Shown here: piece after piece, positions 1 through 53,518 of the stretch
Numbering within the stretch: the stretch's first letter is position 1
Layout of the letters: each line of letters opens with the position of its first letter
NCBI GenBank assembly: GCA_040003675.1
Contig: JBDUCC010000001.1
Location: forward strand, 1 to 53,518
From: a bacterium
GTDB taxonomy: Bacteria; Acidobacteriota; Blastocatellia; Pyrinomonadales; Pyrinomonadaceae
DNA length: 53,518 bases
Direction of reading: 5' to 3'
Notes under the pieces: generated by a model
The model's database searches: none
What the model saw: the letters and a program-made list of their open reading frames with translations, nothing else
Told to the model about the DNA's origin: nothing
Translations under genes and position numbers: made by a program

Positions 1-298
1 CAATCAATTCCACCAGGCGCGCCTCGACAAAAGAATGGACGTCTTCGGCCGGCTGGTCAAAATAATTATCGCGGCCGGTCGCCTCCTCGAGTATTGCTTG
101 CAACCCGGTAACAATTTGTTCCGCCTCCTCCGTAGTCAGCACGGCCGCGCGCCGCAACGCGTTGCAATGTGCAATGCTGCCGCGGATGTCTGCCTCAAAG
201 AGCCGCTGGTCGAATGAAAAGGACGAATTGAACTTCTCAAACGACGGGTCCGCCGCGCCCGCAAACCTTCCGCCCCAAAGTTTTTTATCCATAGTCAT
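1..298 (-). CDS. argH: argininosuccinate lyase, N-terminal fragment (gene runs off the left edge of the window)
   Basis: The reverse complement of 1-298 reads MTMDKKLWGGRFAGAADPSFEKFNSSFSFDQRLFEADIRGSIAHCNALRRAAVLTTEEAEQIV, the conserved ArgH N-terminus (LWGGRF motif). It is not in the ORF track because the frame leaves the window. The start ATG is at 298 or 292. Confidence 0.85.
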   Translation of the reverse strand, partial: MTMDKKLWGGRFAGAADPSFEKFNSSFSFDQRLFEADIRGSIAHCNALRRAAVLTTEEAEQIVTGLQAILEEATGRDNYFDQPAEDVHSFVEARLVELI

Positions 299-312
299 CG
301 TGCGTCGTGTCC

Positions 313-378
313 TTGACGCCAGCCATCTCAACTGCTAGTTTATGCATCTATGCACTTGTTATGCAAGTAGATTGCATA
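313..378 (+). promoter_or_regulatory. candidate argR promoter with ARG-box-like operator dyads, in the divergent argH/argR region
   Basis: TTGACG (313-318), 17 nt, then TAGTTT (336-341). TATGCAtctaTGCA lies at 341-354. A perfect dyad TATGCAA-gtaga-TTGCATA at 360-378 is separated from the argR ATG by 13 nt. AT-rich TGNAT-type dyads are typical of ArgR/AhrC operators. The spacing differs by 1 nt from the E. coli consensus. Confidence 0.45.
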
Positions 379-391
379 GAACTGGCGAAAG

Positions 392-805
392 ATGCGAAAA
401 AGTCTACGGCAAAAGAAGTTGTTAAGTCTGGTGCGCGCTAAGCCTTTTGCGAACCAGGCGGAGCTGCGCGATTCGCTCGAGCGGGCTGGTTTTGCCACGA
501 CGCAGTCGAGCCTTTCACGCGACCTGGAAGAGTTGGGCATTGTAAAGCATCGCGGCCATTACGCGATCCCGAAAACCAATGGCAGCGCGGCGCGCGGTCT
601 GCTGAGTCTCGATTTGTGTGGCGAGAATTTGGTGATCGCGCGAACTGAACCCGGCCTGGCGTCCGGAGTGGCCGTGGAAATTGATGGCGCCGTCATCCCT
701 GAAATAGTCGGCACGTTAGCAGGCGAAGACACGATCTTCATCGCTGTGCCGGATGCGAAGGCGCAGCGCGTGGCAATGAAGAAGATTTGGGAACTGTTTG
801 GATAG
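392..805 (+). CDS. argR: arginine repressor
   Basis: 137-aa ORF. It has an N-terminal winged-helix segment QAELRDSLERAGFATTQSSLSRDLEELG and a C-terminal GTLAGEDTIFIA, typical of ArgR/AhrC. It heads an arg operon. Confidence 0.85.
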   Translation: MRKSLRQKKLLSLVRAKPFANQAELRDSLERAGFATTQSSLSRDLEELGIVKHRGHYAIPKTNGSAARGLLSLDLCGENLVIARTEPGLASGVAVEIDGAVIPEIVGTLAGEDTIFIAVPDAKAQRVAMKKIWELFG

Positions 806-810
806 GACAT

Positions 811-910
811 CGAACTTAGTACTTTGTGCTTTGTACTTTTTAAGAGTGCTTTGTGCCGGCGAGTTCGCTTTGGCTCAAATCAAAGTACCAAGTACAAAGT
901 ACTAAGTTCG
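811..910. repeat. hairpin of inverted heptamer arrays (unit tactttg / caaagta) between argR and argG
   Basis: cgaacttagtactttgtgctttgtacttt (811-839) pairs with aaagtaccaagtacaaagtactaagttcg (882-910). The stem is about 29 bp with a few mismatches, and the arms have 7-nt periodicity. Confidence 0.9.
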
Positions 911-923
911 AGAAAAAGGATAA

Positions 924-2135
924 ATGGAAAACAATAAGAAGATTAACAAGATTATTCTGGCCTATTCCGGCGGACTGGATACCTCGGTCATGCTGCGATG
1001 GATCAAGGAACGCTATGACTGCGAGGTTGTTTGCTACTGCGCCGACGTCGGTCAGGGGGACGAATTAAGCGGGCTCGAAGAGAAAGCACTCAAGTCCGGG
1101 GCGTCGAAACTTTACGTTGAGGACCTGCGCGAAGAGTTTGTTCGTGAATACGTTTGGACAGCAGTTAAGGCCAACGCTATCTATGAAGGCGTTTATTTGC
1201 TCGGCACTTCCCTGGCGCGTCCGGTAATTGCGAAACGGCAAATTGAGATCGCGCAAAAGGAAGGGGCCGACGCAGTCGCCCACGGCGCCACCGGCAAAGG
1301 AAACGACCAGGTGCGTTTCGAGCTCACTTACTACGCGCTCCAACCGGACATCAAGGTGGTAGCTCCCTGGCGCGAGTGGGAATTCAAGGGCCGCAGCGAT
1401 CTGATCGCCTACGCAAAGGAATACAAGATTTCGGTTACGGCGACGCAGCAAAAGCCCTACTCAACGGATCGCAACTTGATGCATGTCTCGTACGAGGGTG
1501 GAATTTTGGAGGACCCGTGGGCCGAGCCACCCGAGGACATTTTTCAAATGACGCGTTCACCTGAAGCTGCAGCTTCAGAAGCGGAGTACATCGAGTTGTC
1601 GTTCGAGCAAGGTGAGCCCGTGGCAATCAATGGGCAGAAACTTGGGCCGGTCACGCTGCTGGAAAGTCTAAACAAATCAGGTGGCGACCATGGCATTGGC
1701 CGCGTTGACCTGGTTGAAAATCGTTTTGTCGGGATGAAGTCGCGCGGCGTATACGAAACGCCCGGCGTGACTATTCTACTGGCAGCGCATCGCGCGCTCG
1801 AATCCATCACGCTCGACCGCGAGGTCATGCACCTGCGCGACTCGTTAAGCGTTAAGTTTGCGGAAAGCGTTTATTACGGTTTCTGGTTTGCTCCTGAGTT
1901 TGCACTGATGCGCAAGCTGATCGATGAGACGCAAACGAATGTGACCGGCGATGTTCGTTTGAAACTCTTTCGCGGCAATGCAATCGTCGTTGGGCGTCGC
2001 TCGCCACATTCGCTATACGACGAAAGCGTGGCTACGTTTGAAGCAGACACAGTTTACGACCAGCGCGACGCTGAGGGTTTCATCAAACTAAACGCGCTGC
2101 GACTGCGAATGGGAAGCAAGAACCGGATTGGTTAA
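924..2135 (+). CDS. argG: argininosuccinate synthase
   Basis: 403 aa. It has the N-terminal [12 protein letters not shown]-binding motif, and the sequence is ArgG-like throughout ([29 protein letters not shown]). Confidence 0.95.
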
Positions 2136-2145
2136 GGCGGGAACT

Positions 2146-3282
2146 ATGAAAACATTCAGCGAACAAATCAAAGTTATCGAGGTCGACAAAATCGGCTCGG
2201 CCACGTCGCCGCTCGATTTGCACCGGACAATTGAGATGTGCGGGTCGCTAAAGTTGCCGGCTGCGGGCGATGTGGTGGTTGTGCGCGCCCTGACTGACAG
2301 CGCCACTTACAACATGCTTGAACTGCCCAGCGGCCGGCTTGCCAAAATCAATCCCGGTGATGTGCTCGTCGGTGTTCTTGGCAGACGCCGGGCATTGAAG
2401 GGCTTCATGGGTGACGTGCCGGAGACCGTGGCTGTGGGCGATCAACTTCATTTGCTGAACATGGGCGGCGTGATCGGCATCAGCACCGGCCATCACTCTG
2501 GTTTGAGCGATGCAATCAAGGTTGAGGTACTCGGCTTCGCCTGCGGTGAGAACGGCCGCCAGTTGAACATCGCCGATGCAGCGCTGCCGGTGCAGACCGA
2601 TCTAACTGAAACGGTGCCCCTAATAATCATCGCCGGCACCTGCATGAACAGCGGCAAGACCTACGCCGCCACGGAGCTTATTAAACAAGCGACGCGGGCC
2701 GGCTTGCGCGTGGCCGCAGGCAAACTGTCGGGCATCGCTTGCTTGCGCGACACGCTGAACATGTCGGACCACGGGGCGGTTGCCACTGCAAGTTTCCTTG
2801 ATTGCGGTTTGCCATCAACCGTTGGCGCCACGGACCTGCCCTCTGTCGCTAAGACGATCATTGCCCGGCTTAACGAAAGCAATGCCGACCTGATAGTGAT
2901 CGAACTAGGGGATGGGCTGCTGGGCGGCTATTCCGTGGAAACGGTGTTCGATGATCTACAAATAAGAGAAGCCACCGCTGCCATCATCTTCTGCGCTTCC
3001 GATTATGTCGGCGCCTGGGGAGGAATCGAACTAATGCGCCGGCGTGGGATTGAAATCGACGTCATCGCCGGGTCCGTTACCGATGCGCAGATGGGGCAGG
3101 ACTACATCGAAAAGGAATTTGGTGTGCCGGCGGCCAACGCACGGCGCGATGGCGCGCGTTTGTTTGAGCTGGTCAAGCCACAAGTTTCGGGTTTCGAGTT
3201 TCGAGTTTCGAGTTTGAAGCAGGAAAGGTCGAATCAAGCTGTGATGCCGGATCAGAACTCTGTCGAGAAAGTTTTGGCTTAA
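2146..3282 (+). CDS. uncharacterised protein inside the arg operon: beta-rich N-terminal half plus a P-loop-like C-terminal half (possibly DUF1611-like)
   Basis: The long ORF runs 2128-3282. ATG 2146 is preferred because AAGGCGGGA lies 3 nt upstream and it is 10 nt after the argG stop. It has a deviant Walker-A-like IIIAGTCMNSGKTYAATEL followed by VIELGDGLLGG. The stop overlaps the argC start (TAATG). Its last ~33 codons are encoded by a repeat arm. Confidence 0.7.
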   Translation: MKTFSEQIKVIEVDKIGSATSPLDLHRTIEMCGSLKLPAAGDVVVVRALTDSATYNMLELPSGRLAKINPGDVLVGVLGRRRALKGFMGDVPETVAVGDQLHLLNMGGVIGISTGHHSGLSDAIKVEVLGFACGENGRQLNIADAALPVQTDLTETVPLIIIAGTCMNSGKTYAATELIKQATRAGLRVAAGKLSGIACLRDTLNMSDHGAVATASFLDCGLPSTVGATDLPSVAKTIIARLNESNADLIVIELGDGLLGGYSVETVFDDLQIREATAAIIFCASDYVGAWGGIELMRRRGIEIDVIAGSVTDAQMGQDYIEKEFGVPAANARRDGARLFELVKPQVSGFEFRVSSLKQERSNQAVMPDQNSVEKVLA

Positions 3283-3316
3283 TGAACTCGAAACTCGAAA
3301 CTCGAAACTCAAAACT
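3183..3316. repeat. hairpin of inverted heptamer arrays (gtttcga / tcgaaac) spanning the junction of the unknown gene and argC
   Basis: The left arm agtttcgggtttcgagtttcgagtttcgagttt (3183-3215) faces the right arm aactcgaaactcgaaactcgaaactcaaaact (3285-3316). The 69-nt loop contains the TAATG stop/start overlap. Confidence 0.9.
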
Positions 3317-4334
3317 GCGCGTCGGTATTTACGGCGGATCAGGTTATGGCGGCTCGGAATTGCTGCGCATTCTGCTGTTGCATCCAACTGTTGAGATCAA
3401 TTTTGTTACTGCCAACGAACAGGCAGGCAAGCGCGTCGGTGAAGTTCATCGCAACCTCGCTGGTTTAACTGATCTTATCTTCTCTTCTGCGAGTGAAGCG
3501 TCAAAACTGACCGGGGTCGATTGCGTCTTCCTGGCGCTGCCGCATGGCCAGGCTATGGACGTGGTGCCAACGTTGCCGTCGCATGTAAAAGCGATTGATT
3601 TGTCCGGCGATTTTCGCCTTAGTGATCGGGAGGAATTTGAAAAGCGCTACGCTCGCCCACATACGGCGATGTCTTCGCAAGCCGAGTTTGTTTACGGTCT
3701 GACAGAAACGAATCGAGAGAAAATCAAAACGGCTCGGCTGATTGCGAACCCAGGTTGCTTTGCCACCGCCACCTTGCTCGGTCTCGCGCCCCTCGCCGCG
3801 AGCGGCGAAATTAATGGCCGCGTTATCGTGGATGCCAAGACGGGTTCATCGGGCTCTGGCGCCAAGGCGGCGGCAAACACGCATCACCCGCAACGGATGA
3901 ATTCGTTTTACGCCTACAAGCCTTTTGCCCATCAGCATGTTCCGGAGATCGAACAGGAGTTGCGCGCGCTTGGCGCTTGGACCAACGAGCTGGTGTTCAT
4001 GACGCACTCGTTGCCCGTGTCGCGCGGGATTTTCGCTTCAATCTATGTTGAGACAAAAAATGAACTAAATGAGCAACAACTGCGCGCGATGTTTGCTGAC
4101 TTCTATCGCGAATCTTTTTTTGTGCGGCTGGTTGACGGTTCGCCCGATATCAACTGGGTTAAGACCACAAATTTCTGCGACCTTGGCTTTGCAACTCGTG
4201 GCCGAAGCGTAGTTGTGTTTTCAGCGATCGACAACCTGGTGAAAGGCGCGGCGGGGCAGGCAGTGCAGAACATGAATCTAATGTTTGGATTGGATGAAAC
4301 AACAGGCTTGATGCTGGTGGGCACAAATCCATGA
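3282..4334 (+). CDS. argC: N-acetyl-gamma-glutamyl-phosphate reductase
   Basis: 350 aa. It has GGSGYGGSELLRILLLHP (NAD-binding N-terminus) and the catalytic-Cys region IANPGCFATA. The first 11 codons (MNSKLETRNSKL) are repeat-encoded. No alternative canonical start lies downstream. Confidence 0.9.
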   Translation: MNSKLETRNSKLRVGIYGGSGYGGSELLRILLLHPTVEINFVTANEQAGKRVGEVHRNLAGLTDLIFSSASEASKLTGVDCVFLALPHGQAMDVVPTLPSHVKAIDLSGDFRLSDREEFEKRYARPHTAMSSQAEFVYGLTETNREKIKTARLIANPGCFATATLLGLAPLAASGEINGRVIVDAKTGSSGSGAKAAANTHHPQRMNSFYAYKPFAHQHVPEIEQELRALGAWTNELVFMTHSLPVSRGIFASIYVETKNELNEQQLRAMFADFYRESFFVRLVDGSPDINWVKTTNFCDLGFATRGRSVVVFSAIDNLVKGAAGQAVQNMNLMFGLDETTGLMLVGTNP

Positions 4335-4687
4335 GTGAAGTTGCGCCAATAAAAGCTGAGATTACGCTTGCGGACCTCGAAAAGATTGACGTCCGCGTTG
4401 GCACGATCATGGCCGTTGAAGACGTTGCCGGTTCAGACAAGCTGGTAAAACTAACCGTAGATTTTGGAGATCGGCAAAGAACAATTCTTGCGGGCATGAA
4501 GCATGAACGTGAAAACCCAGCGGAGATCGTAAGCAGACAGGCACTATTTGTAGTCAACCTGCCCCCGCGGACAATGATGGGCCAGGTTTCAGAAGGAATG
4601 CTATTCGACATTGGCTTCGCCGACGGAATCAAACCATGTTTGTCCGTGCCGGAACGCAGGGTGCCAGATGGAGCGCGAGCGGGATGA
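4331..4687 (+). CDS. CsaA/Trbp111-like tRNA-binding OB-fold protein
   Basis: 118 aa. DVRVGTIMAVEDVAGSDKLVKLTVDFGDRQRTILAG...VVNLPPRTMMGQVSEGML matches the tRNA-binding (EMAP/CsaA) domain pattern. ATGA overlaps link it to argC upstream and argD downstream. Confidence 0.75.
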   Translation: MSEVAPIKAEITLADLEKIDVRVGTIMAVEDVAGSDKLVKLTVDFGDRQRTILAGMKHERENPAEIVSRQALFVVNLPPRTMMGQVSEGMLFDIGFADGIKPCLSVPERRVPDGARAG

Positions 4688-5880
4688 GTACACCACAACT
4701 TTTACAGAGCGATGTTGTCGCGAGCGAAGATCAGTTTCAGTTGGCAACTTACAAAAGGATGCCGATCGTAGCCGAGCGCGGCGAAGGCGTCTGGATCTAT
4801 GCCAGCAGTGGCGAGAAGTATTTGGATTTGTACGGCGGCCATGCCGTCGCCGGCACCGGGCATTGTCATCCTCAAGTGGTAGCAGCTATTCGCGAGCAAG
4901 CCGATCGGTTATTGTTTTATTCGAATCTGGTTTACTCGGAAGCGCGTGCGCGCGCGGCCGCAAAGTTGATTTCAATTGCGCCGCCCCCGCTAACTAAGGC
5001 GTTCTTTTGTAATTCCGGCACCGAAGCCAACGAAAACGCGATGCGCATGGCCCGCATGAAAACCGGCCGCGAAAATATCATCACGTTTTCGGGCGGCTTT
5101 CACGGCCGCACTGCCGATTCAATCAGCGCTACTTTTCTTGGCAAGTATCGCGAAATTGGCAGGCCTAATGTCCCGGGCCATTTGCAAGCTGAGTTTGGCG
5201 ATGTTGATTCTGTGCGCGCGCTGGCGGATGAGACGGTCGCGGCCATCATGCTCGAACCAATTCAGTCGATGGCTGGTGTGCGCACGGCGGCGCCGCAGTT
5301 TTATCGCGACTTGCGCGGGCTGTGCGACGAGCGCGGCATCGTTTTGATCTATGACGAAGTGCAGACCGGCATAGGCCGAACCGGCGAATGGTTTTTTGCC
5401 GGCAGCGAAGCGGGCGGCGGTGTTGTTCCGGACATTATCACGCTGGCAAAAGCACTCGGCAGCGGCATTCCGGTGGGTGCTTGCCTGGTAAGTGAACAAG
5501 TCGCCGCGCAGATCAAGGAAAACGATCTTGGCACAACTTTCGGCGGCGGCATGATCGCGATGGCTGCGGTCAACGCCACGCTCGAAGCCATTGAAAACGA
5601 GCAGATGCTCGCGAATGTAAGAACCGTCGAAGCACATCTGCGCCGGCGACTGGCTGAAGTCGAGCAGGTCGGGAATGTGCGCGGCAAAGGGTTTTTGTTG
5701 GGGATTGAATTTGCCGGCAAAGCAAAACCGGTTCACGAGGCCTTGCTGGAACGTAAGATCATTACTGGAACTTCAAGCGATGCAAACGTGCTTAGACTTC
5801 TACCGCCATTGTGTTTAAAGCAAGCGGAGGTTGATCTGTTTGTGGAACAGTTGAAGGAAGTGCTGCGCAGTCATGAGTGA
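4684..5880 (+). CDS. argD: acetylornithine aminotransferase (class-III PLP aminotransferase)
   Basis: The ORF frame runs 4636-5880. ATG 4684 is preferred because of its ATGA overlap with the upstream stop. It has SGTEANE, LIYDEVQTGIGRTG and TLAKALGSGIPVGA motifs. Confidence 0.9.
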   Translation: MSTPQLLQSDVVASEDQFQLATYKRMPIVAERGEGVWIYASSGEKYLDLYGGHAVAGTGHCHPQVVAAIREQADRLLFYSNLVYSEARARAAAKLISIAPPPLTKAFFCNSGTEANENAMRMARMKTGRENIITFSGGFHGRTADSISATFLGKYREIGRPNVPGHLQAEFGDVDSVRALADETVAAIMLEPIQSMAGVRTAAPQFYRDLRGLCDERGIVLIYDEVQTGIGRTGEWFFAGSEAGGGVVPDIITLAKALGSGIPVGACLVSEQVAAQIKENDLGTTFGGGMIAMAAVNATLEAIENEQMLANVRTVEAHLRRRLAEVEQVGNVRGKGFLLGIEFAGKAKPVHEALLERKIITGTSSDANVLRLLPPLCLKQAEVDLFVEQLKEVLRSHE

Positions 5881-5896
5881 AAGCTCGAAGCAAAAG

Positions 5897-6034
5897 AAGC
5901 GGGGGCAAGCTGCCCTTCCCGACCCTGAGCTGCTAGCACTTGAGTGCATTTATCACATTGAAAGGCTTTCAAAGATTCCGCTCATGTTTCAAGTTTGGAA
6001 TCTCGAGGTTGGGAAGGGCGGCTTGCTTCCGCTT
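5897..6034. repeat. long GC-rich inverted repeat (non-tandem type) between argD and argF'
   Basis: aagcgggggcaagctgcccttcccgacc (5897-5924) faces ggttgggaagggcggcttgcttccgctt (6007-6034). The arms are 28 nt with about 4 mismatches, and the loop is 82 nt. Confidence 0.85.
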
Positions 6035-6049
6035 TGATGGGGAAAAAAC

Positions 6050-7060
6050 TTGCTTAAGAATTTTCTGACAACTTCTGACTTCAGCAGCGAACAACTTAAT
6101 CAATTGATCGCGGCGGCGCTGCGCTTTAAGAGCGGTGCCGATACATCAAAGCCGCTTGCCGGCAAGTCTATCGCACTAGTCTTCTTCAACCCCTCTTTGC
6201 GCACGCGCGCGTCGATGCAAATTGGAATCCACGAACTGGGTGGACTCGGCGTTGTGCTCGAACCGGGAGGCACAAGCTGGACGCTGGAACATCGCGCCGG
6301 AGTGGTGATGGATGGCGACAAGACCGAACACGTCGCCGAGTTTGTACGCGTCCTTAGTCGCTACTGCTCAGCCATCGGGGTGCGCACCTTTGCCGCGTTA
6401 AAGAACTGGGAAGAAGAGCGAATAGACCCAATACTGAATGCCTTCGCTAAGTATTCCGACGTGCCTGTTATTAACCTTGAGTCAGCCATGCATCATCCCT
6501 GTCAGGCGCTGGCTGACATGATGACGATTCGCGAAAGACTCGGCCGCGAACGTAAACGCGTCGTGTTGACGTGGGCCTGGCACCCAAAACCCCTTCCGAT
6601 GGCTGTGCCAAATAGCTTTGCGCTCGCAGCGGCGCAGATGGGCCATGATCTGGTAATCGCCTATCCCACGGGTTATGAGCTCGACGAAGAGTTAATGGAA
6701 AATGTCACTCAGCGTGCAGCGGCGAGCGGCGGTGGTGTCCAGGTTACAAAGAACATCGATGCGGCGTTTGACGGCGCCGATGTTATCTATGCGAAGAGTT
6801 GGGGAGCCAGGCAGTTTTACGGAACACCTGAAAAGGACATTGCGGAACGAGCACAGTACCGCGCTCAGTGGATTGTCGATGAGCAGAAAATGGCACGTAC
6901 GAACCGGGGCGTCTTCATGCACTGTTTGCCGGTGCGACGCAACGTGATCGTCACCGATGCCGTGATCGATTCACCGGCTTCTGTGGTAATCGATGAAGCG
7001 GAAAACAGGTTGCATGTGCAAAAGGCAATCATGGATAGACTGCTGAGTACTGAGTACTGA
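6050..7060 (+). CDS. argF': N-acetylornithine carbamoyltransferase (AOTCase-type transcarbamylase)
   Basis: 336 aa with a TTG start. From memory it is very similar along its length to Xanthomonas AOTCase (FFNPSLRTR, HPCQALAD, CLPVRRNV, DEAENRLHVQKAIM). Glu80 (gaa 6287-6289, context SWTLEH) sits where AOTCase has the specificity Glu and succinylornithine enzymes have Pro. The last 6 codons and the TGA lie in a repeat array. Confidence 0.85.
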   Translation: MLKNFLTTSDFSSEQLNQLIAAALRFKSGADTSKPLAGKSIALVFFNPSLRTRASMQIGIHELGGLGVVLEPGGTSWTLEHRAGVVMDGDKTEHVAEFVRVLSRYCSAIGVRTFAALKNWEEERIDPILNAFAKYSDVPVINLESAMHHPCQALADMMTIRERLGRERKRVVLTWAWHPKPLPMAVPNSFALAAAQMGHDLVIAYPTGYELDEELMENVTQRAAASGGGVQVTKNIDAAFDGADVIYAKSWGARQFYGTPEKDIAERAQYRAQWIVDEQKMARTNRGVFMHCLPVRRNVIVTDAVIDSPASVVIDEAENRLHVQKAIMDRLLSTEY

Positions 7061-7178
7061 GTACTGAGTGCTGAGTACTGAGTGCTGAGTACTGAGTGCT
7101 GAGACCACGCCCAACTCGGAACTCGAAACTCGAAACTCGGAACTCGAAACTCAGTACTCAGTACTCAGTACTCAGCAC
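7043..7178. repeat. compound heptamer element: ctgagta/ctgagtg array, nested aactcga/aactcgg array, then tcagtac array
   Basis: 7043-7103 holds about 8.7 units of ctgagt(a/g). 7113-7150 holds about 5.4 units of aactcg(a/g). 7151-7178 holds 4 units of tcagtac/tcagcac, the reverse complement of the first array. Confidence 0.95.
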
Positions 7179-7186
7179 TTTCGACT

Positions 7187-8095
7187 ATGAAAAACACCAA
7201 CGAAGTCGGCGATCAATTGCGGCTAGACCTTCTGCGCGAGGCGTTGCCTTACATTCAGCGTTTCCAGGGCCAGACCTTCGTCGTAAAACTTTCGGGGAAA
7301 GCTACGGAGGGCCCTGAGAACCTGAGTTCACTTGCTGAAGAGCTGGCGCTGCTGCACCAGGTGGGCATTCGAATCTGCGTCGTGCATGGCGGCGGTAAGC
7401 AGTTATCTGACCTCGCGTCTAAACTCGGAATTGAGCAGACAATCATTGAAGGCCGGCGCGTTACCGACGACGCCACGCTCGAGATGGCCAAGATGATCTT
7501 CGCGGGCAAGATCAATACCGACATCCTGGCAGCTTTGCGCAATCGCGGTATTGAGGCGGTAGGACTTTCCGGCGTGGATGGAAATATTGTGCACGCCGAA
7601 CGGCGGCCGCCGAAAGAGGTCTTGAATCGCGAGACGGGCGAAACTTCGCAAGTGGACTTTGGGCACGTCGGCGACGTCGTTGAAATCAATTCGCGCCTAC
7701 TCTCAGTGCTGTTGAATGAAGGTTACCTGCCCGTTATTTCTTCACTCGGCGCGGATCGGGAAGGAACAGTCTTCAACATCAACGCTGACACCATTGCCGC
7801 GGAAATCGCCATACAGTTAAAAGCTGAAAAGTTAATTCTGCTCTCCGATGTTGATGGAATTTACCTGCGGCCGGGCGAACCTGAAACAAAACTCTCTCGT
7901 CTGACTGCGGCGGAAGCGGACGTTATGATTAAAGATGGCACCGCAATAGGCGGCATGATTCCCAAGCTGCAAAGCATCACCACGCTACTTAGCCGCGGCG
8001 TGCACAGCGCACACATTCTCAGCGGCACGACGCGCAATGCCCTCCTTTCCGAAATCTTCACCGACAGCGGCACGGGCACGATGATCGTCGCCTGA
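7187..8095 (+). CDS. argB: acetylglutamate kinase
   Basis: 302 aa. FVVKLSGKA, VVHGGGKQ and NINADTIAAEIA are typical amino-acid-kinase/ArgB motifs. There is no fused acetyltransferase domain. Confidence 0.9.
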   Translation: MKNTNEVGDQLRLDLLREALPYIQRFQGQTFVVKLSGKATEGPENLSSLAEELALLHQVGIRICVVHGGGKQLSDLASKLGIEQTIIEGRRVTDDATLEMAKMIFAGKINTDILAALRNRGIEAVGLSGVDGNIVHAERRPPKEVLNRETGETSQVDFGHVGDVVEINSRLLSVLLNEGYLPVISSLGADREGTVFNINADTIAAEIAIQLKAEKLILLSDVDGIYLRPGEPETKLSRLTAAEADVMIKDGTAIGGMIPKLQSITTLLSRGVHSAHILSGTTRNALLSEIFTDSGTGTMIVA

Positions 8096-8113
8096 GTACC
8101 TGTTAGTGGGACC

Positions 8114-8137
8114 GCGGGCGTTTCGCCCGCTTTCGTT
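8114..8137 (+). terminator. intrinsic terminator after argB
   Basis: GCGGGCG-ttt-CGCCCGC (7-bp GC stem) is followed by tttcgtt, 19 nt after the argB stop. Confidence 0.7.
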
Positions 8138-8302
8138 GAATGCCACTTTGTAGAAAGCTGAGACACTGACCCACTCCGGAGGGAGCGCGTTGCTTGAGGC
8201 GGGCGAGAACCCCGTGTCCGAGTAGGTTCGATTCCAACTGCATTTGCACCTGCCTTAATTTCTAGTTGACACCACTGACGTACACACCTGAATATCGCAG
8301 AA

Positions 8303-8761
8303 ATGGACAACGAAGCGATAGCGCGCCGCTTTTTTCGTCTCGCGGCGTTAATGGAAATCCGCGGCGATGATCCGTTTCGCCTGCGTTCCTATCGCAACGC
8401 GGGTGAGGCCATCGAAACCTGGCCCACATCGTTAAAACAAATCGCCAAAGACGAAGGTATCGCCGGCTTGCAATCAATTCCCGGGGTGGGCAAAGCAATT
8501 GCCGGAAAGATTGTTGAACTGCTCGAAAAAGGCACCTTCAATGCGTGGGAAAAGATAACGGCGGAAACCCCAGAGAGCGTGTTGGATCTTTTGGAGCTTC
8601 CGGGCGTTGGGCCAAAGACCGCAGCCATGCTTCATCAAAAATTCAAACTGTCTTCGCTTAAAGATCTAAAGAAGTTCGTGGCCGGCGGCGGACTTGATAC
8701 GGCCGACGGTATCGGACCAAAAACAGCGGAGAGAATTAAGGAGAGCCTCGAACTCTTATGA
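8303..8761 (+). CDS. helix-hairpin-helix protein resembling only the N-terminal (8-kDa plus fingers) part of family-X DNA polymerases
   Basis: 152 aa. LMEIRGDDPFRLRSYRNAGEAI, IPGVGKAIAGKI and LPGVGPKTAA (HhH motifs) resemble the PolX N-terminus. No nucleotidyltransferase or PHP domains follow. Confidence 0.6.
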   Translation: MDNEAIARRFFRLAALMEIRGDDPFRLRSYRNAGEAIETWPTSLKQIAKDEGIAGLQSIPGVGKAIAGKIVELLEKGTFNAWEKITAETPESVLDLLELPGVGPKTAAMLHQKFKLSSLKDLKKFVAGGGLDTADGIGPKTAERIKESLELL

Positions 8762-8780
8762 CGAAGGGTACGAGCTAGAA

Positions 8781-8804
8781 GTTCAGAGTCCAAGCTTTAG
8801 GTTG
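8781..8804 (+). repeat. REP-like 24-mer, forward copy
   Basis: gttcagagtccaagctttaggttg. The 3' half forms an imperfect internal palindrome (caagc ttta ggttg). Confidence 0.8.
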
Positions 8805-8850
8805 TCTTAGATCGGGCAGATGCAAGAAGCCTGGTAAGAAGTACGTAGAG

Positions 8851-8871
8851 TAGAGTACAAGCTTCAGCTTG
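8851..8871 (+). repeat. REP-like element, degenerate forward copy
   Basis: tagagtacaagcttcagcttg matches the REP consensus at most positions. Confidence 0.5.
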
Positions 8872-8903
8872 CTGTTATTTTGCTAGGTGAGTAAACCGTC
8901 AAT

Positions 8904-9503
8904 GTGTATCAATGGCGAAAGATGTCGGCGACCGAAAGGAAGGCCGCGCTGGAATTGCGTAAGGCACGCAATCTTCCGTGGCATACACCACCACACCTGG
9001 ACTTTGAAGTCGCAAAGCAATATTTGGTTTCTGCATCGTGCTACGAACACGCTTTAATCATAGGCAAAAATCCTGAAAGAATGACCGAATGTGAATCGGA
9101 AATCCTAAGGCTCTTTCGCGAATTCTGTTCCCGAGTTTATGGGTGGTGCGTACTGCCCAATCATTATCACGCCCTTGTGAGAACGGAGCGAATCAAGGAA
9201 CTGAGGAAAAGCATCGGGCAATTTCATGGTCGCAGCTCCTTCAAATGGAACGGGGAGGATAATTGCAAAGGGCGCCAAGTTTGGTACAACTGTTTTGAGC
9301 GACCGATGAAATCTGAACGACATTTCTTTGCTACTCTGAATTATGTACACAACAATCCGGTGCACCATGGGTAGGTAATGCATTGGCAGGCCTGGCCATG
9401 GTCGAGCGCAGCAGAGTTTCTGGAAAGAGTGGGACACGAGAAGGCAAAAGAAATATGGCTAAGGTATCCTGTTCTGGGGTACGGCAAGAACTGGGATAAA
9501 TAG
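8904..9503 (+). pseudogene. REP-associated tyrosine transposase (RAYT / IS200-like Y1_Tnp) with an in-frame TAG at 9372-9374
   Basis: It has the HUH motif LPNHYHALV and the Tyr motif NYVHNNPVHHG. The track ORF ends at TAG 9372-9374, but the same frame continues as VMHWQAWPWSSAAEF (the family's conserved WPWSS tail) to TAG 9501-9503. Homologues as I recall them have NPVKHGYV, so TAY->TAG is likely. The start could also be ATG 8922. Confidence 0.7.
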
Positions 9504-9536
9504 ATTACATGGAACGACTACTCTAATGAAACATCG

Positions 9537-9560
9537 CAAACTAAAGTTTGTACTCTGAAC
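9537..9560 (-). repeat. REP-like 24-mer, reverse copy
   Basis: caaactaaagtttgtactctgaac is the reverse complement of GTTCAGAGTACAAACTTTAGTTTG. Confidence 0.8.
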
Positions 9561-9576
9561 TATTTGAGTGAACCTT

Positions 9577-10713
9577 ATGAAAAAGATAAAGAGGCGCGAC
9601 TTTATGCGCACGACCGGGGCTGCCGGCTTAACGTTGGCTGCGACTAATTCCAACGCACTTGGTTTTCCAAACATACTGTCGCGGGCCGCCGTTAAGCCGC
9701 TGGTCATCGCCTCCTCAAACGGCAACGTGTACAAGAACGGCGGCGATATGACCGCTGTGCAAAAAGCGTTCACAATGATCGCGCAGGGCGCCGACGTGCT
9801 TGATGCTGTCATCGCTGGGGTGAACATCGTCGAACTCGATCCGCTTGACGATAGTGTAGGTTACGGTGGGCAGCCCAATGCGGATGGTGTCGTTCAGCTC
9901 GATGCCTGTTGCATGCATGGTCCAAAGAAACGCGCCGGCGGTGTGGCGGCGCTTGAAGGGGTGCGCACGCCCTCGCTGGTGGCCAAAGCAGTCATGGAGA
10001 ACACCGATCATCACCTGATCGTGGGCAAAGGCGCGCAGGAGTTTGCGCGCAACATGGGTTTCAAAATTGAAGACGATCTGAACACGGAAAATTCGCGCCG
10101 GAAGTGGTTGGAATGGAAACGAAAGATAGATCCCGAACATTATCTCGATCCGAAGAAACGTGCCGAAGCCGGAAGACGCGCCACGATGGAGATGCTGGCC
10201 GAGGGTCGAATCCGGGAAGAAAATCTTCACGGCACAATCAACTGCAACGGCATAAATGCTAAAGGTGAGATTTCCGGCGTGACGACCACCAGCGGTTTGT
10301 CCTGGAAGATGCCGGGGCGTGTTGGCGACTCACCAATTCTCGGCGCCGGTCTCTATGTTGACGGAGAAGTCGGCGCAGCCGGATCGACCGGGCGTGGTGA
10401 AGCGAATCTATATGGTCTCTGCTCGTTCCTGATTGTCGAGGAAATGCGCCGGGGCAAGCATCCAAAGGATGCGGGGATGGCAGCGCTTAGAAGAATTAAA
10501 GCAAACACTTATGAAAAGCGCTTGCTCAAACGCGACGGCAATCCAAATTTTTACGTCAAGTTCTACATCCTCAACGCACGCGGAGAATATGCAGGCGTCG
10601 CAATGTATGAACTGGGTGACGATGGCAAGAGAGCCACGTTTGCAATCTGTAGCGACAATGGACCGCAGAACCTGCCATTCGAAGCGCTGCTGCCAGGCAA
10701 GCACAGTGACTAG
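9577..10713 (+). CDS. TAT-exported Ntn-hydrolase, glycosylasparaginase / isoaspartyl peptidase family
   Basis: It has the twin-arginine signal MKKIKRRDFMRTTGAAGLTLAA. HGTI and TTTSGLSWKMPGRVGDSPILGAGLYVD are typical of the asparaginase-2 family. ATG 9577 is preferred over GTG 9568. Confidence 0.75.
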   Translation: MKKIKRRDFMRTTGAAGLTLAATNSNALGFPNILSRAAVKPLVIASSNGNVYKNGGDMTAVQKAFTMIAQGADVLDAVIAGVNIVELDPLDDSVGYGGQPNADGVVQLDACCMHGPKKRAGGVAALEGVRTPSLVAKAVMENTDHHLIVGKGAQEFARNMGFKIEDDLNTENSRRKWLEWKRKIDPEHYLDPKKRAEAGRRATMEMLAEGRIREENLHGTINCNGINAKGEISGVTTTSGLSWKMPGRVGDSPILGAGLYVDGEVGAAGSTGRGEANLYGLCSFLIVEEMRRGKHPKDAGMAALRRIKANTYEKRLLKRDGNPNFYVKFYILNARGEYAGVAMYELGDDGKRATFAICSDNGPQNLPFEALLPGKHSD

Positions 10714-10720
10714 CGAATTA

Positions 10721-12463
10721 TTAGCGCATTACCGCCGCCACCGAACCACTGCTGGCAGCTGACCGCCTCGCTTCGGTCTGACGCTTGACGATAACTAGAG
10801 TGATGTCGTCGGCAGCTTGAGTGCCTTGTGAGAACTTGGTTAACGCTGATTCGATGCGATCGCGAATTCCCGCCGCCGAGGCATCGACGTTGCGCGAAAC
10901 CGTTTCATAAAGCCGCGTTGGACCAAACTCTTCCCCGGTTGGACTCGCTGCTTCCGTAACACCATCCGAATAGATCACCAGCACGTCGCCCAGTTGCATC
11001 TGCGTGCGTCCCTCGCGGTACTCCGCGTCTCGTTTAATGCCCAAAGGCAAACCGCCTGAAGCCAACTGCTCGACCGTACCGGCGGCGTGAACAATCAACG
11101 GCGGGTTGTGACCGGCATTAAGGAAAGATAAGGCGCCCGATTCGGGATCCAACTCGGCATAGAAGAGAGTGACAAATCGATTCGGCGGTATGTTGTCAGC
11201 GAGATAACGATTAACCGCAGAGATCGTTTCCACGAGGGTGTCGTGTGAGCCCGTTTGCGCGTGAATCGCGGCATGAAGCGACGACATTAGCAACGCAGCG
11301 GCAGTTCCCTTGCCCGAGACGTCGCCTAGCGCAATTACCAATCGTCCGTCTTCACGTTTTATGAAGTCGTAATAGTCGCCGCCAATTTCATAGCAGGGGA
11401 AACTAATACCCTGAAGTTCATAACCAAATAGTTGTGGCGGCGCTGTCGGCTGAAACCGCTGCTGAATCTCCATGGCAAGTTGTAGTTCGCGTTCGAGCCG
11501 CTCCTGTTGCAATCGTGCCTCACCCAGCCGCGCATTCTCTACCCGAATCGCAGCCACGGACGCCAGCGTAGTCAAAACTTTTAAGTGATCTTCGGTGAAC
11601 CGACCTTCAGCGATTGGCGAGTCTGCGTAGACGATGCCAAAAACTTTTTCTGAAACACCGAGCGGCACCGCCAGAACGGATCGCACTCCTTGCAGCACCA
11701 TGGTGCCACTGGCGAAGCGGGGATCGTGTTGCGCGTCTGACGTTAGTACCGACTTGCCGCGCATCATCACTTCGTCCATTACATTGCGGCTGACCCGAAT
11801 CTCGCCGACTTCGCCGACGCGATCACGCAGGCGCGCGACGGCAACTTTCAATTCCTCGCTGCCTTCCTCCCGCATCATTAACAGGCAACGATCCGCGGGT
11901 ACAGCTTCAAACACCAGGGAGACGATCTGTTCGAGCGTTTCGTTGAGAGTCGTGGCCGCAAGCAGCGTGACTCCCACTTTGCTGATCAGCGCCAGCAGGT
12001 CGCCTTCACGCTCGACACGTGCGGCGGCAATTTCTTCCGGCTTGGTGCGCGCGCCTTCGATCGCTTCCAGCAGACCAGACGTCGTGCGATCACCCGAGGG
12101 CAAAGCAATGGTCGCTTCCGGCAACGGCGTGTGGTTGTCGGTGATCATGGTCGCGCCCATGCCCGAGTTGTAGGTGCCGTCATCAAAAACGATTTCGGTT
12201 TCACCGATTTGTATGCGACCGCCAGGGGTCAGGGGCACGGTGCCTTCAACCGTGCCGCCGTTGTAGAGAGTGCCGTTTGCTGAACCAAGATCCTGAAGAA
12301 AATATTCTTCACCCTCGCGGCGCACTTCCGCATGCACGCGAGATGCAAACGGATCGGGAATGCAGAGGTCGTTGCGCGCTGAGCGGCCGAGCGTGATTCG
12401 CAGTCGTCCAAGCGGAAAACGGTCCGGGGCGCGATCGGGATATTTGACTATTAACTCAGGCAT
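10721..12463 (-). CDS. FHA-GAF-PP2C (SpoIIE-type) protein serine/threonine phosphatase
   Basis: 580 aa. The N-terminal FHA is RITLGRSARNDLCIPDPFASRVHAEV...LGSANGT. A central GAF-like region is followed by a C-terminal PPM domain (GDYYDF, GDVSGKG, YSDGVTE). Confidence 0.8.
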   Translation of the reverse strand: MPELIVKYPDRAPDRFPLGRLRITLGRSARNDLCIPDPFASRVHAEVRREGEEYFLQDLGSANGTLYNGGTVEGTVPLTPGGRIQIGETEIVFDDGTYNSGMGATMITDNHTPLPEATIALPSGDRTTSGLLEAIEGARTKPEEIAAARVEREGDLLALISKVGVTLLAATTLNETLEQIVSLVFEAVPADRCLLMMREEGSEELKVAVARLRDRVGEVGEIRVSRNVMDEVMMRGKSVLTSDAQHDPRFASGTMVLQGVRSVLAVPLGVSEKVFGIVYADSPIAEGRFTEDHLKVLTTLASVAAIRVENARLGEARLQQERLERELQLAMEIQQRFQPTAPPQLFGYELQGISFPCYEIGGDYYDFIKREDGRLVIALGDVSGKGTAAALLMSSLHAAIHAQTGSHDTLVETISAVNRYLADNIPPNRFVTLFYAELDPESGALSFLNAGHNPPLIVHAAGTVEQLASGGLPLGIKRDAEYREGRTQMQLGDVLVIYSDGVTEAASPTGEEFGPTRLYETVSRNVDASAAGIRDRIESALTKFSQGTQAADDITLVIVKRQTEARRSAASSGSVAAVMR

Positions 12464-12499
12464 TCTTGATACCGGTTTTTGGTTTTGGGTCTTTGGTTC

Positions 12500-13021
12500 T
12501 TACGCTCGGCGACTTCGATTCTCAACTATTACGGTTCCTTCGCGCACGACAATTGTTCCAGCGATAAGATCATGCAGGCCGCGACCCCGTGCGTTGAGGG
12601 CGGCAATGATGAATCCCAGGCCCAACATAATGGCCGACAAAGGATAGCCTACGAAATGACGCAGAAACGCGCGTCCAATCCCTAATTCGGTACCATCGTT
12701 TCGCAAAATGCGCAGGCCGGTGGCCCATTTACCAATCGTCAAGCCGGTGAGCCCGGGAAGAACTCCCAGGTCAAGGGCGGCCACCACTAGCGAAAGAAAA
12801 ATCCCAACGCTTTCCGAAGAGCTTCCAGCTGAGCGCGCACCGCCACCAAGTAATCTGCTGATTAGCGTACTAAACGCCAAAATTGCGACCAGCACTATGT
12901 AGTCGATCAGAATCGCACCGCAGCGCAAAGAAAATGGCGCGCGAATTCTGGCGAGATTTTGTACGGGAGGGCCGGGCTTTACGCTTCTTTGCACGGCAAC
13001 TGTTTCAGCGGCAGCGGTCAT
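12500..13021 (-). CDS. RDD family membrane protein
   Basis: 173 aa with hydrophobic segments and a typical RDD-domain pattern (APFSLRCGAILIDYIV, GKWATGLRI, HDLIAGTIVV). Confidence 0.7.
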   Translation of the reverse strand: MTAAAETVAVQRSVKPGPPVQNLARIRAPFSLRCGAILIDYIVLVAILAFSTLISRLLGGGARSAGSSSESVGIFLSLVVAALDLGVLPGLTGLTIGKWATGLRILRNDGTELGIGRAFLRHFVGYPLSAIMLGLGFIIAALNARGRGLHDLIAGTIVVREGTVIVENRSRRA

Positions 13022-13024
13022 TGT

Positions 13025-13156
13025 TCAGAAGTCAGAAGTCAGAAGTCAGAAGTCAGAAGTTAGAATAACTCAGGTGTTGGCTGTCAGTTGTCAATTCTTA
13101 GCAGAAAACGCGTCACGCTTCTGAACTGACCTCTGACCTCTGACTTCTGACCTCTG
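13025..13156. repeat. hairpin of inverted heptamer arrays (tcagaag / cttctga, gacctct) between the kinase and RDD genes
   Basis: 13025-13066 holds tcagaag x5 plus ttagaat. 13118-13156 reads cttctgaactgacctctgacctctgacttctgacctctg. Confidence 0.9.
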
Positions 13157-13163
13157 CCTTTTA

Positions 13164-14774
13164 TTATCCCAAAAGAAAATGCAGCGTTGTTTCTCCCAGC
13201 CGGATCTTGTCGCCGCTGTCCAACACGCGCGGTTGGCGCGGCGCCAGTCTCACTGAATCGTTAATCACAGTGCCGTTAACCGAACCCAGATCTTCTACCA
13301 GAAACGTTTCGCCTTCGCGCCAGATGCGCGCGTGCCGGCGGGAAACTTTTGTTTCCGGATCGAACCGCGAAAGATCAATTTCCGGGAAAACATTTGAATG
13401 CGGATCGGTGCGGCCCACCAGGTTGTTGTCTTTTTGCAGCACAAACGAGGCATCAAGTTCGGTGGTGCCGGCTACAACAAGTTTTGCTGTCTGCCGGGCG
13501 GCGTTTAGCGCGGCGCTCGAGCCTGCGCCGGCCATTGGTTGACGCGCGCCGCAGTGCGCACAGAAAACATCGTCGGCTGCAATCCGGCCGCCGCAAAACC
13601 CGCAGAAAACTGTTTGCACCTGCGTAGTCTCACCGCCCACTTGCGCGCCTGGTCCGTAGGTAACCTGTCCGCTCATCAATTTTTCCAGATGAGTGGCCAG
13701 TGCGTCGCGCATCTGGCCGGCGGACGCGAAACGATCTTCCGGTTTGTACTCGACCGAACGCATCAGGATCTGTTCCATCTCGCTGGAGATCGACGGCGCT
13801 ATCTGGCGCGGCCGCGGATTTTTTTGAAAGTCAAAAATCAAAAGCGGGTTGTCCTGCGGATCGGACCCGCTGATGAGGTGAAACATCGTCGCACCCAAAC
13901 TATAAACGTCGGAGCGCGGCTCGACTCGGCCACCGAAGAGTTCGGGCGGCGCGTAACCCATCGTGCCCACTGCGGTCACGCCCTTCTCTTCCTGTTTCAC
14001 CCAACGAGCAATGCCAAAATCGATCAGCATCACGCGGCCGGTGTTGCCGTCTATCATCAAGTTTGCTGGTTTCAAGTCACGATAGATGATTGGCTTCGGT
14101 CGCGTGTGCAGATAATGCAGCACGTCCGCTGTCTGCATGCCCCAATCGGCAACAGTTTTCTCGTCAACTTTTCCACCGGGCGCACTTCTCAGCCGCGAAG
14201 CCAGGTCGCCACCGGCGATGAACTTCATCACCAAATAAAATCGCCCGAGCTTCTCGTCATAAAAATAATCATAGACGGTGGGAATCGATGGGTGTTCCAG
14301 CGAAGTCAACAACAACGACTCGCGTTTGAAATCGGCGATCGCCTTTTCGTGCTGCACCGGATCCAGATGCGCTTCAACCATCTCTTTGACGGCCCGGGGC
14401 GCATCGCCGAGGTTGCGGTCCTTGGCGAGATAAACCGCGCCCATACCGCCACCGCCAATGCGACGCACAATTTCGTAGCGACTGTTCAGGACACTGCCAG
14501 GATCGAGTTGCTTTACTGCCGGTTGACGCCCGCCGGTGGTGCCCTTCTTAACGGTGTGTTTTACGAGCGGCGGTACATCTACGGTGGAGTTTCCGCCAAG
14601 GGAGGCCGACGAAAGCGGCCCGCTCACATCTTCGAGGGTTTCTTGCTCAGAGGGAGAATCGTCGGCTGGTATTTCTGCCGCCGCAGAAGTTTTCGCAGGT
14701 TGTTGCGTGCCGCAGTTGCGGCAGAAGCTTTCACCCGGCGTTACCGGCGTTCCACATTCGAGACACTCTGCCAT
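13164..14774 (-). CDS. Ser/Thr protein kinase with N-terminal zinc ribbon, internal zinc ribbon and C-terminal FHA domain
   Basis: 536 aa. Zinc ribbon CLECGTPV...CRNCG; Hanks kinase motifs GGGGMGAVY, AVKEM, YRDLKPANLMI, DFGIAR, GYAPPE; second ribbon CGFCGG...CAHCG; C-terminal FHA (VGRTDP...SRRHARI...LGSVNGT). Confidence 0.9.
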   Translation of the reverse strand: MAECLECGTPVTPGESFCRNCGTQQPAKTSAAAEIPADDSPSEQETLEDVSGPLSSASLGGNSTVDVPPLVKHTVKKGTTGGRQPAVKQLDPGSVLNSRYEIVRRIGGGGMGAVYLAKDRNLGDAPRAVKEMVEAHLDPVQHEKAIADFKRESLLLTSLEHPSIPTVYDYFYDEKLGRFYLVMKFIAGGDLASRLRSAPGGKVDEKTVADWGMQTADVLHYLHTRPKPIIYRDLKPANLMIDGNTGRVMLIDFGIARWVKQEEKGVTAVGTMGYAPPELFGGRVEPRSDVYSLGATMFHLISGSDPQDNPLLIFDFQKNPRPRQIAPSISSEMEQILMRSVEYKPEDRFASAGQMRDALATHLEKLMSGQVTYGPGAQVGGETTQVQTVFCGFCGGRIAADDVFCAHCGARQPMAGAGSSAALNAARQTAKLVVAGTTELDASFVLQKDNNLVGRTDPHSNVFPEIDLSRFDPETKVSRRHARIWREGETFLVEDLGSVNGTVINDSVRLAPRQPRVLDSGDKIRLGETTLHFLLG

Positions 14775-14834
14775 TTATTCAGAACCTATTCCCGATAAAG
14801 CGTTCAGTTCCTTGTTAACGTTCCAATAGCCGGA

Positions 14835-15437
14835 TTATTTAACCAGGCGGAAGCGGAGAAAAGTCTTTCCCACGATAATCTCATCGCCATCCTTAAGGGC
14901 CTGGCGCGTCCCGGGCGATAGTCTTTTGCCGCGGTTTATGAAAGTACCATTCGTCGAGCCCAGGTCTTCCAATAAATACTGGCCATCGCGAAACGTGATG
15001 CGCGCGTGACGCCGCGACACCTTCGCTTCGGGATCGTCCGTATCCAAATCCACGTCCGGGAAAATTCCGCCATCAGCATCCCAGCGTCCAATTTGCGATT
15101 CAGCCCCGCTTAACAGGAACTGTTTACCAGCCGATTTTCCACGCTCGATAACTAGTTTGGCGTGCGGCTGGTCGCTTGAGGCATGCGACGACGAAAGATT
15201 CACCGCTGCGGCCGCCTTGCCGGCAGCCTCGGGTTGCGGCGCGGCAACTGGGGCGCGCGATCCGTTTTGACCGTCAGCATCGGGTTTCAAATTGGCAATA
15301 TTCCCCGGTGCATTCCCTGGCGCCTTCCCAGCGGCGTTGGGGCGCGAATTCGAGTTAGGTCTTAAAGCCGCTCCGCATTCGTCGCAATATTGCGAACCGT
15401 CGAGGTTCTCGGTTTTACACCTTTCACACGTAATCAT
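14835..15437 (-). CDS. zinc-ribbon plus FHA domain protein
   Basis: 200 aa. It has CERCKTEN...CDECG, a low-complexity linker, and an FHA domain (IGRWDAD...SRRHARI...LGSTNGT). Confidence 0.85.
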   Translation of the reverse strand: MITCERCKTENLDGSQYCDECGAALRPNSNSRPNAAGKAPGNAPGNIANLKPDADGQNGSRAPVAAPQPEAAGKAAAAVNLSSSHASSDQPHAKLVIERGKSAGKQFLLSGAESQIGRWDADGGIFPDVDLDTDDPEAKVSRRHARITFRDGQYLLEDLGSTNGTFINRGKRLSPGTRQALKDGDEIIVGKTFLRFRLVK

Positions 15438-15806
15438 CGTTTTTCAGAGGTTTGCGACTCGCAGCCAATTCGCGATAGATTCTCAATCTGGACGGCCAGG
15501 ACATACAAAGTTTTACGGGTCATTCTATCCCGAAACTATTGGCCTCGCCAATCTTGCAGCTTCTAACGCTGGTGTAACGCGGCGTATGATGCTGGCAATG
15601 TAACCTCAAGCGGGCGACTCGGAAACGGCGTAGCGTGGATATCTTTCCAGAGCACTAAAACTCCGTATAATTGAAACTGTTTACAGCTTTTCGACGTAAG
15701 AATTACTCGAACCAAATTGGTTTTCGGATCGGCCCATTTTTGTGCAAGATTATTACCTCGTTAGCAAAAAAAAAGAATCCCAACCCCCTGAGCGAAGGAA
15801 GAAGTT

Positions 15807-17318
15807 ATGGCTTTGACTAGAAAGAAAAAAATTATTATCGCGGTATCGGCCTTCGCCGTGCTCGCGCTAATCATTATCATTAGCGTATTTGCCAGCCGCA
15901 AAGACGAAGCTGAGGTGACCACAGTTAAGCTGGAAGTAAAACCGGAGTTGCGCCAGACAGTAACCGCATCGGGCGAAGTCAGGCCAATTCGCTACATCAA
16001 ACTAACCAGTGAGGTCCCGGGCCGCATCGAAGAAATCTACGTCAACGCCGGCGATCAGGTCACGCAGGGCAAGCCTCTGGTGCGCGTCGATCCGACGCAA
16101 CTTCAATCCAGCCAGGAAGCACAGTTTGCCGCCGCGCAACAGGCAATAAACGATATTACGAGCGCTCGTAATGCAGTCGCTACGGCACAGCAGGGGTTGG
16201 TGGTCGCCGAAGCATCAGTCTCCTCCGCGCGTCAGCAGTTGGTGGCATTGCAGACCTCGGTCGATCGCGCGCAAGTTGATCTGAATACGGCTCAACGAGA
16301 ATTGAAACGCTACAGCGATCTAATCGAAGCGGGTGTCGCTTCGCGTTCAGATTACGACGCGGCCCGCGATCGTTTCGATCAGTCAAAGATTGCGTTACAA
16401 ACTGCGAGAGCAAATCTCGAGTCGCAACGCATCGCCGTCAAGGAATCGCAGGAAAGAGCCAACCAGCAAAAGCTGGCGGTGCAGGAAGCCAGGACGGGCA
16501 TCAAGTCTTCTGAGATGCGCGCGAACCAGCAACAAGCCCTGCTGCGCGGACAGTCGAGTCAACGTTCCAAGGCAACGCAGTTGTCGCCGCTGAATGGCGT
16601 GGTAGCCGACATCCCGACGCGCGTCGGTGAATATGCAGTCGCCGGTCTATCAACCACGCCACTAATGACCATCGCCGACATGTCAACCATCAACGTCGAA
16701 GTTAACGTTGACGAAACTGAGATCTCCAATGTTGAAGTTGGCCAACAGGCGAAGGTGAAAGTTGATGCGCTGGGCGACAAAGAGATCGTTGGCGTAGTAA
16801 CTCAGAAAAATCCGCTGGCGGTTTCCAAGTCAGATACGCAGGGTGGACTTTCAAATCGCGTGAATGTTCAGGAGGCTAAGGAATTCAAGGTGACTGTCGA
16901 ACTGCGCGATATGCCGGACGAGGTGCGCAACGCGCTGCGACCGGGCATGAGCGGCACCGCAACCATCACCACCAAGACAAAAAACAGCGTTGTGGCTGTT
17001 CCCCTGGAAGCGATTGTTGAGAAAGCGGCGCCTGCCCCGTCGCCGGGTGCTACCGTGGCCGGCAACACACCAACGCCACAGTCCGGTGAAAAACCAAAGA
17101 GCATCAAAGGCGTCTACGTGCTTGAAGGCAACAAGGTGCGTTTCATCGAAGTAACCACCGGAATCACGGGCGAAGCCGACATCGAGATCACCAGTGGCGT
17201 AAAAGCGGGCATGGAAATCGTCAGAGGTCCAAGCCGAGTCTTGAAGACGTTAAAGGACGGCATGGTGGTCAAACGCCAGGAACGTAAGGCTGGCGCTAAC
17301 GCGAATGAGGGCAGCTAA
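15807..17318 (+). CDS. HlyD/MacA-type periplasmic adaptor (membrane fusion protein) with a long coiled coil
   Basis: 503 aa with an N-terminal TM anchor, a biotinyl-lipoyl-like GxxVxxGxxL segment, an extended Q/A-rich coiled coil and a beta-barrel C-terminus. It sits directly upstream of a MacB-type ATPase. Confidence 0.8.
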
Positions 17319-18076
17319 TGAGCGACGTTACCCTGGCATCTCCACCCTCCCCAACCGTGTTGCCCGAACAACCTCTTCGCGCGCACGACGCGAACTCGCT
17401 CATCTCAATGCGCGACATTTGGAAAACGTATGAGATGGGATCTGAGCAGGTGCACGCCCTTCATGGGGTGTCATTTGACATCCCTAAGGGTGAGTACATT
17501 GCGATCATTGGGCCATCAGGTTCCGGTAAGTCGACCTTGATGAACCTGATTGGCTGTCTCGACACGCCGAGCAAAGGCGAGTACTGGCTAAACGCGAAGA
17601 ACGTCTCCGAAATGGACGATGACGAACTTGCGCGCATTCGCAACCAGGAAGTTGGTTTCGTTTTTCAAACGTTCAATCTGCTCGCGCGGGCAACTGCTTT
17701 GCATAATGTGGAACTGCCGCTCATCTATGGCGGTATCGGTTCCAGCCAGCGTCATGAGATGGCCACCGAAGCGTTGCGCGCGGTGGATCTTGCAGATCGG
17801 ATTACGCACCGGCCAAATGAACTTTCCGGAGGTCAGCGCCAACGTGTGGCGATTGCTCGGGCCCTGGTTAATCATCCTTCAATTCTGCTTGCGGACGAGC
17901 CGACCGGTGCACTCGATACGCATACTAGTAAGGAAATCATGGACCTGTTCGAACGGTTGCATGGCGAAGGAAACACGATCATCGTGGTGACCCACGAGCA
18001 CGACATTGCCGCCCGGGCACACCGCGTGATTTCCATTCGCGACGGTCTGATTGAAAAGGACGAGAAAATCAGGTAG
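17318..18076 (+). CDS. MacB/LolD-type ABC transporter ATP-binding protein
   Basis: It has Walker [10 protein letters not shown], signature [15 protein letters not shown] and Walker B LLADEPT. The start overlaps the adaptor stop (TAATG). Confidence 0.9.
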
Positions 18077-18108
18077 CAGACGAGTGCAGCCGGGTTATTG
18101 AATTTCCA

Positions 18109-18139
18109 GGGGCGGGTGTTTACCCGCCCACTTTTGTTT
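18109..18139 (+). terminator. intrinsic-terminator-like hairpin between the ATPase and the first permease
   Basis: GGGGCGGGT-gttt-ACCCGCCC is followed by acttttgttt, 33 nt after the ATPase stop. Confidence 0.6.
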
Positions 18140-18229
18140 ATGTCACTGCTCACCGAAACTCGGGCCGGGACAGGCAACTTGCCTCCAGCCACCCACCTTG
18201 CGCCGCGCCTTAGAGGAGTTTTCAAACTT

Positions 18230-19477
18230 TTGCGCGTCGCAGCGGTTTGGGAAGCGTTTCTCGTGGCGCTGAGTAGTTTACGGGCTAACAAGCTGCGCAC
18301 TGCCTTGACCTTGATGGGCATCGTTGTTGGAGTGGCCGCGGTTATCGCGGTGGTGACGATTATCAAAGGACTGGACCAAACAGTTGCCGCAACCTTTTCG
18401 TCTCAGGGCTCGACTGTTTTTACTATCTCCAAACGGCCGCGCGTAATTACTTCGCGCGAAGACTTCATCAAATTCAACAAGCGTAAGGACGTAACCATTG
18501 ACGATGCGGAAGCGATATTTCGCGTCTGCTCCTCGTGTTGGCAGTCAGGAGTTGCGGCCAACACGCCCGAGACCGTCAAACATAAAGATCAAAAGTCAGA
18601 AAACGTAAACGTGCGCGGGATTGCGCCGAGCGCGATGTTTGATATCGACGCCGTCAACATCGATGCCGGCCGTTTCTGGACCGACAATGAAGGCGCGACT
18701 GCCCACGAGATCTGCGTAGTAGGCGCCGACATCATCCAGAATCTTTTTGGCGGGATCGCGCCGGATCGCGCGCTGGGCCAAAATGTTTCTATTGCCGGGC
18801 GGCCGTATGAAATCGTAGGGGTGCTGCAGCCGCAGGGCAAAATCTTTGGGGCCTCGCGCGACAATCTGATTTATATTCCCTATTCCACCTACCAGAAAAA
18901 CTTTGGCGCGCATTCTTCGCTTACCATCTTCGTCAAAACGCCTTCGGCTGATCAGCTTGAAGAGGCCCAGGACCAGGCACGAACAATAATGCGCAACCGT
19001 CGCGGTAAAACTTTCGGCGACGATAGCGACGAGGGTTTCACGCTGGAAACATCAGACGTCTTCATTGACCTATACGGCAAGGCCACGTCAAACATTTACA
19101 TTGTCACCTATCTGGTCGCGGGGGTTTCGTTGTTTGTAGGCGGAATTGTAGTGATGAACATCATGCTCGTGTCGGTAACTGAACGGACGAAAGAGATCGG
19201 CATTCGCAAAGCAATCGGCGCGCGCCGGAAAGATATACTGACGCAGTTCTTAATTGAGGCCATCACGGTTGCAGCGGTTGGCGGCGCCATTGGCGTGCTT
19301 ACCGGCTTTGGGTTGGCCTATGTGATTTCGTTTTTAATTGGTTTTCCAGTTTTGGTGAGCGCTGCCTCGGTGATTCTGGGCGTGGGAATGTCTTCTGTGG
19401 TGGGCGTAGTTAGTGGGCTTTGGCCGGCCTGGCGCGCGGCCCGCATGCATCCGATTGAGGCATTGAGGTCGGAATGA
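18230..19477 (+). CDS. MacB-like FtsX-family ABC permease, paralogue 1
   Basis: The ORF frame runs 18098-19477. TTG 18230 is preferred: AGAGGAG lies 10 nt upstream, and the N-terminus MRVAAVWEAFLVALSSLRANKLRT is colinear with the paralogues. It has a MacB periplasmic core and the C-terminal FtsX motif VSVTERTKEIGIRKAIGA. The start is uncertain (ATG 18141 is possible). Confidence 0.75.
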   Translation: MRVAAVWEAFLVALSSLRANKLRTALTLMGIVVGVAAVIAVVTIIKGLDQTVAATFSSQGSTVFTISKRPRVITSREDFIKFNKRKDVTIDDAEAIFRVCSSCWQSGVAANTPETVKHKDQKSENVNVRGIAPSAMFDIDAVNIDAGRFWTDNEGATAHEICVVGADIIQNLFGGIAPDRALGQNVSIAGRPYEIVGVLQPQGKIFGASRDNLIYIPYSTYQKNFGAHSSLTIFVKTPSADQLEEAQDQARTIMRNRRGKTFGDDSDEGFTLETSDVFIDLYGKATSNIYIVTYLVAGVSLFVGGIVVMNIMLVSVTERTKEIGIRKAIGARRKDILTQFLIEAITVAAVGGAIGVLTGFGLAYVISFLIGFPVLVSAASVILGVGMSSVVGVVSGLWPAWRAARMHPIEALRSE

Positions 19478-19482
19478 ACCGA

Positions 19483-19596
19483 GCAAACAGCGAACAGCAG
19501 ACAGCAAACAGCCGGAGAAACAACTCTGAAGTTGCTGGACTGAAAGTTCCTGATTGCCTATAACAAATGCTGTTTGCTGTTGACTGTTTGCTGTTT
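19483..19596. repeat. hairpin of inverted heptamer arrays (aaacagc / gctgttt) between permeases 1 and 2
   Basis: gcaaacagcgaacagcagacagcaaacagc (19483-19512) faces gctgtttgctgttgactgtttgctgttt (19569-19596). Confidence 0.9.
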
Positions 19597-19605
19597 ACTA
19601 ATCGC

Positions 19606-20850
19606 ATGCGATTCGACGACGTCAAAGAATCCGCCCTGATGGCTTTCGACACCCTGCGCGCGAACAAGCTGCGCTCGTTGTTGACGATCCTCGGTGTGAC
19701 TGTGGGTGTGGTGACAGTCATCTTCATGGTGTCGATCATCCAGGGCCTGAACAAAGCTTTTGCTCAACAGATCGAGGCGCTGGGATCTAACGCAATCTGG
19801 GCCACCAAATTCGATCCCAGCTTTGGCCATCAACCTACTACGGAAGAATTGCATCGCAAGGATTTAACGCTTGAAGACGCGGAGGCAATTCGCAACGAGG
19901 CGCCTTCCGTGCTAAGTGTCTCGCCTATTCATCGCAAGATCGCGGAGACGGTCCGTTACGCCGATAAACAATCTGACACACCGATTGTTATTGGCGTCAC
20001 GCCGTATTATGAGTTCACTCAATCCAGTTATGTCGATCGCGGGCGTTTCATCACTGATACCGACCTGCGCGAGCGCGCGAACATCTGCGTGCTCGGTAAA
20101 GATCTCGTGAAATCTTTGTTTCCCTATGAAGAACCAATCGACAAGGAGTTGAAGATAAACGGGAAGCCGTTCAAAGTCGTCGGCGTGATGGAGCCGCTGG
20201 GAAATTTTCTCGGCCAGTCACGTGATAATACGGTGTTTATTCCCATCACCACCTTCGACAAATACTATCCCGGCGAACAGCCGTTTCCGGAAGTGGTTTT
20301 CGTAATTATCGTGCGGCCAAAATCGCGCGCTTATGTGAAATCTGCAATCGACGAGATGACTGACATTCTGCGCCGGCGGCGGCATGATGCGCCCGGCGCG
20401 CCTAATACTTTCGGCATTTCGTCGCAGGACGCCTTGCTCGATATTTACAATCAACTTACCGGCGCTACCGCGTTGGTACTTACCGCGATTTCGTTTGTGG
20501 CCCTGATGATTGGCGGCATCGGCGTAATGAATATCATGTTGGTTTCGGTTACCGAGCGCACCAAAGAAATCGGCATTCGGAAAGCGGTAGGGGCTACGCG
20601 CCTTAACATACTTTCACAGTTTCTTATTGAAGCGGTGGTGCTGACGGCATTTGGGGGCGTGATTGGTCTGGCGTTGGGCGAAGTCGCTAGTTTATTGACC
20701 AACAAATACTCGCCGCTGCCCGCGTTCGTCCCGCTGTGGGCGATCGTCGTTGGCATTGGGATCTCGACTGCGGTAGGGATCGTTTTCGGTTTATGGCCCG
20801 CGTGGAAAGCTGCCAGATTGGATCCAATCGAAGCCTTACGTTGGGAATAG
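19606..20850 (+). CDS. MacB-like FtsX-family ABC permease, paralogue 2
   Basis: ATG 19606 (MRFDDVKESALMAFDTLRANKLRS) is preferred over 19567, which lies in the repeat arm. It has VSVTERTKEIGIRKAVGA and ends ...AARLDPIEALRWE like its paralogues. Confidence 0.8.
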   Translation: MRFDDVKESALMAFDTLRANKLRSLLTILGVTVGVVTVIFMVSIIQGLNKAFAQQIEALGSNAIWATKFDPSFGHQPTTEELHRKDLTLEDAEAIRNEAPSVLSVSPIHRKIAETVRYADKQSDTPIVIGVTPYYEFTQSSYVDRGRFITDTDLRERANICVLGKDLVKSLFPYEEPIDKELKINGKPFKVVGVMEPLGNFLGQSRDNTVFIPITTFDKYYPGEQPFPEVVFVIIVRPKSRAYVKSAIDEMTDILRRRRHDAPGAPNTFGISSQDALLDIYNQLTGATALVLTAISFVALMIGGIGVMNIMLVSVTERTKEIGIRKAVGATRLNILSQFLIEAVVLTAFGGVIGLALGEVASLLTNKYSPLPAFVPLWAIVVGIGISTAVGIVFGLWPAWKAARLDPIEALRWE

Positions 20851-20855
20851 CGCCG

Positions 20856-20925
20856 GCAGTTCAGAGTACAAATTTTAGTTTGCTGTTTTCCGTACCAACA
20901 AACTAAAGTTTGGACTCTGAACTGC
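20856..20925. repeat. inverted pair of REP-like 24-mers between permeases 2 and 3
   Basis: gcaGTTCAGAGTACAAATTTTAGTTTG (20856-20882) faces CAAACTAAAGTTTGGACTCTGAACtgc (20899-20925). It is the same family as the RAYT-flanking copies. Confidence 0.85.
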
Positions 20926-20985
20926 TTGAGTTAATATCTTTCCACCCCCTGCAACCTAACCATGCTGCGAGCCGTAATACTTTAA

Positions 20986-22227
20986 GTGAAATTCATAGAG
21001 ACTCTTAAACTCGCGATCGCCGCCATTTGGGCGCACAAGCTGCGATCGGCGTTAACGCTGCTGGGTATGATTATCGGCGTCACGGCCTTTGTGGTCGTCG
21101 TTTCACTCATCCAGGGGTTCAACAAGTACATCGACGAAAAGATTGCGGGCATTGGTTCAAAATCTTTTACCGTACAGCGTTTTAACTTTGAAGACTTCAA
21201 AGACCTGGACACCATTGCCGCGGCCCAAAGAAGGAACAAAGAACTAACGCTCGACGATTATGAGTATTTGAAAGCACGTGCCACGCTCATTGACAAGATT
21301 GGAGCGAAGGCACGCGCCAATCGTTCGCTGGTTAAGCGCGGCTCGAAAGTGGCGGAAGATGTTCCAGTCGACGGATCCATGCCGGTGATTAGCGAGATCG
21401 ATAATATCGATGTTGCGGAAGGCCGCTACATAACCGACGCCGAAAACGACGGTGCGGCGCGCGTCGCCTTTATTGGGATGGACGTCGCTAATGCGCTTTT
21501 CCCTGCGGGTTCGGGTACCGCTATCGGCGAAGAGATCAATGTGGCCGGTTTGCCGTATCGGATCATTGGGGTTGCCGTGGCGAAAGGTACCGTGTTTGGC
21601 GTTCCTCAGGATAATTTCGTTACGCTGCCTTTAAAGACATACGGCAATAACTTTGGCGGCTTCACGCGTAATCGGCTGCTGTATTTCGAGGCCACGTCGA
21701 AGACCGACGATACCTTTAAGGACGCCGTCGATGAAGCAAGGTTTTTGTTGCGTTCGCGCCGTCACATCAAATCCGATGAGAAGGATAATTTCGGCATAGT
21801 CACGCCGGATGCGATTACGGGTTTTCGCGATCGGTTACTGGGTCCGACTTACATCGTAGCTGTCGCAGTGCCGGGCATCGCATTGCTGGTTGGGGCCATC
21901 GTTATCATGAACATCATGTTGGTCTCGGTCACCGAAAGAACGAAAGAGATTGGCATACGCAAATCGCTCGGTGCTCGCAAGATAGATGTCCTTAAACAAT
22001 TCCTGGTTGAAGCGGTAACGCTTTCGGCGATAGGCGGCGCAGTCGGGGTTCTGCTGGCGTGGATTATCGGCATGATAATGACGGTGATTTTCTTCCCAAC
22101 CTATCTATCGATTGGGGCGATCCTGTTCACGATATTTGTGTCCGGAGGAATCGGCATTCTTTCGGGTGTGTTTCCCGCGTGGAAAGCGGCACGGCTCGAT
22201 CCGATTGAAGCGCTACGGGCGGACTGA
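20986..22227 (+). CDS. MacB-like FtsX-family ABC permease, paralogue 3
   Basis: 413 aa with a GTG start. It has MKFIETLKLAIAAIWAHKLRSALT and VSVTERTKEIGIRKSLGA, and ends AARLDPIEALRAD. Confidence 0.8.
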   Translation: MKFIETLKLAIAAIWAHKLRSALTLLGMIIGVTAFVVVVSLIQGFNKYIDEKIAGIGSKSFTVQRFNFEDFKDLDTIAAAQRRNKELTLDDYEYLKARATLIDKIGAKARANRSLVKRGSKVAEDVPVDGSMPVISEIDNIDVAEGRYITDAENDGAARVAFIGMDVANALFPAGSGTAIGEEINVAGLPYRIIGVAVAKGTVFGVPQDNFVTLPLKTYGNNFGGFTRNRLLYFEATSKTDDTFKDAVDEARFLLRSRRHIKSDEKDNFGIVTPDAITGFRDRLLGPTYIVAVAVPGIALLVGAIVIMNIMLVSVTERTKEIGIRKSLGARKIDVLKQFLVEAVTLSAIGGAVGVLLAWIIGMIMTVIFFPTYLSIGAILFTIFVSGGIGILSGVFPAWKAARLDPIEALRAD

Positions 22228-22235
22228 CAGTGGCC

Positions 22236-22379
22236 GGAGCAGACGGCAGCGGCAGACGGCAGGGGCAGTCGGGCGAAGGCATACACGCGGCGGCAATTAC
22301 GTTTTTATCCTGCCGACTGCTCCTGCCGACTGCCGACCGTTATTATCCTGCCGACTGCTCCTGACCGACTGCCGACTCC
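22236..22379. repeat. hairpin of inverted approximately 7-nt arrays (gcagacg / ctgccga) with a duplicated right arm, between permeases 3 and 4
   Basis: The left arm is ggagcagacggcagcggcagacggcaggggcagtcgg (22236-22272). The right arms are cctgccgactgctcctgccgactgccgacc (22309-22338) and cctgccgactgctcctgaccgactgccgactcc (22347-22379). Confidence 0.9.
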
Positions 22380-22397
22380 TTCCAGATGGAGAGTGTG

Positions 22398-23654
22398 ATG
22401 AGACTAATCCGCAGCGACATTTACGAAAATCTCAAGATGGCACTCGCCACTTTGCGCGGCAACAAACTGCGTTCATTCCTGACTGTTTTTGGGGTGATGA
22501 TTGGCGTGATCACCGTAATGTTGATTTCTTCGATCATCAGCGGCGTTGACACGGCGGTGAAGAAAGAGCTCGAGTCTTACGGCACCAACTCGATCTTCAT
22601 TATCAAGTTTAATTCCGGCATTCACATCGGACGTCTCTCGCGCGAAGAGCGCATGCGTAAAGACTTAACTTACGACGATGCGATCGCACTGACGCAGTTG
22701 CCTGCCGTTGAGCTTTCGGTCCCCTTTCTCGACATCGGCAATAACTTCTTCGGACAGAAAATCATGGTGTCGAGTCCCGGAAAGACTTCCGCTGCCGTAG
22801 CTTTGCAAGGCACGCTGCCTGATTTCGAACGCGCCGGAACACAAATTATTAAAGAGGGTCGATTCTTCACGCAGTATGAAAATGATAACAACGAAGAAGT
22901 TGCGGTAGTCGGCTCGACTGTGGGTGCGGATTTTTTTCCTTATGGCTCGCCGGTCGGTCAGGAAATTGCAATTGGGGGGCGGCAATTTCGGGTTGTCGGG
23001 GTGCTGGAAAAGCGTGAACAGTTTCTGCTGGGCGGCGGCGACGACGATCAGAACAACATTATCTATGTGCCATTCAACGTGGCGCGCAAACTTAAACCCA
23101 GTTCACAGGATGTCTACATCCTGGCCGTAGCGCGCAAAGGAATGATGGACGAAGCACAGGATCAGATCACAGATCTTTTGCGCGTGCGCCGTCAGGTGCC
23201 TTTCGGAAAACCCGATAACTTTGGACTGCAAACTGCAGAGCTATTCCTTAGTAATTTCCGTTCGATCCTTAGCGGCGTGGCTATTGCGATGGTCGTCATT
23301 TCTTCAGTTGGGTTGATGGTTGGCGGCATCGGTGTGATGAACATCATGCTCGTTTCGGTCACCGAACGGACGCGCGAAATTGGCGTGCGCAAAGCCATCG
23401 GCGCGCGGCGCAGCGACATCATGTGGCAGTTTTTGATCGAGGCGGCAACGCTGACCGGTTTCGGCGGGTTGGTTGGTCTATCAATCGGTTGGTTGCTGAC
23501 TTTTCTGTTGCGCTTGTTGCTGCCTTCTTACGTACCGCTGTGGGCGCCAATCGGCGGCTTTGTGGCCAGCGTTGGTATTGGTTTGATTTTTGGACTTTGG
23601 CCGGCATGGAAAGCGGCGCGGCTGGATCCGATAGAATCGCTCAGGTACGAATAA
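22398..23654 (+). CDS. MacB-like FtsX-family ABC permease, paralogue 4
   Basis: ATG 22398 is preferred (GGAGAG 4 nt upstream; MRLIRSDIYENLKMALATLRGNKLRS). The track start is 22386. It has VSVTERTREIGVRKAIGA and ends AARLDPIESLRYE. Confidence 0.8.
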   Translation: MRLIRSDIYENLKMALATLRGNKLRSFLTVFGVMIGVITVMLISSIISGVDTAVKKELESYGTNSIFIIKFNSGIHIGRLSREERMRKDLTYDDAIALTQLPAVELSVPFLDIGNNFFGQKIMVSSPGKTSAAVALQGTLPDFERAGTQIIKEGRFFTQYENDNNEEVAVVGSTVGADFFPYGSPVGQEIAIGGRQFRVVGVLEKREQFLLGGGDDDQNNIIYVPFNVARKLKPSSQDVYILAVARKGMMDEAQDQITDLLRVRRQVPFGKPDNFGLQTAELFLSNFRSILSGVAIAMVVISSVGLMVGGIGVMNIMLVSVTERTREIGVRKAIGARRSDIMWQFLIEAATLTGFGGLVGLSIGWLLTFLLRLLLPSYVPLWAPIGGFVASVGIGLIFGLWPAWKAARLDPIESLRYE

Positions 23655-23659
23655 AGGAT

Positions 23660-23761
23660 GTAGGGTGTTGGGTGTAGGGTGTAGAAAAAAGAAGGCGTCT
23701 CCTTCTCTACACCCAATATCTCTTGCTCTTACCTACACCCTACACCCTACACCCTACACCC
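23660..23761. repeat. hairpin of inverted heptamer arrays (gtagggt / ctacacc) between convergent genes
   Basis: gtagggtgttgggtgtagggtgtag (23660-23684) faces ctacacc x4 (23733-23761). An inner hairpin gggtgtaga...tctacaccc lies at 23677-23714. Confidence 0.9.
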
Positions 23762-23781
23762 TTGCTCTTACACCCTTGCTC

Positions 23782-24576
23782 TTACATCATCCCGCCGGTA
23801 ATGCCGGCTAAAGTGCTGCGAACAATCACTCCAATGATCCAGATCGTCAGCACGATTCCCCAGGCAGCGCCTGAAGACATCTTTCCAACTTTCTTCAATC
23901 CCAAAGCTGCCAGGAACAAACCGTAAAACGCGAACAGATCAATCGAACTCAACAACGTTCCCAACACCGGCGATGCTTTTGGATCAATGAATAGGCCCAG
24001 GTTCGCCTGCACCAGCCCGCGCCGCGAAGCGTGCACAATGTCGTAATCGTCCGGCGATTTAATGAACAGCAACACAATGTTCAGCAGCATTGAGATGACT
24101 ATTGGCGGCATGGCCGAGTAAGTCCAAACGGCCAGCGCCTGCTTGTAACTAAGCTTGCGGCCCATCAACATCGAGCCGAGCAAATACAAACCTGCACCCG
24201 CCGCAATGATGAGTGCCACGACGATGATTGGCGAGCAGTAGTAGATCGCCTTTACCACCGGACCGGTTTGCATCCGGATCGCTTGTTCCTTCTGCTCCGG
24301 AGTCATTTGTTCCGCGCGCGGCGAGTTTTCGATCGCTTCAGTGATCATGCGGTCATAGCCGACGCGCTGAAAAAACAGCGTGGTGAACGCCAGCAATGCG
24401 ATGGTGCAGATGATTGCGGCTGCCAGGAAACGCGGACGCTGGCGCAGTGCTTCGAACACGCGGCTGGGTTCAAAGAAAATGCCAGTCAAGGTTTGTGCGG
24501 TGGACATTGTCGCTTCGTCCGGGGCCTCGGTGACAGGCGGCGGGGGTACTAAGTCTTGGCTGTTGGGGTCGCTCAT
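23782..24576 (-). CDS. Yip1-domain membrane protein
   Basis: 264 aa. A cytosolic N-terminus (TGIFFEPSRVFEAL) is followed by about 5 hydrophobic segments, the pattern typical of bacterial YIP1/DUF1282 proteins. Confidence 0.6.
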   Translation of the reverse strand: MSDPNSQDLVPPPPVTEAPDEATMSTAQTLTGIFFEPSRVFEALRQRPRFLAAAIICTIALLAFTTLFFQRVGYDRMITEAIENSPRAEQMTPEQKEQAIRMQTGPVVKAIYYCSPIIVVALIIAAGAGLYLLGSMLMGRKLSYKQALAVWTYSAMPPIVISMLLNIVLLFIKSPDDYDIVHASRRGLVQANLGLFIDPKASPVLGTLLSSIDLFAFYGLFLAALGLKKVGKMSSGAAWGIVLTIWIIGVIVRSTLAGITGGMM

Positions 24577-24755
24577 TTTTATCCTCCAGTGTGATAGAGG
24601 ACGGGGAGATCTTTCCGTCCGTTTAAGAAAAAGTTTCGGCAGAAGTACGTTTTGTACCAGTTCTTTGTTTCACCCAGAGATTACGTGGATTCCACAGTTT
24701 TAGACAACATCCTTGCGAGCACCTACAAGTTAAGTTGCGAGCCGCTTGGCCCAAA

Positions 24756-24824
24756 GTTCGGAGTAGAAGCTTTAGCTTGATGCTTCCGCATCATTTCAAC
24801 CTAAAGGATGGACTCTGAACTGCC
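24756..24824. repeat. inverted pair of REP-like elements downstream of, and overlapping, the end of the ATPase gene
   Basis: GTTCGGAGTAGAAGCTTTAGCTTG (24756-24779) faces CAACCTAAAGGATGGACTCTGAACtgcc (24797-24824). The right copy encodes the last 8 codons and the TAG of the gene ending at 24801. Confidence 0.75.
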
Positions 24825-25799
24825 AGCGCTCTCCCAACCGGGCACGCGAATGCAGGCGACGCTGTGTCCCGGCAAGACTTCGCGCAACTCCGGATCGATT
24901 CGCGCACACTCGTCAATAGCAATTGGACATCGGGTGCGGAAACGGCAGCCGGAGGGCGGATTGATGGGCGTCGGCACGTCGCCTCCGAGCACGATGCGCT
25001 CGCGCTTGTGTTTGGGATCGGGAATGGGAATGGCAGAAAGCAGCGCCTTCGTATAAGGGTGGAGCGGCTGCGCGTAAAGGTCCGCCGCCGTAGCGATCTC
25101 AACAATGCGGCCCAGGTACATCACCGCGACGCGCGACGAGATGTGTTCGACAACCGCCAGACCGTGCGAAATGAAGAGGTAGGCTAATTTAAATTCCTTT
25201 TGCAGATCCTGAAGCAGGTTCACTACCTGGGCCTGGACCGAAACATCGAGCGCCGACACCGGCTCGTCCGCGACGATCAGCTTGGGATTGAGAGCGAGTG
25301 TGCGCGCAACTCCGATGCGTTGCCGTTGACCTCCCGAAAACTCGTGCGCATAGCGCTTGCTGTAATCAGGATTCAAACCGACGCGCTCCAGCAGTTGCGC
25401 GACGCGGTCGCGTCGTTCTCGCTTCGTTCCAATGTTATGAATAACGAGTGGCTCGCCGACGATGCTGCCAACTTTCATGCGTGGATTTAACGACGCGTAA
25501 GGATCTTGAAAAACAATCTGCATCTCGCGGCGCAACTCGCGCAGCTCATGCTTCCCTAGCGAAACGACATCGCGGCCTTCAAATGTAATCTCGCCGGCAG
25601 TTGGCTCGATCAAGCGCAACAGACAACGGCCCACTGTTGACTTGCCACAGCCAGACTCGCCGACCAAACCGAGTGTTTCGCCGCGAAAGATCTCAAAGGA
25701 CACGCCGTCGACTGCGCGCACCACATCGTCGCTCCCCTCGACAGGGAAATACTTAACGAGGTTGCGGACTTGAACAAGTTCTTGGTGGTTATTGTTCAT
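24801..25799 (-). CDS. oligopeptide/dipeptide ABC transporter ATP-binding protein (OppF/DppF type)
   Basis: 332 aa with [24 protein letters not shown] and [12 protein letters not shown], plus the C-terminal oligopeptide-ABC extension with CRFRTRCP. Confidence 0.85.
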
Positions 25800-25813
25800 T
25801 TGGAAAGTGATAT

Positions 25814-25941
25814 CAGCAGATTACGCAGATTTCACAGATTTCTTCTCGACAGCGACGACGTGATTCTTACTCCAATGTGGGCGGACGGCTATTAACGTTT
25901 TAGCGTTTTACCCTAATCTGTGGAATCTGCGTAATCTGCGG
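25814..25941. repeat. hairpin of inverted 9-nt arrays (cagattacg / aatctgcgt) between the two ATPase genes
   Basis: cagcagattacgcagatttcacagatt (25814-25840) faces aatctgtggaatctgcgtaatctgcgg (25915-25941). The right arm encodes the C-terminal ...SADYADSTD and the TAG of the upstream gene. Confidence 0.9.
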
Positions 25942-26950
25942 ATACTTTCTGATGGTCGGCGGCAACCGCAGCCGCCAAATCAAACAGCACGCATCGAACC
26001 TTCACACCGCCTTCTAAATCGTAAAACGGTATCTCTTCCGCAGTGCAGCGCGGCATACGATACGGACAGCGCGGCGCGAAATGACAACCGGGCGGAAGAT
26101 CCGTCGGGCTGGGAACCGTCCCTTCGATTGTCTCCAGTCGTTCGGCTTTGCCGGCAGCCGCACTGGTAAGTTTCGGGACGGATCGCAGCAATCCTTCGGT
26201 GTAGGGATGGCGCGGCCGTGCAAATAATTCTTCAACCGGCGACTCTTCGACAATGCGGCCGGTGTACATAACTGCTACCCGATCGGCAACTTCAGCGACG
26301 ACGCCAAGATCGTGTGTTATTAGAAGCACTGCCAGCTCGCGATTCTTTCTGAGCTCATTTAACAACTCGAGAATCTGCGCTTGAATAGTAACGTCCAATG
26401 CCGTCGTCGGCTCGTCGGCAATCAATAGTTTCGGATCGCAGGCCAGGGCCATTGCGATCATCACACGCTGGCGCATGCCGCCCGAGAGTTGATGCGGGTA
26501 ATCGTCGATGCGTCGCGCCGGATCGGGAATGGAGACTTCGCGCATCGCCTCAATAGCGCCTTCGCGCGCGGCTTTGCGCGAAAGTTTGCGATGCAAGCGC
26601 AGGGCTTCGGCAATCTGTTCGCCAACGGTGAAAACAGGATTCAGGGACGTCATTGGATCCTGAAAGATCATCGCAATGTCGTCGCCGCGAATCGCGCGCA
26701 TCTCACTATCTGATAGTTTCAGCAAATTCCTGCCGTCAAAACTAATCTCCCCACCAACAATCTTTCCCGGCGGCGCGATCAGCCGCATGATCGAAAGCGC
26801 AGTGATTGATTTGCCACAACCGGATTCGCCAACCAGCCCCAGCAGCTCGCCTTTATCTATGTAAAAGCTCACGCCATCGACCGCGCGCACCAAACCGGCA
26901 CGCGTGGGAAAGTGTGTTTGCAGATTATTTACTTCGAGCAGGTGTGACAT
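25913..26950 (-). CDS. oligopeptide/dipeptide ABC transporter ATP-binding protein (OppD/DppD type)
   Basis: It has [34 protein letters not shown] and [11 protein letters not shown] 26950 ([10 protein letters not shown]) is preferred; it lies 2 nt after the mutase stop. Confidence 0.85.
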
Positions 26951-26952
26951 CT

Positions 26953-28563
<1,611 letters not shown>

Positions 28564-28636
28564 TGATCGTTAAATCGAGTCCTTAGTTGAAGCAAAGCGT
28601 AACATAAGTTTAGCTAGTCATCGCCACTTGAGTGCA

Positions 28637-28749
28637 GAACCGCGAGCGGTAGCGACCGGATGCCGGCATTCAGCCAGAGTAAAGATGATCCCACAAAACT
28701 TTCGATCCTCTCGTTGGGTGTAGCATCCGGTCGCTACCTCTCGCGGTTC
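28637..28749. repeat. long inverted repeat (non-tandem type) in the mutase/rlmI-like divergent region
   Basis: gaaccgcgagcggtagcgaccggatgc (28637-28663) faces gcatccggtcgctacctctcgcggttc (28723-28749). The arms are 27 nt with about 2 mismatches, and the loop is 59 nt. Confidence 0.9.
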
Positions 28750-28807
28750 CGCAAACTTTGCTCTTTTAGGGAACGACCCTTTATTGGTTATAGTGGAATC
28801 AACGAAC

Positions 28808-29968
28808 ATGGACGCAATAATTGTTACAAAACGAGGCGCGGATCGCATTCGCCGCGGACATCTTTGGATCTACCGCAGTGACGTGGTGGATCCGAATCAG
28901 GCGTCGGGCGGATCGATTGTTCGCGTTAAGGATGAACACCGCAATTTCATTGGCCAGGCTTTTTACAGCGACAGCTCGCAAATAGCGCTGCGGTTTTTGA
29001 CGACGTCAGATAAGGCAATAGATCGGGATTGGTGGCGCACGCGGATTCGAGAGGCGGCGGCACGTCGGAAAGTTAGCCAGGAAACAAATGCTTATCGATT
29101 GATCTACTCCGAAGGCGATCTGCTTCCCTCTTTGATTGTCGATCGCTACGGCGATGTGTTGGTTCTACAAACACTCTCCCAGGGATCGGAAGCAATCAAG
29201 CCGCTGCTGGTGGAATTGCTGGCAGAAGAATTCGAGCCGCGCGCAATCATTGAGCGCAACGACGTGCGGGTGCGACAGCATGAAGGGTTGGAACTATTGA
29301 CCGGAACGCTTTATGGCGAGGCGCCGGAAGAGTTTGAAATACTTCAGGACGGCATTCGCTTCATGGTCTCCCCTTTATCCGGGCAGAAGACGGGATCATT
29401 TCTCGACCAGCGTGAGAATCGCCTCGCAGCTCGCAGAGTAGGGCAAGGCCGCGCGCTCGACTGTTTTACGTTCAATGGCGCCTTCGCGCTGCAACTCGCC
29501 GGCGTTTGCGACAACGTAATCGGACTCGACATCTCCTCCGACGCAGTTGCAGCCGCCGAACGCAATGCGCAAATCAATAACATCAACAATGTTGAGTTTC
29601 GCGAGGCGAATGTTTTCGACGCGCTGCGCGAAATGGAAACCAATGACGAACGCTTCGACATCATCGTTTTGGACCCGCCGGCATTCGCTAAAAACCGGGC
29701 CAGTATTGCTCCCGCCGCGCGCGGCTACAAAGAGATCAACCTGCGCGCTATCAAATTACTGAATCCCGGCGGCGTGCTGGTTACCTGCACCTGCTCGTAT
29801 CACATGTCGGAAGAATTGTTTTTGAAACTGATTGCCGAGGCGGCTAATGACTCACACCGGCGCGTGCAGGTGCTGGAAAAGAGAACGCAGGCGAGCGATC
29901 ACCCGATTCTGTTTGGAGTCCCGGAGACTTACTACCTGAAGTGTGTGATTGCGCGGGTGGTTGATTGA
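28808..29968 (+). CDS. rlmI: class I SAM-dependent rRNA m5C methyltransferase, RlmI-like (PUA plus MTase)
   Basis: It has the N-terminal RIRRGHLWIYRSDV (PUA-like), QKTGSFLDQRENR, and DPPAFAK plus TCSY motifs. ATG 28808 is preferred over TTG 28784. Confidence 0.75.
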   Translation: MDAIIVTKRGADRIRRGHLWIYRSDVVDPNQASGGSIVRVKDEHRNFIGQAFYSDSSQIALRFLTTSDKAIDRDWWRTRIREAAARRKVSQETNAYRLIYSEGDLLPSLIVDRYGDVLVLQTLSQGSEAIKPLLVELLAEEFEPRAIIERNDVRVRQHEGLELLTGTLYGEAPEEFEILQDGIRFMVSPLSGQKTGSFLDQRENRLAARRVGQGRALDCFTFNGAFALQLAGVCDNVIGLDISSDAVAAAERNAQINNINNVEFREANVFDALREMETNDERFDIIVLDPPAFAKNRASIAPAARGYKEINLRAIKLLNPGGVLVTCTCSYHMSEELFLKLIAEAANDSHRRVQVLEKRTQASDHPILFGVPETYYLKCVIARVVD

Positions 29969-29978
29969 TTCCGATGAA

Positions 29979-31691
29979 CTAACTCTGAGATGTTCCAGTG
30001 CGGACACTTTCGGCGAGACGCTTTGCATCGGGCAGTGCTTCCAGCGCACGCAGCACTTGCGGATCGCTATCGAGCAGCACGCGCGCGCCGGCGTCATTCG
30101 AAAAGCCGGCCGTAACAATCTCTTCGCGCAGCCGCAATTTCACAAAATCCAAGTCTGCCTCAAGTTGAGCAGTAGTCAACTGGGATTCAGCATCGGTGCG
30201 CACGAAGTTGCGAAAAGCTTCCAGCACCCGATCGTTGATCACATACTCTCCGGGCTTTGGGTTCCTTCCGTACCGAACGCTATCAACCTTATAGCCCTCG
30301 AGACCGGGAACCAGCCCAGCGGCCAGTTGCCGCGTAAACTGAAACGCAGCTTCGGCAATTCTGTTTCGCAGCGGCGAAAAGGTCAGGGGCTTAACGTCGA
30401 TATCAGGCGTGATGCCGCCGCCGCCATAGAACACTCGGCCCGCCGCCGTCTTCACTGCGGGACCACTTGGGGGGTGCGGTGTGGGCGAAACCTGCGCCAG
30501 GGGTGAATCACTATTGCGAATGGATGGCGAGCCGGACGACTGTGGTCTAGCTTCATCCGCATCGTGACGAGTGTAATAGTCGTAAAGCGAGCCACTCGAA
30601 TAATCGCGCTGCAAAGAGCGGCCATAGGGAGTGTAGTAACGCGCCGTCGTTAACGTCAGTCCAGTATTAAACGGCAACTGAAATACGTGTTGAACCAGGC
30701 CCTTGCCGAAACTCGTTTCACCCACGATCAAACCGCGACCGTGGTCCTGGATCGCGCCCGCAACAATCTCGGATGCCGACGCAGTGCCGCGATTGATCAA
30801 AATGACTAACGGCACATCTTCCGGATCTGATCCGCTTGATTTGTAAACTATGGGATCGTTGTATTCCGTGCGGCCCTTGACTGACACAACCACCTGGCCG
30901 CGCGGCAAGAATTCGCTGGCAACATCGATTGCCTGGTTAAGCAGGCCGCCCGGGTTGCCGCGCATATCCAGCACAAGCTGGCGCATGCCCTCTTTCTTTA
31001 ACTTACCGATCGCCTCGCGCAACTCTTCATCGCTGGTGCTTTGGAAGCCGCCAGTTAGTCCAACATAACCCGTGCCCGGTCGCAGCATGTAGGCATTGCG
31101 TATTGACGGAAGCGGAACTGAATCGCGAATTATCGTAAACGTAAGTGCGGCTTCCGCCCCCGCACGATCAACTTTTATGGTAACTGGTTCGCCCCGTCCG
31201 CCGCGCACGTTTTTCGAAACTTGTTCGCTGCCCCAATCACGAGCGTCTTTGCCGTCGACCTCGAGGATACGATCTCCATAACGCAATCCAAGGCGACCGG
31301 CCGGCGTGCCTTCGACGGCCGACTGGATATAGACGCCGTCGCGATGGCCCACGATGGTTACGCCGATGCCGTAGAAGCGCGAATCCTGATCCTCTTTCAA
31401 TTTTCTGAATTCGTTGTAAGGGAAATACATTGAATGCGGATCGAGCGTCGAAAGCATCCCCTGGATAGCAGCCTGGGTCGCCTTTTCGTAATCAATATCG
31501 CCGGCATAGCGGCCGGAGATTGTTTCGATCGCTTCGTTGTAATCCTTCTCAATGTCGTCGGCTTGCGCATAAGTGTCGGCGCCGCTGGTGGGCGTGCTAT
31601 GACGAAAGCGCCGGGAGCGGCCAATCGTGCCGCCAACGAGCGCTGCAATCAGGACAATTGCGCAGGCAATAATGGCAAATCGCTTACTCAT
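29979..31691 (-). CDS. S41 family C-terminal processing (tail-specific) peptidase with PDZ domain
   Basis: 570 aa with a signal anchor, a PDZ domain (GDRILEVDGKD), catalytic GTASASEIVAG and SFGKGLVQ motifs, and a long C-terminal extension. Confidence 0.85.
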   Translation of the reverse strand: MSKRFAIIACAIVLIAALVGGTIGRSRRFRHSTPTSGADTYAQADDIEKDYNEAIETISGRYAGDIDYEKATQAAIQGMLSTLDPHSMYFPYNEFRKLKEDQDSRFYGIGVTIVGHRDGVYIQSAVEGTPAGRLGLRYGDRILEVDGKDARDWGSEQVSKNVRGGRGEPVTIKVDRAGAEAALTFTIIRDSVPLPSIRNAYMLRPGTGYVGLTGGFQSTSDEELREAIGKLKKEGMRQLVLDMRGNPGGLLNQAIDVASEFLPRGQVVVSVKGRTEYNDPIVYKSSGSDPEDVPLVILINRGTASASEIVAGAIQDHGRGLIVGETSFGKGLVQHVFQLPFNTGLTLTTARYYTPYGRSLQRDYSSGSLYDYYTRHDADEARPQSSGSPSIRNSDSPLAQVSPTPHPPSGPAVKTAAGRVFYGGGGITPDIDVKPLTFSPLRNRIAEAAFQFTRQLAAGLVPGLEGYKVDSVRYGRNPKPGEYVINDRVLEAFRNFVRTDAESQLTTAQLEADLDFVKLRLREEIVTAGFSNDAGARVLLDSDPQVLRALEALPDAKRLAESVRTGTSQS

Positions 31692-31827
31692 ATCTAATTC
31701 TTAACCTGGAAAACCATGTAAACCATAGGAATCTTAACACAGGCGTACGGTTTTCTTCCGCCACCAGCGAACGGTCCGCGGTGTGGTATATTCGCGGCCA
31801 GAGCCACGCTCCTATCGAAACTAGCGC

Positions 31828-32592
31828 ATGACCCTTTCCCTGTCCATTGTCGTTCCTGCCTACAATGAAGGTTCGCGCCTGGCAAAATCGTTGCGAAATA
31901 TCATTTCCTATCTGCGCGAGTATCCGGCGGAGGGCGAGCTGATCGTGGTGGATGACGGCTCGACCGACAAGACGGCGGACACCGCGCGCCAAGAACTGGC
32001 GGCATCGCCAGATGTACGCGCGTCAGTCATCAGTTATAAATCGAATCTCGGAAAGGGACGGGCAGTCAGGTTGGGACTACTCGCTTCGCGGGGCGATATC
32101 GCCTTGTTTACCGACGCCGATCTGTCCACTCCAATCACTGAGACGCCAAAACTGGTCGATCCGATTGCTCGCAACGAATGCGACCTCGCGTTTGGATCCC
32201 GAGCGCTTGATCGGAGTCTGATTGGCGTGCATCAACCGTGGGCACGTGAGCAGGGCGGCCGCGTATTCAATTTGGCCGTGCGGGTTGCTACCGGTCTTCC
32301 CTTTTGGGACACCCAATGCGGCTTCAAGGCGTTCAACATGAAAGCTTGCCGGCCAATCATCGAAGGCGCAACCATCGATCGGTTCGGGTTTGATGTTGAG
32401 CTACTTTATGTAGCTTATCGCGCTGGTTTACGACTGAAGGAAATTCCGGTGCGTTGGGACCATGCTGAGGGCAGCAAAATTAGCTTCGCCAGCGATAGCG
32501 TGAAGATGTTGAGCGAAGTAGGAAAAATTCGCCAGCAAGCGCGCCGGGGAGTTTATGATCGGGCTATCAGTGAAGTACGCGCGTTACAATAG
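31828..32592 (+). CDS. family-2 glycosyltransferase (polyprenyl/dolichyl-phosphate glycosyltransferase-like)
   Basis: 254 aa with SIVVPAYNE, VVDDGSTD, FTDADLS and DTQCGFK motifs. Confidence 0.8.
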   Translation: MTLSLSIVVPAYNEGSRLAKSLRNIISYLREYPAEGELIVVDDGSTDKTADTARQELAASPDVRASVISYKSNLGKGRAVRLGLLASRGDIALFTDADLSTPITETPKLVDPIARNECDLAFGSRALDRSLIGVHQPWAREQGGRVFNLAVRVATGLPFWDTQCGFKAFNMKACRPIIEGATIDRFGFDVELLYVAYRAGLRLKEIPVRWDHAEGSKISFASDSVKMLSEVGKIRQQARRGVYDRAISEVRALQ

Positions 32593-32619
32593 CTGGAAGT
32601 CCGGCATTCAGGTTTCAGA

Positions 32620-32967
32620 TTGAACGTGTTAACTGCTGAACAATTCCGCGGCATCGTACTTCGGATGGACGGCGCCAGCGAAGGCGCGCACATGGGCCAT
32701 CCTGACTTTCGCGTCAATGGTAAGATCTTTGCAACTTTGTACCCGGATGGCGAATCGGGCATGGTTAAATTAACGCCCGAGCAACAGCAAGAATTTATGC
32801 GCAGGAATTCAGTTGCATTTGTGCCGGCCAGCGGCGCTTGGGGACGACAGGGCTGCACAACCATGAAATTGGCAGCGCTGGATGAAGATATGCTGGGTGA
32901 GGCAATCACACTGGCATGGCAGAACACGAAAAAGCCGGGCGTTGCTAAGCGTAAAAAGAAAAAATGA
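32620..32967 (+). CDS. MmcQ/YjbR family protein
   Basis: 115 aa. It has HMGHPDFRVNGKIFATL and a WGRQGCT pattern typical of YjbR-like proteins. Its stop overlaps the pdxJ start. Confidence 0.6.
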   Translation: MNVLTAEQFRGIVLRMDGASEGAHMGHPDFRVNGKIFATLYPDGESGMVKLTPEQQQEFMRRNSVAFVPASGAWGRQGCTTMKLAALDEDMLGEAITLAWQNTKKPGVAKRKKKK

Positions 32968-33722
32968 CTGCACGACTTAACGTGAACATCGATCACGTCG
33001 CCACTGTGCGCCAGGCCCGCCATGCACCTGAGCCGAGCGTGGTTGCTGCTGCAATGATTTGCGAGCAAGCTGGCGCGGACGGCATTACCGTCCACTTGCG
33101 CGGCGACCGGCGTCACATCCAGGACCACGACATTCGCGCATTGCGCCAGAGCGTAACCACATATTTCAACCTTGAGATGGCAGCAACCGAAGAGATGTTG
33201 AAGATTGCACTCGAGACGCAACCGGATGCGGTGACGCTCGTTCCGGAGAGTCCCGGTGAAGTAACTACTGAAGGTGGATTAAACGTTACCGGCAACATCG
33301 CGATTGTTCGCGCCGCGGTCAGCCGGCTGCGACAGGCCGGGATTCTCGCCAGTCTTTTTATCGATCCGGACACAAAACAGATTGAAGCCGCGCACGAAAT
33401 AAACGCGCAGCAAATCGAGTTGTGCACCGCGCCTTATGCCGAGGCGACTATGGGTGCACGCGGCTTTCACGGCGAAGGCTCTTTACGGGTGGGTCAGGAA
33501 TTGAGAAGACTGCGAGAAGCGGCGGCGTTGGGAATGCAATATGGCTTGTTAATCGCAGCGGGCCACGGACTGACGTATCGCAACGTCGGCGCGGTGGCGG
33601 CAATCTCCGACGTCACTGAATTCAACATCGGTCACAACATCATTGCGCATGCGGTGTTTGTGGGTTTGGAAAGGGCGGTCAGCGAAATGCGCGATACGAT
33701 TTATCTCGGCGCCAGTGGTTAG
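32964..33722 (+). CDS. pdxJ: pyridoxine 5'-phosphate synthase
   Basis: 252 aa with LNVNIDHVATVRQAR, GITVHLRGDRRHI, EFNIGH and other PdxJ hallmarks. Confidence 0.9.
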   Translation: MTARLNVNIDHVATVRQARHAPEPSVVAAAMICEQAGADGITVHLRGDRRHIQDHDIRALRQSVTTYFNLEMAATEEMLKIALETQPDAVTLVPESPGEVTTEGGLNVTGNIAIVRAAVSRLRQAGILASLFIDPDTKQIEAAHEINAQQIELCTAPYAEATMGARGFHGEGSLRVGQELRRLREAAALGMQYGLLIAAGHGLTYRNVGAVAAISDVTEFNIGHNIIAHAVFVGLERAVSEMRDTIYLGASG

Positions 33723-33729
33723 AAGAAGT

Positions 33730-34140
33730 TTAGTTTCTCGAAAAGCCCGCTAGTTGCAGACGGACCACTGAGCGTTCGAGTTTAGCTCGGGCGGTTTCAA
33801 AATCCTCTTCCGTTCCGGTCCAGGACGTCAACTGCTTTTCAATGTGTTCACGGGCCAGACGCGCGCGCGCCGCATCAATTTCTTCCGGCCGTTCCGCCAC
33901 TTCCGCCAACACTGAAACGGTATCGTCCTTCACCTCCACGAAGCCGCCGGAAACGTGAAGCTGCGAAGTCTTACCACCACTGGAATACGAAAGCACGCCG
34001 GTTTGCAGTTGTGAAATCAACGGCGTATGGCCCGGCAGAATACCGAGCTCGCCGCCCAATCCCGGTACCGTGACCATATCGACCGATTCCGAAAGCACGC
34101 GCCGTTCAGGTGTGACTACTTCAAGTTTCAGTTGAGCCAT
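33730..34140 (-). CDS. atpC: F0F1 ATP synthase subunit epsilon
   Basis: MAQLKLEVVTPERRVL...GILPGHTPLI is typical of AtpC. ATG 34140 is preferred over GTG 34152, which lies inside a palindrome. Confidence 0.9.
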   Translation of the reverse strand: MAQLKLEVVTPERRVLSESVDMVTVPGLGGELGILPGHTPLISQLQTGVLSYSSGGKTSQLHVSGGFVEVKDDTVSVLAEVAERPEEIDAARARLAREHIEKQLTSWTGTEEDFETARAKLERSVVRLQLAGFSRN

Positions 34141-34147
34141 AAAAAGT

Positions 34148-34258
34148 GGCACAGACTTTAGTCTGTGTCCGAATCACAGGCTGAACCCTGTGCTACTACG
34201 ATCGTCTTACCCTGTGACACAGACCTTAGGCTGCGTCCCAGCACAGGCTAAAGCCTAT
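34148..34258. repeat. cluster of four short CACAG-type palindromes between atpD and atpC
   Basis: ggcacagac-ttta-gtctgtgtcc (34148-34170), cacagg-ctgaac-cctgtg (34175-34192), cctgtgacacagaccttaggctgcgtc (34211-34237) and cacaggc-taaa-gcctat (34242-34258). Confidence 0.75.
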
Positions 34259-34270
34259 ACCACTGCGGCG

Positions 34271-35860
<1,590 letters not shown>

Positions 35861-36384
35861 TCAAGATACCACAGCGCCGAAAGTTGCGCCAAGCGCGCCC
35901 TTAAATCTACTGAGGAGGTGGTTGCCGAAGTGCGAATCCGTAGCTGCAAACTCTCGCCAAGTTTGTGACTTTAAGGATTATTAGTTTTGGCTGACCAACC
36001 GCGATCAGTTCAAACGAAAACTCCTTTATGCTGCGATGGCCAACGCTTCCTTTCTCTCGATCGAGCGCCAAAATCGTTTGGACCTTGTTTTACGGCGCTT
36101 TTTGCTATGTAAAAATTGCGTATTGAATGTGTAAGGGACTTACCGTAATCTGTTTCTGCAGCATTCAAAGCTGCTTACCCCTCACTCACCGGAACATCGT
36201 TCCGTGCTTTTATCAGAATCGGACCCGAATCTGAGTCCGGGCTTTAGCGAGAATGTCTCTTGCAAGCCACGTGCGATCTGTTGTCAGCGGTACAAGCGGC
36301 CATGATTGCGCACCTCTTATCCTCCCAAACGCGCTCGTTAGTTAACTAAGCCACTTCCTAAATCAACCTAAGGAGACCTGCCTC

Positions 36385-38829
36385 GTGTCGAACCCTCGTG
36401 TGCTCTCGCGTTTCTCACGCGCGAATAAATATTCCAACCGCAGCTATTGGTTGCGTGCGGTGATGGTAATCACGGCGATTGCCGGCCTGGCTGCGCTGCC
36501 GTTCTATGGCCTTGCGCAGAATGATTCGATCAATCAAGTCTCCCGCTATCAATCTTCTTCAGACGGTTCCGCATTCCTCATTTACCAGGGCGCTAATGGC
36601 CAGACCGTTTGTCGCGATGCCACGCTTGCTGAGGGACGCGCTATCAACAACAGCGCCAGCTCTTACGGCTTTCATCAAATCAACCACCTCCGCAATAAGG
36701 CAGAGCTCGCCAGTGATGGTTCGGGTGAGGTCACAGCCGCCAACGGATTAACAATTGTCCTCAGGGCAAGCGCACAACTAGATCAAAACCCGCAGGCGAA
36801 GGCCGCGTTTATCGCTGCTGCTGCCAAATGGGAAGCACTAATAAAAGATCCTATAACCGTCGTTATCGACGTCGACTTTGGACCGACCGTCTTTGGAATT
36901 GCGTTTCCCAGTTCAAACACTCTTGGATTGACCGCCACTCAGGAGCTTTACTACGTGGGCAACTATTCCGACATACGTGGCCGGCTGGTCAGTCACGCTT
37001 CCAGTCCGTCGGAATCTGCCCTGGACAGCGCTCTGCCCGCCGGCGGTTTGCCGACAGATCTCGGTAATGCGAATACACTTTTCGTGGCCAGCCCGATATT
37101 GCGCGCGCTGGGCTCCATCAGTCCTGTTGCCAGTCCCGAAACTGAGCCATACGGTGGTGCACCGAAAATTGGCTTTAACTCCGCCTTTGGTTTTGACTTC
37201 GATCCGAGTGACGGGATAACCGGTAACCGAACCGACTTTGATGCGGTTGCCGTTCACGAGATTGGACACGTGCTGGGTATCGGCTCGGAGGTTGGTGTTC
37301 GCGAATTGGACCCGTCGCAACCAGTGTTTGCCACTGTCTGGGATCTGTTTCGCTTCCGGCCCGGTACCGCAAACCTGAACACATTCGGTACGGCCCAGCG
37401 AATCCTTTCCTCCGGTGGTTCGCAAGTTCAATTCAATGGTGGATCGGAACTTGGCCTTTCCACGGGACGGCCCGATGGTAGTGGCGGAGACGGTAATCAA
37501 GCCAGTCACTGGCGCGATGATGGGAACGTAAGTGCAAATTACATTGGCATCATGGATCCGAGCATCATGCGCAATACGCGCCAAACGATGACCGCGAATG
37601 ACATGAACCTCATGGATTCGCTGGGTTACACGATTGATGCTCTTCCCACTCCGACTCCCACGCCAACACCGACAGTGAATACTGTTCAATTTACCAGCGG
37701 CACCGCCAGTGCCACTGAGACATTGGGCACCACGACTAAAGTTGATCTGCTTGTGACGCGTACGGGTAACGCATCGGGCGCGGCCACCGTCGATTATGCA
37801 ACGACCGACGGCACCGCCAGCGAACGGTCTGACTACATGGCCTCGCTGGGAACGTTACGATTTGCTGCCGGCGAGACTTCCAAGACTGTTACTGTCTTTA
37901 TCGTCGATGATCGCTATGGCGAAACGCCGGAAATGTTCAACTTGACCCTGAGCAACCCCCTCGGGTGCACGCTCGGATCGCCCGCGGCAGTTGCAGTAAC
38001 TATTAACAGTAACGAGTCAGTTAGCGGAGCTAATCCGCTGAATGACGCCACGTTTGATACCGACTTCTTCGTCCGTCAACAATATCTCGATTTCTTAAAT
38101 CGCGAAGCCGACGCTGGCGGCCTGGCTTATTGGAAGAACCAAATCGATCAATGCGCTGATGCTGCCTGCCGCGATATTAAACGCGTAAACGTGAGTGCGG
38201 CTTTCTTCCTTTCCATAGAATTTCAGCAGACAGGTTACCTCGTCTACAAAACCTATCAGGCTGCCTTGAATTCCGGCGAGACGTTAAGATTCCGGCAGTT
38301 TTTGCCCGACACCCAGGAGATTGGCCGTGGAGTTGTTTTTGGTCAACCTGGTGCTGGTCAATTGCTCGACCAAAACAAGCAGCGCTTTTTCAACGACTTC
38401 GTACAACGGACATCTTTCGTTACGGCTTATCCTGGTTCAATGTCCGCGGCGCAGTTTGTCGACAAGCTCAACAGCAACACTTTTGATCCGCGCAACCCGG
38501 GCTCCGGCGGAGCGCTAACGCAAAGTGAGCGAGACGCACTAGTCAGCCAACTCTCAGCCGATTCTTCATCAGTGAGCCTGCGCGCCCAAGTGCTGAGATC
38601 TATAGCTGAAAACTCAATGTTCAGCACTCGCCAGTCAAACAAGGCATTTGTTTTGATGCAATACTTCGGTTACATGCGCCGGAGTCCGAACGATGCGCCG
38701 GACACTGACTTCGGCGGCTACAATTTCTGGCTCGGCAAGCTCAACCAATTCGATGGCAACTTTGTTAACGCTGAGATGGTCAAGGCGTTTCTGGTCTCCT
38801 TCGAATATCAACTGCGTTTCGCGCCCTGA
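36385..38829 (+). CDS. secreted zinc metalloprotease (HExxH) fused to a Calx-beta domain and a C-terminal DUF4214-like region
   Basis: 814 aa with a GTG start and an N-terminal signal/TM (AVMVITAIAGLAALPF). It has VAVHEIGHVLG, a PTPTPTPTP linker, Calx-beta (ATVDYATTDGTASERSDY...FIVDD...E.F) and DUF4214-like FFVRQQYLDFLNREADAGGLAYW. Confidence 0.8.
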   Translation: MSNPRVLSRFSRANKYSNRSYWLRAVMVITAIAGLAALPFYGLAQNDSINQVSRYQSSSDGSAFLIYQGANGQTVCRDATLAEGRAINNSASSYGFHQINHLRNKAELASDGSGEVTAANGLTIVLRASAQLDQNPQAKAAFIAAAAKWEALIKDPITVVIDVDFGPTVFGIAFPSSNTLGLTATQELYYVGNYSDIRGRLVSHASSPSESALDSALPAGGLPTDLGNANTLFVASPILRALGSISPVASPETEPYGGAPKIGFNSAFGFDFDPSDGITGNRTDFDAVAVHEIGHVLGIGSEVGVRELDPSQPVFATVWDLFRFRPGTANLNTFGTAQRILSSGGSQVQFNGGSELGLSTGRPDGSGGDGNQASHWRDDGNVSANYIGIMDPSIMRNTRQTMTANDMNLMDSLGYTIDALPTPTPTPTPTVNTVQFTSGTASATETLGTTTKVDLLVTRTGNASGAATVDYATTDGTASERSDYMASLGTLRFAAGETSKTVTVFIVDDRYGETPEMFNLTLSNPLGCTLGSPAAVAVTINSNESVSGANPLNDATFDTDFFVRQQYLDFLNREADAGGLAYWKNQIDQCADAACRDIKRVNVSAAFFLSIEFQQTGYLVYKTYQAALNSGETLRFRQFLPDTQEIGRGVVFGQPGAGQLLDQNKQRFFNDFVQRTSFVTAYPGSMSAAQFVDKLNSNTFDPRNPGSGGALTQSERDALVSQLSADSSSVSLRAQVLRSIAENSMFSTRQSNKAFVLMQYFGYMRRSPNDAPDTDFGGYNFWLGKLNQFDGNFVNAEMVKAFLVSFEYQLRFAP

Positions 38830-38852
38830 TTGCGGATCCAGCCAACAGAAAA

Positions 38853-38895
38853 GCCCTGCCGTTTTTATTAAGCGGCAGGGCAATTTTCTTTTCGG
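38853..38895. terminator. bidirectional intrinsic terminator between convergent genes
   Basis: GCCCTGCCG-N11-CGGCAGGGC has a T-rich run downstream (aattttcttttc) and an A-rich run upstream (cagaaaa). Confidence 0.75.
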
Positions 38896-38907
38896 CTGAC
38901 GAGTGAG

Positions 38908-39204
38908 TTACAACTTTTCTTCGGGGTCAATTCTAATTTTCATTCGCTGTAAGACCTGAACGTCTTCATCTGTCAGGTCAAGGGTCGCATCGCCACCTTC
39001 TCCGTTTTCTTCGCCGGCGTGAGGTCGCAAACCGATTTCCAGTCGCAAAGTTAGTTCCATTTCATAGCCTGCGTCTCTTAGCCGCTCGATCGCTTCAGCA
39101 ACCTTCGACGAGTTCTCAACCGATTCGTTGATGGCCGTCCCGATCTCGCGAACAATTTCTTTTGCGTCGTCGTCTATTTCCAAAGCTGCACAGCCCTTCG
39201 GCAA
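38908..39204 (-). CDS. small acidic hypothetical protein
   Basis: 98-aa ORF (TTG start) with coding-like composition and no recognisable family. The start is uncertain. Confidence 0.4.
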   Translation of the reverse strand: MPKGCAALEIDDDAKEIVREIGTAINESVENSSKVAEAIERLRDAGYEMELTLRLEIGLRPHAGEENGEGGDATLDLTDEDVQVLQRMKIRIDPEEKL

Positions 39205-39540
39205 AACTCAACCAACCATTCATGCTGTTGTGTTGTTGTCACATGCTACGCGACCATATGGAGAGGGTCAACACACAACTTTCCGACGTCTCGCTTCGCG
39301 CGGGAAGCTTGGCAAACACGTCAGACAGACATTCCTATTGTAGAAAGCCTGGATTTTCTAACTATCATTTTCATTTTCATTTTCCATTTCAGAAACTGCC
39401 CCGACGCTTAAACGTCAGATAAAAATGGAAGTATTTGGAGAAGTGGGGGCTTTAAGGTTGAACTCTGCACCCCGCTCCACTACTCTTGGGTTGAACACCC
39501 CCGCGTTAGCTTAAGAATTATATGAGAGAGGAGTTTTTCT

Positions 39541-40005
39541 ATGCCTGAAGTTGGAGAAACCGCTCCGGATTTCGAGTTGCCAAGTCATTTGGAAAAGGGA
39601 AAGAAGGTAAAGCTCTCGGATTTCCGCGGCAAAAACAATGTGGTGCTGGCGTTTTATCCGCTGGCCTGGACGCCTGTCTGAACGGCGCAGATGCCTGCGT
39701 ACGAGGCCGACCTCGAACGCTTTCAAGGCTATGATGCCCAGGTGCTGGGTATTTCAGTTGACAGCGTGCCGTGTAACACCGCGTGGGCCAAGAGCCTCGG
39801 TTCCTTGTCCTACGATCTCTTGAGCGACTTTCATCCGAAAGGAGAGGTCGCAAAACAATACGGCGCCTATCGCGACAGCGATGGCATAAGCGAGCGTGCT
39901 CTTTTCATTATCAATAAGGAAGGCAAACTCGCTTACAAAGATATTCACAACATTGCAGACCAACCAGACAATGAAGACTTGTTTGAAGTTTTGAGGAAAC
40001 TGTAA
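39541..40005 (+). CDS. AhpE/Bcp-like peroxiredoxin with in-frame TGA (39679-39681) at the peroxidatic Cys position; candidate selenoprotein
   Basis: GAGAGAGGAG-N7-ATG at 39541. 46 codons (..[15 protein letters not shown]) run to the TGA, and the same frame then continues [11 protein letters not shown]...[15 protein letters not shown]...[13 protein letters not shown] to TAA 40003-40005. The track lists only 39691-40005. Confidence 0.7.
39697..39720 (+). promoter_or_regulatory. candidate bacterial SECIS hairpin for the peroxiredoxin TGA
   Basis: GCGT-a-CGAGG / ccga / CCTCG-a-ACGC gives 9 bp with one A-A mismatch. It starts 15 nt after the TGA, and the apical loop contains G. Confidence 0.45.
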
Positions 40006-40014
40006 AGCTAGAGG

Positions 40015-40082
40015 GTCGGATGTCAGAGGTCAGAGGTCAAATGCAGACTTCTGACCTCCGATCTCTGACCTCTGACCTCTGA
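40015..40082. repeat. hairpin of inverted heptamer arrays (tcagagg / cctctga) between the two TGA-containing genes
   Basis: gtcggatgtcagaggtcagaggtca (40015-40039) faces tctgacctccgatctctgacctctgacctctga (40050-40082). Confidence 0.9.
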
Positions 40083-40084
40083 TT

Positions 40085-40813
40085 ATGTCTTTCTCGAGAA
40101 AATGCGTTCCCTTTACACCGTTTGATGGTGAGCTAGCGAAGAGCACTGTGGCATTAGTCACCGCTGGAGGCGTTCATCTCAAAGACCAGGAGGCATTCAA
40201 TATAGCCGATGAGCTTGGCGATCTGACTTATCGCGTAATTCCGGAGGACGTCGATGCGGCTGACCTGGTGGTTACACATCATCATTACGACCACAGCGAT
40301 GCGGACAAAGATATTAATGTCGTGTTCCCGATTGACGTGCTTCGGGATCTTCAGCACGAAGGTTTCATTCGCGGAATCGCAAAGAAGCACGTCGGCTATA
40401 TGGGCTATACCATGCAGCTCAAAGCAATGTACGAAGGAACCGCACGTGAAATCGCCAACGAGATCGACAAAGGGTCGCGCGCCGATGTGGTAGTTCTAAC
40501 GGGTGGTTGACCAAGCGTTTGTCACCGCACGGTCGTAGCGGTTCAGCGGGAAATTGAGATGAGAGGCATACCAACAGTTTTGATAACGGTGAGCCCTGAA
40601 GTCTCGGCGCAAATGCGGCCGCCACGCGCTCTTTATCCAAACGGATTTAAGATCGGCAACAGTTTGGGAAAGCCTAATATGCGCGAACTGCAGTTAAAGG
40701 TCTTGCGTGATGCCTTATCGTTGCTGGCGGAAGACACGCGACCCGGGAAAATCGTTACGCGCGATTATCCTGAGTACGGTGAATATCATGAACCCCCGCG
40801 AGTGAAGACATAG
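40085..40813 (+). CDS. glycine/sarcosine/betaine/D-proline reductase selenoprotein-B (GrdB/PrdB)-like family protein with in-frame TGA at 40508-40510; candidate selenoprotein
   Basis: Track ORFs 40085-40510 and 40559-40813 are in the same frame with no other stop between them. The joined product reads ..ADVVVLTGG-U-PSVCHRTVVAVQREIEMRGIPTVLIT... The N-terminal ALVTAGGVH and HHHYDHSDADKDINVVFPIDVLRDL also fit the family, as I recall it. Confidence 0.65.
40524..40542 (+). promoter_or_regulatory. candidate SECIS hairpin for the GrdB-like TGA
   Basis: ACCGC / acggtcgta / GCGGT starts 13 nt after the TGA, and the loop contains GGUC. Confidence 0.4.
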
Positions 40814-40943
40814 TTTCGAGTTCAGAGTTTCGAGTTTCGAGTTCACGATCCCCTTAGGTAAACTCTGAATCAATTCACGCTAGCACTCGACTTTGATCTG
40901 ATGGTGGCTGACGCCTTTAACTCGAAACTCGAAACTCGAAACT
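40812..40943. repeat. hairpin of inverted heptamer arrays (agtttcg / cgaaact) between the GrdB-like gene and pfkA
   Basis: agtttcgagttcagagtttcgagtttcgagttc (40812-40844) faces aactcgaaactcgaaactcgaaact (40919-40943). It uses the same heptamer as the 3183-3316 element and the 7113-7150 array. Confidence 0.9.
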
Positions 40944-40954
40944 TTTATTAACTT

Positions 40955-42100
40955 ATGCCTGACACGATTGGAATATTAACCGGTGGTGGCGATGCTCCCG
41001 GACTAAACGCTGTGATTCGCGCAGTCGTAACTACGGCTACCGGGCAATACGGCATGAATGTCATCGGCATCGAAGATGGCTTTGAAGGATTGTTAGGCGA
41101 AACCCACACGCGACAGTTAACCACGGCGGATGTCAGGGGGTTACTGCCGCGCGGCGGCACGATTCTCGGTACGCGCAATCGCGGCAGGTTTGTCGAGCGC
41201 GCTGCCAACGGAGTTTCCCAAAAAGTCGAAAGTCTCTACCTCGAAGCAGTGGACAACGTACGGCGCCTGGGCATTGACGCGATAGTAGTGTTGGGCGGGG
41301 AGGGCACCCTGACGATCGCCCACGAGTTTGGCAGGTTTGGTATTCCCGTAGTCGGCGTTCCTAAGACGATTGACAACGATCTCGCTTGTACAGAACTGAC
41401 GTTTGGTTTTATCACTGCACTGGATATTGCTACCGACGCGCTCGATCGCCTGCACACTACCGCAGAGTCACACGACCGCGTGATGATCCTGGAAGTTATG
41501 GGTCGTAACGCCGGTTGGATTGCATTACACTCAGGCATTGCCGGTGGCGCCGACGTAATTCTCATTCCCGAGATTCCTTTTACAATGCAGTCGGTGGCCG
41601 ACAGAATTCGCGCGCGCGACGAGGCTGGTTCCAACTTTAGTATTATTGTCGCTGCTGAGGGTGCGATTGAAACAGGCCACGACTTGATTTACCAGGACAC
41701 GGGCGACCCTCATCATGCACCGCGGCTAGGCGGGATCGGCGCTTATTGTCAACACGAACTGGAAGCGCTAACCGGGAAAGAGGCGCGCTGTGTTGTGTTG
41801 GGCCACCTGCAACGTGGCGGCAGACCGAACGCTTTCGATCGCATGTTGGCAACAAACTATGGCTCGTGTGCGGTGCGCGCAATCGTCGAGGGCAAACAAG
41901 GAGTAATGGTGGCGCTTCAGGCTGGCGATGTAATCACTGTCCCCATCTCTCAGGCGATTGCCAACGTGAAGACAGTGCCGGCCAATGGGCAACTGGTGCG
42001 TACGGCTCGCGACACGGGTATTTCCTTCGGCGCACCCGATGAAGCGCAACATCACCGGCCACATAGCGAAAGTGGCGAGCCTGTCTCATCTTGCCGCTAA
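40955..42100 (+). CDS. pfkA: 6-phosphofructokinase (ATP-dependent type by the GGEG motif)
   Basis: 381 aa with GILTGGGDAPGLNA, VLGGEGTL (Gly at the ATP/PPi discriminator position), PKTIDND and MGRNAG. Confidence 0.85.
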   Translation: MPDTIGILTGGGDAPGLNAVIRAVVTTATGQYGMNVIGIEDGFEGLLGETHTRQLTTADVRGLLPRGGTILGTRNRGRFVERAANGVSQKVESLYLEAVDNVRRLGIDAIVVLGGEGTLTIAHEFGRFGIPVVGVPKTIDNDLACTELTFGFITALDIATDALDRLHTTAESHDRVMILEVMGRNAGWIALHSGIAGGADVILIPEIPFTMQSVADRIRARDEAGSNFSIIVAAEGAIETGHDLIYQDTGDPHHAPRLGGIGAYCQHELEALTGKEARCVVLGHLQRGGRPNAFDRMLATNYGSCAVRAIVEGKQGVMVALQAGDVITVPISQAIANVKTVPANGQLVRTARDTGISFGAPDEAQHHRPHSESGEPVSSCR

Positions 42101-42126
42101 CAGCAACGATAAAGTGAGCAACTAAA

Positions 42127-42609
42127 TTGTCAGTAGAAATTAAGCAAAGATTACAGGGCGAACTTGACGAACTCGAATCCGAGTTGCGAGTTCATCTCCC
42201 CAAAGAAATCAAGCGCGCGTTGGAGTTTGGCGATCTGCGGGAGAATTCGGAGTATCGTGCAGCTCTCGACCGGCAAAACGTGGTGAAAGCCCGCATCGTC
42301 GAATTGCGCCAGCGCATTAGTGAAATCTCCTCAATCGATCTCTCAAAGATATCTCGAGATAAGGCGGGTTATGGCTCTACGCTGCTTCTGTTTGATTCTG
42401 AAAAAGATGAGGAAGTCACTTACCGGCTGGTCACGCCGGAAGAGAGTGATCCCCAGAACGGTTTAATCTCCACCACCTCGCCCGTAGGCAAAAGTCTAAT
42501 GGGCAAGGAGGAAGGCGATGAAGTTGTTGTGCGCACCCCTGCCGGCGCGCGCAATTTCGAAGTGAGACACCTGACCACTATTCACACTGAAATGGAAAAC
42601 AAAGGTTGA
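42127..42609 (+). CDS. greA: transcription elongation factor GreA
   Basis: 160 aa with a TTG start. It has a coiled-coil N-terminus with GDLRENSEYRAA and a C-terminal FKBP-like domain (VTYRLVTPEESD..ISTTSPVGKSLMG). Confidence 0.85.
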   Translation: MSVEIKQRLQGELDELESELRVHLPKEIKRALEFGDLRENSEYRAALDRQNVVKARIVELRQRISEISSIDLSKISRDKAGYGSTLLLFDSEKDEEVTYRLVTPEESDPQNGLISTTSPVGKSLMGKEEGDEVVVRTPAGARNFEVRHLTTIHTEMENKG

Positions 42610-42742
42610 CCTTCGCGGTCGCATCATTACCTCCAAACCTTGCGCCGGTTTACACCCACACCTAAACTTCCGTCTTGTTTTAAGAAAAGCTGTAATGATC
42701 GTAAAGTATTGGGCATAATATTCCTTTGGAGAACCTGACCTA

Positions 42743-43462
42743 ATGTTTGTGAACGGTATTGGCCGCGGCGCGCAGAGAATCATCGATGCGATGGTGCGCT
42801 GGCTTGCCTACGGCCACATCAATCCAAACATTCTAACCGTCATTGGGGTGGCCATAAATGTCGGCTCGGGCCTGCTGTTTGGGCTCGGATACTTTTTTTC
42901 CGCGGGCATAGTTCTTATAGTCGCCAACCTTTTTGACATGCTGGACGGCCAGGTGGCGCGGCTTTCCGGCAGAGTAACCCGTTTCGGCGGCTTCCTGGAT
43001 TCATCGCTTGACAGGCTTTCCGACATGGTCGCATTTGTCGGCTTGATGGTTTTTTACGCCCGCGATACTCAGTTTCACTCAACTCTTAACGTTTTTCTTG
43101 CGGGCGCAGGACTAATGGGGTCGGTTATGGTAAGCTACGCGAGCGCCCGGGCGGAGAGTCTGATTCCTAAATGTGACGTTGGGTTCTTGCGGCGTCCCGA
43201 GCGGGTGGTTCTTTTGATTATCGGCGCCCTGAGCACTCATTCCGGTTCGAGCAACTTCTTCGCTAATCGAATGCCGGCAGTACTGTGGGTACTCGCGATA
43301 GGTTCTTATTGGACCTTCGCGCACCGGATGTATCACACCTGGTATGAGTTGAACAAAGCGCCTATTAATTCTGCAACTGACGAATCGCAAGCGCCGATTT
43401 CCGCATCCAACACCGGGCCTGAACGACGAGCTGAGCAGCCACTGGTACATAAGGCTGGTTAA
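42743..43462 (+). CDS. CDP-alcohol phosphatidyltransferase family protein
   Basis: It has the signature DMLDGQVARLSGRVTRFGGFLDSSLDRLSD (D-x2-DG-x2-AR-x8-G-x3-D-x3-D) and multiple TM segments. Confidence 0.8.
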   Translation: MFVNGIGRGAQRIIDAMVRWLAYGHINPNILTVIGVAINVGSGLLFGLGYFFSAGIVLIVANLFDMLDGQVARLSGRVTRFGGFLDSSLDRLSDMVAFVGLMVFYARDTQFHSTLNVFLAGAGLMGSVMVSYASARAESLIPKCDVGFLRRPERVVLLIIGALSTHSGSSNFFANRMPAVLWVLAIGSYWTFAHRMYHTWYELNKAPINSATDESQAPISASNTGPERRAEQPLVHKAG

Positions 43463-43504
43463 CCCGTCAACCCGAAACGACCAACTGATATCCAGCTATA
43501 GGTA

Positions 43505-44461
43505 TTGAGGTACAAAACACTCGTGACAATCTGCCCCTGTTGTGGTTTTCGATCCGACGCTGAACTGAGTGCCGGCTGCGCCGCTTGTGGCGCGCGCCCG
43601 GTCGGTGAAGCACTTCCCAAACCTGAACATGAACTGCCTTCCTACGGGCGCTCGCTGGTGCTGAGCGTTACGGGGACCTTGTTCGTTCTGGTGTTTCTGA
43701 CGCAAACCTTTTCAGCCCTATCCCAGTTTTCGGCCCGAGGCGCCAAGTCTAATCTGGCGTTCTTGACGATGATCCCTTTCGATCCTTTGTCATGGCTCGC
43801 GGCGGGTGAAACAGCAGCCTGGCGTCTGAAATGGGCCGTCATTCCCTTAACTATTTTTGTTCTGTGGTTCAGCCGCAAACTTTATCAATCGATATCTAAT
43901 TCGCCTGATCGCTTCTGCGGCCTGCGTTATGCTCGCCGCGGCCTGTTTGCTTCCGCAGCTGTTCCCCTTGTCATTCTGATTCTGATTGGCGTGACTGTGC
44001 CGGAACGTTTACGCGCGCGCCAGCTGGGAATTGAAGCGGGACTTAATGCGCAGGCTTATCGTATCGATAGAGCATTTGTTGAATATCGCGAGAAGTTCGG
44101 AAGTTTGCCGGACAATATGAGCGATCTCAGCCGTCTTCCTGACGATGACAACACGCTTACCGCTGCTTTGCAGAATCTTGATGTTTCCGGATACCGGCCC
44201 AGTGCCGAGCTGGCAGCAGTGCCTAAGCAGAAGCCGCAAACGCTCCGGGGTGCTGCTATTCGCAATGCCTCGATTGCCGGCGCGGATGACGCGATTACCG
44301 AACGGCTGTCGTTTACCAATTACGAGCTTCTCTTGCCGGGCGCAGATAGGCAACTAGGCACCGAAGACGATCTAATCCTTCGCGATGGCGTAGTTCACAA
44401 AGCGTCTGAAGCCACCCGTCGCTTGGGGAGCACAACTTTAATCAAGACGCCAAAACGATAA
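43505..44461 (+). CDS. hypothetical membrane protein with N-terminal zinc-ribbon-like CxxC pairs
   Basis: 318 aa. It has CPCCG...CAACG followed by about 4 hydrophobic segments, and no recognised family. The start (TTG 43505) is uncertain. Confidence 0.5.
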   Translation: MRYKTLVTICPCCGFRSDAELSAGCAACGARPVGEALPKPEHELPSYGRSLVLSVTGTLFVLVFLTQTFSALSQFSARGAKSNLAFLTMIPFDPLSWLAAGETAAWRLKWAVIPLTIFVLWFSRKLYQSISNSPDRFCGLRYARRGLFASAAVPLVILILIGVTVPERLRARQLGIEAGLNAQAYRIDRAFVEYREKFGSLPDNMSDLSRLPDDDNTLTAALQNLDVSGYRPSAELAAVPKQKPQTLRGAAIRNASIAGADDAITERLSFTNYELLLPGADRQLGTEDDLILRDGVVHKASEATRRLGSTTLIKTPKR

Positions 44462-44485
44462 ATTTATCTTTGGAACCAATTGGAT

Positions 44486-44520
44486 GGGCGGGCCTGCGTG
44501 CCCGCCCTTTGTGTTTGTGT
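44486..44520 (+). terminator. intrinsic terminator
   Basis: GGGCGGGC-ctgcgt-GCCCGCCC is followed by tttgtgtttgtgt, 25 nt after the stop at 44461. Confidence 0.8.
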
Positions 44521-44598
44521 ATGACTGGAAAGCGCACGTCGCGGCCCTGCTGCGATTTCGATGCCAACCCGCAATCAACGATAATAATGGTAAATTCT

Positions 44599-44624
44599 TT
44601 CTGACTTCTGACTTCTGACTTCTG
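44599..44624. repeat. unpaired heptamer array (ttctgac x3.7) immediately upstream of the biotin carboxylase start
   Basis: ttctgacttctgacttctgacttctg. No inverted partner lies within about 150 nt. It uses the same unit as the right arm at 13118-13156. Confidence 0.85.
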
Positions 44625-44629
44625 GGCGC

Positions 44630-46189
44630 ATGATCCGAAAAATTCTAATTGCCAATCGCGGTGAGATCGCCGTCCGCATAATTCGCGCCTGTCGCGATCT
44701 GAATATCTCGCCGGTGGCGGTTTATTCAGAGGCGGATAGTACGGCGGTCCATGTGGGACTCTGCGCTGAAGCGATCTGCATTGGACCCGCCCCCTCTGTC
44801 GAAAGCTATCTCGACATTTCAAAAATCATTGACGCGGCAAAGAAGACCGGCGCGGACGCGATTCATCCCGGTTATGGTTTTCTTGCCGAAAATGCTGACT
44901 TTGCAGCAGCCGTTGCCGCGGCTGGATTGATATTTATTGGCCCGGGCGTGGAAGCGATGCGGGTAATGGGTTCCAAGACAAGCGCTCGCAGTGCAGCAGT
45001 GGACGCGGGCGTTCCAATCGTTCCCGGTACCGTGGCACCGTTGAATTCTTTTGCAGACGCCGAAGCAACCGCAAAACAATTTGGTTATCCGGTAATGCTT
45101 AAAGCATCTGCGGGAGGCGGCGGCAAAGGCATGCGGTTGGTCACAACCCCGGGAGAGCTGCGGTCGGCTTTTGCTAATGCCAAATCAGAAGCAGCGTCAG
45201 CGTTCGGCGATTCCGCAGTCTACCTGGAGAAAGCAATCGACCGGCCGCGTCATATTGAAATTCAGATCGTCGGCGACAAGCACGGTAATGTGGTCCACTT
45301 GGGAGAGCGCGAATGCTCAATTCAGCGGCGCCATCAGAAGGTGGTTGAAGAGTGCCCATCGCCAATCAACGATCCTTCACTGCGCGAGCAAATGGGTGCG
45401 GCTGCCGTTCAACTGGCGCGTGCTGTGAATTATGTGGGCGCAGGCACGGTGGAGTTTCTGGTAGCCGCCGCCACCCGCGAATTTTTTTTCCTCGAGATGA
45501 ACACCCGTTTACAAGTTGAGCATCCGGTGACCGAATTGGTGACCGGCATCGATATTGTGCGCGAACAGATTACCGTTGCTGATGGCGCGCCGCTTTCGTT
45601 TACGCAGCAGCAGGTTGATTGGCGCGGGCACGCGATCGAGTGCCGCGTTTACGCCGAAGATCCGGAGAATAATTTCTTTCCTTCACCGGGAAAAATCAGT
45701 CATTTGCGAATTCCTGACGGTCCGGGTATCCGCGACGACAGCGGTGTTGAAATCAACTCGGAAGTTTCGATTCATTACGACCCCATGATTTCAAAGCTGG
45801 CGGCCTGGGGCAGCACTCGAGAAGAGGCCATCGATCGCTTGCGGCGCGCGCTTGATGAATACGAAGTGGGTGGCATCAAGACGACGCTTCCCTTCTTCCG
45901 CGAGATCGTTCGCGACGAAGAATTCATCGCCGCCCGATTAGATACCGGATTCATTGGGCGTTTTAACGAGCGACGTGAAGGAGGGCGCGCAGCTGCTTCT
46001 GGGAATGTTGAACGGCAGACGTTACAGGACATCGCGCTGATTGCGGCCGCCGTTCATCACGCGCGATCACAAAAAGAGGCTTCTTCGAGGCCGGTGACCG
46101 AAGGTGGTCAAAGTCGTTGGAAGATGGCGGGACGTACAGCCTTGCTAGTTGAAAGGACCGCAACGCGGGACAGAAAGCTGAAGAAGTAG
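44630..46189 (+). CDS. accC: biotin carboxylase (acyl-CoA carboxylase biotin carboxylase subunit)
   Basis: 519 aa with KILIANRGEIAVRIIRA, an ATP-grasp domain (GGGGKGMR), and EMNTRLQVEHPVTE. A C-terminal tail of about 70 aa follows, and there is no fused biotinyl domain. Confidence 0.9.
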   Translation: MIRKILIANRGEIAVRIIRACRDLNISPVAVYSEADSTAVHVGLCAEAICIGPAPSVESYLDISKIIDAAKKTGADAIHPGYGFLAENADFAAAVAAAGLIFIGPGVEAMRVMGSKTSARSAAVDAGVPIVPGTVAPLNSFADAEATAKQFGYPVMLKASAGGGGKGMRLVTTPGELRSAFANAKSEAASAFGDSAVYLEKAIDRPRHIEIQIVGDKHGNVVHLGERECSIQRRHQKVVEECPSPINDPSLREQMGAAAVQLARAVNYVGAGTVEFLVAAATREFFFLEMNTRLQVEHPVTELVTGIDIVREQITVADGAPLSFTQQQVDWRGHAIECRVYAEDPENNFFPSPGKISHLRIPDGPGIRDDSGVEINSEVSIHYDPMISKLAAWGSTREEAIDRLRRALDEYEVGGIKTTLPFFREIVRDEEFIAARLDTGFIGRFNERREGGRAAASGNVERQTLQDIALIAAAVHHARSQKEASSRPVTEGGQSRWKMAGRTALLVERTATRDRKLKK

Positions 46190-46261
46190 AGATTGAATTT
46201 TATTTTGCCGACTTCGCTGGGTGACAAACCGAGTGCTTTAAAGACGAATGTTGACTTCGCT

Positions 46262-46768
46262 ATGAAACTAAAAGCAAAAGTATCAGGTGAAGACCACGAA
46301 GTTTCATTGAATCTCCACGCGAACAAGGCAACTGCTGAGATCGATGGAAGAGGTTACGAAGTTGAGGTGCGTCCGTTGGCTCGAGGTGAATATCTTTTGC
46401 TGCACGGTACCTCGGTCTACAAATGCCGAGTTCTAAGCAAAGACACCGCGCGCGCCTCTTTTGAAGTTAATCTTCAAGGTCACTCCTACGACATCACGAT
46501 CTCGGATCCGAGGCGCCTTGGCCGCGGCCAGGCGGGCGGGTTACACGATCATGGTGCGGCGGAAATCATTTCGCCGATGCCCGGCAAGGTGGTGCGCGTG
46601 CTGGTCAAGGCCGGGGCAAAGGTTGCAGCAGGCGCGGGAATCATCGTCGTAGAGGCGATGAAGATGCAAAACGAAATGAAAGCGCCAAAGGCAGGGGTAG
46701 TTTTTTTAATCAATGCCGAAGAGGGCGCGACAGTAAACGCAGGTGATGTGCTGGCGGTGATCGAATAA
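46262..46768 (+). CDS. biotin/lipoyl-attachment (biotin carboxyl carrier) protein
   Basis: The C-terminal domain is SPMPGKVVRVLV..G..VVEAMKMQNEMKAPKAGVV, with the biotinyl-Lys in AMKM. ATG 46262 is preferred over TTG 46193. Confidence 0.8.
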   Translation: MKLKAKVSGEDHEVSLNLHANKATAEIDGRGYEVEVRPLARGEYLLLHGTSVYKCRVLSKDTARASFEVNLQGHSYDITISDPRRLGRGQAGGLHDHGAAEIISPMPGKVVRVLVKAGAKVAAGAGIIVVEAMKMQNEMKAPKAGVVFLINAEEGATVNAGDVLAVIE

Positions 46769-46897
46769 GGGATGAAAGCGGAAAGATGAAGGACATCCTA
46801 AAGGATGAAGGCGGAAGGATGAAGGATGAAACGAAGCCCACTGGCGTGTCGCGGGGATCATACTCATCCTTCATCCCTCATCCTTCATCCTTCCGCG
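46769..46897. repeat. hairpin of inverted heptamer arrays (ggatgaa / ttcatcc) upstream of, and overlapping, the HAD gene start
   Basis: Left arrays at 46769-46830 read gggatgaaagcggaaagatgaagg...aaggatgaaggcggaaggatgaaggatgaa. The right array at 46863-46897 reads ctcatccttcatccctcatccttcatccttccgcg. Confidence 0.9.
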
Positions 46898-47595
46898 CCC
46901 TCCTCTGGGACATCGATGGCACGCTGATGCGCTCTGTCCGCGCCGGTTCATTCAAGGACTACACCATTCCCATGTTGGAAGAAGTTTTCGGGACGGCCGG
47001 ACGTTTGCCGGAGATGAGAGTTTCGGGAATGACCGACTTGCAGATCGTCGGCGAGGCTCTGAAACACGAAGGCTTCACGCATGAACACATCCGCGAGCGC
47101 GTGGACGACTTGTGCGAGAGCTACATGAAAGCAATGCGCAAGTTTACCGGCAACGGTGACCAGGTATTTGAAGTTTTACCTGGAGTGCGCGAGGCGCTGC
47201 AAGTGGTGCACGATCATCCGCGCTATCAGTCCGCACTAGTCACCGGCAACATCGAGCCAGCCGCGTGGTTGAAGATGGAGATTGTCGAATTGGCGGAATT
47301 CTTCACGCTACCCGGCGCGTTTGGCGATGAATCGCACGACCGCCGCGATCTTCCTGCGCTCGCCGCAGACCGGATCCGCAAACATCTGCAAATGGATCTC
47401 GCACCCGAACAATTCATCGTCATTGGTGACACGCCGAATGACATTGAATGCGCTAAACATTTCGGCGCGCGCTCGTTGGCGGTTGATACGGGAAGGTTTT
47501 ATACAACCAACGATCTGATCGCGTGCCAACCCGATGCGCTTCTGCCGGACCTTACAGATCTTGATCTCATTATGCGAACGTTCGCTAAGTTATAA
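46819..47595 (+). CDS. HAD-superfamily hydrolase (subfamily IA, phosphatase-like)
   Basis: It has motif I LLWDIDGTLMRS, motif II VTGN, and motif IV IGDTPNDIECA. The only in-frame ATGs upstream of motif I (46786, 46819) lie in the repeat arm, so the N-terminal 25-35 aa are repeat-encoded. Confidence 0.75.
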   Translation: MKDETKPTGVSRGSYSSFIPHPSSFRALLWDIDGTLMRSVRAGSFKDYTIPMLEEVFGTAGRLPEMRVSGMTDLQIVGEALKHEGFTHEHIRERVDDLCESYMKAMRKFTGNGDQVFEVLPGVREALQVVHDHPRYQSALVTGNIEPAAWLKMEIVELAEFFTLPGAFGDESHDRRDLPALAADRIRKHLQMDLAPEQFIVIGDTPNDIECAKHFGARSLAVDTGRFYTTNDLIACQPDALLPDLTDLDLIMRTFAKL

Positions 47596-47735
47596 ATATC
47601 ATCACAACCGGATGGGCCGTGTGTAGCGGCCTCCGTACGCCGAAGGCGTTAGATTACTTACCCTCGGTCTACAAGCCCTCCCACAAATCTTTGAACCCTG
47701 AAAGTGTTCAATACCGCCGGTCACCCCAATGGCTT

Positions 47736-48425
47736 TCAATTCCACTCCACCATCAATCGCTCAACATGGATCTTCGTTGTATCGAGCAGCGGCATACCAT
47801 TGTGCAGTTCATCTTTCAGCAACAACGGCAACTCAGTGCCACCCAGAATTAAGGCTTCGATACCCTCTCGCGCTTTCAGCTCATCTGCGATTGCCAGCAA
47901 ACGTTCACGCGTTTCCGGCAGAAAGAGATTATTGAGCAGCTCGCCAATGTACTTTTCATGAATGTAGCTCTGTTCTTCTTCGTTCGGAGTAACCAGCGCC
48001 ATACCGGCGCGTGAAAATACTTCCGGGTAAAATTTTCCGTGCATTGTAAAGCCAGTGCCAAACAAGCCCACCCTTTTCAAGTCCAGCGCCTGAACCTTTT
48101 CGCTCGTCGCTTCGACAATACTAACCAGCGGAATACGAGAACGCCGCTGCACTTCATCAAAAACAATATGCGGCGTGTTCGCAGTAAAGGCCGCGAAGTC
48201 AGCACCGGCAGCAGCGAGTCGCTCAACCGCGCCCGCGAGTTCCTGCGCAAATTCGTCCAATTTGTTCGCATTCATGAGCGCCAGCAGGAGCTTGAGGTTC
48301 ACGCTGTTGATGATGATCGAAGGGTAGTTGCCGTCTTGCTGCTCGCGGTACGCTTCAATAAGCAGCCGGTAATATTCAATCGTCGATTCCGGACCAGTGC
48401 CACCAATGAGGCCAAGTGTTTTCAT
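47736..48425 (-). CDS. aspartate/glutamate racemase family protein
   Basis: 229 aa with MKTLGLIGGTGPESTIEYY, a conserved C-terminal half (LILGGTELPLL) and a typical Asp racemase-like layout. Confidence 0.8.
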   Translation of the reverse strand: MKTLGLIGGTGPESTIEYYRLLIEAYREQQDGNYPSIIINSVNLKLLLALMNANKLDEFAQELAGAVERLAAAGADFAAFTANTPHIVFDEVQRRSRIPLVSIVEATSEKVQALDLKRVGLFGTGFTMHGKFYPEVFSRAGMALVTPNEEEQSYIHEKYIGELLNNLFLPETRERLLAIADELKAREGIEALILGGTELPLLLKDELHNGMPLLDTTKIHVERLMVEWN

Positions 48426-48522
48426 ATCAGCGGATTTTAGCAGGAATAACTTGCCTCCGATTAACGCGGATCGGCGCGGATAAGCAAGAACAAATTTACA
48501 GACCAGCGGCGAACTATCGAAG

Positions 48523-50568
48523 CTAGATCCGGTGGAAACCTTTAAGAATGTCGCGGGTGGCGAGACGGAGAATGACCGGGCGGCCGTGCGGGCACGTTGT
48601 TGGTGAAGAGGTTTTCAAAAGTCGATCAATCAGCCAGTGCATCTTCTCCGGCGTCAGCGGCATGTTCACTTTGATCGCTGCATGACAAGCTAACGAGGCC
48701 GCAATGTCATCGCGCAAAGTCTCGCGCGCGCTTCCCTTCTTCTCTGCGTCAACCGTGTCCAGGATTTCGGCCAGCAGGTTACGCGCTTCGCCCGCAGGCA
48801 AATCGGCGGGCGTGGCTTTTATCGCCACAGTGCGCCCGGACAAACGCATCAATTCAAAACCGTAACTCTCCAGTTCGACTGCGACTGAATCAAACACCGC
48901 GGCCTGGGCCGGCGTTAGATCAAAAGTTTCGGGAATCAATAGCTGCTGCGACTCTGACGTGCGCGTGGATTCCAGCGCGCGATACTTGTCGAACAGAATT
49001 CGCTCATGGGCCACGTGCTGATCGATTAGCAGTAACCCTTCATCGTCGGTGGCAATGATGAAGCTTTCATCCAGCTGGCCCAGCGGACGAATGTTGGTTG
49101 ATAACGATTCGACCAGGACTTCTCGCGCAAACTTGTCCGCGGAATTAAGAGGTGGCAACGACGACACGCCCGCTGAGGCGAGCGGTTCTGACACTGCTGC
49201 TGCCGTCTGCTCCTGCTGACTCGGCGTCACATCAGTCTCAATCAACGCCTCCGGGCTCAGTGTTTGCCCAGCCAATTCCTGCCGCATGATCGCATCCAGA
49301 TCGCGCGCAGTGTCAGATTTTTTCGCTTCAGATACTGATTCATGCAGCAACAAATCTTCGTCCTGCATGGAATAGTCAACGAAGTCGATGCGTGATTGCG
49401 ATGCGGCTTCGCTGCCACCCGAACCGGCGAAACTGGAAATACTTCCCGGAGATAATGGATTAAGTGCAGAGGTGTTAATAGAAGTCTGACTTGCGGCCGC
49501 CGACATGGTGCTAACAGACGGATCCGGATCAGTTTGATTGAAAGCTGCTTCCTGCTGAGCCTCGGGGCGAACAAAGCCTGCGCTTGCCAACCCGGAACGC
49601 ACCGCTTCGCGCACAGCCTCGGCGACGGCGGCAGCGCGCCGAAATCTTACTTCCGTTTTCGCCGGATGGACGTTGACGTCAACTTCTTCGAGCGGAGTTT
49701 CAATAAACAACAGAGCGGCGGGATAGACCCCATGCGGCAGCACGGCCCGATAACCTTCCGAAAGCGCGTGAGAAATTAGCCGGTCTCTGACGAACCTGCC
49801 GTTTACAAACAGGTACTGCGCATCGCGCGAGCTGCGCCGGTCACGCGGGGCGGAAACGAAGCCAATCACGCGCGCCACTTGCGGATTGCCGCCATTGACT
49901 GCAAGCAAGTTATCAAGAAAGTCTGCGCCAAAAATCTGATACGCGCGCTCGCGCAAGTCCTTAGCAGGTGCTGCGCGTAAAACTTCGCGGCCGTTGTTAG
50001 TCAGGGTTAGGGCGATTTCCGGATGGGCCAGGGCGTAGTGGGTTACCAGATTGGTTAGGTGAAAACTTTCAGTCGCTTCCGAGCGCAGAAATTTACGGCG
50101 CGCCGGCACGTTGAAGAAAAGGTCGCGCACTGTGATGGTCGTACCACGCGGGTGTGCCGCATCCTTCACATCGCGCATTTTTCCGCCTTCAATAACAACA
50201 CGCGTGGCTGCGTTTGCAGCTTCCGTTTTCGTAGTCAGCTCGACGCGGGCGACGGAGGCGATCGAAGCCAGGGCCTCGCCGCGAAACCCGAGGGTCGCGA
50301 TGGCAGCGAGATCCTCCGACTTGCTGATCTTGGAAGTGGCATGTCGTTCAAAAGCGAGCACCGCATCGTCGCGCACCATGCCCTCGCCGTTGTCGGAAAC
50401 TTTCAGCAGACGTCGGCCGCCGCTCTCAACATCCAGCGTGATGCTGGTGGCGCCGGCATCAATCGCATTCTCAATCAGCTCTTTGGCAACCGACGCGGGC
50501 CGCTCAACGACTTCGCCGGCTGCGATTTGATTTGCAAGATGGTCGGGAAGGACGCGGATTTTGGACAT
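48523..50568 (-). CDS. mutL: DNA mismatch repair protein MutL
   Basis: 681 aa with an N-terminal GHKL ATPase (IAAGEVVERPASVAKELIENAIDAG, GFRGEALASI), a long disordered linker and a C-terminal dimerisation/endonuclease domain (DQHVAHERILF...CPHGRP). Confidence 0.95.
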   Translation of the reverse strand: MSKIRVLPDHLANQIAAGEVVERPASVAKELIENAIDAGATSITLDVESGGRRLLKVSDNGEGMVRDDAVLAFERHATSKISKSEDLAAIATLGFRGEALASIASVARVELTTKTEAANAATRVVIEGGKMRDVKDAAHPRGTTITVRDLFFNVPARRKFLRSEATESFHLTNLVTHYALAHPEIALTLTNNGREVLRAAPAKDLRERAYQIFGADFLDNLLAVNGGNPQVARVIGFVSAPRDRRSSRDAQYLFVNGRFVRDRLISHALSEGYRAVLPHGVYPAALLFIETPLEEVDVNVHPAKTEVRFRRAAAVAEAVREAVRSGLASAGFVRPEAQQEAAFNQTDPDPSVSTMSAAASQTSINTSALNPLSPGSISSFAGSGGSEAASQSRIDFVDYSMQDEDLLLHESVSEAKKSDTARDLDAIMRQELAGQTLSPEALIETDVTPSQQEQTAAAVSEPLASAGVSSLPPLNSADKFAREVLVESLSTNIRPLGQLDESFIIATDDEGLLLIDQHVAHERILFDKYRALESTRTSESQQLLIPETFDLTPAQAAVFDSVAVELESYGFELMRLSGRTVAIKATPADLPAGEARNLLAEILDTVDAEKKGSARETLRDDIAASLACHAAIKVNMPLTPEKMHWLIDRLLKTSSPTTCPHGRPVILRLATRDILKGFHRI

Positions 50569-50571
50569 AGC

Positions 50572-50604
50572 GATAGATTCTAGATACTAGATGCTGGATG
50601 CTAG
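50572..50604. repeat. left arm of the heptamer hairpin (gatagat tctagat actagat gctggat gctag)
   Basis: This 7-nt periodic array is the reverse complement of the array at 50996-51028 and contains the TAG stop (50601-50603) of the four-helix-bundle gene. Confidence 0.9.
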
Positions 50605-50999
50605 TCGTTTGCTGAATTTCTGACAGATCGCATCAGTCCATTCAAGATGCGACCTACCTCGTCAAGTTGCCCGCGCAATGCTTCATGTATCTCAAGACTC
50701 AGAAAGCCAAGTCGAGTAGCTGATTCTAAATGAGTGTCAAGTTCCCAAAGCGAGCCCCTAGCGTTAGAGAGAAAATATAGAAATTCTTTTGTGAGTCTTC
50801 GGCCTTGTCCTTCGGCGATGTTTGCCGGGATGGAAGTAACTGCTCGGCGGATCTGACTCGTGAGACCGTACCTCTCTTCGATTGGGAACCGCTCCGTCGC
50901 GCGGTAAACGCTGACAACCAGATCCATTCCTTTCTGCCAAACGATCAAGTCTCGATGACTTTTTATCACGGCCTTGGCTGAAGCGTTCGTCTCTTGCAT
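50601..50999 (-). CDS. four-helix-bundle protein (23S rRNA intervening-sequence protein / Avd-like family)
   Basis: 132 aa. It has DLIVWQKGMDLVVSVY, ERYGLTSQIRRAVTSIPANIAEGQGR and FLSNARGSLWELDTHL, the signature pattern of this family. Confidence 0.9.
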   Translation of the reverse strand: MQETNASAKAVIKSHRDLIVWQKGMDLVVSVYRATERFPIEERYGLTSQIRRAVTSIPANIAEGQGRRLTKEFLYFLSNARGSLWELDTHLESATRLGFLSLEIHEALRGQLDEVGRILNGLMRSVRNSAND

Positions 51000-51028
51000 C
51001 TAACATCTAGCATCTAGCATCTAGCATC
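50996..51028. repeat. right arm of the heptamer hairpin (gcatcta x4.7)
   Basis: gcatctaacatctagcatctagcatctagcatc contains the ATG (50999-50997, minus strand) of the four-helix-bundle gene. Confidence 0.9.
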
Positions 51029-51030
51029 TT

Positions 51031-52716
51031 TCAAAGGTAAACAATCTGATGCTCATTCGATCCAATATTGATCGCATTGTAGATCCACTCGATGACGTAA
51101 CGGCCGTGGCGGGCGAGCAGTGAAGTGATGTTGATATGGCGCTCCTGCAATTCTTTGTTGGGGTAGAGTTGATCGAAGGCGCGTTGCAGTTGCCGGTGGG
51201 CGGCTTCGTCGCGCGTCATCTGGGCGCGGTGAAAACGCGTGCGCAGTCCTTCAAGTTGATAGTTGATCTTGCGCCTGCCGGTTTCCAATGCGTCCGCTAA
51301 CGTTGGGTCTATCGTGCGCAGTTGTTCCCTCAGTTTGTCGAGCTCGCTGTTAACCGATTGTTCCGTGACCCCGAAAGTCTTCGCCGTCGCTGCGCCCAAA
51401 TGTTCCTCAACCACGCGCGCCAGCACATTTTCCGCACCGGCAAACAGATCCGCTAGTTCCAATCCATAACGCTCGAGCACGCGGCCGGTATGGGATTCAA
51501 TCATAGTCAGACTGGCGCGCGGCAGAATCGGCGTCGCTGGTCTTTCCAGGATTCGATAAACCTCGGCCGTCTGCGCGAAGTAAGCAATCTCGGCGGCGCC
51601 GCCGTAATACGCAATGCTTGGCAACAAATAATCCTGGACCACCGCGCGCAACGTAACGTTTGGACTGAACCGCTCGGGCTGGGCTAGCGCCATTTGTGCC
51701 AGCTCGTCGGCGCTATAAGCTTCATCGCTATTCTTAGTGGTGTACTTTCCGGCGGCAGTGCGCACGAGGGCATGCCGGGCGCCGCCCGTGTCATGCAGGA
51801 AAAGCGGAAACGAATTCTCCGAAGGCGTCACCTGGGCGTGATAGCCTGCTTTTACCAGCCGCTTGCTGCGCGTTTCAATGGCCGTGGCAATCTCGTGAGC
51901 ACGCGTCGCCGCCTGCGAATACAACGGAGCCGCTAATTTCTTCAGCCGCGGATCAAGCGGATCGAGAAATATCAATCCGTGATTGCCTAATAACGCAGTC
52001 ATCATGCGGGCAAAAGCCTCGCTGTAGGAACGGCCGGGCCGCCACGCGTCGCGCACTACTGCTTCGAGATCTGGAGTGAATTCGGAAACGGGAAGCAGCT
52101 CCAGCAATTGATCCACCACCGTATTGATCGAATCGTTGATCGCAACGCGGCCAACAGGTTGTCCTTCATGGTGTAACTCCAGCGGAACTTCGACGTGTGC
52201 GAGGCGGCAATCGCGTCCGATGAATTCAGCCTTGGCGACTTCAGGAAAGTCGTGGTCCTCGGTGGCGATCCAGAAGACAGGAACAGTTTTCGTGTTGCGC
52301 TGCGTCAAACAACCCGCCAGTTTCACAGCCGACAGCGCTTTGTAGATTGTGTAGAGCGGGCCGGTAAACAAACCTGCCTGCTGGCCCGATACGGCCGCAA
52401 GACAATCCGCGTCACGCAGCAGTTCGATGTTTTTGAGGGTGGCTTCGCCGGCGCCCCACGCGGCATTCATATCCAGCAACGCGTTGCAAAGTTGATTACG
52501 GTCGCTTTGATAAGTGGCGAGAACTTCAGGTGCGCGCGCCGGCAGCTCATGATGGAACTTAACGGCTGAAGGATAAAACTCTCTAAGCGCCAGCGGATCG
52601 CGCAGGTAATCCAGAAACAGCCGCGACTGTTGCGGGATAGTCTCAAACGACAGACTCTCTACGCGCAGTCCGGATTCTTCAGGGGTGCTGTAACAGGCAG
52701 GTTCGGCAGTACTCAA
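51031..52716 (-). CDS. bshC: bacillithiol biosynthesis cysteine-adding enzyme BshC
   Basis: 561 aa. LFLDYL, VSGQQAGLFTGPLYTIYKALSAVKLA, VPVFWIATEDHDFPEV and the coiled-coil C-terminus match the BshC/YllA family. Confidence 0.8.
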   Translation of the reverse strand: MSTAEPACYSTPEESGLRVESLSFETIPQQSRLFLDYLRDPLALREFYPSAVKFHHELPARAPEVLATYQSDRNQLCNALLDMNAAWGAGEATLKNIELLRDADCLAAVSGQQAGLFTGPLYTIYKALSAVKLAGCLTQRNTKTVPVFWIATEDHDFPEVAKAEFIGRDCRLAHVEVPLELHHEGQPVGRVAINDSINTVVDQLLELLPVSEFTPDLEAVVRDAWRPGRSYSEAFARMMTALLGNHGLIFLDPLDPRLKKLAAPLYSQAATRAHEIATAIETRSKRLVKAGYHAQVTPSENSFPLFLHDTGGARHALVRTAAGKYTTKNSDEAYSADELAQMALAQPERFSPNVTLRAVVQDYLLPSIAYYGGAAEIAYFAQTAEVYRILERPATPILPRASLTMIESHTGRVLERYGLELADLFAGAENVLARVVEEHLGAATAKTFGVTEQSVNSELDKLREQLRTIDPTLADALETGRRKINYQLEGLRTRFHRAQMTRDEAAHRQLQRAFDQLYPNKELQERHINITSLLARHGRYVIEWIYNAINIGSNEHQIVYL

Positions 52717-52742
52717 GTTTCTTTGCTCCTAGAGGAAGCATT

Positions 52743-53518
52743 TTACGCGGGAGACGTCGCTTCGACCAGCAGAGCTTGTTGGGCGACCTCGAAACAACGT
52801 CGAATTTCGGCACACGCTTCATCATCAACCGCGCGCAAAGGAGCGCGCACATGACCGCCCGCATAACCGGTCATATCGAGCGCTGCTTTCAGACCTCCAA
52901 GGCCGAAGCGGGTCGTGACTGCCGCGGCCAGCGGGGTTAGCGCGCTTTGCAAACGCTCACTGCGTTCATTGTCACCTGATTTCCCTGCACGGAGAATCTC
53001 CAAACACAGTTCGGGAGTGACACAGCCGACGGCAAGGATGGCGCCGCATGCTCCGGCGCCCAACGCTTCGCGCAAAACTGTTCCATTCCCGGTGAGCACC
53101 GCGAAATCATTTTGCACAAGCTGAATTGTCTCAGTTAACGCCGCAATGTCATTAGAGCTATCTTTTATTCCAATGATGTTCGGATGCTGACTCAGCTTCG
53201 CTGCAGTAATGGGTTCAATCTTGATTCCGGTCAGCGCTGGCATGGAATAAAGAATCAGCGGAACTGCAGACGCGTCAGCCACGGCGGTATAGTGGTCCAC
53301 GAGGGCAGCTTGAGTGATAGCGGCGCGGTAAAAATGCGGGGTGATGACAAGAACTGCATCCGCTTTCAGTGCCCCGGTAATCCGCTGGATCTCCTGAATC
53401 GTGCCGCGCGTGCTTTGTTGGCCCACTCCAGCGATGAATAACATATCCGCAGGCACTTCTTTGCGAGCCGCTGCTAACACCTGAAGTTGCTCAGCTTCAC
53501 TAAGGTTGACGCGCTCGC
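52743..53518 (-). CDS. dihydrodipicolinate synthase/N-acetylneuraminate lyase family protein (DapA-like), N-terminus outside the window
   Basis: The frame stays open upstream of the track start (..ERVNLSEAEQLQVLAAARKEV..). It has FIAGVG, VLVITPHFY, PLILYSMPALTG and IGIKDSS (Schiff-base Lys context). Confidence 0.8.
   Translation of the reverse strand, partial: ERVNLSEAEQLQVLAAARKEVPADMLFIAGVGQQSTRGTIQEIQRITGALKADAVLVITPHFYRAAITQAALVDHYTAVADASAVPLILYSMPALTGIKIEPITAAKLSQHPNIIGIKDSSNDIAALTETIQLVQNDFAVLTGNGTVLREALGAGACGAILAVGCVTPELCLEILRAGKSGDNERSERLQSALTPLAAAVTTRFGLGGLKAALDMTGYAGGHVRAPLRAVDDEACAEIRRCFEVAQQALLVEATSPA

What the first reader, a model, noticed from the sequence alone, without database searches (positions are those of the whole stretch)
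811..51028. Hairpin-forming tandem heptanucleotide arrays at 13 gene boundaries
This is read directly from the sequence. At 12 loci, 3-9 head-to-tail copies of a 7-nt unit are followed 10-400 nt later by an array of the reverse-complement unit. A transcript could therefore fold into a 20-35 bp stem. A 13th locus has one array without a partner. Loci (unit): 811-910 (tactttg); 3183-3316 (gtttcga); 7043-7178 (ctgagta); 13025-13156 (tcagaag); 19483-19596 (aaacagc); 22236-22379 (gcagacg, right arm duplicated); 23660-23761 (gtagggt); 25814-25941 (9-nt cagattacg); 40015-40082 (tcagagg); 40812-40943 (agtttcg); 44599-44624 (ttctgac, no partner arm); 46769-46897 (ggatgaa); 50572-51028 (ctagatg). Units differ between loci, but some recur at unlinked sites: gtttcga/tcgaaac at 3183, 7113 and 40812; tcagaag/cttctga at 13025 and 44599; tcagagg/cctctga at 13131 and 40015. 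That recurrence argues for a related family rather than independent slippage events. All loci sit in the short spaces between ORFs, including inside operons (arg, kinase, MacB permeases). Tandem heptamers are known as cyanobacterial STRR repeats, and palindromic units are known as REP/BIME. I cannot assign a paired inverted-array architecture at about one per 4 kb to any described family. Possible roles (inference) are intercistronic RNase III/E processing sites, mRNA stabilisers, attenuators or slippage-prone contingency elements.
Basis: partly seen in the sequence, partly recalled or inferred. Interest (0 to 1): 0.8.

Follow-up and report, generated by a model that had tools for sequence, protein, structure and literature searches.

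The report
Seven-base repeat hairpins between genes
A soil acidobacterium (family Pyrinomonadaceae) has filled many gaps between its genes with hairpins whose two arms are tandem 7-base repeats; this repeat type is already known from cyanobacteria and Xanthomonas, but here and in other phyla the same hairpins also enclose the small "S23p" gene found in ribosomal RNA intervening sequences.

Summary
The window holds 13 strong period-7 arrays, against 0 in 100 shuffles and 0-2 for other periods. Twelve loci pair an array with its reverse complement and fold into 25-35 bp stems.

The window comes from a Pyrinomonadaceae genome (Acidobacteriota). The elements are not a new class. They match the heptanucleotide repeats called STRR or LSSR. 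Hairpin or convergent forms of these are already described in cyanobacteria (between hupS and hupL) and in Xanthomonas.

New findings here:
- Near-identical strains differ by exactly one 7-nt unit at two arrays.
- The same spacer in relatives carries unrelated units, or no hairpin at all.
- The two arms are whole mirror copies of each other.
- The hairpins have a fixed handedness, with a G+T-rich, C-poor 5' arm.
- The locus at 50572-51032 encloses a PF05635 "23S rRNA intervening-sequence protein" gene. Such genes are bracketed by inverted repeats, mostly with 7-nt periodicity, in 48 of 74 metagenome loci (1 of 71 control ORFs). The same holds for 7 of 8 plasmid loci (units of 6-8 nt).
- The Coxiella 23S intervening sequence (IVS), whose stem RNase III cuts, carries strain-variable heptamers.

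Best reading: fast-evolving, largely dispensable hairpins that are transcribed inside operons and are probably RNase III substrates. Function is inferred, not shown.

The parts
810..911 (+). Hairpin between argR and argG. Arms 810-839 / 882-911, unit TACTTTG / CAAAGTA. The stem ends 12 nt before the argG ATG at 924.
   Evidence: (dG -51.3)
3183..3316 (+). Hairpin at the junction of ORF 2128-3282 and argC. Arms 3183-3214 / 3285-3316, unit GTTTCGA / TCGAAAC. The upstream ORF reads through the left arm and the loop. The argC ATG at 3282 directly precedes the right arm, which is translated.
   Evidence: (dG -61.4)
7041..7179 (+). Hairpin between argF and argB. (CTGAGTA)x9, then an inner (AACTCGR)x6 array at 7113-7152, then (ACTCAGT)x4. 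The argF stop at 7058-7060 lies inside the left arm. The argB ATG at 7187 is 7 nt after the stem.
   Evidence: (dG -87.3)
12474..12498 (-). Unpaired array (GGTTTTT on +) between the RDD gene and the SpoIIE-phosphatase gene. It differs by one 7-nt unit from the near-identical strain contig L082.
13026..13160 (-). Hairpin between the Ser/Thr kinase gene and the RDD gene. Sense-strand units AGAGGTC ... CTTCTGA. It lies 3-4 nt from both the upstream stop and the downstream ATG at 13021.
   Evidence: (dG -65.0)
19482..19599 (+). Hairpin between two MacB-type permease genes. Unit AAACAGC / GCTGTTT. This is one of the few loci with an A+C-rich 5' arm.
   Evidence: (dG -49.1)
22239..22377 (+). Hairpin between two MacB-type permease genes. 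Unit GCAGACG / CGTCTGC-like. The right arm is duplicated (38 nt x 2).
   Evidence: dG -74.8
23654..23763 (.). Hairpin between the convergent MacB and Yip1 genes. Unit GTAGGGT / ACCCTAC. The same unit brackets PF05635 genes on Calothrix and Nostoc punctiforme plasmids.
25811..25944 (-). Hairpin with a 9-nt unit (CAGATTACG-like) between two oligopeptide-type ABC ATPase genes.
   Evidence: dG -51.2
40014..40084 (+). Compact hairpin. Unit GTCAGAG / CCTCTGA. It abuts the ATG at 40085. Independent assemblies L083 and L084 match window 39751-40843, which includes this hairpin, with one mismatch and no gaps.
   Evidence: (dG -41.8)
40812..40943 (+). Hairpin upstream of pfk. Unit AGTTTCG / TCGAAAC. The stem ends 11 nt before the ATG at 40955.
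44599..44624 (+). Unpaired (TTCTGAC)x3.7 array ending 5 nt before the biotin carboxylase ATG at 44630.
46801..46892 (+). Hairpin between the BCCP and HAD-hydrolase genes. Unit AAGGATG / CATCCTT. The HAD start codon must lie inside the hairpin.
   Evidence: (dG -48.7)
50572..51032 (-). IVS-like cassette. Inverted (AGATGCT)n / (AGCATCT)n arms at 51032-51000 and 50604-50572 enclose a gene and sit between bshC and mutL. The 5' arm has one more unit than in the near-identical strain contig L081.
50601..50999 (-). 132-aa ORF enclosed by the hairpin above. It belongs to PF05635, the 23S rRNA intervening-sequence protein family (S23p; four-helix bundle; bAvd-like).
   Evidence: E 2.6e-37

Best explanation
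These are STRR-type heptanucleotide-repeat hairpins in a Pyrinomonadaceae (Acidobacteriota) chromosome. Each locus is an imperfect palindrome, and each arm is a short tandem array of a 7-nt unit.

Shown:
- The arrays gain and lose single units by slippage between strains.
- The two arms are whole mirror copies of one another, including irregular unit variants.
- The hairpins sit in operon junctions that are only 13-40 nt long in relatives, and fill the space from stop codon to start codon.
- They are gained, lost or replaced by unrelated units within the family, so no individual hairpin is essential.
- They share a fixed handedness, with a G+T-rich, C-poor 5' arm.
- The same structures enclose PF05635 (S23p) genes in several phyla, including one in this window.

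Inferred:
- They are co-transcribed with the flanking genes and fold into 25-35 bp (up to about 60 bp) double-stranded RNA stems.
- RNase III cuts these stems, as it does the Coxiella IVS. This would split the polycistronic mRNA between cistrons, free start codons that the stem base would otherwise occlude, and alter the stability of the two halves.
- They persist as nearly neutral or semi-selfish passengers. The handedness may exist because the C-rich, G-poor arm is transcribed second and pairs at once, so it never forms a single-stranded Rho loading site. After cleavage it would leave an A/C-rich unstructured leader in front of the next start codon.
For: Reality and period specificity.

Stems.

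Taxon: the best ArgG relatives are Pyrinomonadaceae / Blastocatellia MAGs at up to 92% identity, with a conserved argR-argG-orfX-argC-argD-argF-argB order.

Slippage: across the ~9.5 kb aligned to four strain-level contigs (99.1-99.9% identical), the only indels longer than 1 nt are single 7-nt units inside arrays, at 51010 and 12487.

Turnover: the argR-argG spacer in relatives is either 13-40 nt with no hairpin or 80-240 nt made of a heptamer hairpin. At least 7 unrelated unit types occur there, and the sites upstream of argC and argB behave similarly.

Mirror copies: arms are 80-100% complementary, including non-periodic variants.

Placement: the 3' arm ends 0-12 nt before the next start codon.

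Handedness: 59 of 68 hairpins and 37 of 44 distinct units have a G+T-rich 5' arm (p = 5e-6). The 5' arms contain 12.5% C.

Link to PF05635 and IVS:
- The ORF 50601-50999 hits PF05635 at E 2.6e-37.
- 48 of 74 related genes in metagenome contigs are bracketed by inverted repeats, against 1 of 71 control ORFs (p = 4e-18). In 39 of the 48, against 1 control, the arms have clear 7-nt periodicity. 45 of 47 have the same handedness.
- 7 of 8 such genes on isolate plasmids of Anabaena, Nostoc, Calothrix, Geminocystis, Pseudanabaena and Gemmatirosa are bracketed in the same way. Five of the seven have clear 7-nt units, and the others have 6-8 nt units.
- Five units are shared exactly between ORF-less and gene-bracketing hairpins, against 1.2 expected.
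- In Coxiella the IVS carries tandem GACAGAT heptamers whose number varies between strains, and the 28-bp terminal stem is cut by RNase III in vitro, with ends mapped in vivo (PMC4990558).

Precedents for STRR hairpins in operons and for convergent heptamer arrays.
Against: There are no transcript data, so cleavage, stability and translation effects are all untested.

Arm mismatches show no excess of G:U over A:C on the sense strand (46 vs 53, p = 0.55). Complementarity therefore looks maintained at the DNA level, by copying, rather than by selection on one RNA strand.

Many relatives have no hairpin at the same junctions. This argues against any required function.

No RNase III gene lies in the fetched DNA. 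Its presence in the genome is assumed from its near-universality in bacteria.

Only 1 of 14 loci here carries the PF05635 gene, and none was found in 1.19 Mb of relatives that hold about 66 hairpins. The link between ORF-less and gene-carrying hairpins rests on shared architecture, handedness and partly shared units.

The Rho-avoidance and leader rationales for the handedness are conjecture.
Confidence: 0.55

Rival explanations
1. The hairpins are pure mutational by-products. Replication slippage expands any 7-nt seed in a spacer. Intrastrand template switching copies one arm onto the other. The resulting hairpins are tolerated because they fold out of the way. They have no RNA-level role.
For: Unit-length polymorphism between strains. 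Whole-arm mirror copies. No sense-strand G:U bias. Hairpins absent from the same spacers in many relatives. In L040, L046, L051 and L055 the argR-argG array is made of TCAATGA-like units. That is the sequence at the overlapping argR-stop / argG-start junction (TCAATGA) seen in L017 and L024, which suggests birth in place.
Against: A symmetric DNA process predicts 50:50 handedness, but 37 of 44 distinct units have a G+T-rich 5' arm. It does not explain why PF05635 genes are so consistently enclosed by such hairpins. It does not explain why some units recur across unlinked sites and phyla.
Confidence: 0.25
2. The ORF-less hairpins are miniature, non-autonomous forms of a mobile S23p/IVS-type element. 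The full element is an S23p gene between inverted heptamer arrays. The short forms spread into spacers, much as MITEs derive from transposons.
For: ORF-less and gene-carrying hairpins share the same architecture and handedness. Units are partly shared. PF05635 cassettes lie in many different gene neighbourhoods: 68 neighbour clusters among 121 neighbours, and the upstream neighbour is co-directional in 65 of 66 cases. Closely related genomes (ArgG about 92%) carry four different states of the argR-argG spacer. The idea that IVS elements are mobile is already in the literature.
Against: Loops of hairpins with the same unit share no sequence. No target-site duplication or transposase is evident. 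Units differ at almost every locus, unlike MITE or REPIN families. No S23p remnants occur in the loops. The junction-derived TCAATGA units favour origin in place.
Confidence: 0.2
3. The hairpins are translational devices. The stem brings the upstream stop codon next to the downstream start codon, or hides the ribosome-binding region. Expression of the downstream cistron then depends on translation of the upstream one.
For: The hairpins span stop to start almost exactly, and the 3' arm ends 0-12 nt before the start codon. At 3183-3316 the upstream ORF is translated through the left arm while the argC ATG sits at the base of the right arm. Translational coupling has been proposed for STRR hairpins at hupS-hupL. 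TAACTGA arrays in Beggiatoaceae also end next to start codons.
Against: The tight placement is equally expected if a hairpin simply sits in an ancestrally 13-25 nt junction. One hairpin lies between convergent genes (23654-23763). At most loci the upstream stop lies outside the stem, so terminating ribosomes would not open it.
Confidence: 0.15
4. The arrays work at the DNA level, as cruciform-forming or protein-binding arrays. Examples would be binding sites for a repeat-reading protein such as the pentameric S23p, or signals for recombination or replication.
For: The arms are strand-symmetric, so a protein would see the same hairpin on either strand. There is no strand-specific RNA signal. 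Unit type tracks PF05635 similarity in the metagenome loci. AGATGxx units occur with the closest relatives, in at least two gene contexts. AGAGGTT, CAGTTGC and AGTGGTC units occur with more distant ones. PF05635 is related to the nucleic-acid-binding Avd protein of diversity-generating retroelements (bAvd E 2e-8, below the Pfam cut-off).
Against: There is no binding evidence. Units differ from locus to locus within one genome that shows a single PF05635 gene in 53 kb. The co-variation of unit and protein could reflect simple co-inheritance of a cassette.
Confidence: 0.1
5. The hairpins are REP/REPIN elements mobilised by the IS200-like (RAYT-type) transposase encoded at 8904-9374.
For: A Y1_Tnp-type gene is present. 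REPINs are also intergenic hairpins (PMC3116915).
Against: That gene is flanked, in inverted orientation, by a different fixed motif, GTTCAGAGT[AC]CAA. The same motif forms its own doublets at 20859/20922 and 24756/24820. The heptamer hairpins share no fixed sequence and have tandem substructure, which REPs lack.
Confidence: 0.03
6. The hairpins are intrinsic terminators or attenuators.
For: They form strong stems. One lies between convergent genes.
Against: None of the stems is followed by a canonical run of 4-5 or more U directly after the stem; the closest case, at 40943, is ACTTTTATT. The stems are AT-rich and far longer than terminator stems. Most lie inside operons whose downstream genes must be expressed. 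No Rfam family matches.
Confidence: 0.04

Closest known systems
Cyanobacterial STRR (short tandemly repeated repetitive) heptanucleotide sequences, including the STRR hairpins between hupS and hupL
   Same: Tandem 7-nt units. Dispersed in intergenic and intra-operon spacers. Arrays paired so that they form hairpins. Function unknown, with proposals of transcript stability or translational coupling (PMC2670836). Cyanobacterial plasmids show the same inverted arrays, including the unit AGGGTGT / ACACCCT that occurs at 23654-23763 in this window.
   Different: The host is an acidobacterium, not a heterocyst-forming cyanobacterium. The classical STRR1-3 units (from my own knowledge: CCCCAGT, TTGGTCA, CAACAGT) are not the ones in the window. 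At least 10 different units occur within 53 kb.
Xanthomonas GGGAATC heptamer arrays (Rehm et al. 2015, PMC4692102)
   Same: Heptamer arrays that are about 90% intergenic. There are 70-75 cases per genome of two arrays in convergent orientation that can form stem-loops. Length varies between related species.
   Different: One G-rich, quadruplex-prone unit per genome. Here there are many units, and none is G4-prone.
23S rRNA intervening sequences (IVS) with an S23p ORF (Coxiella, Leptospira; ORF-less forms in Salmonella)
   Same: A long terminal stem encloses a PF05635 ORF. In Coxiella there are tandem heptamers (GACAGAT, one mismatch from the AGATGTC units found here in metagenome relatives), and their copy number varies between strains. 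RNase III excises the element (PMC4990558). The locus 50572-51032 has this architecture.
   Different: The elements here lie between protein-coding genes, not in helix 9, 25 or 45 of 23S rRNA. 13 of the 14 loci have no ORF.
Beggiatoaceae TAACTGA direct repeats (MacGregor 2015, PMC4679880)
   Same: Heptamer arrays that end within a few nucleotides of start codons. Some overlap the ends of ORFs.
   Different: A single unit. Almost always direct arrays without an inverted partner: 169 direct sets against one inverted.
REP / BIME / REPIN elements with RAYT transposases
   Same: Intergenic hairpin-forming repeats, often inside operons. A REP/RAYT system coexists in this window.
   Different: REPs have one conserved 20-40 nt sequence per family and no tandem substructure. 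The heptamer hairpins have variable units and no link to the RAYT gene.

Membership tests
Long simple sequence repeats with 7-nt units (LSSR, Mrazek 2007) / STRR-type repeats | Head-to-tail copies of a 7-nt unit, longer and more frequent than chance and than other periods | tested here: met
   13 arrays against 0 in 100 shuffles. Periods 4-12 other than 7 give 0-2. In 1.19 Mb of relatives, 89 period-7 arrays against 0-5 for other periods.
Long simple sequence repeats with 7-nt units (LSSR, Mrazek 2007) / STRR-type repeats | Copy number changes by whole units (slippage) | tested here: met
   One-unit differences at 51010 and 12487 against 99.1-99.4% identical contigs L081 and L082.
Cyanobacterial STRR | Dispersed, mostly intergenic, many copies per genome | tested here: met
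   14 loci in 53.5 kb. 79% of array bases lie in the 12% non-coding fraction.
Cyanobacterial STRR | The canonical STRR unit sequences, and a host among heterocyst-forming cyanobacteria | tested here: not met
   The host is Pyrinomonadaceae. Units in the window differ from STRR1-3, which I cite from my own knowledge. One unit (AGGGTGT) is shared with Calothrix and Nostoc plasmid hairpins.
Cyanobacterial STRR | Hairpin arrangement inside operons (as between hupS and hupL) | tested here: met
   12 of 14 loci are inverted pairs, and 10 of those lie between co-directional genes. Precedent in PMC2670836.
23S rRNA intervening sequence (IVS) | Inserted in a 23S rRNA helix | tested here: not met
   No rRNA or any Rfam family in the window. 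The flanks are protein-coding genes.
23S rRNA intervening sequence (IVS) | Terminal inverted repeats that form a long stem (about 28 bp in Coxiella) | tested here: met
   Stems of 25-38 bp at all 12 paired loci.
23S rRNA intervening sequence (IVS) | S23p (PF05635) ORF in the loop | tested here: inconclusive
   Met at 50572-51032. Not met at the other 13 loci. ORF-less IVSs also exist (from my own knowledge: Salmonella).
23S rRNA intervening sequence (IVS) | Excision by RNase III | not testable with these tools
   Needs RNA end mapping or an in vitro assay. No rnc gene in the fetched DNA.
REP / REPIN | One conserved palindromic sequence shared by all copies, and association with a RAYT gene flanked by that sequence | tested here: not met
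   Units differ between loci. The RAYT-like gene 8904-9374 is flanked by a different motif, GTTCAGAGT[AC]CAA.
Intrinsic terminator | Short G+C-rich stem followed by a U tract | tested here: not met
   Arms are about 44% G+C and 25-63 nt long. None is followed by a canonical run of 4-5 or more U directly after the stem; the closest case, at 40943, is ACTTTTATT.

The most novel reading that the evidence does not exclude
Heptamer-repeat hairpins (STRR-type) and the PF05635 'S23p / four-helix-bundle' genes would be two parts of one cross-phylum system. The system would span Acidobacteriota, Cyanobacteriota, Gemmatimonadota and Coxiella, and possibly Xanthomonas. The gene would always ride inside such a hairpin. 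The hairpins would have a fixed handedness. The Avd-like S23p pentamer would recognise, protect or help propagate the heptamer arrays. The abundant ORF-less hairpins would be its miniature or target forms. This would explain both the STRR repeats (unexplained since 1990) and the S23p ORFs of rRNA intervening sequences.
Probability: 0.25. Interest if true: 0.8.

Novelty: new member of a known kind. Interest (0 to 1): 0.55.

Why it matters
Heptanucleotide repeat hairpins have been seen in cyanobacteria since 1990 and later in Xanthomonas, without an accepted function.

This window shows the same elements at high density (about one per 4 kb) in a soil acidobacterial family, where the paper searches I ran found no report of them. 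It also gives three handles that can be tested:
- Unit-by-unit slippage between co-existing strains.
- A strict handedness of the hairpins.
- A strong association with the PF05635 / S23p gene of rRNA intervening sequences, whose stem RNase III cuts in Coxiella.

If the association reflects function, it ties two long-standing puzzles together: STRR repeats, and IVS elements with their S23p ORF. It also predicts RNase III processing at many operon junctions.

There are practical consequences too. Six of the eight strain-level short-read contigs recovered here end inside or within about 30 nt of a hairpin (L082, L083, L084, L173, L174, L175). The arrays also create spurious N- and C-terminal extensions in gene calls.

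Tried and rejected
- G:U versus A:C asymmetry of arm mismatches relative to the direction of transcription: no signal (46 vs 53). At first I also read the G+T-rich 5' arm as an orientation relative to transcription. I rejected that, because a palindrome's 5' arm is the same on both strands. It is a handedness, not a strand preference.
- Rfam at gathering thresholds: no family.
- An arginine-specific role for GTTTCGA (it occurs at two arg junctions): rejected, because the third copy precedes pfk.
- REP/RAYT membership: rejected.
- Search for the RNase III signature in all fetched DNA: nothing.
- tblastn for further PF05635 genes in the window and in 1.19 Mb of relatives: only the one gene.
- Exact-protein look-ups for ArgR, ArgB, BCCP and GreA: not on record. 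The Yip1 contigs end in the hairpin, and the tRNA-binding-protein contig ends about 15 nt before the 5897-6034 inverted repeat, so none gives copy-number information.
- Elhai 2008 and Vioque 1997 could not be read. What I say about them is from memory and is not used as evidence.
- 'Units within one mismatch' as a measure of a shared repertoire is not discriminating (19 observed against 15.6 expected). Only the exact-match count (5 against 1.2) is used.

Full report
1. THE OBSERVATION

A simple self-match scan finds 13 strong period-7 arrays and 0-2 for each other period from 4 to 12. One hundred dinucleotide-preserving shuffles give none.

Twelve loci have a reverse-complement partner array 8 to 395 nt away. 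Arms are 25-63 nt long and 79-97% complementary. As single strands, the eleven short loci fold into one long stem at -42 to -87 kcal/mol. The 465-nt locus 50570-51034, which includes an ORF, folds at about -150 kcal/mol.

The arrays are not an assembly artefact. Two independent assemblies match window 39751-40843, which includes the 40014-40084 hairpin, with one mismatch and no gaps.

2. WHERE THE WINDOW COMES FROM AND WHERE THE HAIRPINS SIT

The closest relatives of the ArgG protein are metagenome-assembled genomes of Pyrinomonadaceae / Blastocatellia (Acidobacteriota), at up to 92% identity. The gene order argR-argG-orfX-argC-(tRNA-binding)-argD-argF-argB is conserved.

About 88% of the window is coding, yet 79% of array bases are non-coding.

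The hairpins span the junctions almost exactly. The upstream stop codon lies 0-11 nt before, or just inside, the 5' arm. The 3' arm ends 0-12 nt before the next start codon.

Some arrays are translated:
- The ORF 2128-3282 reads through the left arm and loop at 3183-3282. This part is not conserved in most relatives.
- The argC ATG at 3282 is the only usable start, so the right arm encodes residues 2-12.
- The HAD gene must start inside the hairpin at 46801-46892.

Of the twelve paired loci, ten lie between co-directional genes, one between convergent genes, and one (40812-40943) upstream of pfk in a 444-nt spacer.

3. HOW THE HAIRPINS EVOLVE

(a) Slippage. Four contigs from other sequencing runs are 99.1-99.9% identical to the window over about 9.5 kb. 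The only indels longer than 1 nt are single 7-nt units inside arrays. One is in the 5' arm at 51010 and one is in the unpaired array at 12487. Six of the eight strain-level short-read contigs end inside or within about 30 nt of a hairpin (L082, L083, L084, L173, L174, L175).

(b) Turnover. In 80 related loci the argR-argG spacer takes one of two forms. It is either 13-40 nt with no hairpin (in L017 and L024 the stop and start overlap as ATGA), or 80-240 nt and made of a heptamer hairpin. At least seven unrelated unit types occur at this one site. Four genomes at about 92% ArgG identity to the window show three different states of the spacer, and the window a fourth. The argF-argB site behaves the same way. 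The site upstream of argC keeps GTTTCGA-like units in many genomes, probably because both arms there overlap coding sequence.

(c) Mirror copies. Irregular unit variants in one arm are mirrored in the other arm. The arms are therefore copies of each other as wholes, not independently grown arrays.

(d) Possible birth in place. In L040, L046, L051 and L055 the units are TCAATGA-like, which is the sequence of the ancestral argR-stop / argG-start junction itself. This is suggestive only.

(e) Lineage effect. Some relatives carry no arrays over 15-21 kb while others carry 4-6.

4. RNA OR DNA?

Arm mismatches that would be G:U on the sense transcript (46) are no more frequent than those that would be A:C (53; p = 0.55). 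There is therefore no sign that pairing is maintained by selection on one RNA strand.

The hairpins do have a handedness. The 5' arm, which is the same on both strands of a palindrome, is G+T-rich in 59 of 68 hairpins and in 37 of 44 distinct units (p = 5e-6). Its composition is G 32%, T 30%, A 26%, C 12.5%. A symmetric mutational process would give 50:50.

I can offer only conjectures for this. One is that a C-rich, G-poor arm transcribed first would be an exposed Rho loading site. The other is that, after cleavage, an A/C-rich remnant would form a good unstructured leader for the next cistron.

5. THE CLUE AT 50572-51032

The 395-nt 'spacer' between the inverted (AGATGCT)n arms is a 132-aa gene of family PF05635, the '23S rRNA intervening sequence protein' (S23p; four-helix bundle; weakly bAvd-like). 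The E-value is 2.6e-37. It sits between bshC and mutL.

A scan of metagenome contigs with this protein returned 80 loci.
- Of 74 loci with usable flanks, 48 have the gene bracketed by inverted repeats (score >=30), against 1 of 71 control ORFs in the same loci (p = 4e-18).
- In 39 of the 48 the arms have clear 7-nt periodicity. Units include AGATGTC, AGAGGTT, CAGTTGC, AGTGGTC and CAGGTGT.
- 45 of 47 show the same handedness.
- The cassettes lie in many different gene neighbourhoods.
- The upstream neighbour is co-directional in 65 of 66 cases.

On plasmids of cultured organisms, 22 of the 45 matching records are Nostoc and most of the rest are other cyanobacteria. Seven of eight inspected genes are bracketed in the same way. 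These come from Anabaena sp. 90, Nostoc edaphicum, Calothrix brevissima, N. punctiforme, Geminocystis, Pseudanabaena and Gemmatirosa. Five of the seven have clear 7-nt units. Pseudanabaena, Geminocystis and Gemmatirosa have 6-, 6/7- and 8-nt units.

The Calothrix and N. punctiforme unit AGGGTGT / ACACCCT is the unit at 23654-23763 in this window. AGAGGTC, at 13026 and 40014, brackets PF05635 genes in soil contigs. Five units are shared exactly between the ORF-less and the gene-bracketing sets, against 1.2 expected.

In Coxiella burnetii the 23S rRNA intervening sequence has an S23p ORF and a 28-bp terminal stem that RNase III cuts. It also has tandem GACAGAT heptamers whose number differs between strains (PMC4990558). 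GACAGAT is one mismatch from AGATGTC.

In the library I could search, only that paper mentions heptamers together with IVS or S23p.

6. WHAT IS ALREADY KNOWN

- Heptamer repeats are over-represented in many bacteria (Mrazek 2007, as summarised).
- STRR heptamers form hairpins in operon spacers of filamentous cyanobacteria, with proposed roles in stability or translational coupling.
- Xanthomonas has 70-75 convergent GGGAATC pairs per genome.
- Beggiatoaceae have TAACTGA arrays next to start codons, but almost never inverted.

The architecture is therefore not new. My paper searches returned no report of such repeats for Acidobacteria or Pyrinomonadaceae.

7. VERDICT

The most likely working is that the hairpins are transcribed inside operons as long double-stranded RNA stems and cut by RNase III. 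This is inferred by analogy with the Coxiella IVS and from the general substrate range of the enzyme, which I cite from established knowledge and did not test. The hairpins evolve by slippage and whole-arm copying, as largely dispensable passengers.

The handedness and the PF05635 association are the parts that go beyond what I could find described. They define the most novel reading that the evidence does not exclude.

8. SIDE OBSERVATION

The window also holds a classical REP/RAYT system. The motif GTTCAGAGT[AC]CAA flanks the IS200-like gene 8904-9374 in inverted orientation. It also forms hairpin doublets at 20859/20922 and 24756/24820 (8 matches against 0.6 expected). This system is distinct from the heptamer hairpins.

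Noticed in passing
window 8781-8793 (+), 9548-9560 (-), gene 8904-9374 (+); doublets 20859-20871 / 20910-20922 and 24756-24768 / 24808-24820: There is a REP/RAYT-like system. An IS200-type Y1 transposase gene (Pfam Y1_Tnp, E 1.9e-5) is flanked in inverted orientation by the motif GTTCAGAGT[AC]CAA. The same motif forms hairpin doublets in two other spacers. There are 8 matches in the window against 0.6 expected. The motif also occurs in L005, L014, L019 and L082.
   Followed up: partly
L085-L164 (metagenome contigs), L165-L172 (plasmids of Anabaena, Nostoc, Calothrix, Geminocystis, Pseudanabaena, Gemmatirosa): PF05635 'four helix bundle / S23p' genes are bracketed by inverted tandem-repeat arrays, mostly of 7 nt, across phyla. 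This holds for 48 of 74 loci against 1 of 71 control ORFs, and for 7 of 8 plasmid genes. The upstream neighbour is almost always co-directional (65 of 66). On two plasmids the gene sits between cas6 and cas4. On one it sits between the two ribonucleotide reductase subunit genes, on the opposite strand.
   Followed up: partly
window 5897-5929 / 6002-6034 and 28633-28663 / 28723-28753: Two further long inverted repeats (33 nt at 82%, and 31 nt at 94%) have no 7-nt periodicity and no match to the REP motif. The first lies between argD and argF. The second lies in a divergent spacer between the methylmalonyl-CoA mutase gene and a methyltransferase gene.
   Followed up: no
L041 300-428, L057 9865-10001, L016 9893-10001 (argR-argG spacer of relatives): In some relatives the same spacer holds non-heptamer palindromic elements. 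L041 and L057 share TTTGGAGTGCGGTGGCAAGCG...; L016 has a different element, GTCCGACAAACTTCAGTTTGTCG.... This junction accepts several kinds of hairpin insert.
   Followed up: no
window 2128-3282 (+): A conserved 384-aa ORF sits between argG and argC throughout the family. It has no confident Pfam domain, only a weak sub-threshold hit to the P-loop part of DUF1611. It may be an uncharacterised arginine-pathway enzyme.
   Followed up: no
window 39691-40005 and 40085-40510: An AhpC/TSA-like ORF covers only the C-terminal part of its Pfam profile. A 141-aa ORF matches only the C-terminal third of glycine reductase selenoprotein B. These may be split or selenocysteine-interrupted genes. The two ORFs are separated by the hairpin at 40014-40084.
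   Followed up: no
L082 (ends in the array at 13025), L083 (ends at window 40843), L084 (ends at window 40782), L173 / L174 (end about 25 nt past Yip1), L175 (ends about 15 nt before the 5897-6034 inverted repeat): Six of the eight short-read contigs of near-identical strains end inside or within about 30 nt of one of the hairpins or long inverted repeats. The hairpins are likely to fragment metagenome assemblies of this family.
   Followed up: partly

Follow-up and report, generated by a model that had tools for sequence, protein, structure and literature searches.

We analysed a 53,518-nt stretch of bacterial DNA, called the window below, which relatives of its BshC protein place in the Pyrinomonadaceae (Acidobacteriota, Blastocatellia). 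On its minus strand, between the genes bshC and mutL, lies a small gene of the four-helix-bundle (4HB) family with a tandem array of heptamers at either end. Further neighbours are a racemase gene and a DHDPS-family gene, and the surroundings consist of ordinary housekeeping genes. The positions originally predicted for the ORF, the arrays, bshC and mutL all proved correct when examined with Tandem Repeats Finder (TRF), an inverted-repeat search and Pfam/NCBIfam profiles. The features are as follows.

51031..52716, minus strand: bshC, bacillithiol synthase, the upstream host gene (PF10079, PF24850; TIGR03998, 476 bits)
50569..51030, minus strand: the whole exchangeable cassette, array-ORF-array; homology to close relatives ends at its edges
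50992..51029, minus strand: 5' arm (sense strand), ~5.4 copies of TAGATGC, period 7 (TRF)
50601..50999, minus strand: 4HB ORF, XCC0516-like, 132 aa with an ATG start, forming the ~390-nt 'loop' of the hairpin
50572..50604, minus strand: 3' arm (sense strand), ~4.4 copies of GCATCTA, degenerate in part (TRF span 50574-50604, period 7)
48523..50568, minus strand: mutL, the downstream host gene (TIGR00585, 563.7 bits; Pfam and NCBIfam)

The gap between bshC and mutL measures 462 nt and is taken up completely by the cassette. The sense strand runs from the bshC stop codon through (TAGATGC)n, the ORF, (GCATCTA)n and 3 nt to the mutL ATG, and the 5' array starts only 1 nt past the bshC stop codon. 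The last unit of this array reads TAG-ATG, in which the TAG closes the upstream frames and the ATG (50997-50999) opens the 4HB ORF. The stop codon of the ORF (TAG, 50601-50603) falls in the first unit of the 3' array, so that both codons are internal to the arrays. Considered as an inverted repeat, the arms occupy 50572-50604 and 51000-51032; they are 33 nt long, 85% complementary and 395 nt apart. We found no reverse transcriptase, recombinase or transposase gene near the locus, and a promoter and terminator scan of 50300-51300 predicted neither. An Rfam scan of the whole window gave no match, and jackhmmer found no second 4HB copy in it. The window also holds about ten or eleven other array hairpins, built from eight other units and with loops of 2-75 nt. 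Nearly all of these lie between co-directional genes and abut stop or start codons, and no 4HB gene is near them.

The 4HB or 'S23p' family is very large and uncharacterised, and includes Avd, a protein of diversity-generating retroelements (DGRs). Membership of the ORF in this family had been proposed from the sequence and was borne out by profile searches. The protein matched PF05635 (23S_rRNA_IVP) over profile positions 1-106 of 106 with 127.7 bits (cut-off 33.8, E = 2.6e-37), TIGR02436 ('four helix bundle protein') with 124.5 bits (cut-off 24) and NF008911 with 137.7 bits against a cut-off of 137. Its only other Pfam match was bAvd, PF22296, at 35.1 bits (cut-off 40), and the Avd model NF033474 scored 38.3 bits (cut-off 80), both under threshold. 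As judged from these scores the family is related to Avd, but the window gene does not belong to Avd itself. Among solved structures the nearest is 2GSC, the XCC0516 protein of Xanthomonas campestris (E = 4.6e-30 over residues 12-128), which was deposited as five chains and is described as five four-helix bundles. The core motif reported for the family is GxxRxxxSxxxNxxE (PMC3936711). Its R-x3-S-x3-N-x2-E core is present in the window protein (QIRRAVTSIPANIAEG) and corresponds column for column to that of XCC0516 (QLRRAAVSIPSNIAEG). Against its orthologs the ORF gave dN values of 0.08-0.3 with saturated dS, and dN/dS of 0.03-0.12 where computable; by this measure it is under purifying selection.

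Next, we examined the predicted fold of the sense RNA. The gene had been described as the loop of a hairpin, and this topology held: the ATG and the TAG both lie within the arrays, and the long-range stem appeared in the minimum free energy fold as well as in the centroid fold. The duplex energy of the arms was -43.6 kcal/mol, compared with -11.7 +/- 3.5 kcal/mol for shuffled arms. In the predicted fold of a 481-nt RNA, bases of the 5' arm paired with the 3' arm at a mean probability of 0.83, and the region of the would-be ribosome-binding site had a predicted pairing probability of ~1.0. The ungapped complementarity score of the arms was 18, and none of 2,000 random control pairs spaced 400 nt apart reached 14. 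We then asked whether stem mismatches carry a mark of RNA pairing. Among 65 cassettes, 57 mismatches were G.U and 64 were A.C on the sense strand (p = 0.59), with no wobble excess. This neutral ratio means that there is no positive sequence sign of selection for pairing at the RNA rather than the DNA level.

The bshC-mutL junction was surveyed in 76 species-level Pyrinomonadaceae genomes that keep this synteny. Eighteen of the 76 have a spacer of no more than 25 nt, an empty site. An ORF-less heptamer hairpin with varying units is present in 25, arrays with weak pairing in 10, another palindrome in 10 and something else in 8. Four junctions (L005, L009, L010 and L057) carry a 4HB cassette, in each case with TAGATGC or TAGATGT units, and a single one (L013) retains a 4HB gene cut to ~48 codons between arrays. 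The relatives closest by BshC, L002 (91%) and L004 (90%), have a GGTCTTT/AAAGACC hairpin in place of the cassette, and their homology to the window ends at the bshC stop codon and restarts at the mutL ATG. Genome comparison shows in this way that, measured against the ancestral bshC-mutL junction, which lacked a spacer, the cassette is an insert.

Two metagenome contigs, L083 and L092, gave a direct view of an exchange. Their flanks are 99.3% identical over 2,961 nt upstream and 98.5% identical downstream, and between these flanks lie 4HB alleles with 70% protein identity and arrays of TAGATGC in one and CAGATGT in the other. The two contigs part ways at the bshC stop codon on one side and ~10 nt ahead of the mutL ATG on the other. 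Furthermore, L094 has a BshC 90% identical to that of the window and a 4HB protein only 70% identical, and in L009 the values are 82% for BshC and 85% for 4HB. This incongruence indicates that the cassette has its own history. Occasional frameshifted 4HB copies (L093, L112), together with the truncated gene of L013, are signs of decay, and a strain-level difference in array copy number between L001 and the window is a sign of slippage. As read from these alignments, the cassette is shown to be exchanged as one unit whose boundaries lie at the arrays, and both a sporadic distribution and signs of horizontal replacement are found at the junction. The suggestion that the element is insertional was thus sustained by the 18 empty sites among 76, by the swap of a whole cassette between 99%-identical flanks and by the many unrelated contexts described below.

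To place the locus within its clade we collected 80 loci from metagenomes (soil and other) with homologs 50-85% identical to, and picked by similarity to, the window protein. Whether each copy of the ORF family in the genome is bracketed by inverted arrays had been put forward as a check, and among these homologous loci most were. Complementary flanks scoring at least 12 were present at 65 of 83 4HB loci and in 7 of 2,000 random controls; with the threshold raised to 14 the counts were 58 of 83 and 0 of 2,000. The arrays have a median size of 4.3 units in the 5' arm and 4.1 units in the 3' arm, and the median distance from the ORF stop codon to the 3' array is 4.5 nt. Upstream neighbours share the orientation of the 4HB gene at 59 of 69 loci, downstream neighbours at 47 of 62. 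Nearly all orthologs of at least 67% identity are at bshC-4HB-mutL. Paralogs of lower identity occupy unrelated contexts (ychF/panC, aldehyde DH-alanine DH, histidine kinase-NtrC, flgG, pilT-like and nagZ).

Over 1.25 Mb of sequence the loop lengths of paired arrays were bimodal, at 0-150 or 350-500 nt. Every long loop of 350-500 nt was a 4HB gene, the sole cargo found there. Three long 'pairs' in unbiased DNA (L015, L043 and L044) had been candidates for other cargo, with enclosed ORFs that are putatively GNAT-like, accB-like and accC-like; each proved to consist of the 3' arm of one hairpin and the 5' arm of the next, that is, of adjacent hairpins with the same unit. We also considered whether ORF-less hairpins are cassettes that have lost their cargo. 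As a general rule this idea was rejected, as the spacers of L002, L004, L076, L006, L008 and L073 aligned locally with the window cassette no better than shuffled sequences did. A search of 23 ORF-less loops with nhmmer and hmmsearch found a 4HB remnant only in L013, and a likeness of the L002 loop to the 5' end of the 4HB gene, spotted by eye, was not significant.

The repeat unit follows the protein. Unit and protein phylogeny were correlated (Mantel r = 0.53, p = 0.001), and the 5' unit is the exact reverse complement of the 3' unit at 24 of 38 loci and one base off at 12 of 38; for non-cognate unit pairs the figures were 6% identical and 15% one base off. Beyond complementarity, the TAGATGC unit itself is kept in orthologs that have diverged to saturation at synonymous sites. 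We found no TAGATGC array away from a 4HB gene in 956 kb of unbiased Pyrinomonadaceae DNA. It had been suggested originally that the protein family might act on such stems. What stands of this is an association only, in that the 4HB gene is the sole cargo, that the pairing recurs in several phyla and that the unit tracks the protein tree.

We then looked for the same arrangement outside the clade. A tblastn search of plasmids returned 45 records, mostly Nostocales, of which 16 loci were inspected, a small sample dominated by cyanobacteria. Complementary short-period arrays lie on both sides of the gene at 12 of these 16 loci. In Anabaena sp. 90 the order is cas6-[CAGGTGA]-4HB-[complement]-cas4. 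In Nostoc edaphicum, GTAGGGA x8 and TCCCTAC x5 bracket the gene between ribonucleotide reductase (RNR) genes; the first 50 kb of its plasmid pNe_5 holds just two arrays. The units are TAGGGTG in a Calothrix cassette, CAGGGAA in Nostoc C052 and 8-mers in Gemmatirosa, and in Picosynechococcus the gene lies between cmr2 and cmr3. Two further plasmid loci (2/16) have a 3' array only, adjoining an IS element. In two cyanobacterial loci, Pseudanabaena L166 and Oscillatoria L184, the arrays on both sides are direct, not inverted, suggesting that arrays may matter independently of hairpin formation.

Orthologs of XCC0516 in X. campestris, X. sacchari, Stenotrophomonas and Dyella all lie between accB and accC. 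The Xanthomonadales arrangement is accB-[GGGAATC GGGAGTG GAGAATC GGGAATC]-4HB-[CCATTCC CCATTCT CGACTCC CTATTCC]-accC, and in X. sacchari an ORF-less GGGAATC pair adjoins accC. Plasmid AZO_p2 of Azospirillum lipoferum carries a 4HB ORF within a 23S rRNA gene, inserted in place of the apex of helix 45 (positions ~1205-1227 of the LSU model). The arms of this insertion read CAGAGGA CGGATGA CAGAGGA CGGAGGA plus the complement. By these sequence comparisons the cassette architecture is shown to be conserved across several phyla and in many gene contexts, one of which is a true helix-45 rRNA intervening sequence (IVS).

ORF-bearing rRNA IVSs have been known since 1993. Those of 23S rRNA occur in Leptospira, Coxiella and others, are located in helix 45 or helix 25 and are excised by RNase III. 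A likeness of the window locus to such IVSs had been pointed out from its topology, and the heptamer-periodic arms of the Azospirillum helix-45 4HB ORF, like those of the window, make it more than an analogy. Both kinds of element enclose a PF05635 ORF, measure ~430-480 nt and end in inverted repeats that form a stem of ~28-33 bp (taking at least ~20 bp as the feature, the window cassette has it). Both have a sporadic distribution consistent with horizontal transfer. Unlike a 23S rRNA IVS, the window cassette lies between protein genes of an operon, outside rRNA, and its arms consist of heptamers in tandem, which the IVS literature that we searched does not mention. In addition, its ORF is under strong purifying selection, whereas the S23p ORF of Coxiella is reported to be decaying and untranslated (PMC4990558). 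In the Coxiella IVS, the terminal stem is 28 bp long and RNase III cleaves it mid-stem (PMC4990558). Stem, cargo and sporadic spread match an IVS and the location does not, suggesting that the cassette, though no rRNA IVS itself, would work in the manner of one.

Taken together, we consider that the cassette is probably an IVS-type element residing in operons, an operon counterpart of the ORF-bearing 23S rRNA IVSs, with a stem that would be an RNase III substrate. Read-through transcription would include the cassette in the bshC-mutL transcript; in favour of this are the co-orientation with neighbours and the lack of any predicted promoter or terminator at the locus. Once the 3' arm had been made, the arrays would pair into a ~30-bp stem burying the translation-initiation region of the 4HB gene. 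By analogy with rRNA IVSs, RNase III would cleave this stem, and the insert would be excised or insulated. Such cleavage would make the insert tolerable in an essential transcription unit at little cost to the host. The 4HB protein may be made only co-transcriptionally before the stem closes, or once the stem is reopened, and its role would most likely be to bind the array nucleic acid of its own cassette. Several points run against the IVS-type reading. The stem mismatches show no wobble excess, and the direct arrays of L166 and L184 may mean that arrays matter apart from any hairpin. The conserved TAGATGC unit, which tracks the protein tree, is not needed by a mere stem, and cleavage of a stem abutting the mutL start could also affect mutL expression.

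Intergenic heptamer arrays are a second known system with which the locus can be compared, and the cyanobacterial STRR are another class of such repeats. In Xanthomonas, ~186 dispersed arrays of GGGAATC heptamers per genome have been described, with 70-75 convergent (inverted) pairs, and Nostoc has intergenic arrays of GGGGA(C/T)T (Rehm 2015, PMC4692102). TAACTGA arrays were reported in Beggiatoaceae, cyanobacteria and Bacteroidetes (MacGregor 2015, PMC4679880). Such arrays have been read as G-quadruplexes or as 5'-UTR regulatory elements (PMC4692102, PMC4679880). The window arrays resemble them in having tandem 7-nt units, typically ~4 copies, and in often abutting start codons; as in the arrays of Rehm 2015, there are at least 3-4 intergenic tandem units and a nearby convergent partner. 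They differ in that they bracket one gene family and travel with that gene. The Rehm and MacGregor papers relate the arrays neither to IVSs nor to the 4HB family. A supplementary table of Rehm 2015 does contain a repeat, #15, that overlaps the start codon of XCC0516, with no connection drawn (PMC4692102). In the open-access literature we found no earlier link of PF05635, TIGR02436, XCC0516 or S23p to heptamer repeats.

These comparisons bring in an explanation in which protein and arrays form a module and the hairpin is secondary. The arrays would be candidate RNA or DNA binding sites for a pentameric 4HB protein, each paralog being matched to its own unit, and the whole would be a self-maintaining element of the REPIN/RAYT kind or else a 'master copy' whose regulon consists of ORF-less arrays elsewhere in the genome. 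We regard this as somewhat unlikely; it overlaps with the IVS-type reading and neither excludes the other. The covariation of unit and protein (Mantel r 0.53) and the 5'/3' unit match at 24 of 38 loci speak for it, as do the conservation of the unit despite saturated synonymous sites, the parallel between ~4-5 units per array and the five chains of XCC0516, the direct-orientation arrays of L166 and L184 and the missing G.U/A.C asymmetry. The Xanthomonadales cassette unit GGGAATC is, moreover, the dispersed Xanthomonas repeat, with an ORF-less pair by accC in X. sacchari. Covariation, however, could be mere co-inheritance, and TAGATGC was found only beside 4HB genes and never dispersed in the 956 kb of Pyrinomonadaceae DNA. 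The other hairpins of the window use eight other units with no 4HB gene nearby, and neither catalytic nor transposase activity is known for the 4HB fold. The likeness to REP/REPIN sequences and their RAYT genes is partial. A single gene between inverted repeat copies, sited between co-directional genes, is common to both, and in Xanthomonas the cassette repeat is also dispersed genome-wide as intergenic palindromes; on the other hand, 4HB proteins have no HUH/Y1 (IS200/IS605-like) transposase features, the tandem 7-mers are of many sequences with no single REP consensus, and in the Pyrinomonadaceae DNA TAGATGC is undispersed. A wider form of the idea is that PF05635 pentamers are sequence-specific partners of short-period, mostly heptamer arrays. 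The cassette would then be autonomous, in rRNA or operons, and the dispersed GGGAATC arrays of Xanthomonas, the cyanobacterial STRR/GGGGAYT, the TAACTGA arrays of Beggiatoaceae and the arrays of Acidobacteria would be genome-wide targets. We put this forward as a tentative and rather doubtful possibility; if true, dispersed heptamer arrays would amount to a regulon acting post-transcriptionally or to a population of repeats that propagates in the manner of REPINs.

Could the ORF instead be a small selfish passenger in the loop of one of many generic REP-like intercistronic hairpins, its link to the arrays being coincidental? The ~11 array hairpins of the 53.5-kb window, almost all between co-directional genes, are compatible with this, and so are the ORF-less hairpins at the same junction in 25 of 76 relatives and the ORF-less loops, which hold no 4HB remnants except in L013. 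We consider it improbable and largely refuted by the cross-phylum association, which holds in Cyanobacteriota, Xanthomonadales, Gemmatimonadota and an alphaproteobacterial rRNA IVS. The 4HB gene is also the sole cargo seen in such loops, the arrays moved with the ORF in the L083/L092 swap and TAGATGC arrays occur only with 4HB genes. Still far less credible is a remnant of a DGR with an orphan Avd gene. The two share a homologous four-helix-bundle fold (fold and pentamer are known from the literature and the PDB entry), and there is weak similarity to PF22296 and NF033474, but both scores are below their cut-offs. The neighbours at the window locus are bshC, mutL, the racemase gene and the DHDPS-family gene, with no reverse transcriptase and no template or variable repeats (TR/VR), and synteny is kept in 76 genomes without a reverse transcriptase. 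For the window locus this explanation is refuted.

The IVS-type reading also bears on the places in which 4HB genes have been noticed. Those inside cas loci were treated as possibly CRISPR-linked (PMC3936711), and because it is sited between cas genes the family is often misread as CRISPR-associated. Our data suggest that such genes are inserts. Seen as an insert, the cassette would explain the presence of 4HB genes in operons to which they do not belong (cas, acc, RNR and two-component operons).

Our analysis joins three puzzles that were described separately: the ORF-bearing rRNA IVSs, the 4HB/'S23p' family and the over-represented intergenic heptamers. It shows rRNA IVSs, 4HB genes and heptamer arrays to be parts of one architecture, a discrete, exchangeable insert found in operons as well as in rRNA. 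For the 4HB family it provides a concrete candidate substrate, namely its own arrays, and it makes the question testable with XCC0516 in the tractable X. campestris, for which a crystal structure is in hand.

Besides the cassette between bshC and mutL, in which a four-helix-bundle (4HB) gene lies between inverted heptamer arrays, the window carries eight additional hairpins built from inverted heptamer arrays.

Additional inverted heptamer-array hairpins in the window
810-907, hairpin
3181-3316, hairpin
13025-13160, hairpin
19482-19599, hairpin
23655-23786, hairpin
40015-40082, hairpin
40812-40943, hairpin
46799-46893, hairpin

Their units are ACTTTGT, AGTTTCG (twice), TCAGAAG/CAGAGGT, AGCAAAC, AGGGTGT, GGTCAGA and AAGGATG, and their loops, of 2-75 nt, all lack an ORF. 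Nearly all of these hairpins separate co-directional genes and touch stop and start codons; hairpin density in the window is about one per 5 kb. At one of these loci (46786-46893), an entire AAGGATG/TCATCCT hairpin falls within the 5' end of a long ORF (46786-47595) that belongs to a HAD-family hydrolase; the real start of this gene probably lies further downstream. The same arrangement of HAD ORF and hairpin was found at locus L043, so the position of the hairpin is conserved.

Further repeat elements were also detected in the window. In a composite element at 7038-7175, CTGAGTA x9 is followed by an unpaired AACTCGA x6 array and then by ACTCAGT x4, such that a hairpin of one family holds a 3'-arm-type array of another family in its loop. 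The inverted pair at 25817-25942 (CAGATTTCA x2.9 and AATCTGCGG x3.1) has a period of 9 instead of 7 with the architecture of the heptamer hairpins. The tandem repeats of 13 nt and 38 nt at 22239-22377 (GCAGACGGCAGCG; CGTTATTATCCTGCCGACTGC...) differ from those hairpins in kind. A solitary, partnerless TTCTGAC x3.7 array (44599-44624) touches the start of accC (44612-46189). Heptamer hairpins flank putative accB-like and accC-like ORFs, as judged from sequence, in L043 and a further locus, L044, and a 4HB cassette occupies the accB-accC junction in Xanthomonadales. Directly downstream of accC in Xanthomonas sacchari (L172:4315-4549) we found an ORF-less inverted GGGAATC pair whose loop spans about 195 nt; it lies about 1.4 kb from the 4HB cassette and shares its GGGAATC unit.

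At the bshC-mutL junction of L001, a contig that comes from a public sequencing run and is nearly identical, the 5' arm is one heptamer unit shorter than in the window (50992-51029). The array thus varies in copy number between strains, as slippage would produce. At L013:7683-7902, a 4HB gene at this junction is cut to about 48 N-terminal codons and surrounded by AGAAGTC and CAGAGGT-type arrays; no other intermediate state linking a cassette to an ORF-less hairpin was detectable. In two genomes (L050:7683-8358 and L063:2665-3223), the junction is occupied by different small ORFs that lack arrays: one encodes a secreted-looking protein and the other a putative ORF6N-like protein. Insertions of several kinds are thus drawn to the bshC-mutL junction, which is a general hot spot for them.

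On plasmids of Pseudanabaena galeata (pPg_01, L166) and Oscillatoria nigro-viridis (L184), long arrays on both sides of the 4HB gene (CTAAAAG x16 upstream, CCAAAAG x10 downstream) are in direct instead of inverted orientation. No stem is then possible. This orientation suggests that the arrays matter beyond hairpin formation. The L166 cassette lies between cas6 and cas4, and among the cyanobacterial plasmids L162, L166 and L180, 4HB cassettes were found either there or between cmr2 and cmr3. Past reports of '23S_rRNA_IVP' genes as CRISPR-associated may reflect cas operons in which this cassette has inserted, and not a functional connection.
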